This document shows positions 1 through 64,000 of a stretch of DNA of 64,000 bases, piece after piece. The notes under the pieces were generated by a model that saw only the letters and a list, made by a program, of their open reading frames with translations, was not told where the DNA came from and did no database searches. A program made the translations under genes and the position numbers. Source of the stretch: Podarcis melisellensis (taxonomy: Eukaryota); assembly GCA_964234715.1 (NCBI GenBank), contig OZ174277.1; one strand, given 5' to 3'. Within the stretch, counting starts at the first letter, position 1, and every line of letters starts with the position of its first letter.

Positions 1-3000
1 TTTACAAAACGGCAGAATATGTATGTTTCATCATCAAACTACTTCGCTGAAATATGCCTTTATTACAAACAGGAAATTTGCTGCAGAATGGAAGATTTTC
101 ACTTTGATTAGAAGCACATAATTAATGACAACACACTCCTTTTTTGATGCACTAAGGTGTCTTAGGTAACTGCAGAAATTGGGCAACCATACGCTTCCCA
201 CAAAGTTCACAAAACCTCCTGGTGCACACAGGCCTTAAAGGTAGCTCATTGGAGACCATTGTTCACAGTGCAGAGTCGAAATACCCATCCCTCCATGCAC
301 ATGGGAGAAATTGACCGGGGACCCTAAAATCTGCTGAAGATTTTACTTCTTTTTGATCTTGAAAGCCTTTGGGGTGCCAGCAGCCCTCATTTTAGCCTCG
401 TGAATTTGTTTATTAGACAAACTACTTCTTTCCAAACTTTGTCTGTTCTATGGTGCCCTGTATTTGAATGAATATTGTTGTTTCACTCTCAGGCAAGAAG
501 GAAGCAGGCTATCAGCAGTTACTGCAACTGCTTTTGAAATGCTTTAATATGCAACCAAACTGAATGTTTGGCTACCATGCAGCAAACCAGCAGGCAGTCC
601 AGCTCCAACTCCCATTAATTCTACTGGCATGACCAGTGGTCAGGAATTATGGCAGTTGTAGTCTAGGAGAGCAACAGGTTCCCCATCTTTGCTATATAGT
701 GCTTCCAGTTTGGTTCCTTAGTGAACTTGCAAAAAAAAGGGGGGGGGCTGGAATCATGCTAACTCAGAGTTTTGTAAACTGTTCTGATTTGTTTATTCTG
801 CCATCTGTGCTGACCCACTGGCTTCCTTGGTCTGGTGTGCAGAGTACACAGGAATCATGTGGTCTTTGGAGTACCAGGTGGCGTAAAGGTAGCATGATTG
901 GAATGGTACCTCCAGGACCTGCCAGAAGGAGGATGCTGTGCTGATAAGCCCAAAAAAATTGAAATCCCAGTGTTTAATGTTCAAAGGAGGACATGGATTC
1001 TGGGAACATAAAGACCAAGCACAAGAACCCGCCATGCAGTTCTTCTATTGAAACTTAACCCTTTTGCCACATATTCACATACAGTACAGTTGTATTATTT
1101 TTAGCACCATTAATTATAGTTATTAATTATTTAATTATTATTTATTATTAATTTAATCTATGAATCACTTCCCATGAGTGTAACATAGATAAAACAGTTA
1201 CAGATACAAAAACAGTGAAAACAATTGCACATATAAAAACAATTATAAACAAAAAAATCAGTTTAAAATAACAAAAGCACATACATGCCTAATATAAATT
1301 CAAATCCAAAGCAGATTGGTTATACACATATAGGCTCTGTTCAGACCACTAAATTGCGGGTGGAGATCATGTGGACCTCCAGAAGTTGCTCAACTCCAAC
1401 TCCCATTATCCCTGACCCTTGGCTATGTTGGCAAGGATGGATTGGAGTTTTAGTTCAGCAACACCTGAAGTTTCCCAGGTTCCGCATTCCTGCTCTAAAG
1501 AAATTCATGTAGGGTAGAGGTGGAGTTTGTTGCTGTGATCCCACTGCCACCTTCCCCGTAGGCACCCTGTGCAGCTTGAATGTCTGGGGAAAAGGTTTAT
1601 GGTGCAAAATGAGCTGGTACTTGAATACGTATGGATTACTTGCAGACGGCCAAACATAGAATATGTACTTGTTGTTTTCACACTATAGTCACAAGCAAAG
1701 AACTTGTACTTTCTGACGCACAACTCAGAGAGGCATTTGTGGAGGAGCTGTGTGTGTTTCTGCTAGCACCAAGCAGTGCAAATAGAACTGTACAAATAGC
1801 TTGTGCATCATGTTGCAGACATGGCAGCAGCCCACAAGATAGTAATTCATATGCTTGTTTCATTTGAGATGCTTGCACATTTTTTTATCATCTTCTAAGG
1901 CAAATTGCTGCATTTCTAAAGACTCCTCTGCAATTTACAGGATTGAGCTTCAAAAAAAACCCCCAAACATATATCTAATATGACATTCAGGTCATTAAGA
2001 GTAAGTGTCAATTTTTAAATGATGGTGTTTTCTGGTATGTTCAAGGTTTTTAAAGCATTTTATTTATTTTTAAATAAGTTGTTCATTGTGAAGCCTGAGA
2101 ATTCAAAAATAAAACAAATGAAACTGGTAAACTGAAAACACATTGCGTGGCATTGACTAGTTTGGAAGGAATTAAGCACACAGAGAGAAATTGCTTTTTC
2201 TGGTTTAACTTTGTATAATATAAGATGTAAATAGTGCCATTAATGGCTGCAGATGGACTTCCTTGGTGTTGAGAGTGCCTATTAAGTATAAATACAAAAT
2301 GAATTTCTTCAGCAATGCACATTTGGACCTTCCATATCCATTGTGGGACTTTGATTTTACTTTAAAAAAAGAAAATAATGATATTGCATTTCAAAAGTGC
2401 TAAAAAGACACTTTCTTCTATTTCTGTTTTCTACTGCCGAGTCGATGCATTTCTATTTTTGTGACAACATCAATGGTTATAAAATTAACTTTAGAAAAAA
2501 CTGTCCCTTTCTGTGCACATTTCTGAAAGAGTTAAGAATTGAAGCAGGTCAAGCAGAATTGTTCATCAGGTTTTCACCAAGTATTTAAACAGCCATCACA
2601 AACGTAGTTGTATGCTTAAAAAATGAGAATTATTATTCACACCAACTATGCACAGTTTTTGTCCAATTAATCATAATCACACAGGGAAGAAATGCATTAT
2701 ATATTCTAAAATAATCTGGAACCGCTATGTTGAAAAGGCAAGTCGGTTTTAAGAGGCTAGTTTAGTTACTAAGCAGACCTGTATAAAAATAAAGAGTTGC
2801 TTCTTTCATTTGACTCCTCATATGACTCTGAAGAGCAGAGGCTGAGCTTTTTACTGCAAGGTGGGAGGAAGACGCCTTCTGTCTTGAGAAGGCTAATATA
2901 TCAGGCTGTCTCTACAAACCGATGTTAAAACAGAGACTGTAGGCTTATTAGCATCCTATTAATATGTGCATAAAATGTAGTATGTGTCTCAGCCCAAATA

Positions 3001-3979
3001 CACAGATTGGGAAATCAAAGAGAAATCCTTCACACCTTTTGCTGACTTCATCCTGAACTTTTATTTATCTTAAAACAACTTCCTTAAGAGAATTTCCTCT
3101 TCTAAAGGAAACACTTATCCATATTTAACAGGCAAATTCTGAATTGAACTATCTTTATAGTTGTGTGATCACCAAGAGACCAGAAACTCCTTTAATTGTT
3201 ATTTTTAATGTTGACATGAATGGAATAGTCATTTTGAGTGACAGTTTGGACTTTGCTTTCATCTGAAAGGAGAATAATAATTTTAATTACAACTTCAGTA
3301 ATTGCCCTTAAAAAAAGTTCGTCTTTCTTCAGAAAACATCAGAAATAAAGTATATACCATTTTTGAACAAGACTTTAATAAATAAAACTTCAATAAATTA
3401 AGGCAGTGAGAGAAAAAGTCCTGCTGGAGGCAGGGATTAGCCAACAGAAAAGAACCGTTCTAATTTAATTTGAATCTGTTTATGACACAATGGGTTGTAT
3501 CAAACAAATTTCTGCTCAATGTAGACAAACTGAATAGATCTATGTTGGACATGTCCATAAGCCCTAATCTCAGTATGACTAACTTTGGATACAACCCATT
3601 AGTATGTTGTGTCAAGCTTTGCAAATTTCCTTTTGTTTTGAAATTGCCTAGTATTACTATTTATAGTAAACGGTGACAACCAGAACACTTACTTCATACA
3701 ACTGCATTTTGTACAGATTTCACTCAGTGCATTTTTTTTATATAGACAAGTTCATGTTAAGAGTGTTAAAGTAAACTTTGCAATAACACTGACCCCTGCA
3801 GTGGGGGAACAAAAAGCACCATATTTCTACAAACATGTATTGTGTTTTTTGTGTGTGGAACTTGAGACGAGGCTAACGCTTCAAAACAGTATCCATCTCT
3901 GTGTTGAATTTTCCCTTCTCCCATGGGCGGGGGCAGGGGGGCAACTGCCCCACCCCAATCAAGTAGATCAGTAAAAATA

Positions 3980-4200
3980 CAGTCGTACCTTGGATCCCCA
4001 ATGCCTTGCGACTCAAATATTTTGACTCCTGAATGCCGCAAACCCTGAAATGTTCCGGTTTGCAAACCTTCTTTGGAAGCCAAATGTCAGACGCGGCTTC
4101 GATTGAGTGCAGGAAGCTCCAGCAGCCTTGGTTTTTGAATGTTTTCAAAAGTCGAATGGTCTTCCGGAATGGATTCTGTTCGAGAACCAAGGTATGGCTG
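3980..4200. mobile_element. Tc1/mariner (Tigger/pogo-like) MITE
   Basis: Terminal inverted repeats (TIRs) CAGTCGTACCTTGG / CCAAGGTATGGCTG, flanked by TA. Confidence 0.8.
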
Positions 4201-4202
4201 TA

Positions 4203-4428
4203 CAGTGGTACCTCGGGTTTCATACGCTTCAGGTTACAGACTCCGCTAACCCAGAAATAGCGCTTCAGGTTAAGAACTTTGCTTCAGGATGAGAACAGAA
4301 ATCGTGCTCCGACGGCGCAACGGCAGCAGGATGCCCCATTAGCTAAAGTGGTGCTTCAGGTTAAGAACAGTTTCAGGTTAAGAACGGACCTCCAGAACGA
4401 ATTAAGTACTTAACCTGAGGTACCACTG
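4203..4428. mobile_element. Second Tc1/mariner (Tigger/pogo-like) MITE, abutting the first
   Basis: TIRs CAGTGGTACCTCGGGTT / AACCTGAGGTACCACTG, TA on both sides; internal TTCAGGTTAAGAAC repeats. Confidence 0.85.
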
Positions 4429-5859
4429 TACTTAACTAACTGAGGTTCTGCCTCCCTAATTTGAAGGCTGCCCCCCCATAAATCCTAGCTACACCCATGC
4501 CTTGCAAACATCTGCGCACCTTTACACATGCTGAGACAGCTTCTTCCTATGCTTTTCCCAACCCCACTAAAGGCAGCCAATGAGATGTGCATGAGGGAGA
4601 ATAAACACCGGATGATAAAATAGTATGGGAGAGTTAGCCAGGAAATTGGGAATCTGTGAACGGAAATACAATTCAGGAGTGGTATACTGCCCTATACCTG
4701 TAGATCTCAGGGTGGTTCATGAGGGGTACAGTCCATTGCTCTGGCAGAGAAAGTAACTCAACAGATCATTAGGGGTTCCAGAAACCTCAACTGTATGTAG
4801 ATGACTTTTACAGTGCTCTCACATTTTCCAATCTGACAGAGCTCTCTAAAAATCTGTACTTGAGAAAATATTTGGGAAATGCAATACAGGTCCCACACAA
4901 CACATTTGGGACTTCAATGCAGATTGTGGTTGAATGGGCAGCTTTGGTGGGTTGTGTAGTTTTAGTTTGTTACATCGTTAGTGCCGGATGAAACGAGACA
5001 GTGCACTTTCAGGGTAGGGGAAATGTACTAATAGCTCCATTGCAGGTAGCGAGGAAGCAGCAGAGCTCAGCATCAAGATCAACTTGGGAGACTGGGAAAA
5101 GTGCTTTTATTGCACCATTGTTCCACCCAGTGCTCTAAATTGCTGCTTTAGCAAGAGAGATGTCAGGTACCTATGAAGGCACCGGTGAGCTAGGTAGGCC
5201 TCTCCCCTGTGGACTGATTACACTTGCTGCTTCCACATAAGATGGAGCAGCATTTCCAAAGGAAGGGAATTCTTACAGCCATCCATAAAAACTGCCCTTG
5301 TGAGACAGAGGGCCTTGTAGTGGTGGCATCTCCCCCTGAGTGAGATTTGGATGGCTTCCTTGAAACTCAGACAGAAACGTATTTATTTCAGTAGAGTATT
5401 ACGGTGTAATTCTGCTGGGGGGGTTGAAAATAACTTTTGTTGGCTAGTTTGTATTGTTTTAACAACATGATTGTTGTGTATTGTATTTTTCACTGGTGTA
5501 AACTGCTCTATAATAGGGATGGGGAACTTGCGGCCCACGAGATTTTTCTGGACTGCAACTCCCATCATCCCTGACCATTGGTCATGCTGGCTGGTACTGG
5601 TGGAGTCCCAGAACATTTGGAAGTCCACAGGTTCTTCACCTCTGCTATATAAGCAGAAGAGTGCCATATAAACATATTTTTTATTATTAGTAATAGACAA
5701 ACAGTGATACAGCTCTTCCCTGACACTTGATATTTCATGCAGAATTACAGGTTTGTGGTTCAAGTGCTCCACCACCTGCCTGCTTAGGCCCAAATGTACT
5801 TCTGCTGTTTTATATTTTAAAATATTAATGTAAATTTTCAGTTGTCCACACCCCCAACC

Positions 5860-7320
5860 TAATTCAGTATTTCTTTCTTTTACATTTTTAGCTCATTTTA
5901 CAATGTATATAAAACTGATAGAACAATTATAACAACAAGCAAAAAAGACGTAAAACAAAACTATAGTATAGGCACATAGAATGAGTAGTTGCATATGAGT
6001 TAAAATAACAAAGTCTAGGTAAAGACAATCAGTCTTATCAGCTCATGTATCATTCCAGATTTGCCAAGCTGGTGACAAGGGTTGTCTTGAAAATGCGTGG
6101 TATTTTCGTGGCATGTCATGAAGGAATGACAAATCATATAAAGTGTCTGGAGGTTCCAGTCCTTGTCAAAGTCTCAAATTATGTGTGATTTTCTCCATTA
6201 TAGCTACAGTATATTCCAGAGTAAGTGATAGCCAGGTGCCCAATATAAGATTTTGGGCTATTTTCCACTGAGTTACAATTACTATTTGTGCTGCCGAGAT
6301 CATTTAGAAGAAGAAGAAGAAGAAGAAGAAGAAGAAGAAGAAGAAGAAGAAGAAGAAGAAGAAGAAAAGTTTGGATTTGATATCCCGCCTTTCACTCCCC
6401 TTCAGGAGTCTCAAAGCGGCTAACATTCTCCTTTCCCTTCCTCCCCCACAACAAACACTCTGTGAGGTGAGTGGGGCTGAGAGACTTCAGAGAAGTGTGA
6501 CTGGCCCAAGGTCACCCAGCAGCTGCATGTGGAGGAGCAGAGATGCGAACCCAGTTCACCAGATTACGCTCTTAATCACTACACCACACTGGCCAATTCT
6601 TTTGACCAAATATTTACATTGATATAATCAAAAATATTCAATAACATTAATGTTATACAACGAACAATATTTTCTTTAGCAATATTTATCATTTCTGTAA
6701 AAATTAAATTCCAAAAATCTTACACCAGCTGACATTCCTACCATAAATGATACATATTATAATATGTACCAAGCTTACTGCAGCCACTCCGACAATTAGG
6801 TGATATAGAAGAAAACATGTTTGACATTTGCAAAGGAGTGTGATACCATCTGTGTAATAATTTTAATGAGTTTTCCCTAAGAAAACTGTCAACCGATTTA
6901 AAGGGCTGTGCTTCACAAATTTTATTCCAGTCCTTGGGAAGAATTTGTGTTCCAGTATCTAGTTCCCGTGTCTTTTAAAGGGGTTCCATAGATCCATAAG
7001 TTACATTAAGCAATGTAGAGTACAATTTAGAAACTATTCCCCCCCCTTTTATCCATTGTGCTTAATAAATTTCCAGATTTGTTAAGGGTCTCAGAGCTTG
7101 TGCCTTTACATTTTATTTTATAATAAAACTAAGAATTTGATTAAAATAAATCCAGTGTGTGTTAAGATTTGACAAAATTTATTTTATTTACTTAATAGAT
7201 ATAGGTTGATTATTGCTATAGAACTATCATAATGTGTATTAACCTTTGGATTCCCAGTGTTCAAACTGCTTATCTCTCCCTGGCTGGACTGTTGTTTCTT
7301 TTTGAATGCTGTATATCATA
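5860..7320 (-). mobile_element. Degenerate L1 LINE (ORF2 3' part); boundaries approximate
   Basis: Minus strand reads ENSLKLLHRWYHTP...CRSGCSKLGTY...HLW*EC (cysteine knuckle), then MISAAQIVIVTQWK...MEKIT, with stops. Confidence 0.75.
6306..6593 (-). mobile_element. Squam3-like tRNA-derived SINE with (TTC)n tail, inserted in the L1
   Basis: Minus strand begins GCCAGTGTGGTGTAGTGATTAAGAGC (A box), then GGGTTCGCATC (B box) and GGGTGACCTTGGGCCAGTCAC. The tail appears as about 20 AGA/GAA units at 6306-66. Confidence 0.8.
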
Positions 7321-9540
7321 GAGACACATATATAGTCGCCTACAGGAAAGTGTGGACCTTGCAGAACTTTTCAAATAAAACAGAAGGGCTAGCATACGGG
7401 CAGCAAAGTTAACAGCATCCTAAAGGCAACAATCAATTTACTATGCTTACTTTGAAATGATACCACTCTATTGTAACAAGAAAGGTAGCACAGCATTGCA
7501 ACAGATGCGGGAGGTTGCAAAATGGATGAATTGTAATTCTTTGGGGATAAACACAGCCGCTCTACTGATTAGGCATGTTAGCTGTATGTTCTGAGGCTCA
7601 ATGAGCCAACCAAGGGGGCTAAAAAACACTCTGCAAAACTGCATATTCTACCTCTCAATACTTTTTCCAAATCTTTATTTTGTTGTTCCTCCTTGCTGGA
7701 AGAGTTCGGCAATAAAACAGAACTAGGCTATGATGAAATGACAAGGAAATACAGGCAAATGCTCTTCTCCCTACCATTTGAATTTCAGTAACTTTATTGG
7801 TACTATAAAGTTTTAAAGTGCGGAGAAAGTTAGAACAATCAAGTGGTAGTAAAAGGCTGTGCGCCCCCCCCCCTTGCCACCCCATAAAGGCTTGCTTTAG
7901 CTTTCATAATCCATTTACAGGTCCAGTGCGTGAATCAGTTTCTTTGCTTTTTCACAGGGGCCTGCTTCAAAAGGAACTGCTCTTAAGTTTCTATTTTTCT
8001 CCAGTGTTACCAAATTAATGCCTAAATTTTGATTCACTCACATTTAAGTGCCGGTTCAGTTTTTCCCCATTTATAAATAATTAGCACAACAGCAAAAGTC
8101 CTGTACAAAAATGATGTTATAATGAGAAGAGTTAAAACAATTTAACAATCAACCGTTATCAGCCTACCTTTGATCAGTAGATGACGAGCTTGTTAAAATA
8201 GTACCTTCCAAAATAGCCTATAGTTGCTAGGAGACAAAACAAGGGATCAGGAACTCTCCAGTTTGATTCTTCGCTCTGCCATGTACCCACTAGATTGCAT
8301 TAAGAAGGCCAGACTTTCTCAGTCACCGCCACTTGTCTGCAATATGATCTCAGCCCCTCTTTAAACTTCCATGATTGTCGTCAATGTTAAAACAAGATAC
8401 GTGTGTGTGAAATGCTACATAAATACTAAGTAGGTGAGATTATTGGTTTGTTTTTATTATATGTTTGTTTGTTTTTTATCTTGCCTTTTTATGTTGTGAA
8501 CCACTCTGAGCGGTCGGTATACACATTTAATAAACAAATTAACTCTGCATGGTAGTCTGGTATTATCCTTATTTTCGCAGTTGTGGATGGGGACGGGGCT
8601 GAGAATATAGGGATTTTCTCAGGTTAATCCATGACTTTGTGGAGTGGGGCTGTAACTCACTGGGAGCTTTCATGCAAATGGTTCTAGGCTCAGTGGCTGA
8701 AATTGCTCATTAAAAGGATCAGGGAAGAAGTGATGGGAAAGGTGTTGTAGATGCTTTGCTTTCAGAACAGATAACACTGGGCTCGATGGGCCAATGGTCC
8801 AACTCAGTGGCCTGGTTCAAATGTAACAGAAAATGGTCGTTTCCTCCTTCTTGACTGAGTCATGGCAAGTTTCAGTCTCACTTCCTTTTTTGTGCACCGA
8901 AAACATTTCCAAGTGAACATGTTTAGGACTGAGCTGTATGCTATTTATGCCTTCTGCTGAATTTTGATCCAAAAATAATTTTTCTTCCATTCTGCTAAGG
9001 TGTTGCCTTTTCGAAAGTCCTTTCAATAAAGAAGAGACTTGAAGGGTTGGTTGTTGTTTTTTAAAGCAAACATTTTCTTAACAAATATTGCTTTAAATCT
9101 ACATAACTGTTGTACACGGAAGAAAATGGAGAAGACAAAGGAAGTTCTTGCCTCTACTTAATTTCTTCTTGCCTCCAAAGTATTTTCCTTTGGGCAGACA
9201 GTCATTGTGCCTTCTAATGACACAAACTTGAAGGGAAGTAGAAAAAAAGACTACAAACAGGTTTTATAAGCCTATCAATGGGAATATGTGGCTACAAATT
9301 GCTGAGTAAATGGAACAGCCTGCTTCCTAAGCCTGAGTCTGTGAGTCTTATGTCAAAGCATTTGGGGTGGGGCAAAAACACCAGGGGGTGTTAGGGATAC
9401 CTGCTGAGCCCTAATTGGTGCCCACTGTTGTTAATGGCTTCCTGTGGCTGGATGTTTACTTGTCATTTGTTTTGAGCTTTGTTTCCCAGCTACTAGGGAA
9501 AAAATACTGACCAATTTTTTTTTATCTTCTTTTGAAAAAG

Positions 9541-9627
9541 TGTATCTCCAGTCCCAGAGTGCCCTTCTGCAGTTTGTCTCACGATACAAAATACCTGGAG
9601 TCCATGCCACACTCAAAAAATTACCTG
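9541..9627 (+). CDS. T2-like gene exon (0-0): [29 protein letters not shown]
   Basis: Branch-point-like TACTGAC 9505-11, then a T tract and AG at 9539-40; donor CTG|GTAAGG. Confidence 0.7.
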
Positions 9628-12600
9628 GTAAGGTACAGGTCTCAGCTTGCTCTTATTATTGTAAGTGGATGGTTTTAGACTATGTTATAAGGACTAGAAA
9701 GTACCCCAAGAAAGATTGCTGTCTTTTTCTTTAGAATACCCAAGTGTTCTCTTTTATGGGATGTTGGTTCTGTATCTGTCACTGCCAGCCACATACGGTA
9801 GAAGCGACTAATGTGAAAGTGAAGTACCCTACAGATCTGGACTTCAAGCAGCCAGAAGCCAGAAACGAGTTTCTGGAAGTCGCCTTGGTTACTTAGTTAG
9901 TTTATTATAATCACACATCCAAAAGCATCCCAAAGCAATTCATGTATCGAGAGGTTTCCAAAAGCAATTTACAATAGTGAAATGTGAAGTGCCTAAACAT
10001 ATTATATAAAACATTACAGCCATAATGTACAAAAAGTGTTCATCCGCAGAAAAAGTAATCTGAAACACAATATATCTGCTTGCTCAACACAAGATGAACA
10101 CCAGTATCACTGAGCATTGAAAGCAATTAAATCCTTTCTGAAATTCATGGGCATTAAAGACTTCTGTGTATCCAGACAGCAAGCACAGTATAGCTTAACA
10201 TTGATTTCAACTTTCCCAGGCCTCTCACCAGAAGTACTTGGAAGGACCACAACTTCCAACTGTTTCCCATTGTTAATATCTGTTCAAGCCTGCCTACTAC
10301 CCCACGATTGTTTGTTAGCACTAGGAAAATTATAAACTTGAAATTTAAAAATTGGCTACATAGCTGTTGGCAGATATCTGCTTTAAGTTGCAGCATCACT
10401 AAGGAGTAAACAGTGGGTAAGACTCTGACTTTTATGCAGATCTTCTTGATGATCTGCTGCCCTTATGGAGATTTGTTTTGTTTTGTTTTGTTTGAACTAC
10501 AAATTGATCTTAAACAGCTACTCACATCTCTTTGTGAAAATGCAATTTATCTTCAGGAACTAGCTCTTAATCTACATATCTTAAAGTACTTTCTCAAATG
10601 CAGATTTTCACTTTTGGATACATAATAGGAATACATGTCATAACCATGGAGAAAAATGACTTTCAGTTCAAAAGTAGTGTATGCATGGATACTATATATA
10701 TTATCACAATTTATCGTTACTGTACGTGCAATTTTCTCTAATGGCCTGTTTCCCTGTATGCTATGCTATGTTCTGTTACTGAGTTGTTTAATTTGCTTGT
10801 GGGTATGTGGCAACTTTAACAGATTCCTTGCCAATTCCAAGAAAGTAGTCCTGTTAGTCTGTAGCAAGAGACCTTTCATTCATTGTTGAAGGCCCTGGCA
10901 TTCAGTTTGAATTAGCCTTATCCTCTATTCCCTTTTCCCTTTTCCTCTTTTATGAAGAAACCCTTTCTGGGACCCCACGTTTAAATTCTTCCCTGGTCTC
11001 CTTGCTGGCCCTAATAGGACCAACTTGGCCAGTTAGCCCTGATGATCATTTGATGTCTACTGACTGGGTTTTGTCCGCCCCCCCAAATGACCCCTGAATT
11101 TTTGAATTTTATTGATATTGATGCTGCATTTTATGTTGTATTTTATGCTGCTTTTGTCACATTTTAATCAATGTTTTATATTTGCTGTCAGCTGCCCTGA
11201 GCCCGGTTTTTAAACCGGGAAGGGTGGGGTATAAATAAAAATTTATTAATTTTTTAAAATTGTTTAACTCATTTGCTTCCAACTCACTCACTGCAGAGAA
11301 TGAAGTAAAAGTAGCTGAAGAGATGTCAAATATATTCACCTTCTGCAGAAAGAAAAAGAAATTTACACTCATGAGAGCCGATGAAGAATTTATAATAACA
11401 AATCCAATTCATTCACTTGTTTTATTCTAGTTATTGTCTGTTTTAAAGGGGAAAACAAGTAAAGCTACTCTGACTGATTATATTCATTTTTAAATTTGTA
11501 AATAAAAGTTTCTTTGAACAAATGCAGTTAAAAAAGGATTACATATTGTAACTTCTTTGACTGGGGTTTGCTTTAAACCAAGACAAACTATAAGCTGTAT
11601 GCCCAAAACCAATATTTTAAATCAAATTGTATTTGCTTTCACTTAGAAGCCACTTCTGTATTTAGCACACAACATAAAATGCAAATCCTGTTAAATTGAC
11701 AGGGATCAGATATATCCTGCTAATGTGATGGCCCTTAATCCCACAGTGGGAGTAGGACGCTCTTGTGTCCCTGCTTTTTAGCTAATAGATATGCCATAAA
11801 CTGCAAAGAAGACTAGAGGGAAACACACAATTCAGCAATATGCTTCTGGTTTCATTACAAGCCTTGCAAAATCCAGTCTAACCAGCAGTTTCTGTCCACC
11901 ATAAATAGCATATCCAAAAGTATCACAGTTCCCATGATTCAGTATCTGATTAATTCGAGATGTGATACTTGATAAAATAAACCATGTTAGATTTGATTTT
12001 GGTGCTATCCATATGCCTCTCTCATTCTTTCTCATTCTCTCCTAAGATTATAGGGTTGCAGAACGAATTAACTAAACTTGGAATCTTAAAGAACCAACAA
12101 GACAATGAAAACTTTTGGAAACTCATCCAGGCAGGCATTCATGGTTCAAAGCTCAAAGAAAAGCTTCCAGATATAAAGGCAAAAAGCTGAGTATCTTTAT
12201 AATGTTTTCATTTTAGAACAGCTAAAAATGTCTCATCCAAATAGGTAACAGTGTAGATTTAATGAACTTGGTGGGAAGCAGATTCATTCAGATCAGAGTA
12301 GTACCCCCAAGTACACACTTGTATTGAACAACTGCTTTCCCTGATGATGACGTTTTCCTTTGGCAGTCCCCCCCTCCATCAATTTTGTTATCCTAGCTAG
12401 GGGTTTTTTTTTTGGGGGGGGGGTGTTATTTTTGAGATTGTACAACCAAAAACAGCAGAGTCTAAAACCCCACCTGAGAGGGAGCTCCAGGGGGGAAATT
12501 GCAGGCAGGAGAAAAGTGGCCTTCTCCTATCTGCCTGCTCTACCCTAGAAACTGCCCCCTCTAGATTCAACTTTGCAGTGAAACCCACTCACATCATAAA

Positions 12601-15600
12601 GAGCTCATAACGGATAAAAAAGGCAAGCCGAGAGGAAGGCAGTGAGAGCAGCGGGCTCTGAGTGGAACAATGTCGAAATCAAAAGAACTTGTGTCTTCAA
12701 GCTCATCTGCCAGTGATTCGGACAGTGAAGTTGACAAAAAGGTGAAAATGAAAAAACAAGCAGTGCCTGGAAAGCCTGTGAAGAAACAGAAGACTGGTGA
12801 AAGCTCCAAAGGTGCTGCCTCCTCCAAGCAAAGTAGCAACAGAGATGAGAATATGTTTCAGATTGGTAAAATGAGATATGTCAGTGTTCGTGATTTTAAA
12901 GGTAAAGTCCTAATTGATATTAGAGAATACTGGATGTATCAAAAAGGTGAAATGAAACCTGGCAGAAAAGGTATCTCTCTAAATCCAGAACAGTGGAGCC
13001 AGTTGAAGGAACAGATTACTGATATTGATGAAGCAGTAAGAAAACTGTAAAGATGAGCCAAGCAGAAACTCCGCTGTTATAGGTTTAAGTAGTCTTTTTA
13101 CATGGTGGGATTCATTTTCTAAACTACTTGTTTTACAAGCTATTGTATATTTGGATTGCAAAACAATTTTCAAGATGAGTGCTTTTTAAATGTGCATTAA
13201 AAGTGTATTCTGGGGGAAGATGAAAAAAAATAAAAAAATAAAGAGCTCCTAACCCACCTACTCTCAGAAGCCAGAAACATCATAGCCAGACACTGGAGAG
13301 ACCTGTCAGGTATCAAATGGACCAATGGTATCAAATAGTATGAGAAACAGCCTTACTAGAAAAACTAACTGATAAACTGAAACTGACACTGGGACAAATA
13401 GAGGAAGACACCTTCACCCTGGTATGGCTCCCCTTTATCACATAGACAGCCCAACAAGACAGCAACAAGAACTCACCAACAGCATACAAATCAATATGGC
13501 TAACCTGATCCAAAAACACCCACCCACCCCACTCACACATGAAAATAAAGTTCACCACAGCCAATCACAAACAACCACACCCTAGGCCAACCCCAACCTC
13601 TCTCATCACCAAAGGAATACAAGCAAATAGTAAAGAGAACCTGCACAAGCGACGCTGACACAACTCCCCCCCCATCCACTAAGTAGAATAGAAACATCGC
13701 CACCCGACCCCACTCCCAATTACCATGCCCCTTCCACCTCTTTCCCCTTTTCTTCCTAATGTAGTACTAATGTCTCAACAAATGAAACTGATCTGTAGAA
13801 AATGTAACTTGAAAAAAGAGACATTGCACATACTTTTGTAAACCGCGAAATATTTAATAAAAATAAGTTTAAAACAAAACAAAAACAAAACTTTGCAGTG
13901 AAGAAGCAAGAGCAATAGTCATCTGGAAATACAAATTTGCTAGTAATATGTAATACATAACTTAGTTATTAATCACAACGTGTCAACAACAAATGACAAA
14001 AAACAATTTACTTAAATACTTTGTGTTTTTAATTGACAGTGTTAGCTACAAAGTCTTTGCCTCTGGTAACTTCAGCAAGAACCAGTCCAGTCCAGCCTGT
14101 TGATGGCTTTAAAAACAGTAGCAGCCTGAAAAAAGTAAGCAAATACGTGTTTCTGTTTATAACCTTGGATTTCTAAGCACTCTACTTTATGAGGCTTCTA
14201 ATTATAGTCAGCAGTCTTAACTCAGCTTGATGGGTGGGTGGGAGATTTCTCTGATAAGATGCTTCATGCGATGCTTAAATAGGCCTTAACTTTTCTACAT
14301 ATCTGAATGAAGCTACATTTTATAGTCCTGTAAAATCTCTGGCTTCCTGAACTGTGTTGATATCAGGTTGTGTCCTGTTGCTTTCAGTAAGTCTACTTTA
14401 AGAAGGATTCAACCTATAATTCACAAGTGACTCCCTCCAGGCTAGAAGATTTCCCTAAAATGCCCATAAGAGTTATTTACTCCTTTGATTCAATATTCTA
14501 CATTTTTATAAGTAGATAACTCAACAATTGCTTTCATGGGGTAGGGAGCACAATTGTACACAAAACACCTTTTGTGCAGGGTGCTCTGCTCAGTATTTAA
14601 CTTCTTAAACTAGTAGTGGTGGTACAACCAGCTTGGAAGCATCTTCCGATCACTAGATGCCTGTGTGTTTTAGGGAACACCTGTCTACACAACTTCTGGT
14701 GCCCTCTCTTGTTCATTACCTGGTATCAACAAGAGGTTCCGTGGCTAAGTCCTGCTTGAACCTTGATTCAGATTAAACCCTTGCTTTCCCTTTTTCCTCT
14801 GTGAGACTAGAACTGTTCTGCAATGGGTACTGTGGCACAGAGTTTCCTGTCAGAGGTGAGGAAACAGGAAGTATTTGCTGTGGTTAGGATGCAAAGGGAC
14901 AGGTGGTGTGCTAATGCCATTTGCTTCCACCATGGCGCTCAGGAGAGTTCCTTAGTTTCCTTTTCTGATCACAGAGCTTTGCACTGCACAAGAATCTGCT
15001 CCTTCAAGAATCCCTGTTTTTTAGGAGTGGTTTGTCAGGTGCTAGGTAGAGCTAAAGTCAAAAGTGGGGTGCGGTGACTGGGAGCTCTGAAACTATATTT
15101 CATCTTTGGACTCTCTCAGCACAACCATTTGGATTCTGCCTGATCTCTGCAACATAAATGGGAGATTTTAAAGAGTCTGGTGATAAAATATAGGTGGTTT
15201 TTTTAAAAATATGCTCAACATCTGAAAAGCTTTCTGGCTCATTTAAACTGAGTTCAGCTAATACTATATACAGTGGTACCTATGAGACCCTATGAGGAAC
15301 GGCTAAGGGAGCTGGGCATGTTTAGCCTGGAGAAGAGGAGGTTAAGGGGTGATATGATAGCCATGTTCAAATATATAAAAGGATGTCACATAGAGGGAGA
15401 AAGGTTGTTTTCTGCTGCTCCAGAGAAGCGGACACGGAGCAATGGATCCAAACTACAAGAAAGAAGATTCCACCTAAACATTAGGAAGAACTTCCTGACA
15501 GTAAGAGCTGTTCGACAGTGGAATTTGCTGCCAAGGAGTGTGGTGGAGTCTCCTTCTTTGGAGGTCTTTAAGCAGAGGCTTGACAACCATATGTCAGGAG

Positions 15601-18600
15601 TGCTCTGATGGTGTTTCCTGCTTGGCAGGGGGTTGGACTCGATGGCCCTTGTGGTCTCTTCCAACTCTATGATTCTATGACCTCTGGTTATGAACTTAAT
15701 TGGTACATGTGAAGATGTCTTGTGTGAAACATGTTGTGCAAAACTGTGGCCCAAGTCACATCCTGGAGTTTCTGAGCTCATGGGACAGCAGACAGAGATA
15801 CCACAGTCGAGAACTCAGCTTTCTTTAAATAACATGTACTTAGGAGTTCTTAGGAGAGAGGGTGAGCATTGAAGAAAATGTTAAAAGAAGAATGAATGAT
15901 CCAAACTTGCCTTAGACCCTTAACCATCTCCCCTTGCCCTTCTCCATTTAACTGTGTACTGTTTACCAGCTGTGCCCTGAAAAAAGGATGCAGGGATGGC
16001 TGAGCTCTTCACACTTCTGTGTAATGATCACATCATGCTTCCAGTCTGCTGTACCAAGCAGTGTGCTTTGGGCAAGTTGTCAGGTTCCTGGATCTGGCTA
16101 AAGGGTTAATTTGCAACTTGAATTGTTTACTCTGGTATTTATTGCATTCTCTGAATTCTAACAAAAGGGGAGACATGATTTTGCAGTCTGACATGCCATT
16201 TATCATTATGAGCTTTGAGGTATCTAATCAAGTTTCTAAACTTTCTGGATAACTTTTGACATTTTAGATGACAGTTACCATGCTGAAGTAAAAAGGAGTA
16301 CGTCAATATTACATGCTATGCCTCAGTAGGAACTTGGAGATTCACCTCAGTCTGTTCTTGGTGGGTGCTTAGAGAACATGAGACTCTCGATGCCCCCTGA
16401 AAGGTGACCAAGGAGCCACGATCTGGTGTAAGATTGAAGATTGACAGCATATTAAAGAAAGCCAAACAGAATAAAGGTGGTTGAACATTAGCATATAATG
16501 ATCATGTCCTGAAAAAAAGTCATAATCATAAGATACTTTCTGAGAAGAGCAAAATTTTCAAGGTCACCACAAACTGGAATGCTTGATACCATTTCTGACA
16601 CCACAGTTGTATATAGAACATGGCCTTAGAGGAGCTTGGAGACAGTCATGTAGCCCATCAAAGGGGCACAATAAACAGGTTGCAGTTTGAGGGAGCAGAT
16701 CCTGTATCTCACTTCAGCTGCTGGAGTTGGTAGCATTACCTCTTTATCCACCCCAACCCTGAATGCATCATTCACCCTCCTCCTCCTCCTCCTCCTCCTC
16801 CTCCTCCTCCGGGCTGTTAAGTTTTGGAATTTGGAGGGGCATTAGGGTAGGTTTGGAAAAGCAGCACTTACCTCTTTTGCTTCTCCCCCTGAGGCCTCGG
16901 GGATGAATATATAGTCGGGGAGTGAAAAAGGAGTGAATTGGCAAAGCACTCTCCATTTCCCACCCTTGACAGGCGCTAAGCTGGTAACGTAAGAATTCTT
17001 GTAGTGAATTGGTTCACGTAGCCCAGCATTTTGCTTCTGAAAAGTGGGCCATTGGATACCTTTGAAAGCCCACAATCAGAGCATGAAGGTGATATTGGAG
17101 ACAAATAGATGATTGCCCCCAGCCCCAGGTGCCGGGAGGCGTATACACTCTGAATATGGAGGTTTCTTTTTAACCATCATTCCCTCTGTTTCTGCTGTTC
17201 AGGTTGTGGGTGTTTTGCTGATGTAGCAAAAGAGCACCACTCAACAAGGAGATACTGGCTGAAGAACAAAAATATTGAGGGAGGAACTAAGGGAGGGGGG
17301 ACTTGACAAATAGCCCAGTGGCCAGAGAATGCTAACTGTTATGGGGAGGCTGGGAAGAGGAATTGAGTATTTTGGAGGAAGGCATGGTTGTCTGTCTGGA
17401 ACAGAAACACTTCATACTTCAACATTTTCCTGCAGGTCCAAAATGTTACGACTAACAGCTGTTGACAAGACTTAATCCTTCATAAATTTGTCTTGCCCTT
17501 TAAAGATCTGTCTAAGCTACATCACCACATGTTCATGTACTGATATCCATAAATTAATTCCATGCCAGATTGGGATCAGTAGTGCTCCTCATTCCTGAGA
17601 AACTCCCAACAAACCCAACGACATTTTTTAGAATGCGAAGAAAACGTTTTACTTTGGGTCTGAAACTGAAATCTCTTTGGGACTTGCCTTAGAAATTCTT
17701 TCCTGCAGGTACTTCTGGGTGACTTCTGTAATTGTTTCCCAACGGAGGGAGGATTAGTGGAGATGTCACCAAACCGTTAGGAGGGCCTTGTTAGCCTTTC
17801 ATCCTACCCCAGTCAAAGGTAGGCCACATGGGCCCCTGTTTGCCTGGCCTAAGACAAATATATCTTGGCTGAATCCTTATTACTGTGTGTCTGAGGGAAG
17901 CAGGGGAAAGTGTTCACAGATACGTGAGAAGAAAATAAAATGGAGAAATGGAGACGCACCCTTTATATTGTTGGAATGCCTAAGGGCCTCTTGGAACTGA
18001 ATTCAAATCTTATTGGAGATTACAGTGTGATAGAAAGAGAGCTAAGAGCAAGAAATAAATAAGGCAAGCTATGTGCATCTAGCTTTCAGAAAGGCTTGGT
18101 AGAGCTTCTGCTTTGCACTCAAAGTTTCCAGATTCAATCCCAGACATCTCCAGGTGGGGCTGACAGAGAACCCCCATCTGAAATCCTGGGGAGCTGCTAT
18201 AAATAACGCTGACCCTAGAGAGACAAATGGTCTTACTCGCTGTAAGGCAGCTTCCTATCTAGCCAAGGCGAGTAAACCAAAGGAGGCCAAGCGATTCTAT
18301 GAACTGCTCCACCTTTATATTTTCAACAACTGGAATCATCATCATAATAAATCTTTTAATTCGGTTTGTTTCTGAAATTGTGGCTTTCTGATATGTGCTG
18401 AATTCGGCATCTTGACATTGCTCATTTTTGAAAGAATTTATTCTTTACCAATAACTGTAGAGGAAGAAAATAAACAGAGTAAGCATTGCAAATAAAGTGA
18501 GTTTTTTTCATTTAGGAAACAAACCATTCTTTCCCATGTATGCCAAATAATATTCAACTTCTAAAGTTGCTCTTTTGCTTCTCTTTTCATTCTACATGTG

Positions 18601-21600
18601 TTTGAGTTGTTAGACTCCTACTAAGGGGCTTAGAAGCTCAGTGGCAATGCTAGTAGCTAATTTTGGCAAGTCTTAGCCATTGACTACAGGCTGGCTGCTG
18701 TTGGAAATGTAATGTTTTATTAAGTGCAGCCTGATTTGACCCAGCAAAGCCTTTCTTATTCTGGGCAAAAGCTGGACATAGAGAGCTCCTACACCTGCAG
18801 AATCTTCTCCACCTACTGCAGTATTTGGTACTGCTTCGCAACAAGCAGTGAAAATGTTCACTTACTGGAACCAATGACTTGTAACCAGGTCTCAATAACT
18901 ATTACACCAATGGATGTCTCTCTCACCCAAACTGATTCTCCTCAAATCCCTGTTGACCCCAGCCATTTATGCACATTATAGACAAAGGAGGCTGAGGAAA
19001 TCTTCTCTCCCCAAGTCGTTTTAGGGTTATTTACTGTATGTGTGTATACCTGTTTTGTCATTTTCCCTCTTAATCCAAGTACAGTTAGCCCCTCTTCCTC
19101 CTCTCATTCAGAAATATTATTCTTGAGAAATCTGGCCAATATAGCACAATAAATCTGGTGCAAGTCTGAGCTTAGTTTGCATTTTGGAGCCTATTTTCTA
19201 TTCTTTCCTATGTGGTTCACCATCCGAGCCTGTGGGACTGGCTTTTAAAAGCTATAGCACTCATTCAAATGTCAACACACTCTTGCCCAGTTTTTGAATT
19301 TGGTTTCTGCTACTTGTATGATCAATTTGTAGGTTGTAGTTAGAGTGATGGACCCGGGTTCAAATCTCCACTAGCTATGAACCTCATTGGGTAATTTTGG
19401 ATCAATCACTGTCTCTTAGTCTAACAGGATTGCTGTGAAGATAAAATGGGGAGGAGGGCATCCACGCTCACTGCTTTCAGCTCACTGGAGGAAAGGCAGG
19501 ATGTAAATGTAATAATAATAATAATACTTTGTTCAAAAAGACAGAAAAGAATAGGTGTCTATATCTATTATTATATTCAGAGCATCTGTTGTGTTCCATA
19601 TTGCACTGTCATTTGCTGAAGTGCAAAGTAATTGTTAATTAGATGGTTAAGTAGATCCCAGCTAACCTGTACATTTCAAGTCCTAGACCGTGTCAGTTGC
19701 TCACATATCTAGGTAGCTAACTAGATACACAAACACACACAAACTGTGGAAGAGTAGTTACACTGAGAAGTTTAAATCAAGTGCCAAAAATCCATCTAAA
19801 CAACTTTAATAAAAAAATATTTAAACTGGTGAAGTGTAGATGGGAACTGGGAGCATCCTCGGTTTTGTCTGCCTTGTGACCTAGGGCCTGAACATTTAGT
19901 TGTGAAGGCATCACTAATGATGTGCTAGTTCTCAAGGATGTATCAGAGTGCTGCAGCTAACACCCGATAATATCGCTCACTCCAGTGCTGGCACACTTTG
20001 ACTGCTTAGTGCAAGAATCCTAACTAAAACAAAACAAGTGGTCGTCTTCTCATAAGTATCATATCCACTCACCTCTAGAAACAAAAGAGCAAGCAGTGCC
20101 TTTAGATATTTGATTTGGTTTTGTGGGCTTGCTTTTGTCTTGACCGTTGGCATTCTTTTGTAATTTTGAAATGAGGTTTGGTTAGTTTTGGACTCCTCCT
20201 TTTATAAAAACCTTTCACTGTATATGATGTATAGAGCCATATTCCTTTCTTGCTGGATCAAAGCTGTGCTGTCTTTGTACCCAGTTCTTCATTGTCCTGT
20301 TGTTCGGAACAATGATTCTACTGGAAATGGTGTAGGGGAGACTAGATTTGATCATTTACTATGCCACTGATTTCTTACCTCCAAATTCATACATTATAGA
20401 TTGTTGTTGTTGTTAATTGTCCACCCTTCATGGTGAAGGCTTTACCCTAAGGTCCCAGCATGGGTTATAACACTAAAAAAACCATAATTAAAAACTGTTT
20501 AAAACAACAATTTAAATCCTTTCTTGCAACTCTGCTAATATTCTTGTTGTGTTCTTCAAGGAGACTGATAAGATCTGGTATGAATTTTCTTAAATGACCT
20601 CCTTTTGTTCTTCTCCTGGCTCCCATTACAAATGAGTTCACCTTGCCCCCTTCTGTGTCTTCACGTCCATCTCTTCCTGTGTTATTCTCCCCCTAACCAC
20701 GGGTTATTAAGCTGTATTATTAAAGTGGCTTTTTAAGCCAGGATCCCTGGTTCAAATGTAACACCAAGCTGAGATTCTTTAAAAGAACTAAACTCATCAG
20801 AAGTCCTCCCCGGCAGGGTGGAGGAAAGTATATGAGCCCAACTTTTGACTTGGGTTCATTGGTGTTCATTCACATCGTGCTGAGCTATGCTTTTTGTATA
20901 ACTGGGCCAGTATCAACTTTCAACTAGCTTTTTCTCTAACATTTTCTTTAGCTCTTGCTTCATGTCTCCCTCTCCTTGAAGGAGTCCAAGTATTTCAGCA
21001 TCTATTCTTCTTCTTCCCCTCTGTTCTGGGAGGTCTATTCTAACTCTGTTTTTTCATCTCATTCTGTGTAAGATAAGGTTAGCGTAAGCTAAAACTAGGC
21101 CTCTGTCTCCGTGTCTCCAGCTTTCTCAACATTTTCTCTTGAATGGCTTACCATAATCTCAGTTTGAATTTAGACAATAATACATCCCTCCTTATACTTT
21201 TCCATCACTACTCCAAATATCACCATTCCCCAGTCTTCCAAATAAACACAACTCCGGGAACCCATTGATGCATCCTTCTTTCTTTTCCTGTCTGTCCTTG
21301 TCCAGTGTTGCCATTTCTTCAAAATTCTAAAACTTTTCTTCTTTTTCTTTTGCATCTGTTGCAAAAACAAAACTTTTTTTTTAAAAAAACTCTTCATTCT
21401 TCGGCCATCTCTTACCTGAACAGTTACCATCTTCATTTTCACATTTATCAGATATTGGTGGGTTGGTGGGGTTTTTTTTTTAATTAATTCAATTATTATT
21501 TATTATTATTATTATTAATACCCCGCCCATCTGGCTGAGTTTCCCCAGCCACTTTGGGCGGCTCCCAATCGAGTGTTAAAAACAATACAGCATTAATTTA

Positions 21601-24600
21601 AATTACATGCATCACAACATGATGAGCTTGGGTTGTTGTGCATAGGTTTTGTGTAACTTCTGGGTTTCTTTTAACTCTTATTTGTAGAATGTGAGGTGGG
21701 GAGGTAGAAGGAAGGGATGGAATATGGGATGCTTCTCAAAGAGAAGTTTATTGTTTGTAGAACAACAGTAAAATAGATGGCCAACATGTGGCACACACTC
21801 AGGAAGACTAATATCCCATCCTCTCTTTGTTCAGCTGTCTTGTGCTTAAACTAAACAATCTGCTGTAACAAAGATGTTTGCCATGGTTCTTGCATGCGTG
21901 CAGAGTCAGGATACAGCAGTCTTGTGACTTAGGAGTTGTAACAGGAAACCTAGACTTGCGGACTTCATTCGTGAAACATTTTCCAATAAAGTTGTTTTTT
22001 GCAACTCAGGAGAAATTTGTTTAAAAATTCAACTAGTTCCCCTGAGTTACAATTGTGGCATCACGGTTTGGGATGGTATAAGCAAGTCAGGAACAAACTA
22101 GCTGCACATGTCAGCCTTTTTGCAAAATTTGATACTGCCCTGATTTGTTTATAGCAGTAGTAATAATATAAGTTTGCATGGCATTCATTAACTGAAAAGA
22201 AAACCAATCTGTGATAGTCACACATGCAATAAAATCTTTGTTTTGAAACCTTAATTTTTCTCGCAGTCTTGCTCAGTTTATTCTTTCTGTCTCACTTACG
22301 ATCGCTGCCCTGATTTCACGGAAGTGCAAAGAGACCTATCCAATTGGCCTTGCCCCTTGTTAGCCATATTCACATATATGCTGCAGCCATGTGGGAGCCA
22401 CCATGGGAAAGTGGCCGCCATGTGAATCGTGGGTTGTGTGAAGAGGGCTAATACATCTCGCCACATATCTCATCCTTCCTCATGTTCTGTAGGAAACGCT
22501 GAAAGAAAATGCACGACTCTCTTTCACTTCCTTTGTTCCTGTTTCCTTCTAACGTTTTCCCAAGGCTCTGGGAAGTTCGGATGCTTTATTCCCAATACTT
22601 AACACCTGGGCCTTTCACTTTTGTGCATTTTTACACCAAATATCCAGAATATTAATAAAGTGATGAAAAAGTGTAGTTTCTACATGGCAATTACCAGGTA
22701 ACATTTCCCTCCATCAACTGGAAGAGTGCTTAAAGCAACAAACTGGAAGTGGGGGAACTGGCACGTAGCAGAAGTGTTGGTAATAGCACTGGGCTAGGAT
22801 AGGTGCTACAGCCATTTTATCACCTCGAGCCGATCGCCACTCTGATCCAATTACTGCTCACGTGGGCCGATTTCTCCTAGTTGTTTGGGCTAGCAGCAGT
22901 CAACACTGGAATTCCCACTGCCTCCATAGAGATTGTGAATTGTTGGGTTCTATTAGTCACATGTCCTGAAATAACCAATACTCCCCCCCCATATCTATCA
23001 ATTTAGTTTGACTGTTTTCATTTGCACCAGGGCTAATTCAAATTTCTATTAAAACACATCACTTTTCCAGGCAGAGTTTGATATATATATATATTTGCAC
23101 TATGAACAAGAAGAGCTAATTTATCTGATTTTTTTTAATCCCACCGTTCTTTCTGGTCATTTCATATTTTTTATTGCCTTCTATAGTTTGCTATGGAAAG
23201 GTGAATCCTAGTCACAGTTATAAATATAGGAATCCATTTGAAAATGTATCTTGAACACAGAGTCTGTGTAAGTCCTGTGTATAAATCTCTCCCCCAACAT
23301 CCTTAGATGGGAAAATAGAGTAAAATCACTGGCATATAAGAACTCAGGTTTCATTCACTGGAAAAGTAAGATCTAGTAAATATTATTATTGTTCACTTTA
23401 TTTTAGTATGCTGCTTCATATTTTAGAAAATCTCAGAGTGGTTGACATTACAGCAAAAAAATAACATTACATAAAAATACAAATTCAGCTGCTAATCATC
23501 ATTATCCACATTTTTAATAATATAATTAAGTAGTAAATATCTAAACAATGTACATAAGTCCATATATTTTTATGCTATAGAAACAGGTGTTCCTTGACTG
23601 GTCTAACGTGTTACAAGGTTTAGGATTATATTAATGAAAAATAAGATTTATCCCTATTTATTGATGAATAGAGTCTTCATTCTTCCCCGTCTGCCTTTTC
23701 AGCTAAATAAGTTAAACAATAACCATAAATCGGTGTTGTTCTCTGTTTTGGTTATTTGTAGTTTTCAGCTTTGAGGCAGGTAAAATTTTAAAATACTATG
23801 CATTTAATAAATTCATCATAAAATTGTGAATTCTGTGTGTGTGCTGAGCAACAGAAATCCAGCATTTGATTCCCGTCTTATTTTCATACAGAGTACAGAT
23901 TCTTTGTTGCCGTCTGTTGACACCTGCCAGTCTCCAGCTTTTCATGAGAGGAAACAGGTAAAGACCCAGCAAGAAACTGAACAGATGTTTTCAATGGTAG
24001 GTGAGAAAACCTCAGGCCTTCCTGTCCTTTAAAAAGATTAGATTAGAACAGGTGAGTTATACTTCTGGTGCTCTTACAATTATTCTCCTGGCATTGCAAA
24101 ACAGTTCAGTAGCTTGCGTGGGAACTGTGTTCAAAATACTCCATTACTCTGACAACAAATGCACAGTTTTGTGACATATTTGGTACATAGAAAGTACCAG
24201 ATTATAGTCTGAGCAGCAATTCCCTCTGTCCGCCAGACATTTTTTAAAAAAATATTCTGTCAAAAACTGTAATTCACTGAGGACTACTGCTTTTGTCAGA
24301 ATTCCATCTAGAGCCTGTTTCTTATGTTCTTTATTTAGGGCTTCCTGTCTCTAAGAAATTCCACAATTTTATCAGATCAACATTGCCCTCATTTCCCATC
24401 AGTTGACATTGTAGCTGATGACATATGCAACGTGCTCCCATAGCAGCACAAGGGAAGGGGGCATCTGAGAAAAGGTTACATACCTTGCTCCCACATTGCC
24501 ATTTGCGTGCTGCTATTGGAGTATGAATGCATCCATGTGAAATGAAATAGGATGAACCAACAACTATAAATGTTTTTGGGTGCAATCCTATTGTTTCTAG

Positions 24601-25816
24601 GAGGGCACCCCAAGGGCCATAGGATTTTGCAGAACTCCCTTTCTGCCAGCAGAAGGAGCTCCAGAGGGGGACACCTTGTTGCAACTACTAAAACCTTAGC
24701 AGCTGTCCCTCCTCCACTGCTGGCAGGAGGAGGAAATAAGGCTATTGGGAAGGTGGGGCCTTGGAGTCCATTGGATTCAAAGCTCTCCTCCCAACACATC
24801 CTAGGACAGGTTGAAATCCTCTAGCCTGCTCTGTAATTAAGGTAAATCTTAAATATGGTATGGCTTGTGCTAGTTTGAATTTTCCCTTGTTCTCATCAGG
24901 CTTTGTTTGCAAATATTGTTTAGTAGCCAGTTGGCCTACACATTTCTTTCTTAATCCTTTTTTGGTAAATTGATGACCTGAGAGGGTGTGGAACTCCATC
25001 TTTCCCAGTGTCGTTGTCTGATCGCCTAGAGTCAATTCCTACTCACCCAAGGTGAGCAGGAAAAGGACTTTGTATACAAGCCTGCATTAGCCATGCAAAT
25101 ATTTCTTTTATGATCCATAGATTTTAATAGCTCTTGCTAATCCGTTGTAATGATTATTGATACCTGTTTTGAAATAACCGCCAGAAGTGGCTTGTTGAAT
25201 AACATTCCATGCCAAAATAATTTCTTAATAAAGAAGACGTAATTATTTCATTTTATTACATAACTGACCAAAAGAAAGGAGTTATTTTAGTAGCTTAGAC
25301 TGCATGCGAGGCTTAACTTTTTGCACCATTTGGCAGAGAGGTATGAGATTTTGTTTCTCACAAGTCAACATTACCATTTAGCTGCTCAAACAGAGAATAA
25401 GATCATTACTTATTTCTAGTGGATGGGTAAATACGGGTAAGTCTGGCAGTCAAGGAGAACTGCCAGAGCAATGACTCATGATAATATTTTCCTCTTTTTT
25501 CTGAGAATCCCATTTTCAATATCTCACAGAAAGGAGATGTGGAGCCAACATATAATCTGCCCTGTAGCCTCTCTTGCTTCCCTTCTCTTTGCTGTGTGGT
25601 CAGAGCCTTGACATTAATGCCATTCCTGGTGGAGCCGTTTTCATAATTTAGTTGTATACCTTTTTTCAAACATTCAATGGATTATCAAATAGAATATAAA
25701 ATACAAAATTCCATTCCAAGCAAGGCTAGCTGGCACAGAAAATTTATATGCACACCAGTTTTTACTTATTCCCTCTGTCTGAAGCACTGGGTGCCTAGTT
25801 TTATTTCCTGCATACA

Positions 25817-25891
<75 letters not shown>

Positions 25892-28800
25892 CCTATTTTT
25901 CTCTTGGTTTTTTTTTTTAAAGACTGTATTCTGAAATAATATGTTCTGGTGATAACACTATTACCAAAACATTTTTAAGTCACTGGTTTTTCATTCACTT
26001 CAGTGCAGTTCAGAGGAGTGCACACTCAAGATGACAGAGGGTCTTTTTCTTTTTTTAATTTGCCACTGACTCATAGCACGTAGCAGTTGCGGTAAAATCA
26101 GAACTACTTTTCCACTGGGAATTAAATGTGAGCAGACCGATTCAGCTAAAGCTAATGGTTATTGTGAATCATTGAAAGCCTTCTAAGTTAGTTCCTCTGG
26201 CTTTAGTAAGGCCTTCAGTATAATTCCACACATTAACTTGGAAGTAACTATTTTCAGTGGGTCTTACTGCATAGTAAACACGTTACAACTTCATTCAGCC
26301 TTAGTCACAACTAACTTTATTTGGATTGTAGGAGAGTTGTGTTAGGTCTTCAGAAGAATAGATTTTTGCCTGCCTCCATGGCTGCTTCCAGCAGACAGTG
26401 ACGCCAGCCTAAACAACTTGGAGTTATCATTTGATTTAGACATTTGCAAGGTGAAGTTAACGGGAAAGTAAAAGTCTTCGCTGTTGTGTGACTCCACTTC
26501 TATGTCTAATTAGAGTCTCAAAGCATTTTAAAAAGCCATATAAGGTGAATCATCTCAGTAAACAGCCCTTGACGTGAAAAACCAACACCTTTGCGGTGGG
26601 GAGGATACCTTTGCAAACAAAGAAAGGTGGCTTTCTGCAGTCAGCCCTTTTCTCTAGCAGCACAGCATGGGGTGACGGAAAAATCATTAACAGGCTCATC
26701 CTGCACTTTTCCCTTTTCCACACCTGCATACCACCATCCCCAATGCTGTAGCTTTATGGGCCATGAGGAGGCAGATTTGCCGCCATGAAACTCGGGAGCA
26801 AGCTGACAGCTGCAGAACAGCAGACACTAAAATGTAAAGGAGAGGAAGGGGAGAGATCACCTTTGAAGTCTACCAAAAGAAAAAGGGAAAACAGAAGGAC
26901 TTTGACCATTTCTTTTTTTAATTATCTGTCTCAGGTACATTAAGATATGAGCCACTAGGGCAGGGTTTGTTTTGTTTTGAAATACGCATGTTACAGTTAT
27001 GCGTGGATTCATAAGACCCTTCAAAATTAAAATTAAAATGTGCATTTAAAAATTATCATAGACTAGTGAGGGAAATGAGCCTTTTGAGCTAAAAACAGGT
27101 TGCATCATGGGGTGAAAATAGCAGCTGGGGGATTTTTGACAGGAAAGTGGATCAGGAGCAGGGCTCTGCAGCTGTATATCCTTCGGAATAAAAGTGAACG
27201 TATTGAATACATTTTTAAAAAAACACAGGATTAAAGCAATGTGTAGCTTGGTCTGTAGACGTCTGAATATTTTCAACTCCTATCCTGGGTGATAATTAAT
27301 TTACCTTCTTTCCCTCCCACCCCATCACTTTGAATAATGTCACAGAAGTAGATAATAGTTGCAGTGCATTAACCTGAAATTATGAGTCACACACCTCAAT
27401 AAGAAAGACTGCCTTATCAATGAACTCAAGGTTGGCCAATATTAAGATGTCTTATTTCCATGGGTGCCCTCTATTGGTTTACTGCAGAAAAGCATTCACC
27501 AATAATTATTGAATAGTTACAGATAGGTAGCCGTGTTGGTCTGCCATAGTCAAAACAACAAAAATTCCTTACTGGAAGGAATTTTTTTTGTTTTAATTAT
27601 TGAATAGACAGCTTCAAATATTCTTGAATGCTGCCGGAAGTCAAGTGATTTACTGTTTTATTCCACAAGAGTAATTACTTTCGTGTACTGCCTTGCCTAA
27701 CAGTTTATCTTTCTTACATCTTCATAGACTTTAATGGCTTTTTAATAATAATAATTTAAAAAAACAACCGTCGGCAGAACCGAAGAAACAGCTGTGTTTA
27801 TTTGTCACAGAGCAAAAACAGAAAAGAAAAATGGATCATATGGTTGCCTTTGTAATCTCTTTTTTGTGGTGGGGGTGTTTCCCCCTTGCTTACAGGTGGG
27901 TTTCTCCCCCAATTTTCCTCCCACAGTTGCTGCTTTCTTGGCTTTCTGAAGTGCAGAAAAGACTTGGAGAGCCATCTAGGACTCAGCAGGTGGTGAGTTC
28001 TTTCCTGTAATCTTTATCAGGCTTGCCCCATCCCACCTCTGTCTTCAGAGGAAGATAGTAGTAATAGTTGTTGTTGTTGTTTTGAGGTGGGGGGGGGAGA
28101 CACGGGTTAGTGGGGGAAGTCCTATTTATTCTCTGTCTGGAGAAGCCAGAGTGTTACAGTATGGAGGAGAATTTCCGAAGAGTCAAGCTCAAGCTGAGGC
28201 CCAAAGGAGAAGAAAGGGAAGCCTTTATTATGATAATAGCGATGAGCTGGGTAAAAAGAGCTCTCACAATGGGGCTAGGCTACTGTGCCTTCAGCTGCTT
28301 CCTGCTAGGAAGATTCACAAGTCTCCTTTACATAGGATGATTAGAGAACTACAAAGTCAAGGGGGGTGGTGGGTTTCACTCTCTTATCTGGAGCCCATCC
28401 AGCTTAACAGTTCTGATTCTCCAAGACTGCTGCTTTTATCAGCCCAGCCTGTGAGGTTATATTAAATGATAAATGTTTGGCACTCAATATAGTGTCATTT
28501 ACTCTCCCAACCCCCTCCCCCTAAAATCATGGGTCAGATACCAAAAAGCAAACAAAGCCCTTTGCACTACAATTGATTTTGGTGGGACTTTATTTAACAG
28601 CAGCAAAACTAGGACGCAGGCATTGATACTGTTTAGTTTGCCTAATTGTCCATGCACCCTTCATTGTAAAGAGGGGTGAGGGGAATTAGTTAATTTTGGG
28701 GAAGTTTGCTCCTTAACCATGCCAGGGGTGGGTCAACATTGCCTTTCTTTCAAAAGGTTCCCCTCTTGCATTTTCCTCCAGGATACTCAGCCTCCTCCTA

Positions 28801-31800
28801 AAGGTGTAATCAGGCTTCCTAATCAGTTATGTAGATAGAGAGCAGGTTTGGGGCTGCCTCCCATTTAGGACTATAAATATCGGCTTACATTGATTACCTT
28901 TTCCTGTAGGTCTTTCTTTTGAAACCCTTTTATATTATTACTGTTTCATCGTTTAGATGATTTCAGACCGCAATGTTTCCCAAGGAATAAGAATCGAGCA
29001 TCATATGTATTGTTATATAAGCATGTGGGTCACAATAATAGATTAATATTGTCCCTGCATATCAGCTCAAAGTCTTGCAGTGATTTCTGCATTAATGGAT
29101 TCATTGGATTTTATGCAGTGAGAGTGAGAGACAACAGTTCTTCCTCTTTAAGTCGTTGAAAAGTATAGCAGATGTTTTGTTTTGGCCAATTTTTCCTGTT
29201 GAAATTCAACTGGACGGACAAAGTGGGCCTTTCAATCATACAAGGACAGAATAAGATTTCTGAAATTTTTGGTAGAGGGTAGAAAACTATTGCATTTTAA
29301 AGTAATATACATATGACATACCTGTCTTTATTATTTTGCTATTCAGGTCAATAAAAATGTTAAGTAGTATGGTAAAATACATTGACTATCTTGCACACGG
29401 TCACACTTGGTGGGTGCCACTGAATGAATGAAAGTCTTCAATGGAGGTCTGAAGTTTTGAAAAGGAAGCTACTTCAGCCAAACCCTGTTCTGTTAGTACG
29501 CCACTGACATCTTACAGTGCCATCTTAACCACGTCCACTCAGTCGCATTGAATCCAATGTTTCTCGCTCCCAGGTTACTGGGGTTACAACTGCAGCCTTA
29601 AATAAGTTTTGAATAGGAAGTTATCTTAGGCCCTTTGTAGTGGTATTGCTTTAACAAGAACATTATTTAGTATAATAATGAAATAGCACTTGAGAATGTT
29701 CAAAACACATCACGTTCATTATCTTGCATTCCTTACAAAACTGCCCTGAGAGTTTGGTTGAGATGAGAACCAAGGCTGATAAATGGTGGTTGACCTTTGG
29801 CTTTCTAGTCAGTTGGAATTGGGCCAAAGTTGTGATATGCTTTAAGCATATTCTAGAATCTAGACTTGGTCAGTATCTTTGTAGACCAAACGTTGATGTT
29901 ATCCCAAGTGCTTCATCAGCCTACATGTTAAACAGAGAAATTGGCTGGGGAGGGGGGGCAAGAAAGAGAAATGCAATTAAGCGTCTCAAAACTTCCCAGC
30001 CCCACAATTTACACTGGGGATAAAAGAAAGTACTCTTCATTTTATCCATTTCCATTGCCTCAAGGAGGTGATGTTTATCTGCACAGAGTTCCTGACTAAG
30101 GAAAGTTTTGTTCCTGAGAAAAGCTTGCAATACAATTAAGGATGAGATGAAGGAGCCAAGCCGTGAATGATCTACGAACAATTTATTCTGGAGTACTGCT
30201 GACATTGGTGGCTTTACTGTACATATGGTTGTAGAGCACATATATTTATAGATAGAATTGGACTTTGCCCATGAATGCAGCTGTAAGTTGTATGCCTGCT
30301 GCTATGCTCACTTTGGGTTGTGTCAAATGCTGCTGTTCCGCTCATGCAAGAAACTCCCACTTGTGCGATGGGACTTCCCCTCTCTCTCCACCACCAGCTC
30401 CACACATGTCCTCAAAATCTTCTCCACAAGGTTGGAGAACCCTCCAGATTTTGGGAGCACACAGGGGGAGGAGAGGAAGGGGAAGTCTTGATGTGTAAGT
30501 AGAACTCTGCTGAGGCAGCTCTGCATACAACCCTGTGACTCTCCCCCGCTTTCTTTCTGAAAGCTGCACCCCCCCCCTCCTCAATACTTCAAGGTCTCCA
30601 TACAGGTCATCCCTCCAGGACATAACATCTCAGTAGTACTGAAGCAGGCTGCAACCACGGTGTCACTTTCTGTCGGTGGCCAGTGATGATATTCCCATTC
30701 TTGTGGTGCTTTCCAGCATTTGTAAATACTTTTAGCATTCCTCTCCTTTGCTTATCCCTGAGCTGATTGAGATGGAACAGAGCCTTCAAAGCTCATTCAC
30801 CTAACACCATTCTACATGTAGCACCAAGTGAACAAGCCCTGAAGGATCATTGGGCTCACATGCTCTCTTCTTCTCCCTTTGCACACTATATTTCTCTCCT
30901 TCCTTTCCTGGTTTATGTCACACCATAGTCCATAATTCCATTGGAACTGGCAAACTCTGGAAACTGCTTCACAGAGACAATTCTCATGCATTCCTTATGT
31001 CATCCATTAAGTAAGGCTGAGGCTCCAAAAAATGAATGTGCAGATTGTTGGGATGTGATTACATGCTAGGAGATGATATATTTATTAGATATTTTCCTTC
31101 CTTCCTCATGTTTGTGAGTTCAGCAGAGTGCCACCCCTTTGCAGCTTAAAGGGAAAGCTTAGATAGGCTAGTGTATAAGCTCTAACATGCTTTTTTATTA
31201 TTACTGACAGAAGAAAACATGCAAACAAAATCGGAAATATGAACAGCAACTTCACTCATTGCACCATATATATTATTTTTCTCTTCTTAACATGGCATTA
31301 TCCAGGAGGTGAGTTTGGTAATAACTTTGCACAACATAGAGGCAATTTGTCTAGTATACCACTTTATAAATGGCTTTTATGACTCTGTGCTTAAACTACC
31401 ATGCTGGCAAAGCCTATTGTAGTTTTGCCAAAGCTAAAAGAAGCCATTTAAGGATCACGGTAAAAAGCAGTTGTGATTTCATGCAACTAAATCCCATAAG
31501 TTATCAAAACTTACTTTGGAATAAACCTAGCCAGATTTGAGTTTATTATGGAAAACAATGCTGTCTGTTCAAACAGTTGTTGCATTAAAAACTTTCAAAA
31601 GAGGCTTTAAAAATGTATAGGCAATGAATAACAGAATTTTTAGAGGCTATAAGTCTTTTTTCCAGAAGAGTTAGGGTGAAGCAGTAGCAACCGATTCTAC
31701 CAGCAATCATCCTAAGAATTCATAATCTGTTTTCCTGAAATGATGGTGAAGACTGTTACGGTCTCAGCTTGCAGCCTTAATAAATATGTAAAGTAATGTT

Positions 31801-33688
31801 CATTCAGTGGAAGTAAGCAATGAAATAACAAATTTACAGTAGTTTGGCTTTGGCTGAACTTGGTAGCCAAAGCAAAAACCATAGTTCTCTGTCCTTGCTC
31901 CTTCTGTTTCTGAGGTTTTTTGGCCTCACAGCTGCTGAGGAAGGTCCTGCCTGGGCAGCAAAGAGTTTGCCCATTTGCTTGCTTCTTTGCTAAATAAATA
32001 AAGCCCCTCCTCCCTTGCCCTGGACAGGCCTGATACATTCTCATAATAGTAGATCTCTCAAAGAGATTCTTTGGACAGTTTCCTTTTTGAATAGTAGCAG
32101 GTGGGATTGTGTATAATACATAGAATGAATGTTTATATGTTTCCTTTTAGCAGCTCAACGGATTAGACAAAAATTCATTGCACAGCATGTGGGGTCCAAT
32201 GAGCTGGGGATCACCTTCACTAAAATGAACTTCAGCCTGTTTTATTTTTGTGATGCTCAAAGTTTTTAGCAAATATATTTGGCTGACTGGCTGTCTTGGT
32301 GAGCTGGCCACACTTGAGGATAGCCTCCTTATTGCAAAAATGGTGGTTGGTGGCCAGTGATACGTATATTGAAGCCCACATCAGTTCACAGGAACAAGAA
32401 GGTACCGTTCAAATTAAAAATGACTCTTCTTGCATTGCATTAGCCACATGAAAGAGAGAAAAAGAGAGAGATGGTGCCAAGAAACATTCTTAGGATCAGT
32501 TGTGGAAGGATCAAACTCTAATGAGATACTTTGCGGGCAAAATGTGTAACTCTACTGTGCCCCAGAGCAACCATTGGCTTCCTTGCTTTCATGCACACTT
32601 AAAACAACTATAATGCATTGCCACTAAATCAAGTAGATTGTGGGTGGGAACTAAAAGCAGCTAGGACAATACCTGCTCTGTTTTTAAGAATCTATTATCC
32701 ATGTTTCTTTTCTTGATTTGCTTTTTGTTTGGTGCTATCTAGGCTCCTAGAACAAAACGGACAGTTTACAGATGTCAGAACAAAGCAGAGTGTGCATGAT
32801 CTGGTTAGTAATCACCACCATCAGCTATGAAAAATGTTGCATTGTATACAGGCAAACATTATTCGATATGCCTTTGATTTGAATTAGGCCCCTGTCTTTG
32901 TTTATGCCACTTGATACTTTATGTTGTTTAACCTAAAGATTATAACACTAAAGTTATTTCTTACCTGTGGAGTTTTAAGAAATAACTCCCCAAAGTGTGT
33001 TAATGGCATTTAGCACTTAAATGCACCAGTGGATATTGAACTCAGCACTGAATCGCTGTTCAAAGAGCACACTTTACCCGGGATATAACCACATGGAAAC
33101 TCTGTATTTAGGAAAATAAGGAACCTACATTTACTGCAGGAAATATGTGCTCAATAGGAAAAATCCTAGTTCTAACCAAGTAAGGTGGAGAATGCCAGGA
33201 GCCATGCTTGCTCGTGTATTTTAGCAAGAAAGACACAGTGTTTTGCCGCCTGAGGCGAAATGGGAAGGCTTTGCTCTGAACGTGCACCACACGCTGTCTT
33301 CCCCCACTTGCCTCCCCCGCCAAAGCCTTGCTTACATGGGCACAGCTGTAGCTTCTGGGTCTGTTTTGCGAGAGCCCTGAAAAATGTCACAGCAATCTTG
33401 CCGGAACCTGGATCCTGTTGCAGCTGATTCTCCTTGCCTCTCCGGCATCAGTGCAGCACGTCCCAGAGGCATCCCTTGGATTCTACCACCTGAGGCAGAT
33501 GCCTCAGTCTGCCTTATGGATGGGCTGGCCCTGTTTGAGATTGGTCCGCAATTGAAGCAGCAGGGCACAGCTGACAAGAGTAAGAGTTTTCACTACCAGT
33601 AGGTGAATCTTGGAAGAGAACCAGAAAAAAATGCCTGAGTGTATTAATAACTACTACAAAATGATAATGGGAGCCATCCCGATCCTTC

Positions 33689-33733
<45 letters not shown>

Positions 33734-34966
33734 CAACCTGACACTGGAGGTTGTGTGTGGTCAACTGTATTAAGTTATAAGTATCCACAGTTCTCTTTTA
33801 AGGTTCAAATAGCAGTAGGTTTGAGTTTTGAATTTAGTAAATAGGATTGTTAAATTTCATGTTAGACTCATTTTTAATCATTTTAATTGCTTCAAAATGA
33901 CATTTTTAAAAAGCCTTGCATTATACTAATTTTGTTTTCATTGTCTCAAGATGAATTATTTGTATCCAAATTTCCATCAACGATCTGGAATGAATCAGGG
34001 CAACAGCTTAATAGAGGAAAACCTGGTTCCATCTTTAGTAAGTAGAAACCTGCAGGAAATGCATTGCAAGGACTCCACCAAAACATTAAGAATTTTGAAA
34101 GAAAACAAAAAGATGTTAAAGCAACATAAAGATAGAAGTGTTCTTGAAATGTGAGTACATGTAACCTGTAGACTGAGGCTTGTGTCCATTCAATCTTTTA
34201 CCTGGTAGATGGATATCACAACTTAAATAAAGTTGTAATTTCTAATAATGTTATTTTCAGTTTCCCTGATAGAGTTGAAACTCAGAACATCTCTACCTTT
34301 GCCCAGCCTGAAATGGTTCCTGTGCCTTTAACTCTGGGAGATGTTGCTCTCTATGCTCAAGTTGTGGTAGGTTCATACTTCTTTCTTCCTTTCCTCTATC
34401 GAGTCCATTACTTACTATGATGTCAGTAATTCACTGAACCTGGTTTATCAGGTTCATCTAAAAGAAAACCTTATTGGAAAGTAAACAATGGGTCTTTAAT
34501 GTGAATGGGCATTCTGTAAAATAAAAAAATGCAGTTTTCATACATCTCTTCTCAATGCTACTATAATTCTGTACAGACCAAATTTGCAGTACCTGCCAGA
34601 CATTTCAAATTAATCTAATCGTGTATGTGTGTGTAATTTTTTTTTTGCAATACAAGTCAATTAGGCCTCTTATCTCAGAGGTAAACAATAATTTTTTGTG
34701 AAGTACAACATGCTTTTTCCAGCCATTTATATAGAGGATCAGTACTACAATTGATGGCATTGTAAAACAGCTGTTGTTCAAGCTTATATTACTGTTCATG
34801 CGCATATGCTATTTTCTTGGTTGTTAAATTGATCATACCATATGGCGTAATTTATTAATATACAGCTGAACTGTACATTGTTGCTTTTTAGGAAACCACA
34901 CCATTAAACACATATTGGACAAATTATGTTGACAATGACTCCATCATCAACAGTGAAAAACAGTAA
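9541..34966 (+). CDS. Uncharacterised multi-exon gene upstream of TBXT (candidate T2 / 'brachyury 2'-like); join(9541..9627,12047..12185,14040..14134,23892..23996,27927..27992,31211..31308,32743..32803,33951..34150,34261..34366,34892..34966); 1032 nt, 343 aa, 5' incomplete
   Basis: Ten segments with polypyrimidine-AG acceptors. Eight of nine donors are GT; the donor at 12186 is non-canonical. Phases chain 0-0-1-0-0-0-2-0-2-0 into one stop-free frame ending [23 protein letters not shown] at 35343-52. The T2 identity is inferred from synteny only. Confidence 0.75.
10870..11250 (+). mobile_element. L2-type LINE 3' end; boundaries approximate
   Basis: Ends GCTGCCCTGAGCCCGG...GGGTGGGGTATAAATAAAATTTATT, typical of squamate L2-like tails. 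Confidence 0.55.
12047..12185 (+). CDS. T2-like gene exon (0-1): [46 protein letters not shown]
   Basis: Long pyrimidine tract ending cctaag|ATT. The phase-compatible donor is the atypical A|GCTGAGTAT. Confidence 0.7.
12583..13888 (+). mobile_element. 5'-truncated L1 LINE 3' end, interrupted by the SUB1 retrocopy
   Basis: Joined across the retrocopy it reads [20 protein letters not shown]...W(stop)ETALLEKLT...F..VWLPF, an L1 ORF2 C-terminus pattern. AATAAA 13856-61 and an A-rich tail follow. TSD AACTTTGCAGTGAA at 12569-82 and 13889-902. Confidence 0.85.
12612..13237 (+). pseudogene. SUB1: Processed SUB1 (PC4 coactivator p15) retrocopy with intact ORF 12670..13050 (126 aa)
   Basis: Intronless [24 protein letters not shown]...[26 protein letters not shown]...AVRKL, with short UTRs, ATTAAA 13196-201 and an A-tail at about 13223-37. 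TSD ATAAAGAGCTC(A/C)TAAC at 12596-611 and 13238-253. Confidence 0.93.
14040..14134 (+). CDS. T2-like gene exon (1-0): (M)[31 protein letters not shown]
   Basis: ttttaattgacag|TG; donor AAA|GTAAGC; open frame. Confidence 0.65.
15282..15679 (+). mobile_element. 5'-truncated, young CR1 LINE
   Basis: Uninterrupted [23 protein letters not shown]...WNLLP...FKQRLD (CR1 ORF2 C-terminus); 3' end TTCCAACTCTATGATTCTATGA. Confidence 0.92.
22360..22451. mobile_element. Small PIF/Harbinger-like MITE
   Basis: Ends TTAGCCATATTCACATA / TGTGTGAAGAGGGCTAA are 14/17 complementary, including TTA/TAA ends. Confidence 0.5.
23892..23996 (+). CDS. T2-like gene exon (0-0): [35 protein letters not shown]
   Basis: cttattttcatacag|AGT; donor ATG|GTAGGT (alternative donor GTAG|GTGAGA 4 nt later). 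Confidence 0.65.
25821..25888. repeat. Compound (GA)n-(CA)n microsatellite
   Basis: Direct reading. Other simple repeats: (CCT)n 16777-810, (CA)n 33692-730, 47647-677 and 50400-422. Confidence 0.95.
27927..27992 (+). CDS. T2-like gene exon (0-0): [22 protein letters not shown]
   Basis: ttttcctcccacag|TTG; donor GTG|GTGAGT. Confidence 0.7.
31211..31308 (+). CDS. T2-like gene exon (0-2): [32 protein letters not shown]
   Basis: ttattactgacag|AAG; donor GAG|GTGAGT. Confidence 0.8.
32743..32803 (+). CDS. T2-like gene exon (2-0): (R)[20 protein letters not shown]
   Basis: tgctatctag|G CTC; donor CTG|GTTAGT. Confidence 0.8.
33951..34150 (+). CDS. T2-like gene exon (0-2): [13 protein letters not shown]...[10 protein letters not shown]
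   Basis: ttttcattgtctcaag|ATG; donor AAT|GTGAGT; coincides with ORF 33951..34154. Confidence 0.8.
34261..34366 (+). CDS. T2-like gene exon (2-0): (I)[35 protein letters not shown]
   Basis: gttattttcag|T TTC; donor GTG|GTAGGT. Confidence 0.8.
34892..34966 (+). CDS. T2-like gene terminal coding exon: [24 protein letters not shown]
   Basis: gttgctttttag|GAA; TAA at 34964-66. Confidence 0.8.
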   Translation, partial: ETTPLNTYWTNYVDNDSIINSEKQ

Positions 34967-35342
34967 CTACAAGTGGGATCTTTTGAAAATAATCTACTCT
35001 GTAGATTATTGTGATTAGTGTTGAGATTGGTGTGTGTGTAAGTGTTCCCCTACCATCCCTTTCTTTACTTAAAAGTTGAGAACATTTTTGAAAAGATAAC
35101 TATATAACTTTTATTAATGCATAGGGTTCTTTTTTTCTTTGTTGAAATATTGGGCATTGCAATGTATTTCCCCCCAAAATGTCATTTATTGTTATGCATT
35201 TATTCTCTCTCTCTCTCTCTCTCTCTCATAACTCCATATGCAAGTCTTGTTTTAATTCCTAAAAACCCCCACAACCCTTTGCATCCTTTCCACTGTGTTG
35301 CTTAAATCTGTAGGGGCATCAGTTGTGATAAATACTTTTTTT

Positions 35343-35352
35343 AATAAATAAA
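35343..35352 (+). terminator. Candidate polyadenylation signal (overlapping AATAAA x2) of the T2-like gene
   Basis: AATAAATAAA about 380 nt after the stop codon; assigned by position only. Confidence 0.4.
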
Positions 35353-38300
35353 CAACAACACTTTTAAATTCCAAGTTGTGCAAGATAATACTATCATTCT
35401 TTCATTAATTAAGAGGATGAAGAGCACAAATGACTGTTCCTTCCATTCCCTACTCTTAAATACGTTTCTTTGCCAACATCCACATATACTAAGGACTTTT
35501 CCCAGAAACTCTGAGGTTCTTTCTTCCACCACCACACCAGTGCCAGAGGGCACAAGAGACAGACCAACCTTGCTGGAACACACACTTCAGAAACCAAATG
35601 TGGCAACTTTAATTGCGAGATCATCATTTCCAAAGGGCCTTGCCTATGATATGTTTACAAGAGTATTTCATCCCCTAATAGGCTTCAGTTAGTGCTGGGC
35701 TAACACACCAGGTTACCTGCTCTCTGCTCTAGGTCTTGCTCTTCAACCTTAGGGGTCATGTGGGAGTTCCACGACTGGAAGCCACTAGAGAGCAATTTGA
35801 ATTGGGGCCATGATGCAGGGGGCAAGGGCAAATCCATTCCAAGACATTCGGCTGCCAGGGGCAAAAGATGATGAGTGGGCACACACAGCCAGTTCTATGT
35901 GCAAAGACTGACTGGACTGGTAAATACATCTGACTTGAGCAATGACAACAGTTGTGCATCTTTCAGTGCACATGACCTCCTCCCCCACCCCAAAGCTTTT
36001 TTTTAGCTGTGAAGGGAAAGATTTATGAGCTATGCCTGTAAATTTTTCACTGTATGGCTAACAGCAGAGAAGAGAAACTTTCTGACAGTGTGTGGTAGCT
36101 TCCCCAAAACTTACCTGATCTTGGCACTTTGCAAATTTAATTCATTATGCCCTTTAATACCCACTTCAAAAGATTTCTGCCTTTGGGTTTTGTACAGCTA
36201 CAAGTGATCAAATATATAGTCTTAAGGAAACACGTGGTGTTCAGAGTGCCTAGCTTCCCAACAATTCTTAACCATCATATGCTGTGAGGTATTGCAGTTT
36301 TGCTCAAATGCCTGCCATTGGTTTGTAGGTAGATTAAACTGATTCTCCTGCTCAAATGTATAGCCATGAGGATGCCAATGCCACAATGCCTGCTACCTTT
36401 CCTCTGGGGCCACCGATTGCCACAGCTCCTTCCAAGATTTGCCCTTACATTATAGGCCAAGTGAGAGGAGTGGCAGAGGATGGAAGTGGGAGATGCTGGT
36501 GAAGCACTGGAGGACACAGCTCTAGGGGCAGAAGGTGGCCTACCATGCTCCCTCTAAGCTCACCTGCTGCCCTCAGTGAGGAACACCACTAGGGTTCAAA
36601 GAAGATTCATCTGCCAGTCGCATTGGCTTTTGTACAGTACATGGAAAGTGGGGTAGGAGCTCTTTTCTTTCTCCTCAGACGACAAGACACCTTGGGCTGG
36701 TTCCTGGCTCCCATTCAAAATAGCTGCTGCAAGGAAAAAGGAATTATCCCTGGTGAATATGCACCAATCTTCTGATACTTCAGCTATGCTTGAAAGACTA
36801 AAGCAAGCTGCAAATTTTAGAAAGCAAACCAAAAATGATGCATTCAGTTTAAACTATTGCCTGCACAGTTGATCAGTCTCCAGTTTTAGAGCTTGTGAAA
36901 TTGTTTTGTGGTTGGTTATTTCTCGCTTGGGTTTGATGTGGGTGGGTGTTTATATGTGGTATTGCTGTTTTAATAACAGGCAGTGCACCAGTTCCATCTT
37001 ATTTGAGCATTCTACGCCACTGCGCTCTTTAAAAAAATACATGCTTGCACTGTCTAGCCCAAGTTACAGTGCTGGTTGCCTGCTTCTGTATGGTCCCTTT
37101 GCTTCCATGTTCCATAAAAGACATCCCATCATCTCGAAGCTGCCATATATATGCCCACATGATAGTGCAATCCAGATGCTGTAGATTCTTGGAAAGCAAA
37201 ATACACTGATCCAACACAAGCAACCTGTGAATAAAAACAGATTCCCTGTGTCCCATAGAAAGTTTAAAGTTTGTCAAGAGTCTTTCATATATAATTTCCC
37301 ACCCATTTTTCTCCTATTCATTTCTTACACACTCTTTATTTTCCAACTGCTTTTCTCTCTCCCTATATCCTTTCAATATCACATTACAACATGCTCTGCA
37401 AGTTCGCCTAAATCTGCTATACTGAATAGTTGGTTGCCGACATTTTTATTGTGCATTAGTAAGGTGACACACAGAAACCTGTGGGGGTGGGGGTAATCTC
37501 CCCCAAACTGGCCTTTATGAATATTACTTAACCCCTAAATAGTCTTTGAAGGAGAAACCCTTCCCTGGGGCACATCAGAAAGAAGCTACCCCCAGGTCCT
37601 AGAAATGTGTGAAGGTTTGGTAGTATATTGCCCCCTGGGTATGTTAAGTACTTTAAAGCATCCTGGCTGTTTCCTGTAATTACAGTCTCACTTTCTCTGT
37701 TTTGCTCCCTGGCTCTCCTCTTTCCATGTCACCTACTTCTCTGGGTTGCCAACTGCTCCTTCACCAGCAAACCTACCCCCCATCTCACCCCCACCACAGC
37801 AAAAAGCCAAGTTCACTTTTGCTGCCTCTAAATGAGGCAGGGGACCATGGAAATTTCCTGGCAAGCAAGTAATGTTAGAGGATTTCCTTCCCAGACTGCC
37901 ACACTTTTTACATGGCAGTCTGTTATGCTGTGATACTTGTGGTGCTTGTTGCAGTAAAGAGGTGGTGTAAATGGCAGACATGTGAAGGTGCCCTGCACTG
38001 AGTCAAACCTCTGATCCATCTACACTAGTGTTGTCTACTCCAGGGATAGCGAACATGGTGTCTTCTAGGCCTTGTGGACCACAACTCCCATCAGTCCCAA
38101 CTAGCAGGGTCAATGTTCAGGGATGGTTGGAGCTGTAGGCCGGCAACATCTGGATTTCTAATGCAGAACAATGTAGGAAGCACATCTTTGAAACAATGTG
38201 GTACTTCCAATCATGGAGACAAACCTCAATGGATTATTATTTTTTAACCTCCATTAACTGCATTATTAGAACCTACAACAGCAAAAAATAAGTGACCTAA

Positions 38301-41300
38301 TACTGACTCTTATATGACAGTCAGAGCAAGAAAGAGACACCAAACATGAACTTTTGATGGGCACTCCAAAAGTGGCTGGGGAAACCCAGCCAGATGGGTG
38401 TAGTATAAATAAATTGTTATTGTTGTTGTTATATAATTGTTTTTATTGAAAGCTGTGCACTCCCCTTCTCCAGCACTGGAGTGTGCCTCTATCCTGATTA
38501 AAAACAAAGAACCAGCATACATGAATAGGATTATTCACAGCAGAAAGACTATTCCCACTCTCCTCCATCCCATCAGGACAGCAGACTCCAGTGGTTCTGG
38601 ATTGAGGCTGGTATAAGCAAAAAATAAATACTAGGTAAACTAGTTTTCTTAGTTATCCAAAGTAAACTCTCCAGACTGTACCACATAGTTATGGCACAAT
38701 TGTTTAGTTGGGCAAGAGACTCCGAGCATATTGTAAGAGAATTCGGCAATTGGCAATTTCCTCTTTGGCATCTCATGCTAATCCACAACCTTTGATATGA
38801 ATGGGATGTTAGTAGTACAGCAACTGGCTACAGAAGACCCTGGGTATAATATATGAGGGCTGCAATCCTAATAAGTTTAACTGAAGTTGTCAGATCCTAT
38901 TTAGGACTGGGATAATAAAGTATATATAAGGAATACAAAACCTGTCAAATTCAATAGGAATGCTTTGGGGAAAGTGATTAGAGGCTTGCAGCAGCTTTAG
39001 CAGATTTTTCTTGTGTCCTAAAATAAAAAACAGAGGGGAGTGTAAATGGTTGCAGTTCAGATATTAAGGAAGTGAGAAGTGATGTGTGACATAGATCAGA
39101 GTTAGGATTAAGGTAGTTCACACCCAGCAACAAGGACTTGCAGAAGGGAATATGCGCCTTGCATTTTCGCAAATAATCTGTAACTGGAAGAACTAATACC
39201 AAAGAGAAGAGCAAGGAGGGAGTTCAAGGGCAGGGATTCTTAAATGGTCTGCTACCACTTAATAAAAAGACTTGAAACATTTGCTGCAGTAACAAAGCAG
39301 GCCCATCAGTAGCCTCCTTGAAGCTGCAGAGTATACAGTGAAATGGGTGCCTGCTCAAGTCTTTGAAGCACCAGATCAATATCTGTGAACATGAACCTGC
39401 TGCTATGATGTAAAAGTGGGAATGAATAGCTTAAGTTTTTAACAGCAAAATGGGCATTAGGTGTACAGAGTGCATAAATTGCCGCCCCACTTGTAGAATG
39501 TATTAATCCTCTCCTACCTTCCTTAACATTCCCACACCACCACACACCTATAGCTTCCAGAGAAAGATTGCAAGGAGAGAAGCAGGAGGGACAGTCTATT
39601 TCTTCACCATGTGTCCCTTTTGCCCTTAAAATTTCCTCCTCATGTGGCTGGAGCAGTTCCATGTTGCTATCATGTCCAGTTTGGCCTTTAGAAATGACTA
39701 AACGAATGCAATAATGCCCAGTCCTTTGACTGTGTGAAAGCACACTGGTGTCACTTGGTGCTGGTGCATTTATGGTATAAAATGAAATATATAACTTGGT
39801 GCAAAAGCAACAGGTTGCATGCACTTAATTACCATATACTGTGCACATTTATCATCAGCATATGATGTGAAAAAATGCAGCAGAATCTCCACGGGAAGGA
39901 TAATGGAAGGACACCAAGGGATAGAATAATGGATATTAATCAAATACCCAATAGCTAGCCTTACAGGTTTCAGCTGGCATTTTATTCAGATAACAATCTT
40001 AAAAGCCTCGGGATGTTTTATAGGAAGGAGTTCATAAATGATATAATGAAATAATGTTATGTTATTAAAGAACAACTTGATTATTGGCCCCTACAGGTAT
40101 AGACTGACCATTTTCCATTTCTGATTTCCATAAACACTTCTAGTCTTCTGCAGTAGAAAATAACAACATTTAAGGATCCGGAGTCCCACCAAAACATTTA
40201 GCCGCCCCTTCTGCCTTTGTGCCCATCACCTTCCATAAAACTGAATTCCTTTAAAGAAGGTGCCATCCTGTCAACACATCTGTCTTGAGACAGGCAGGAA
40301 GGGCGGAGGATGGCTGTTCATTAATTGCATCATATTAAGCTTTGAGGCAGACAAGTACTTGAGACAGCCAAAAGGTGAGGATTCCGAGGTCCTCCTGAGC
40401 CAGCAACCTCCGCCCCCAGAGCCCCTCCTCCCTCTCACAGGCTTTGCAAAACTAGGGGCACAAAGTCTTGAGAAAGAAGCACAAAAACAAAAAGCCAGAG
40501 AGGTTTGCTAAAATTCATTTTTTCAAGAAGAGAGTTTGCAAAAATAAAAAAATTGCCTGATCAAAGGGGAGGCAGGGGATGGAAGAGAAATGTTACTGAG
40601 CCCAGCAGCTGAAGCCACAAATCAGGAGTATAAACCAAGGTACCTAGATTTAAAACAGTTTAATTCGATTCACTTCAGTGAAATTAAATATCAGTATCTA
40701 ACACTGGGTAGATTCAGCAGTTTGTTGGGTTTAATTCATGCTGGTTTGTGGAGTGCACCCATGGAGCTCAGTCCTAGGCATCTTCATTCAGCAGTCAGCC
40801 CCACTATGTTCAGCCTTAGATCTCTGACTGAGCTTGTTTACTGCCTTGTTGTTGTTCTTCTTGTTGTTGTTGTTTTGTCGTCGTCATCAATTTCATTTAT
40901 GTATCACTTCCCATCAGGCACCCCAAAGCAATTTACAATGCAATAAAGACTTACAATAACAACTGCATATATCAAAACAGGTAAAACATTTGGATGTAAA
41001 AAAGTTTTTCAACTACACACACACCACCTATATAAAATCGATTTCCAATCCAATACAGAAAGCAGCTGGGCTAAAAGTCTCCACTCTGAAGACTTGTTGA
41101 AAGAGAAATGTCTTCAACATGCACCAAAAGGACAATAGAGGACAACCATGTTCCTTGTCATGGTTTATGGAAGAGGGAAGGTTACCTTGTCTAGACAAAG
41201 AAACTCAGAACCATAAAGTTACAGGGAAGAGAAACAAGCCACTATTTGATTTCAGATCATTGGTTCTGAACTTGCCTTGCAAGACACTTTAATAATGTAT

Positions 41301-42081
41301 GTTAGTCTTCAAGGTACCACAAGAATCATACTACAGCAGGCACTAAGTAAGGTGAGGGAACCAATTCATAGGACCAAAGTGGAAATGTGAGGATGTGGTC
41401 ATAGTTTATCTGGGTTGTATGGTGAAGTGGTTATGTGAATGTTTCATGAGGAATAAAATTCAGGCTGTGTTTACTACATAGTAAATGTGGCTTGGGCTGA
41501 GTCAAGTGTAAAAGAAAGCAAACATTATGATCGTATCACTCTCAAATGTTCAACCCAAATTATCACCATGGCAATATGGCTGTGGGAATCAGCTGTTATA
41601 TACGTAAACTCTGGTCACAAGTAGATTAGCTGTGAGCTGATGGAGGCAGTTCCTATTGCACACAAGTGGACCATCCAATTGTAAAAGCAAAGATTCCTAA
41701 AAGCTTACAGAACTTATGGCTGATCACAAGAGCCTGGGGGTGAGGGAGCGTCCAGGTCAAGGCTATGATGTGAAAGTACAGCTAATTCCACTGAAATTAA
41801 TAGGGCTGTTCCCCCTTGACAAGTGTTTAGAGTCTGAGGTGTCTACATAATAGCCTTTGTTATGTGCAACTTTTCAAAGTTAATGTCAGTGACATCCTCA
41901 TGCTCAGTACAATTCATCTGTGGATTCAAGCTTGTTTAGTCCCAGTGACTTCTGGCAACTTACTTAGACCAGTTTACATGACTATGCAGGAATATAGGTT
42001 TTCTGCTCTGAAGTAAGCCCCACTGAGTTCAAGGTATGTGTGTATAGAACTAGCATAGATGGGGCTTACTACAGCCTAACA

Positions 42082-42217
42082 CAGGCTTCCTCAACCTCGG
42101 CCCTCCAGATGTTTTTGGCCTACAACTTCCATGATCCCTAGCGAGCTGGACCAGTGGTCAGTGATGATGGGAACTGTAGTCTCAAAACATCTGGAGGGCC
42201 ATGGTTGGGGAAGTCTG
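42082..42217. mobile_element. hAT-type palindromic MITE; related copies near 1355-1490, 5515-5645, 38041-38155 and 63850-63968
   Basis: TIRs CAGGCTTCCTCAACC / GGTTGGGGAAGTCTG; internal GGCCCTCCAGATGTTTT / AAAACATCTGGAGGGCC inverted repeat. Confidence 0.75.
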
Positions 42218-42486
42218 GCTAACACAACAAAGAGTCTTGTGACACACTAGACATATTATGGCATTTGGATTTGTAGACTGCAGTCCACTCTAGTAGATGC
42301 ATTAAGCATTGTCCTCAGATGGCATGTCTCTATACTATATAGCACAGGTCTGTCATTGTGCTCTCTTCATTAGCTCCGTCCCTGCTTCAATCAAAGTTTT
42401 CCCACCACTCCCCCTCTCCCATCTTGAGGAACCTCTCCTTGTTCCATTCCTCAGCTGCCTCATGTGGGAGAGATAAAGGATGTGGA

Positions 42487-42612
42487 GCCCTCAAATATCA
42501 CATACCACTTTCACACAATTTATTTCACTTCTGGTACCATGTGTTGCCCTCAAATATCACATACTACTTTCACACAATTTATTTCACTTCTGGTACCATG
42601 TGTTGCCCTCAA
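42487..42612. repeat. 59-bp tandem duplication (2 copies plus 8 bp)
   Basis: Units start GCCCTCAA at 42487, 42546 and 42605; the two full copies differ at one base. Confidence 0.95.
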
Positions 42613-42956
42613 CACAAAGTTACAGATTCAACGTCGCAATTTAGAAGAGATTTTGTATATAACAAGCAAACACCAAACATCCATCAGCTGAATTTAACCT
42701 CTAACTCAACAAACTAACTGAAAGGCTTACTCTTAGGAGTCTATTCCTCTTAAAAGATACAGTAACATACATCATCATAGGGTGTGCGTGCAAAGCGGCT
42801 TCAGAATAGCAGAGACAAGGATGCATGGAAATGGGTGTGGTCTTTGTGCAAGGTTTTTGGTTGTTGTTTTTTTAGCAAACTGTAAGCAGGTTGGTTTTCA
42901 TCCCTGCAACCTCATTTCAGCGAGGTAATAAGCATATCCAGGCAGAAAATGTAGAT

Positions 42957-43201
42957 CAGGGGTCAGCAAACATTTTCAGCAGGGGGCTGGTCCACTGTCC
43001 CTCAGACCTTGTGGGGGGCCGGACTGTATTTTTTTTTGGGGGGGAGAACGAATTCCTATGCCTCACAAATAACCCAGAGATGCATTTTAAATAAAAGGAC
43101 ACATTCTACTCATGTAAAAACACCCTGATTCCCGGACTGTCTGCTGGCCAGATTTAGAAGGGTTAGGGTCTGGCCCAAGGGCCTTAGTTTGACTACCCAT
43201 G
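42957..43201. mobile_element. Non-autonomous hAT/Charlie element
   Basis: TIRs CAGGGGTCAGCAAAC / GTTTGACTACCCATG; perfect 8-bp TSD ATGTAGAT at 42949-56 and 43202-09. Confidence 0.85.
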
Positions 43202-44925
43202 ATGTAGATGGACCATTGGTAGAACTCTGTGGACTGACTGAGATGATTGGCAGTTTTTCTGTTGTGTGGTTTGTCTTAAGTTCTACAGCCACTTTCTTCC
43301 ACTTCTCTGTTATTGTGCTGTAGGTCTCCTCTCTACGTTCCTATGCTGTTCTATAACTCCCAGCAAGTCTCATACATATGCTTTTATTTCCATTACATCT
43401 AACTTTCACAGATTTCAGAGCTTGAACGACCATCTCCAGTACTGAAGAATATTTGCTTATGAGCACAAAATAGACAATAAAAGTTGATGTCCTTGAAGCA
43501 CACAACTGATACAAAAGTTCTTTTGTCTTGGTGTTGCTTGATCCTGCTAATACTGTAGTTTGAGTACTTGTGTACCTTTCTGACTTTTTAGTTCACCATG
43601 TTTCACATAGCTTTGGTATGTTGGGTACTAGATGTCTTTGGATGCTCTCATGGGGGAAAAGTTATGATGGCTTTCATAGTGTCCTGTATTTTATGCACAT
43701 CCTATTATTATTATTAATTAAATTTGTATACTGCCCTATACTAATAGTTCTCAGAGCAGTTCACGACATTACTTTCACTGTTTAGATCATTTACAGTCCC
43801 AGGGAATAGGCAGAGGACAAAGGATGCCTGAGGATATATTGCCCTGATGTATGCTTGAACCTCATCATTTTTGCTGCCATGGCTGTACAATCACCATATC
43901 CTTGTTCAACTAGCTTATTGACCTTTAGTCCAAAATTGGAACAAGCAGATAAGATTTCATTGGCTGGGCCTAACAGCAAGGAATTCTGCATGTACAGGTG
44001 CATTCCTTTCAATTTCTTCCACAAATCTTACACCTGGAGACAGCTGTTCTAGGCCAGAAATAGCTGCTGTTTCATCTGCTAAAACAGAGAATCGCATGGA
44101 AGCGTTAGCTTTCACAAATGCATCTTCAGTATGTGTCTGGGGCTCCCTAGCAGAAGCTTTTTGAAATAGTTGCAGATACCCTCAGCTATACAAATACAAG
44201 CAGCTCTGCTTCTCTACTTTCTCTAGCAACCTTATATAGAAAATCCTTGTGCCTTTCTTTTAACCTTCAACCCATCAAAGCAGTAGCATTAACTTTCTGT
44301 CTCCCAGTAAAAGGATGTTTGTTACCCATTTCCGGCATACCTTGTCAGCACTCTTGGTTTCTCTTCTGTTGGGTTACTCTTGGCTTCTATTCGGGGCCAC
44401 ATCCCTGGCTACCTGTCCCTCAAAAAGGAGAGCTGGGTCCAGCTCACCTGGTCACAAAAAGGCACCACAATGCCTTTGCTGATATTATCATGGCATTTTT
44501 AGGATTTCCAAAGCTTGTAAGATTTGCAGAAGCATCATTAGATTGGAACAAGCAGCATTCACCCAAACTGCTTGCTGGCCCAGGAAGGCTCTCCGCCAAA
44601 AAAAAAGTGCAGAGAGTTTGAATTTGGCAGCCACTCAGGTCTCACACTAAATCTCTTCCTGACCAGCCGGTGTGTGTGTGTGCATTAAAATAAATAAATA
44701 TAGTTAGGATTCTGAAGGGGGCAACATGCACACACCTCTGTGGCCACCCATGAAGTCTGCTCAACCCTGCACTAAACTCCTTCATGAAAAATTAGATTTA
44801 TTTTTTTTGAAAATGATTATATAGCTACTTTCAGAAGTCCCACTGGTTTCAGCATGACTTTGGAAAGGCAACAGACACTTTTTGCCTATTACCAGAATGG
44901 AGCCGTAAACACCCCTCTCCTTCCA

Positions 44926-45135
44926 CGAGAGCCAGTGCAATGTAATGGTCAGAGTGTTGGGACCACTCGGCAGACAAAGCACAATGGGTTCCCTTGGGCC
45001 AGTCACCATTTCACAGCCTGACCTACCTCACAGGGTTGTTGTGGGGATGAAATGGGGAGGAAGCGAACCCTGTACATCGCACCTTGAGCTCCTTTAGAGG
45101 GAAAGTTGGCGTAGAAATGTGATAGAATAAATTTA
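44926..45135 (+). mobile_element. Old Squam3/MIR-like SINE; related copies at about 19330-19525 (+) and 49528-49675 (-)
   Basis: GAGAGCCAGTG...CCTTGGGCCAGTCAC...CTACCTCACAGGGTTGTTGTG core motif, ending in AATAAAT. Confidence 0.7.
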
Positions 45136-45664
45136 ATTAAATTCGCAGGCATATAGACAAGTCAGGTACTGTAAATCCTTGCACTGGACAAACACCCGTT
45201 GACATCAGGGAGAACTTGCTTTCACCTGATCAAGGGTTTTTGCGCATCCTAAAGAGCCGACACCCTCGCCAAGCACCTTTCGGACTGGCTGCATCTGATT
45301 CTTCGGAGGGAAAGAGCCTGGTCAGCGGGGAAGGAGGAGGTACCGGAGGAAGAGCGGCACCAAGCCGGGCTGGAGAGCGCGAGAGAGCAGACCGCGTCCC
45401 TCGCCTAGCGTAACGAAAGGAGAGCCGCGATCTAAATCGGGAGACTTTACAGCCGTGGGGCTAGAGGAAGTTTTTGGCTATAAACGGTCATGCACGGCAG
45501 CTCCTGCTGAAAAGGCTGCGAAGGTGGGGAGCTGCCTTTCTTCCCTGAGAACCAAAGTGCCATTAAGATCACTCAGGGGAAAAGATGGGGAGGAGAAGGG
45601 CCAGGGGCGCCTCATCACAAAAGCTGGGGCGGGGCTGAGAGGCGGGGGCTTCTTCAGGAACAGA

Positions 45665-45808
45665 CTGGTCAGCTAAGCTGATTAGAGCGCGCTGCTGACA
45701 ATGCCAAGGTCGTGGGTTCGATCCCCGTCCGAGGCAGCTGAATATTCCTGCATTGCAGGGGGTTAGACTAGATGACCCTCGGATCCCTGCCCTGATTCTG
45801 TCATTCTT
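45665..45808 (+). mobile_element. tRNA-derived SINE with CR1-like tail; related copies at about 48376-48508 (-) and 56290-56360
   Basis: B box GGTTCGATCCCC followed by CCTGCATTGCAGGGGGTTAGACTAGATGACC...ATTCT. Confidence 0.7.
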
Positions 45809-47645
45809 TAATGTCTCGCTCCTGTGACCAAGTAGCTGCAAAGGTGCAGCAGGGGTGCCAACTAGAATAAAATATGGGGGCGAGCAGGTAAGCTCCCCTT
45901 GATCGACCACAGGACACGGTGCAAGCACACCCTTTGGCAATGCCCATCAACTTTGGGGGGCCTAGACCTCTCAAATATTTTAGGGGTGCGAAGTGACCTC
46001 GGCCCCTAAGAGTTGGCTCCTATGGCCCCACGTAAAGCCACGAACGTGGCAATCCTATATGTTACTGGCCTGAGAGGAGGAAGCCCCCTTGAACTTAGCG
46101 GGGCTTACTCCTGAATAGACGTGTGGGAGCCCGCGTCCTAGAAGTAGGCTCCATTGAACCCAACGGGCTTCCTCCTGTACAGTATAGGCAGGCGCAGGAT
46201 TGCGCAGTAGCAGCTGAACCTCAACAAGTTTCGCTCGCGCGCAAACACCGTGCGCACCGTCTACAGAACGGGGCTAAGGGCTCTTTGGGGAAAAGCTATT
46301 GACGGCTCCGCTTAACAAAACAAATATTCCGCAAGGGATCTTTACTAGTGGCAAAGTAAAACGTCACCGCCTCGCTTTGCGATGGGCATTAAACAGGAGC
46401 GGGGAGGGCGGGGGAGGGGAGAAGATGGAGGAGGATTTGAAAGCCCAATGAGGTCTGAGTCCGGCCACCGCCACGCGATCCTTCAGAATTCAAAAGCCCC
46501 GGAGCGCATTTCTCTCTGCTCAAAAAGTGCGACGTAAGCTGCTCCACGGAAGAAAACTGAACCGGTGTTTAAGCATTTCCCTCTGAACGCCAACAGATTT
46601 ACAAATGAGTAGTGTTGTCCGGATCGTGCCCAAACAGATCTCCACTTTGAACGAGCCATGCAATATATTTTTTAACATTTCAAAGCTATTTATTTATTTA
46701 AATTAGTATACCGCCCTAGACCTAAGTGCGGTTTACAGCATAAACTCAATACAAATTAGATTGCTCACACGTTAGACTGAATGCTTGACTTGCGCCTTCC
46801 TCATCAGAAAGTCTAGAAGTTCGAAATGACGTTGTATTCAAGTTAATAACTTTCTCAGCGTACTGTATTTCTTTCTCACTTATTTTGCTGTAACTTGTGG
46901 AACTACATCCCGTGTCTAGAAGTGTGCTTGTGTGTTCCGTATCACAGTTATGTATGGGATGCGTGTGTGTTATAAGCGACTCGGTTGTTTTTTCCTTCCT
47001 TCTGTTTCATCTGTATTGCTGGTTCGATACAAATATCTCTCATAGGTTAAGAGTTATTAATACCACATTTTTATATAGATTGTGAATAAATTCAGCTCAG
47101 TGTCCCCAAATTGATTTTTTTCCCCAGCAAGAGGATAGCATTTACACGTGCTTACCGGCCAGTCCGTTTTCTCGTCGCTAGGTTGAGATGCTAAGCAAAC
47201 TTGTTTGGAAACAAACGTAATTGCAGTAAGTGGACGTTTACTGTACGCTGTTGCGTGTTGGGTCAAGATGGACGCGTGTTTGTAGGAAGAGGCAACCATT
47301 TGAAAAAGCATAAGACAGCCCTTAGCCCACTTGCAAGCGAGTAAGTCCTACTCAGCTCAGTGGGACTTAATTCTGAGTTAACCTGTATTTTGAATAAACC
47401 TCAATAAGCAATAGCCTGTTAATGCGCTCTCTCTCTGAGTGTATAGTATGTGTGTACATCTATATATGTATACGTGAAATGTTTATTTCTTATATTATTC
47501 TATTTTATCTTTAAGCCACTTTGAGTTCCTGTCTGGAAAAAAGGTGGGGTGATGATAATGATAATTTTAATATACCTATATATACAGATTAATGCCTTCC
47601 CCTCCTCTCTATAAAGTGAGTGTATTAATTTATTATACTAATATA

Positions 47646-47680
<35 letters not shown>

Positions 47681-48581
47681 CTATCCTACTCAAGGAATGA
47701 GTTTTTTAAAAAGGAGGATTTCCTTCAGCCCCTAGAACCAGCAACCCTCCGCCTGTCTCCGCAGAACTATGAGTCCCACTGAGTTCGGACTGTTTCCCAG
47801 TAAGCCTGGGCATGATGGGTCTGTGCTTTCCACCGACATCAAGTGGGGCTCTCTAGTCCAAGTAATGGTGTCAGGAGCGCCTGGGGTTGCGCTTGTGATC
47901 CAAGTCCGATGTACTGAGAATTAAGCATCCATCGAATCACGGTCTTAACGGCAAGAACCGAGCCTAAACTGCTCTGTAGATCGTTTGGCTAACTAAGCTG
48001 GACTATGCAGCTCCGCTTCCACTGAAATTGCTTTACTGAACCTGAGAAAATGGCCGGAATGGGATTGATTCACCCGAGTTGTTTCAGGATCTCCACGTTC
48101 CTAGAAGTTGCGTGACTTTTCCCCTGAGTTTTTCGAGGAGAAAAGGACAAGGGGGCTTTATGGGACGCTGGCGCGCCACAAGCCGGTCCTCTCGCCTCTC
48201 CGCCAGGACTCTCGACCCTCCTCTGCCCGCAGGAGCAGCAGAAGCCGAAGGGGCTGCGGCTGCTGGTCCACCCGGAACACGGCGGCAGCCGGCTCGGAAG
48301 GCTGAGCCACCTTCGAGACTCAGCCGAACTGAACGCTCCTTGCGCAGCTCTTGGTTTCGAGGGGAGATAAAAGTCACAGAATCATACAAGTTGGAAGGGA
48401 CCCCGAGGATCATCTAGTCTAACCCCCTGCAATGCAGCAATATACTGTATTGCTAAATGGGGATTTGAAGCTCAGTCTCCTAGCCGGTGCTCTCACCACC
48501 ACACCGGGAAAAGGGCTGGTCAGGGAAAATCTGCCCACGGGGAACTGGTTTATCTTATCACATTTCCATATGCGATCCAAT

Positions 48582-48715
48582 NNNNNNNNNNNNNNNNNNN
48601 NNNNNNNNNNNNNNNNNNNNNNNNNNNNNNNNNNNNNNNNNNNNNNNNNNNNNNNNNNNNNNNNNNNNNNNNNNNNNNNNNNNNNNNNNNNNNNNNNNNN
48701 NNNNNNNNNNNNNNN
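48582..48715. other. Assembly gap (N run)
   Basis: 134 Ns. Confidence 1.
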
Positions 48716-48889
48716 CCACCCTACCCTGTTGGGTAGTATTCTTTTCTTCCTTCGCCCAAATGAGTTAAACTGAATGGAAGGGCCAGAGACTTAATGGGAA
48801 GATTGGAAGCTCTTCGGGGCAAGGCAGGGATCTGTCTGCCTATCTGCTCAGGACCAGGAGCGTTCCTGGGGTAACGCGAACACCGATCA

Positions 48890-48956
48890 TCTAATGCAAT
48901 CTACATATGCCCAAAGCTTCCAATTGAAGCTTTGGGCATATGTAGATCGCATTAGA
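48890..48956. repeat. Near-perfect inverted repeat, 31-bp arms, 5-nt spacer
   Basis: TCTAATGCAATCTACATATGCCCAAAGCTTC-caatt-GAAGCTTTGGGCATATGTAGATCGCATTAGA; 1 mismatch. Confidence 0.95.
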
Positions 48957-50060
48957 ATAACCCTAACCGGTGAATGATGGACGGTGGTGTCTAAGAAATG
49001 CGGTGGCGCTGCCCCTGGCAGAGTTGCGATCTGCTGTCCACCCTGCCTAAAAGGAACCCCGCGCCCTTATGTGCTACGTCTTCCGACCAAGACGACCCCT
49101 TTCCGACGGGCTCTTGCTGCCCTTTGCCGTCGGGGTTTTTTCGGCCGTCTGCGCGCACAAAGAGGAACTGCGGCGCGGGCGAGCACCTCGACGGCTCCTT
49201 GGCGGTCGGGGCTTCCCAGGAAGGGAGACGTTTTATGGCTCTGCTGTGGGAATCTCTGCGGGGAAGGTGGGGCGGGAGCGGGAGGGCACAATGGGCAGGA
49301 AATGGGTCGGGGAGCCTCATGGAAAACAAGGAGCCTCTCGCAAAACGGGAGTCGCGCACCGACCTAAAGTAGGGAACCCTGCTCCGCCAAAGCGCTGCGC
49401 TGGGGACCACGGGCCAGATCTTTCTATGGCACTTCCTCAGGCGCAGGCGTAGTTGGGGGGGGGGGAGTTAATTCATATTTTTCTCCAAGGGGCTGTACCT
49501 GGTGCTGCTCCTGGTCAATGAATCCTTTAATCCCCACAACAACCCTGTGGGGTAGGTTCGGCTGAGAGGCAGTGACTGGTCCAAAGTCACCCAGGGAGCA
49601 TCATGACATGGAGGGGACTCGAACCCCGGTCTCCCAGGTCCCAATGCGACATTCTAACCACGATGCCATGCTGGCCCTTTCATCTCAACAATTAAATTTG
49701 TATACCGCCTTTTATCCATAAAACATAAAATTAATTCTCTCTCTCTTTTTCGGGTTGCAGCCAGGTCTGTTTACTCCAATGTTAGTCCCAAGACACAATT
49801 CTGCCCCCGGGGATGCAGCAGACCCAGTCCCACCTCCTGCGTTTTACCACCACCATTAATTTGAGGATACGGCCAGGTCCCTGTCTCTCTTCTCTCCAGC
49901 GGTGTCTGAGCTTTCAAAGAACCATCGCCCGCGGAAGTCACCATAATTAGCCGCAGATACTTTGTTTCTGAGTTAAAATAGAACATATAATTCGACCTAT
50001 CATTGGTAGGAAAGGGTGGGAAATTGTCCACTTCTTCTCTTCCTTGAGTTTACATGGCAG

Positions 50061-50369
50061 CAGGGGTAACAACTTGATTAAAATATGGGGGGGGGAGGTA
50101 AGCCCCCCCATATAATCAATCACAAGATGCGGCCGCACACAAACAATTTGAATGGCAATCCCCACCAACTGGGGGGGGGGCTCAATTTTTGGTGGGGGGA
50201 GGACGAAGCATGGGCGTAGCCAGGATTTATGTTAAGTGGGGCAGGCTTCATGTTAGGGGGGCAGAACCTTTTTATTGATTTACTTGATTTAGGGGGGCAG
50301 CTGCCCCCGCCCCCCTTGGCTACGCCCATGGGGCAAAGGGACCTCGGTCCCTAGGAGTTGACTCCTATG
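50061..50369. mobile_element. hAT MITE with a nested second hAT MITE (50209..50330); sister copy of the outer element at 45850..46024
   Basis: Outer TIRs CAGGGGTAACAACT / AGTTGACTCCTATG. Inner TIRs CATGGGCGTAGCCA / TGGCTACGCCCATG with a degenerate 8-bp TSD (GGACGAAG / GGGCAAAG). Confidence 0.75.
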
Positions 50370-50809
50370 CACGTCAGGCAACTGACTGGGCATCTACTTC
50401 ACACACACACACACACACACACTCCATGGGGCATCAGCAGACTGGAACCCAATGCTCACACCAGCCAGTCATGCGACTCCTAAGAGATAGTGGCAGCAAA
50501 CACGTTCAGCTTGCAGCCCAATCCTCTTCGTATATACGAGCGAGGAAAGGAAACCCAAGAGCAAAACCTGTGAGGCAGGTCGCTGGTCGAGGGTGGCATA
50601 AAGAGACAGAAGAACACCCACCTACTACTGAGGAAAGGCCTGAGTTGTAGACTAGCTAAGGTTGCTTGTCATATATCTGAGAGTGAGCTCCGTTAGAAAA
50701 ATGGGACATATTTCGAGTGAACATGCATAGGATTGTCATGGAAATAGGAAAACTCTGCCGACCATAGAGGACGGCATTTGTTATTTCCACTCCCGCCCAG
50801 CTCCATTTA

Positions 50810-51340
50810 CTTGCTCTTTGAATCGAATCGTATTGATATGGGTAGAAATGTGGTTTTAACACCGAGCCACTGGAGATGAGAGTTTGAAAAGGGTTCTGAA
50901 AGCACGGAAGTCTGAATGTGGGGGCAACGTCTGGCCGCAGCTATTCGACCCCAAGCCGTCTTGTTCTTTGCTGGAGGGTCCCGGCGCATCTGCCGATGGG
51001 TGGGTGGTGCTGCCAAGGCAGGCGAAGGGGATGCTGCTCCCTGGTTATGGCGCTCTTGCTGACATGGCCCATTTCCTCTGGGGCTGCAGCATCCCCAGCC
51101 ACCGGCGGCTTTGATAGAGGTGCAAACATTTGGGGGCAAATTTACATAAAATACCGCGTTTAATCCCACTGGCTGCAATTAACATCACAGGCTTCCCCCC
51201 CGCGCGGGCAACGTTCTGATATGACCGCAGGGAGCCAATCAGGTGGGCGGGCCGGACACATCAAAGAGACTGTCCTCCAATCAGGTGAGCCCCCTGTCGG
51301 CATTGTGATGTCACCAGGAAGCTACTTATAGGGGGCCACG
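50810..51340 (+). promoter_or_regulatory. TBXT: TBXT proximal promoter
   Basis: TCF/LEF sites CTTTGAA 50816-22, CTTTGAT 51109-15 and ATCAAAG 51260-66. CCAATCAGGTG at 51235-45 and 51277-87. GC box 51245-50, bicoid-class homeodomain site TAATCC 51161-66, TATA-like CTTATAG near 51325. Paired TCF sites are an established feature of vertebrate T promoters. Confidence 0.8.
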
Positions 51341-51581
51341 TAATTGCTCCCCGCTTGAGCAGTTTCGAGGAGCGCCTGTCAGAGGTCAAGTGGAATTAAC
51401 CCCTCCGCACCCAACCTGCGGATCCCTCCTCCCCCTGCAACTTCGTCTATACTCCCCTCCCCGTTTGCAACTTCGAGCGGGGTCACCCTGGACAGCTTCT
51501 CCAAGGTGGAGAGCGTGGCATCCCGATACCCTGGAGGAGCTAGCTCAGTAAGGAGGCTCTCGGGCAGGGCGGGAAGGAAGG

Positions 51582-51787
51582 ATGACCTCTCCGAGCACGG
51601 ACAGCTCCGGCAAGAGCCTGCAGTACCGGGTGGATCACCTGCTAAGCGCCGTGGAGAATGAGCTGCAGGCGGGCAGCGAGAAGGGCGACCCCACCGAGAG
51701 GGAGCTGCGCGTCACCCTGGAGGAGAGCGAGCTGTGGCTGCGCTTCAAGGAGCTCACCAACGAGATGATCGTCACCAAGAACGGAAG
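51582..51787 (+). CDS. TBXT: TBXT coding exon 1
   Basis: ATG at 51582, ...EMIVTKNGR, donor AG|GTAGGA at 51788 (phase 2). Confidence 0.98.
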
Positions 51788-54700
51788 GTAGGAGAAAGGC
51801 AGGCAGGTGGAGGTGGACCGTCTCAGGTGGACACACTCATAGCATTTATTCCCAATCCTCCTGTAGCTCAGATCACGGATGGAGGACATGCCTGTCGCGT
51901 CTCGGTGTCTTCCTGTTGTTGTTTTCCGTGGGGCACACCTCATTGCTGGCTGCCTTTCTCTTCCTCTTGGCCACCTCCCCTTCTGCTACATGTCCTCTCC
52001 CTTTCCCATCGCCCTTTCCCGTGTCCTCTAAAGCTTCATTAATAGTTTCTTCTCGCTACTACTCCGTTGATCTATACAAATTCAGTTTGCAATCCCTTCT
52101 GGTGAGCTTTTCAGGCAGGGCCTTTGGTTCGCATTCACCTCACTCTTCAATTACTTGCCCTAGACAGCTCAGCTTCGTTTCTAAGGTAGCGGCTGCTCTT
52201 GGAAAGCCTCCTTAGGTGTAGGTACTTATCATTGCAGTGGCGCGCTTTCACGGTGAATTTTGCAGGCACTTTTGGCCGGCCGTCTCTCTCGTTTTGCACC
52301 TTGCGATGAGCCAAACTTCCGTCCATTTGCATCAGAGCGTTTGCTGCAAGGCAGTAAAGGGTCCCCACAACTCAGGTGCAAAACCAGGAGGTTTTGCATG
52401 GTAAGTTTGGAATGGAAACTTACCCTATCCGCAGAGAATTCTAGGCAAAACTAAGGATGGTTTTCAGCTAAGTTTTATTCTGAGTAGACTCACTGAAATT
52501 AATGAACATGTCTCAATTATGTCTATTAATTTCAGTGGGTCTACCCTGAGCAAAGCCTAGTTAAATACCACCCTAAGCAACTGGTTCCAGACAATCCTTT
52601 AAAAAGAGTCTTTAATACTCTTGCTCCAAACATTTTGACATAAAGGCAACACTACATTACATCTTATTGTCTGTAAGATGTTATACTGATTTCAGAACTT
52701 GGGCACTAGTGCTTTATGACAGTCTTTAAAAACGACTGCCTTCCACCCCCGACTATTTGCTCTGTGATGTCTCCTTCAGTTTATTGATTCCGCGAATTTC
52801 CCATCAACCTACAAACAGCTATTGTTTAGTATTTGGTTGGATTCTAACTAAGCTACCTGAACTAGGTCCCACTGAAACCACTGTGAAAAGTTAGTCATCA
52901 TTATGTGAAGCAGGGAACTAAGGTCTGGATCCAACGCTTTGCAGTCATTTCCAGAGGCGTAGCCTTTGTTAGTCCTTTGCAGCAACAGCAACAAAGGGTC
53001 TTGCGGCACCCTAAAGACTAGCATTATATATATATCACCGTAAGCCCGTTAAAAACCGAATCGGAGAAATAACATAAACAAAAACTTCTCCCGTTTCTTG
53101 TTTACAAGCGTGCACATTACTCCCAATTGAATTTCAGTGAAATCAAAGGACCTAGGCAATGAGGAACAAAATGCAAATCGCAAGTCGTTTCAATAGAATT
53201 GGCTTCCGTATAGTTTGAGGGCAATGGGCTGCTTACACCTCCGTGGTAATTTCCTAAAGACATTTGCACCTCGTCCCTAAAACTGTTTATTCGCCAGGAA
53301 TCGGACGGACGCCAGCGCTTCCTTTCAAAATAAGGCGGCTTGGGGTCCCTAATGGACGGCGAGCCTGTATGGCAAATCCCGTCCCGTGGATTTCACTAGG
53401 CTTTAGTGGAAGCCAGTGGAAGTCGACCAGCCTTACCCCTTGCACGTTTACTTGGAAGTAAACCCCAATGGGGCTTCCTTCCATGGGGCTTCTTTCGTAG
53501 GAACGGCAGCCCAACAGCCTAGTCCTGTTGGGGTGAAATCAGACCTATTTGGCTTGAGTGAGGATTGAGGCCTGAAGAACCTGTGTGAAAGGAAGCCCGA
53601 GGGAGGCCTTGCTCTCCGCGAAGCCGGGCGCTCCCTTGGCTCGGGCTTTCCCCGCTCCTCGCTCTCTCCTGGGGCTCCGAGGCCTAGCCGGAGGGCGCGC
53701 CCGCCTCTTACCGGGCCTCTCCTCGCGTCTCCTTCCCTGCTGCAGGCGGATGTTCCCCGTGCTGAAGGCGAGCGTGTCCGGGCTCGACCCCAACGCCATG
53801 TACTCCTTCCTGCTGGACTTCGTGGCCGCCGACAACCACCGCTGGAAGTACGTGAACGGCGAGTGGGTGCCCGGCGGCAAGCCCGAGCCGCAGGCCCCCA
53901 GCTGCGTCTACATCCACCCGGACTCGCCCAACTTCGGCGCGCACTGGATGAAGGCGCCCGTTTCCTTCAGCAAGGTCAAACTCACCAATAAGCTCAACGG
54001 AGGCGGACAGGTGAGGAAGACCCCTGGGGGGCCCCGCGGCCTTCCCTTCCTAACCTTTCCCTCAAGCGGTTGCCCGCCTCAAAAGCGAGAGCGGTGCCAC
54101 TATAGAACAGGCCCCATTCCCGAAATGGGAAATAACCTTCGCGCGCCCTTTCTAAGCACGTTTTCCCCATCCTGCGGACAGAACGCTGCTGATTTGCTTG
54201 GCGTTAACCTCAACTAAGCGTGCTTAAGGCTACAGCCTAAGTCTCATTTCCAGTTCACGACACAGTGATGTGCAGAGGTCCAGTACTGAGAGGTTGGAGG
54301 AGCGTTTCCCTTTCTTTTGCACTATATGAACAGGTTTCCAGAATTTGGCGGTAGGAGATGCTAGTTACCTCAAGGAATAGTGGCTACCAGTTTTTCTGAG
54401 CCTCCTGAAGACATTGGCAGTTTCCAGAAAGAGGATCTGTGTGTGTCTCTCTGTGTCTATATTTTATAGAATAGAACGGTGGGGCTACTGTGTAAGTGTA
54501 ACACTCCTTACATCAGGGGTCATGGTTTGACCCCTGTTCCCAGGCTGCAGTGTTACTCATTGTTACCCCTTTCGTTCATTTATTGCTAGCTAGTTTCAGG
54601 TGTTCAGTGACCACAGTGTGGGGACATTGGGATCAGGCCTTCTGCCTGTCCCCTCTTCCAGCTTCCACAACTTTGTCTGAAGGGACCCCATGCATAGGCA

Positions 54701-57700
54701 CCTATGTAAGCCCAGTTCAGACCTTTGGAGAAATTTGTGGAAGATGGCAATGTGGGCAACCGGGCATTCTCATGTTGCTACCCTCCAGACCTCCCGTGGA
54801 AGAAGCACACAGAGAAGGGTTCAGATGACAATTGCAGGGTGCAGGTCTGTTCATGTGGACACAGGGGATCCTTGAAGTATTGGAGTTATGGGATTTGAAA
54901 GTTTTAAATGTCAAAATTAGCACTTTGAATTGAGCCCAGAAATTAGTTGATAAGCCAGTGCAAAGTTAGCATCTGATCATTCTAGTCTTTGGTCTGCCAC
55001 TTTGGAATAACAGTAACCAGTCTTCATGTGACTTTCAAGTACAAGAAGGATTAACAAATATAACCTCAAAAAGCTCTCTTGAGACTGTAACCCCATGCAC
55101 GCTTACCTGGCAGTAAGACTCATTGAATGTAGGGGGGCTTCAGAGTCCACCTGAGTAGGCTTGTGCTGTTTAACTAAGAAAGTAGGTGGTAGCACATTGT
55201 GGGATAGAGAGCTAGCTCAGCAATTGACAAATTTTGGAAACTTTAGAATAGACTCCAATCATCAGGAAAACTTAAGATTTCCATTAAGGATAGTTTCATG
55301 TGTGTCTTTACTGTCATTTCTCACTTTGTATCCTGGCTATTAAACCAACTTAATGCTTAGTTCAGATGTTTACTTTCTCCAAAGCTGGTTACTATAGTTC
55401 CCTAATTTTGATGAAATAGGAAACTGATTAATTAGAGGCTTCTTGATTTGATTGCTTAACCCATGAATGGGCTGTATGCACAGGCAAAATATTGGTTAAT
55501 ATTAAGCTGAGATATGATCATTTGAACTGGGCCATTATTTTAAATAAGCGATTGAGACAGTTTGGTTGCATAGGGTTGTTTAAACCAATGTACTTAAATT
55601 AGTCACATCTATTTATTTCAGTAAGTTTATGCTGGGTATCACTTAGCTGTATACAAACCTTGGCTGCCCCCCCCCCATTTTTTATATTTAAACTAGTCAG
55701 TTGCTCTTTGTCATCCTTTAAGAAAAACCCACACCATATAGTAGTGTAATATCAAACATTTTCTGCTGCTGTACCTATGCTGACCACTGTTCTCCTAATA
55801 TTGACAGATCATGTTGAACTCCTTGCACAAGTATGAGCCTAGGATTCATATAGTGAGAGTTGGTGGCCCTCAGCGAATGATCACCAGTCATTCTTTCCCG
55901 GAGACCCAGTTTATAGCTGTGACAGCTTACCAAAACGAAGAGGTAGGAACAAAATGAAGACGAGCCCTGCATGGATTTTCCTTCTTTGATGCACCAAAGG
56001 ACAAATTTGTGGCATTAAGGAAGGGGATGCTAAGGTGGTAGTGGGAAATGTTGATTGTGTACAAGAATTTAAAAGTGAAAGAGATGCAAGAATTGTTATT
56101 CTCCACCGAGAATTGGACAATTAAAAAGCAGCGGAGTGTCTGGAAGGTAGGTAAATTGGGAGAAATGTTGTAAGTATAAGAAGACTAAGCCGAGTAAGTT
56201 TTGTGTATTGTGTATTTCCTTGTTTGAAGGAAAGAGGTTTTGAAGACAAGATTTGAGCAGCTATTAGCCAGAGATATTTAATCATAGTAGGGACAGCTGC
56301 ATATTCCTGCCTTGCAGGGAATTCGACTAAATGATCCTTAGAGTCCCTTGCAACTCTAAGGAAGGGTTGACTTTATAACATGGAGGTTTGGACAAATAAT
56401 TCTATATATCTTATTTCATACTTCTAGTAAAAGGTAACCCCTTTGCTGCATTTTCAGTTGAATGTCAAATGAACTTGTTTAGTTAAAATTATCCTTTTAT
56501 TCAGACAAAGAAGAGCAACACTGCTGTAGTTTCTGACCTTATGCCTTCACATCACAGCGTTCTTTGTAGAAAATTCTAATTAAATGTTGGACTTTTTTCC
56601 AATCCCCCACCCCTGAACTATGTGGAATTTGTTTTTAAATAAGATGTGTTTAAGACCTTCATCAAATTTAAGGTGTTGTGCTGACACAATGTATCAGGCT
56701 AAAATATAATAAAACATTCACAGATTTTCAATACATGCAAGATTTTGAGGATATTTAATGTAGAAAATAGTTTCAAGGTGACAGCATGATCAAACATTCT
56801 CATTTTGAAAAACTCACTGTAAAGAGATTGTTTGACTCAAGAACCTAGATTGCGTACCGTTAACACCAAACAACTTTTCACAGGCTGTAAATTGAGAGAT
56901 GATGTAAAAATCCATATTTTAAAATGTTTGATTGCATCCCCACCCCCTGTCAGCTGAAAAGAGTATTGGAAAATCCCAAACCTGATTACATAATGTGTGA
57001 AAATAACTGTTGAAATATCAAGAGTAGCTTCACCATGGACTAATATGTGATATTATTTTATGTTGCTGTATACCTTTAACCTATACCCTAATGTAAAATC
57101 CCACAGTTTCTCATTTAGAGTAGTGTAAAGGAATGTAAAGAATGTGATTGCTTAGTTGCCAAAATAGGGTAAAGAATGTTGCTTGGGTATGTTTATATAA
57201 ATGTTAATCTTTCTTTATATGTGTCCTCTTTCTAAGAATGTAATAAGTAACCACCAGTCTAGCCTGTTGCGTCTGAATCAGTTGCTAAAGTTTAATGTAA
57301 CTATTATATTTCTAGCTTTCAGTATCCAATTAAACTCAGGAGAAGATTCAGGATTTGTTGTCATTACAGTTTCTGGGTCAACTTTTTATGAAAAGTGTTA
57401 TTTTCATAACTGATACCAAAGTAGTATAGCTAATCAAACTGCATGATCAGCAGTAACTCTTGAGTATTGTTTCCCAAAAAAGCTGGAGGGCAAGCCCACC
57501 AAATGTATTTGCTTATTTAGGAAAATTTATAAACAAGTTAATAAAAAGCCCTCAAGTGGTGAATATAAAAATTTATATATCCAAAGATAGAAATGTGTAT
57601 TTGCCTCTAAACACCCCTTTCAGCATAAATAATTTCCAAAACAGTGTGGGGTGGGGGTGGGGGGTGGACATAGATTTCACAATGGTTAAATATCAGTGAG

Positions 57701-60700
57701 TGATAAGTTTTCAAATACTACATTATGTGAAAAACATAATGAGCAGTTAAGGAGCCTGAAACCAAATTGTCTTCTGTTAATTCTGCAAGCAACACTTTCA
57801 GTTTCCCACATATGAAATTTTAACTTTTTGTGTTTCCTTGAATAACAACTGGTAAAGGTGTGATACAAGTCCTTTGCTGTTATATTATGTGTGCTCGATT
57901 AATAACTCAAAAGATGTTAACTATTTTGTTTTTAATGTGACCGTGATATTCATCATCAAGGTATTTTTCACTGTTGTGTTACCCAGAAACCTGAAACTTT
58001 TTATAACTGTTTTTAGTGTAACCCCCCCCCCCTTATGTACTTCCTTAACAGGATAATAAAACCAGGCATTTAAATCAGGCAAAGTGGGTGGGGGGGTGTT
58101 GTGGTGGAGAGAATGATTTCAAAGCATGCTATTGCAGTGTGTGAGCTGTTTAGTTGCTGTTTTGTTAATTCCATTCTGAGCCATTTTCCCACTAGAAACC
58201 ATTATGAACTACCCTGGGGAGTTGGTAGAAATGTTGTGTGACTATGAAAAAAATGTGTAAAAATGTCAATTTGAGACTTTTTGTTTGTGTTTTTTTTTAG
58301 ATAACAGCTTTAAAAATTAAGTACAATCCCTTTGCAAAAGCTTTTCTTGATGCAAAAGAAAGGTGAGATCTGTTGTCTGCTTTCAGTTGCATTTATGAAT
58401 CATATTTCTGCAAAGAATTTAATCTTTTTTGGCTATAAAATATGATTTCTTTGGCAGAAGTGACCACAAGGACATGATGGATGAAGTGGGAGATGGTCAG
58501 CAGTCAGGGTATTCGCAATGTATGTCTAAGCTCTCTTCTGAAAATTATTTTATAGTATGCCTCCAAAATCAGTTCTCCTTTGCTCAGGTACCTTTTTTTG
58601 CTATGTATCTAAGGATATTTTAAATAAATATAGTACAAGTCAAAGTGCTGACTTGTAAATGTGCCCTTTTCCAAAACGTTGTAGCTACTTTTGTTTCTTT
58701 TGCCTATATCTTCTGGTTTTGCATTTTTCTAATTGTGTGCAGTATATTTAATCACAAAGACCAATAGTATATTTTTAACAGTTCTTATAGTGAGATCCAT
58801 TAGTGTAATAGTGCTCAACCTTTTTTTCCTTTTTTTTTCTTTTCCCCTGCTCCTTCTTGAACATTGAGGGAGAAGAAGAATCTGCACCCAGTTTCCCAAA
58901 GCACACACTGGGGAACAATGGGATTGTGAACAATTAAGTAATATAATATGGGATGTATTTATTCACAACTAAGTTTTACTCTGAGTAGACTCACTGAAAT
59001 TAATGGACTTAACTTAGTCACATTCATTAATTTCAGTGAGTCTGCTCTGAGTAAAACTTAATTAAATTCCAACCTACACTGGCAACTTCTTTCTTGAGCC
59101 AGGATAGAATTTGCACATTTCATAACGCCTTGACCAAAAGTAAATCTATGCTTAGCAACAGTCCATATCCCACTGAAGTTGTCACTGAAACTCTCCATTG
59201 CTTTTAATGGCAGAGGCCTGCATCTATAATCTTTGATGTAGGGAACAAAGCATTCTGTGTGTCTCATGGAAGCATTTATATCCATGGAACTGAAATCCAT
59301 GGAGCTGGAAATACAGAAGAACAGCTATGCAGTTTCGCTGCCCTAAATGAATAAAATGCAAACACTAGGCCAAGCATCTCACAAATTCTGAAAGAGGCTC
59401 TCTGAAATCCCATTGAAATCTATGAACGCTGGCAGTAGTGTAAAGTTTTTGGGTATTTGAGTGTGATGTTACCCTTGCTGGAAGTGGAATGCACAGTTTG
59501 ATGACATCGCAAGTGAGGGAATTTATTTATTTATTTATTTAATTGTCTTTCTCCTAAGTTGGGATTCAGGGCAGCTTACAACATTATAAAATACAGAGTC
59601 GTAATGTTGTTGGGAGAGGGAGGAGAAGTTATAACAAGGATGCTGTTTTTGTAGCTCCTCTGTAAATATAAGGATTTAGTTACTTGGTGCTCTGGGACCT
59701 CAGTTGCGCACAAAGGCCTCACTGCATTTTGGACAGGTCTTGCTGCTATGTGTTGGTCTAGTGAAATGTCTCCTCCTCTTGCAGTAGGTGGCTGGCTGAT
59801 TCCTGGAACAGGGACTCTGTGCCCTCCTGCCAATCCTCACCCACAGTTTGGAGCACCTCTGTCACTCTCCCCTGCTCACAGTTGCGAAAGGTACTCATCC
59901 CTGAGGAATCACCGCCCTGCCCCTTATCCGAATCCATACACTCATAGAACCAATTCTCCAAGTAAGTTTATTTATTTATTATTATTGGCCTCTGGTGGTT
60001 TGCTGTTGTGGGAAATCAGCTGGCTGATCAAATATCAACATGAACATACAGAATGGACAAAAATCTGTTCATAGTGCACTTGATGACTGTTGTCAAGAAG
60101 TAGCAGGCAGTGATTTGATTTATTTTTCACTCTGCCTTATTGCTTATTAATGCGTTGTGTGTGTGTGAGCCAAGTGATTTTTGTTTTACTTCTCATTGAC
60201 AGCCTATTATTAATATCATTTATTGTTCATTCTCTGTGGGAGTCTAGTATATGCCTATTTCACAGACTTAAACCAATGCTGGCAAGAAGCAGCACTCAGT
60301 TAGAGACTGTCTGTGCCCAGTGTCAAGTCCTTTCCTTGGCATCTACCTGCTGAACCAGGTATTTGAATCAAAACACTTGTCTGTGCAAAATTCCATCTAT
60401 AGTCCACAAACAAAACCAAAGGAGGAAAACAAATCACTTTGACTCTCCCACCCACTGCCAGATATAAATATAAATATTTCTAGAGCTTATATTTGCACTG
60501 AAAATAGGGGCTTCGCTTCTCATACAGATGCTTTCCTTTACAGCAGCATATGGTGATAGTTCTTCAGCCTGCCTTTCTATGCTCCAATCCCATGACAACT
60601 GGTCCAGTTTAGGTGTCCCACCCCCGACAAGCATGCTGCCTATGAGTCACAGTACCGGTCCACCAACCAGCTCCAGGTAGGCTGTATTCCCTGAGCAAGG

Positions 60701-61900
60701 AAGCCATCAAATTTCTATAATGTGGAATGTGACTTTTTCGTTAGGAAAACTGCTGAGAAAGTAACACGGATATTGGGTGTGGGAAATCTCGGGCCTGCAA
60801 GTCTAATAAAGCCCAGCACACATCCCAGTTAGGGCCATTTTTTCCAAACCATGCCAACCTGTCCCATACTTGATGTAAGTTGCGCCCACAAAAGATTTGT
60901 TTTTTTGTTTTGAGTCACTTGACATCCTTGTGATGTCAGGTGATTAACAGGTGGGTGTCTCACCCACCTGTCAAAATGGCCTGTGTGTGTCGGGGTATTT
61001 GGAATCCAGCCCACTGGCCCGAACATGTTCCCCGCCCCTGACTTGCAAGGAGCTAAAGGGGTTACAATTAGTTGTTTTTTAAGAAGTGGGGGATGCAACT
61101 ACTTCTCCTTCCTATGGACTTGTCTTAAGGACCTCTGGTGAGGTGGGACTTTATTTCCCTTTGAAGGATTTCCCAATTCGGTTGAAGAACCTAAAATTCT
61201 GCTGTGAACCTAATCTGCATACTAATTGCCAAAAACGGGGAAAATATCATTCTAAGAGCTGTCAGGTATTTTATGTTCTCTGGCTGCCAGCAGGATTCCA
61301 GAGGGACTGTGTGCAAGCAAACAAATTCAAAAACATTTCTCCATTTTGCAGAATGCCCAAATGTGTTGGTAGCATAATAAAGGAATTATACACCATCAAA
61401 TTGGAGGAAGGGATTCATAATTATCTGATGTTGGAACCCAGTGTGACATCTTCTATCCCCACTTTTGCAGCTGGGGCTTGGAGGCTGGAAGAATAAACTG
61501 TCCAAGGCTATGCAATGCCCACATGACTGGAGAGAGTCCAAGTTCAACATTCTGTTCATGAGGCAGTACTGGGCCTCCAAGTCAAGCTTGCATTCTGAAA
61601 TCTCTTTCTTTCTTTCTTTCTTTCTCTTGCAGCCAGTATCCCAACCTGTGGTCTGTCAGCAACAGCACCGTCTCACCTGTGTCACAGTCAGGTGGGATGC
61701 CCAGTGGGATAGGATCCCAGTTTTTACGAAGCTCCACGGCCCACTATCCCACCCTCCCTCATTCTGTCACCACCCCTTCCTCAGGATCTCCATTGTACGA
61801 CAGTGGGACCCCTACAGACGTTGCCGACAGTCAATACGATGCATCAGTGCATGCTAGACTTTCTTCTACATGGACTCCCGTAACAACCCCTTCTATGTAG
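51582..61900 (+). CDS. TBXT: Brachyury / T-box transcription factor T; join(51582..51787,53746..54010,55808..55942,58301..58362,58458..58519,59785..59961,60544..60676,61633..61900), 1308 nt, 435 aa
   Basis: Exons translate to a recognisable Brachyury ([40 protein letters not shown]...; T-box MFPVLK...[15 protein letters not shown]...[15 protein letters not shown]; C-terminus WTPVTTPSM). All introns are GT-AG and phase-compatible. Exon sizes 206/265/135/62/62/177/133/268 match the vertebrate TBXT structure as I recall it. Confidence 0.98.
53746..54010 (+). CDS. TBXT: TBXT coding exon 2 (T-box)
   Basis: Acceptor ccttccctgctgcag|, [20 protein letters not shown]...KLNGGGQ, donor CAG|GTGAGG. Confidence 0.98.
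55808..55942 (+). CDS. TBXT: TBXT coding exon 3 (T-box)
   Basis: ttgacag|ATC; [45 protein letters not shown]; donor GAG|GTAGGA. Confidence 0.98.
58301..58362 (+). CDS. TBXT: TBXT coding exon 4 (end of T-box)
   Basis: ttttttttag|ATA; [20 protein letters not shown]; donor AG|GTGAGA. Confidence 0.98.
58458..58519 (+). CDS. TBXT: TBXT coding exon 5
   Basis: ttggcag|A AGT; [21 protein letters not shown]; donor T|GTATGT. Confidence 0.96.
58970..59060. repeat. Palindromic MITE-like hairpin in TBXT intron 5 (36-bp arms); sister copy in intron 1 at about 52455-52575
   Basis: TAAGTTTTACTCTGAGTAGACTCACTGAAATTAATG ... CATTAATTTCAGTGAGTCTGCTCTGAGTAAAACTTA; 2 mismatches, one of which is G-U in RNA. Confidence 0.9.
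59785..59961 (+). CDS. TBXT: TBXT coding exon 6 (symmetric phase 1-1, 177 nt)
   Basis: ctcttgcag|TAG GT; [22 protein letters not shown]...HRTNSP; donor A|GTAAGT. Alternative acceptor gives a start at 59788. Confidence 0.96.
60544..60676 (+). CDS. TBXT: TBXT coding exon 7
   Basis: cctttacag|CAG CA; [44 protein letters not shown]; donor AG|GTAGGC. Alternative acceptor gives a start at 60547. Confidence 0.95.
61633..61900 (+). CDS. TBXT: TBXT coding exon 8 (terminal)
   Basis: tttctcttgcag|C CAG; [22 protein letters not shown]...[11 protein letters not shown], stop TAG ending at 61900. Confidence 0.97.
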
Positions 61901-62289
61901 GCCTTTCCTTTGGACAAAGGACTTTCTAGCTGCTCTAAACCAGGAACACAGAAGTAACGTTTCAGGAGGGCAGAAGGAAAAGGCACATGCTAGCAGTAAT
62001 TGCTAGCAGTAATTGCTTTATGCTCATCTCAGTATTAGAGTGTGATGATAGTGGCACAGACACCTTAAGAAAGCGGGTATGAAACTTGTTTGGCAGCACA
62101 GGCCATGTTGGGAGTGTTGGCCACCCCTTTTTTCCTCTCTGCAGTCATGAGGGCAAGAAATGTTGCCAACCCTGAGATACAAGGGCTCTCCCTTTTCAAA
62201 ATAGGCCTTTTCAGTTTTCAAATTTCACCAGAAGCAAAATGCACCAAAATGGGAATGAGCTGGTCATGGATTATATATATTTTTTTACT

Positions 62290-62566
62290 NNNNNNNNNNN
62301 NNNNNNNNNNNNNNNNNNNNNNNNNNNNNNNNNNNNNNNNNNNNNNNNNNNNNNNNNNNNNNNNNNNNNNNNNNNNNNNNNNNNNNNNNNNNNNNNNNNN
62401 NNNNNNNNNNNNNNNNNNNNNNNNNNNNNNNNNNNNNNNNNNNNNNNNNNNNNNNNNNNNNNNNNNNNNNNNNNNNNNNNNNNNNNNNNNNNNNNNNNNN
62501 NNNNNNNNNNNNNNNNNNNNNNNNNNNNNNNNNNNNNNNNNNNNNNNNNNNNNNNNNNNNNNNNNN
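62290..62566. other. Assembly gap (N run) in the TBXT 3' UTR region
   Basis: 277 Ns; the TBXT 3' end cannot be fixed. Confidence 1.
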
Positions 62567-64000
62567 TAAATTATGCCATGTATCATGTATGTATCTCATT
62601 CAATCAGTAGTCGCAGAAGAATGAGTGAACAACTTATATTGAGAAGTAACGTGCATGTTTTCTAGACTCGAGTGCTTGATCTGTGCTGGCTGTTTCACAC
62701 GTGCAAGCCATCACTTGTATATTCATTGCTTGGTGACAGCAACTTTGTGTGAACTTCCACTAAGTGATGACTTCTCATTTGCTGCTCTTTTATTGTGCTT
62801 TATCATTAGACACATTTTCCAGCCCAGTTTGTGCCAGGCCCATAATGAATGGGTTAGGTGACTAGTTCAGCTTGAGGGTAAATTGTACTTTCATACTAAA
62901 CAACTTGAGGTTTGTTTAGTATCACCTGTTGGACACTGCAGATGATATTTTAATATGGACAGGAAAAGAATGGTTTGCCACATGTGGAGTGATGTGAACT
63001 GGCCCCAACTGATGAGATTTCTTGTTTGAAATACCTAGATGGAATCAGCATTAAAGGACAATAGATAGCTAGAATAAAAAGTGCACTACTATAATGGACA
63101 TGCCTTGACCATATTATTTCCCTAATTTGCAGATTTATGCACAACTATATGTTTATTTCTTTGTTACTTTTGAAATGACAATCAAAAAGAGCTCTTTCCT
63201 GCATAACAAATGCAGTTTTTGAAGTTTTACAGACCAGTTCTTGTTTTTTAAAGTGCCTCTTTGTATAGTGTGCTTTGTTCTTGTGCAGTGTAATCTTACA
63301 TGTTTGCTCAGAAGTAAGACCGTAGTGGGACCTACTGCGAGGCAAGTGTGCCCAGGCTTAATTGCAGTCTTAAAGCTGATTCACTGCAAAAGTTCCTGTA
63401 CAAATACTTGTTTTCCCACATTTACACATTGCACATACTCAGTGAGAAGCCAATGCAATCAAAATAGCGAGAAGCAATCATCTTACCAATATGTGTACAA
63501 ATGGTGAAACTGCTGTGCATTCATTTGCCACACACAATCATGCAGGCTATCTGTATGTGGTTTTCCTATATGAAGTGATACCTGTTTAGGAAATTGGGGT
63601 GTGTCTGTGTATAGCTTACCTTTAAAGAGAGGATTGCAAATGATTTTCAGCCTATTTAAAGGGCTGTTGTCCAAAGGCTGTTTGAAGACCTTTAATTTTA
63701 ATATACTTGAAACCAGGCTCAAAGTAGAAAGTGCACATTTGATAACCTTTTTTCTAATTTATTTTATTTCAGTATTGTCCGCCGATGAGCAATATTTATT
63801 TGTTAGTATAAGCTTTTGTATATGTATATATGCTTTTTCTGTGTACTTACAGAGATGAGAGTTTGTAGTCCTGATATTGTTGGACTCTCATAAGCCCCAG
63901 CCATTATTGCCAGTGATCAAGAGTTAAAGTCCAGCAACTTCTGGAGGGCCACAGACTCCTCATCCTTAGTTTACTGTATCTTAAGACAATCACCTGGGGG

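Follow-up and report, generated by a model that had tools for sequence, protein, structure and literature searches.

T2, or 'brachyury 2', of the mouse (Gene ID 21331) is the closest described system to the locus analyzed here. It was described by Rennebeck et al. (1995, 1998; both cited in PMC10584899), has been little studied, and is known mainly through an insertional mutant, which is now thought to be regulatory. Mouse T2 adjoins T (Brachyury), and its exon 5 coincides with the notochord enhancer TNE (PMC8722351), while an enhancer-bearing deletion from -8.5 to -45.5 kb falls within the T2 span (PMC8722351; PMC10651091). RefSeq has predictions of the gene for several reptiles (Podarcis, Lacerta, Zootoca, Anolis, snakes, and geckos), in which it is labelled "uncharacterized protein LOC…". 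The gene treated below is the same as LOC128410738 of Podarcis raffonei, LOC114594324 of P. muralis, LOC117043923 of Lacerta agilis, and LOC103280638 of Anolis carolinensis. A literature search with the LOC identifiers and the UniProt identifier found no paper. Bystander genes in genomic regulatory blocks, with which this locus may also be compared, are a known concept from the conserved-microsynteny literature. On conserved microsynteny, Irimia et al. (2012) is cited in PMC10584899.

The present analysis has been done for a window of 64,000 nucleotides from Podarcis melisellensis (GenBank assembly GCA_964234715.1, contig OZ174277.1). With a probability of about 0.9, the interval 9541-34966 belongs to the lizard orthologue of mouse T2, of which it contains the 3' ten coding exons and one alternative exon of 45 nt. 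T2 would be a non-T-box, single-copy, tetrapod-wide protein-coding gene, arranged head-to-tail 16 kb upstream of TBXT. The initial annotation had proposed a hidden ten-exon gene in this place. The chain is real, and all ten exons lie on the + strand where they had been placed, as do the six peptides quoted from them; these ten, however, are the 3' part of thirteen coding exons and make up the final two-thirds of the gene, three 5' coding exons being located beyond the window start. Nor is the gene hidden, because RefSeq already contains it for congeners, as the prediction of an uncharacterized LOC. It is not a new kind of gene, but one that is already in public annotation without a name.

Exon borders were obtained from RNA contigs, alignment of annotated orthologues, and direct reading of the sequence, and the frame of the joined chain was checked from coordinates, while searches were run exon by exon. 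All features described in this paragraph are on the + strand. E1 (9541-9627; 29 codons), which is coding exon 4 when the whole gene is counted, can be aligned with proteins of gecko, turtle, and ostrich, is bordered by an AG acceptor and a GT donor, and differs from P. raffonei at 2 of 87 bases. E2 (12047-12185) carries the best conserved block (IIGLQNEL...FWKL...KEKL), with 63% identity to amino acids 62-107 of mouse T2 (E 6e-21); its donor, A followed by GC, is common to the window and P. raffonei and is GT in Anolis. E3 (14040-14134; AG..GT) was found by tblastn with a gecko protein and by ostrich blastp. E4 starts at 23892 and has two donors, both GT and both frame-keeping: the short form, ending at 23957, is the choice of lacertid RefSeq models, and the long form, ending at 23996, is that of Anolis, gecko, and turtles. 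E5 (27927-27992) is supported by the loose end of RNA contigs before E6, which matches 27963-27990 exactly, and a second loose end matches 28794-28823 in the alternative in-frame exon of 45 nt (28782-28826; 15 aa). The latter is included in P. raffonei isoform X1 and has a non-canonical donor (CAG followed by TT) in the window and P. raffonei alike. E6 (31211-31308), identical to P. raffonei at all 98 bases, is followed by E7 (32743-32803) with the LLEQNGQF block, by E8 (33951-34150), which is the longest and least constrained exon and is 100% identical to amino acids 217-282 of XP_053238354, and by E9 (34261-34366) with the PLTLxDV block. The last exon, E10 (34892-35348), is coding to 34966 and has a TAA stop at 34964-34966; the AATAAA following the frame, which had also been pointed out earlier, is in its 3' UTR at 35343-35348, 377 nt past the stop, and RNA contigs reach about 35330.

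The acceptors are indeed good, with AG in 10 of 10 exons, and the donors are GT in all ten exons except E2 (GC). The stop-free frame of 343 aa is obtained with the long E4 (1032 nt, i.e., 343 aa and the stop, with no internal stop), and the chain with the short E4 is likewise stop-free and gives 330 aa; no stop or frameshift is found in any of the ten exons. The window exons are 98.6% identical to those of P. raffonei LOC128410738, whose exon structure is the same. Isoforms of the RefSeq LOC models vary in whether E1-E3 and the 45-nt exon are included and in which form of E4, short or long, is present, and the window is without the first three coding exons of these models.

Contigs from four runs, presumed to be RNA, were available for two related organisms (three runs from studies P1-P3 for one, and a single run for the other). 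GT..AG joints connecting 31308 to 32743, 32803 to 33951, 34150 to 34261, and 34366 to 34892 are present in contigs of all four runs, so that junctions joining the last five exons have been found in related lizards. Depth was 6-90 on exons and about 2-9 for contigs lying on introns. For E1-E4, the joining is taken from RefSeq, where the P. muralis, Lacerta, and Zootoca models have it; RefSeq isoforms of P. raffonei omit E1-E3.

Profile searches added turtles, gharial, ostrich, emu, a frog (Bombina), and many rodents, including "brachyury 2 [Mus musculus]" (T2), and a rodent profile matched mouse and rat 'brachyury 2' with E 6e-111. The suggestion of a reptile T2 orthologue was borne out by BLASTP of the Lacerta protein against mouse T2 (A0A338P791, 393 aa), which gave 27% identity over 346 aa (E 2e-29) in a collinear alignment. 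Collinear similarity is also seen exon by exon, in other amniotes and in the frog: window exons match mouse, turtle, ostrich, and frog proteins, and E2, E6, E9, and E10 are in order on mouse T2. Two intron borders, between YL and IIGLQNEL and between SR and (R/K)LLE, lie at identical points of the protein in lizard and mouse. Bar fragmentary models, the matches among the 8000 scored candidates, which were those sharing most words, correspond to one named locus per species. As judged from these alignments, the T2-orthologue label holds for the lizard gene.

Since 160 ORFs of at least 40 aa overlap the interval and well-scoring GT sites are not rare, a chain of ten exons might be a chance pick of open stretches between common AG/GT dinucleotides. 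However, half of the borders are set independently by RNA contigs, and annotated orthologues match all ten exons. Furthermore, E6-E10, whose borders come from the contigs, have one frame open over 179 codons against 20 and 24 stops in the other two; the chance of such a frame is about 2.5e-6, and none of 20,000 shuffles stayed open. Exons differ from P. raffonei at 14 of 993 positions (1.4%), compared with about 5.5% in flanking DNA, and are better conserved than introns by a factor of about four. The RNA contigs, the frame statistics, and the orthologue alignments refute a chance chain, which is almost certainly not the explanation. Alternatively, transcription upstream of TBXT might yield a long non-coding or enhancer-associated RNA in which the open frame is incidental. 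This idea has been raised in general terms for RNAs upstream of Brachyury in PMC10584899, in which Kemmler et al. note lncRNAs annotated there and propose a regulatory origin of the T2 mutant phenotype. The gene is without a known domain, its structure model is mostly disordered, and E8 evolves near-neutrally (pN 0.34 and pS 0.31 against Anolis). Against a non-coding RNA, frog, turtles, a crocodilian, birds, squamates, and rodents all retain an open frame of 330-450 codons, the introns have conserved positions and phases, and half of the gene alone gives the above small chance for the open frame. In addition, dN/dS (omega) of the exons is below 1, namely 0.26 when compared with P. raffonei and 0.45 when compared with Anolis, with strong constraint on E2 (pN 0.09, pS 0.38) and E5 (pN 0.05, pS 0.47) in the latter comparison. 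A purely non-coding role is thus highly improbable.

GC-AG introns are a normal minority class of introns. The change of the E2 donor from GT in Anolis to GC in the window and P. raffonei, the omission of E1-E3 by P. raffonei RefSeq isoforms, and the TT donor of the alternative exon could nevertheless be read as signs of a once-coding gene that is decaying in Podarcis, with E1-E3 dropping out of the mature mRNA and the product shortened or non-functional. However, E1-E3 are intact and differ from P. raffonei at 9 of 321 bases, which is under the intron rate, they are included in the P. muralis, Lacerta, and Zootoca models, and every exon is without stops and frameshifts; decay is very unlikely. 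Lizard T2 is a coding gene, with spliced transcripts in close relatives, an intact frame in the window, and moderate purifying selection. The selection is focused in three short blocks, IIGLQNEL...FWKL...KEKLxxIK, LHxMYxxSLxNMxxSxRLLExNGQF, and PLTLxxV...VVEAK...YWxNY.

The full protein is predicted to be about 450 aa in length, with a long helix at the N-terminus, whose coding sequence lies outside the window, and then a few short helices amid disorder. The AlphaFold2 model obtained from a 30-sequence alignment is of low confidence, helical and disordered (mean pLDDT 53, pTM 0.21). As previously stated in the initial annotation, no known domain was recognized: there was no Pfam match above the cut-off in exon peptides or full-length orthologues. 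The T-box domain (PF00907) in particular gave no Pfam match in any exon or full-length orthologue (a TBXT exon in the same window gave 7e-31), and a T-box transcription factor was rejected despite the name 'brachyury 2'. A match to RKP_N in one snake isoform, just at the Pfam threshold, was taken as chance. A PDB sequence search with mouse T2 and the squamate profile found nothing. It is possible, though doubtful, that T2 has an adaptor or structural role and belongs to the fast-evolving, helical orphan proteins that are typical of testis and of tissues with motile cilia. Rat T2 drops 19-fold upon loss of bronchial epithelium (PMC4339611), and in a gene list from mouse brain T2 is up together with genes of the cilia and testis type (PMC10894918). 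The cilia/testis reading has been built on these two gene lists and on weak feature neighbours. The neighbours in ESM Atlas, for example C10orf120, FAM228B, C16orf78, and CCDC60, belong to orphan families of chordates; since all scores are below 0.9, they serve as leads only.

The gene had been placed upstream of Brachyury, and this is correct: TBXT exons 1 and 2 are located downstream at 51582-54010 on the + strand (Pfam T-box 3e-06 and 7e-31), the T2 stop at 34966 being followed by the TBXT ATG at 51582 on the same strand. The adjacency is directly seen in this window only; in mouse, Anolis, P. raffonei, turtle, and frog, TBXT is beyond the 10-kb flank. Mouse T2 is at chr17 8,591,228-8,640,987, and its place beside T is taken from the literature. 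The T2 gene bodies of lizard and mouse share five non-coding elements in collinear order. One, in the intron 5' of E1 (2947-3084), is 75% identical to a mouse T2 intron (E 1e-18) and has an invariant TTCACACC T-box half-site in a four-species alignment. Another, in the intron before E5 (26706-26878), is 68% identical over 184 bp to a mouse T2 intron (E 1e-13) and 80% identical over 547 bp to Anolis. For the element at 17718-17955, the mouse counterpart is directly 5' of T2 exon 5, at the published position of the TNE notochord enhancer (PMC8722351); no strand is assigned to these three elements. The motif TSACACCT occurs three times in the window against 4.4 expected, and therefore the count carries no meaning; the copy at 3030 is the only one in a deeply conserved element, and a copy within E4 is not conserved in Anolis.

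We consider it rather likely that T2 is a bystander within the regulatory block of TBXT and has stayed tightly linked to this gene because TBXT enhancers sit between and beside the T2 exons. The collinear intronic elements, and the fact that the mouse T2 body houses known Brachyury notochord enhancers, are compatible with this idea. A functional tie between the T2 and TBXT proteins seems less likely as a cause of the linkage than the bystander reading. In a bolder version, T2 would be neither an enhancer RNA nor a peculiarity of the mouse, but an ancient coding gene at least as old as the tetrapods, with exons that have been physically interleaved with the notochord enhancers of TBXT for more than 300 million years. 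Its protein would be active in ciliated cells of the node, in notochord, or in epithelia, under some shared enhancers. This combination is very unlikely; if it is true, part of the classic phenotypes of T2/T(Bob) and of large upstream deletions would be due to loss of T2 protein itself.

In the literature consulted, T2 has been handled as a mouse curiosity, whereas here its frame is found to be under constraint and shared by frog, lizards, turtles, archosaurs, and rodents. Since orthologues have been filed throughout as unnamed LOC genes, dozens of "uncharacterized" sauropsid genes gain a name. Mouse deletions used for mapping Brachyury enhancers also take out exons of a conserved coding gene, and T2 would be a clear example of a bystander held in linkage with a developmental regulator.

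As in described bystander cases, an unrelated gene is interleaved with putative long-range enhancers of a developmental transcription factor and synteny is kept, the difference being that the lizard elements are candidate enhancers known from sequence alone. Compared with the RefSeq genes, which are named just 'uncharacterized protein', the present gene can be given the name of its mouse counterpart. Differences from mouse T2 are found as well: rodent T2 proteins are without the N-terminal coiled-coil part and the CKLSHDxKYLES block present in sauropsids, and lizard E4 contains no sequence that corresponds to mouse exon 5, where TNE is located. Mouse T2 and the lizard gene nevertheless have the same place and orientation 5' of Brachyury, both are without a T-box, and intron positions and gene-body non-coding elements are common to the two.

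The initial annotation had described ten exons upstream of TBXT (Brachyury), with good acceptors, a joined stop-free frame of 343 aa and a following AATAAA, and this chain is confirmed. Its six quoted peptides were all located on the + strand at the implied places, and all ten exons were placed on the window by local tblastn with public LOC proteins, after which the borders were refined by eye: E1 9541-9627, E2 12047-12185, E3 14040-14134, E4 23892-23957 or -23996, E5 27927-27992, E6 31211-31308, E7 32743-32803, E8 33951-34150, E9 34261-34366 and E10 34892-34966, which ends in the stop codon. On direct reading of the flanks, a polypyrimidine tract and AG precede each piece and GTAAGG, GTGAGT, GTTAGT or GTAGGT follows, the donors ranking in the top 2-5% of window GT sites by a rough position-weight score. 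Acceptors are AG in all ten exons, and donors are GT except for GC at E2. Lacertid RefSeq models use the E4 donor at 23957, which gives a chain of 993 nt and 330 aa; Anolis, gecko and turtles have the longer E4, and with its donor at 23996 the chain reaches 1032 nt and exactly 343 aa. Neither version contains an internal stop. The poly(A) signal AATAAA lies at 35343. The E2 donor (12176-12196) reads A/GCTGAGT in the window and in P. raffonei and A/GTTGAGT in Anolis (slash, exon border); because sequence length is equal, this is a T-to-C substitution giving a GC-AG intron and not a 1-nt insertion, and the +3 T is unusual in both lineages.

Because 160 ORFs of at least 40 aa overlap 9541-34966, splice-site quality alone is insufficient against cherry-picking of such a chain. 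Four small RNA-type runs of related organisms, three from organism A (studies P1-P3) and one from organism B, all as assembled contigs, were aligned to 29401-35400. The GT..AG joints 31308/32743, 32803/33951, 34150/34261 and 34366/34892 were found in all four runs; individual contigs cover four or five exons and extend to about 35330, with a contig depth of 6-90 on exons and about 2-9 on introns. The RNA nature of the runs is a guess, for which we argue because libraries of 90-120 Mb are too small to yield a lizard genome assembly of such depth, and because exons joined without their introns are typical of cDNA. When the borders of the five exons are taken from the contigs alone, one frame is open for 179 codons to the same stop codon at the end of E10, while 20 and 24 stops interrupt the other two; an open frame of this length has a chance probability of about 2.5e-6 and did not arise in any of 20000 shuffles. 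Two distinct loose contig ends upstream of E6 match 27963-27990 and 28794-28823 exactly, which indicates that one exon upstream of E6 ends at 27992 and that 28782-28826 is an alternative exon of 45 nt. This alternative exon is in frame and occurs in the relatives' RNA contigs as well as in one RefSeq isoform; in both Podarcis genomes it is followed by CAG/TTATGT, and no junction placement yields a GT..AG intron.

The gene had been presented as hidden and as having ten exons. It is unnamed and the ten exons are real; however, it is already predicted in the public annotation of sister species, and it is larger than described, its 5' end being truncated by the window. The 66-aa peptide of E8 is 100% identical to XP_053238354, "uncharacterized protein LOC128410738" of Podarcis raffonei, and also matched LOC proteins of Rhineura, Vipera and Eublepharis, while E1 and E2 recur nearly word for word in the gecko protein. 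Full-length orthologues have about 450 aa (P. muralis 452, Lacerta 448, Anolis 453), and local tblastn did not match their first 118 or so residues anywhere in the window. In the P. raffonei locus, three exons encode this part (10001-10084, 15381-15497 and about 18195-18350). The first base of the window corresponds to about position 18812 there, so that all three 5' coding exons lie upstream of it, the nearest about 460 bp off. The window's non-coding DNA is 94-96% identical to the P. raffonei locus, which marks its source as a lacertid closely related to P. raffonei. LOC identifiers of this gene were absent from the searchable literature.

The range of the family was searched with one profile of nine squamate proteins and a second of rodent proteins. 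The squamate profile matched turtles, gharial, ostrich, emu, the frog Bombina and three rodents, all "uncharacterized", and the rodent profile matched about 40 rodent loci, including "brachyury 2 [Mus musculus]" (393 aa, E 6e-111), rat brachyury 2 and Mus spicilegus Brachyury 2. In this set are also a pair of mole-rat models fused with SFT2A, the known neighbour on that side. By BLASTP, mouse T2 (brachyury 2), the non-T-box gene 5' of Brachyury (T), is 27% identical to the Lacerta orthologue over 346 aa (E 2e-29), and the two remain collinear up to their last residues. Taken one by one, the window exon peptides match mouse T2 in order (E2 with 63% identity, E 6e-21; then E6, E9 and E10), and 8-9 of the ten match in turtle and ostrich and six in frog. 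The intron positions YL/IIGLQNEL and SR/(R or K)LLE are common to lizard and mouse. On the collinear match, the exon-wise matches and these intron positions, the proposed label of candidate reptile T2 orthologue stands, and the interpretation given initially is supported; Pfam scans found neither a T-box nor any other domain in the gene. Among the 8000 scored candidates within the length window, mammals are represented by rodents only and birds by palaeognaths only (ostrich, emu), which may reflect real losses or may be an effect of the candidate limit and the length window.

The ten exons differ from P. raffonei at 14 of 993 sites (1.4%), against about 5.5% for aligned flanking DNA, and the changes comprise 7 synonymous and 7 nonsynonymous ones (omega 0.26). 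Against Anolis, 296 aligned codons give dS 0.60, dN 0.27 and omega 0.45, so that dN/dS is below 1 in both pairs. Constraint is uneven: E2 (pN 0.09, pS 0.38) and E5 (0.05, 0.47) are conserved, whereas E8 is close to neutral (pN 0.34, pS 0.31). Across 30 aligned species, three blocks are conserved, with fast-evolving, indel-rich linkers between them, and AlphaFold2 on this alignment predicted with confidence a long helix spanning residues 53-118, encoded outside the window, and helices at 145-200 (E1/E2) and 276-306 (E6/E7) with pLDDT 70-85, the rest being disordered (mean pLDDT 53, pTM 0.21). No solved structure related by sequence was found. Weak functional clues come from two expression lists, in which rat T2 is among the transcripts most reduced on destruction of bronchial epithelium (PMC4339611) and mouse T2, in brain data, is up alongside several genes of the cilia or testis type (PMC10894918), and from the nearest language-model neighbours, the orphan chordate families C10orf120, FAM228B, C16orf78 and CCDC60, all scoring below the level that we count. 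Our best guess, to which we give a probability of roughly 0.3, is that the protein serves ciliated epithelium or germ cells in a structural role or as an adaptor, by means of its helices.

Further features lie within the gene. Intron 2 holds an intact 126-aa SUB1/PC4 retrocopy on the same strand (12670-13050; Pfam PC4, 2e-23); P. raffonei has this insertion too, under annotation as a gene of 122 aa (31173-31541 of the locus), and it is therefore older than the split of the two species. The segment 15288-15680 is a dispersed repeat that occurs at least seven times in the Anolis locus, in both orientations, and probably represents a retroelement 3' end; it overlaps a 111-aa ORF (15273-15608) without a Pfam match.

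A published mouse 37-kb deletion, -8.5 to -45.5 kb from T, carries the notochord enhancers TNE and TNE2 and further candidate enhancers (PMC8722351; PMC10651091), and TNE "coincides with exon 5 of T2" (PMC8722351). In the window, the TBXT start codon lies 16 kb downstream of the T2 end on the same strand, with TBXT exons 1 (51582-51788, +) and 2 (53744-54010, +) giving Pfam T-box matches of 3e-06 and 7e-31. The mouse T2 coding range is chr17 8,591,228-8,640,987, which we take, from an assumed T start coordinate, to span roughly -62 to -12 kb, so that the deletion would fall almost wholly within T2. After the mouse exons had been mapped, comparison of the two gene bodies gave five non-coding matches in conserved order: 2947-3084, 9400-9461, 16008-16112, 17718-17955 and 26706-26878 of the window with 13813-13945, 26809-26870, 31061-31163, 34050-34276 and 46570-46739 of the mouse T2 locus. 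The fourth is directly 5' of mouse exon 5, in the place of TNE. In the first, the TTCACACC T-box half-site (3029-3037) is invariant in two Podarcis genomes, Anolis and mouse. The surrounding element (2730-3206) has 79% identity to Anolis over 483 bp, with a 139-bp core 75% identical to mouse, and its mouse counterpart is presumably about 58 kb upstream of T; judged from sequence, it is a candidate auto-regulatory TBXT element. About a dozen more blocks are common to lizard and Anolis. In one, a 144-bp block at 19874-20017 in the E3-E4 intron, lacertid-Anolis identity is 94%, far above the exon level, and a match to it was not found in mouse. The shared non-coding elements fit the idea that T2 may be a bystander, kept linked to TBXT because TBXT enhancers sit in or beside its introns.

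Mouse T2 exon 5 (34363-34479 of the mouse locus) has no protein similarity to lizard E4, though it occupies the same place in the gene, and the lizard match to the TNE flank sits in an intron, 6 kb upstream of E4; mouse exon 5 may thus have been derived from enhancer-flanking sequence. Rodent T2 proteins further differ in lacking the N-terminal coiled-coil region of sauropsids and frog. T2 has been regarded as possibly absent from human (PMC3626178), and the lizard gene is an unnamed member of this known but neglected family. The present data leave the regulatory explanation for the T2 mutant unchallenged; what they add is that the T2 coding frame is old and constrained.
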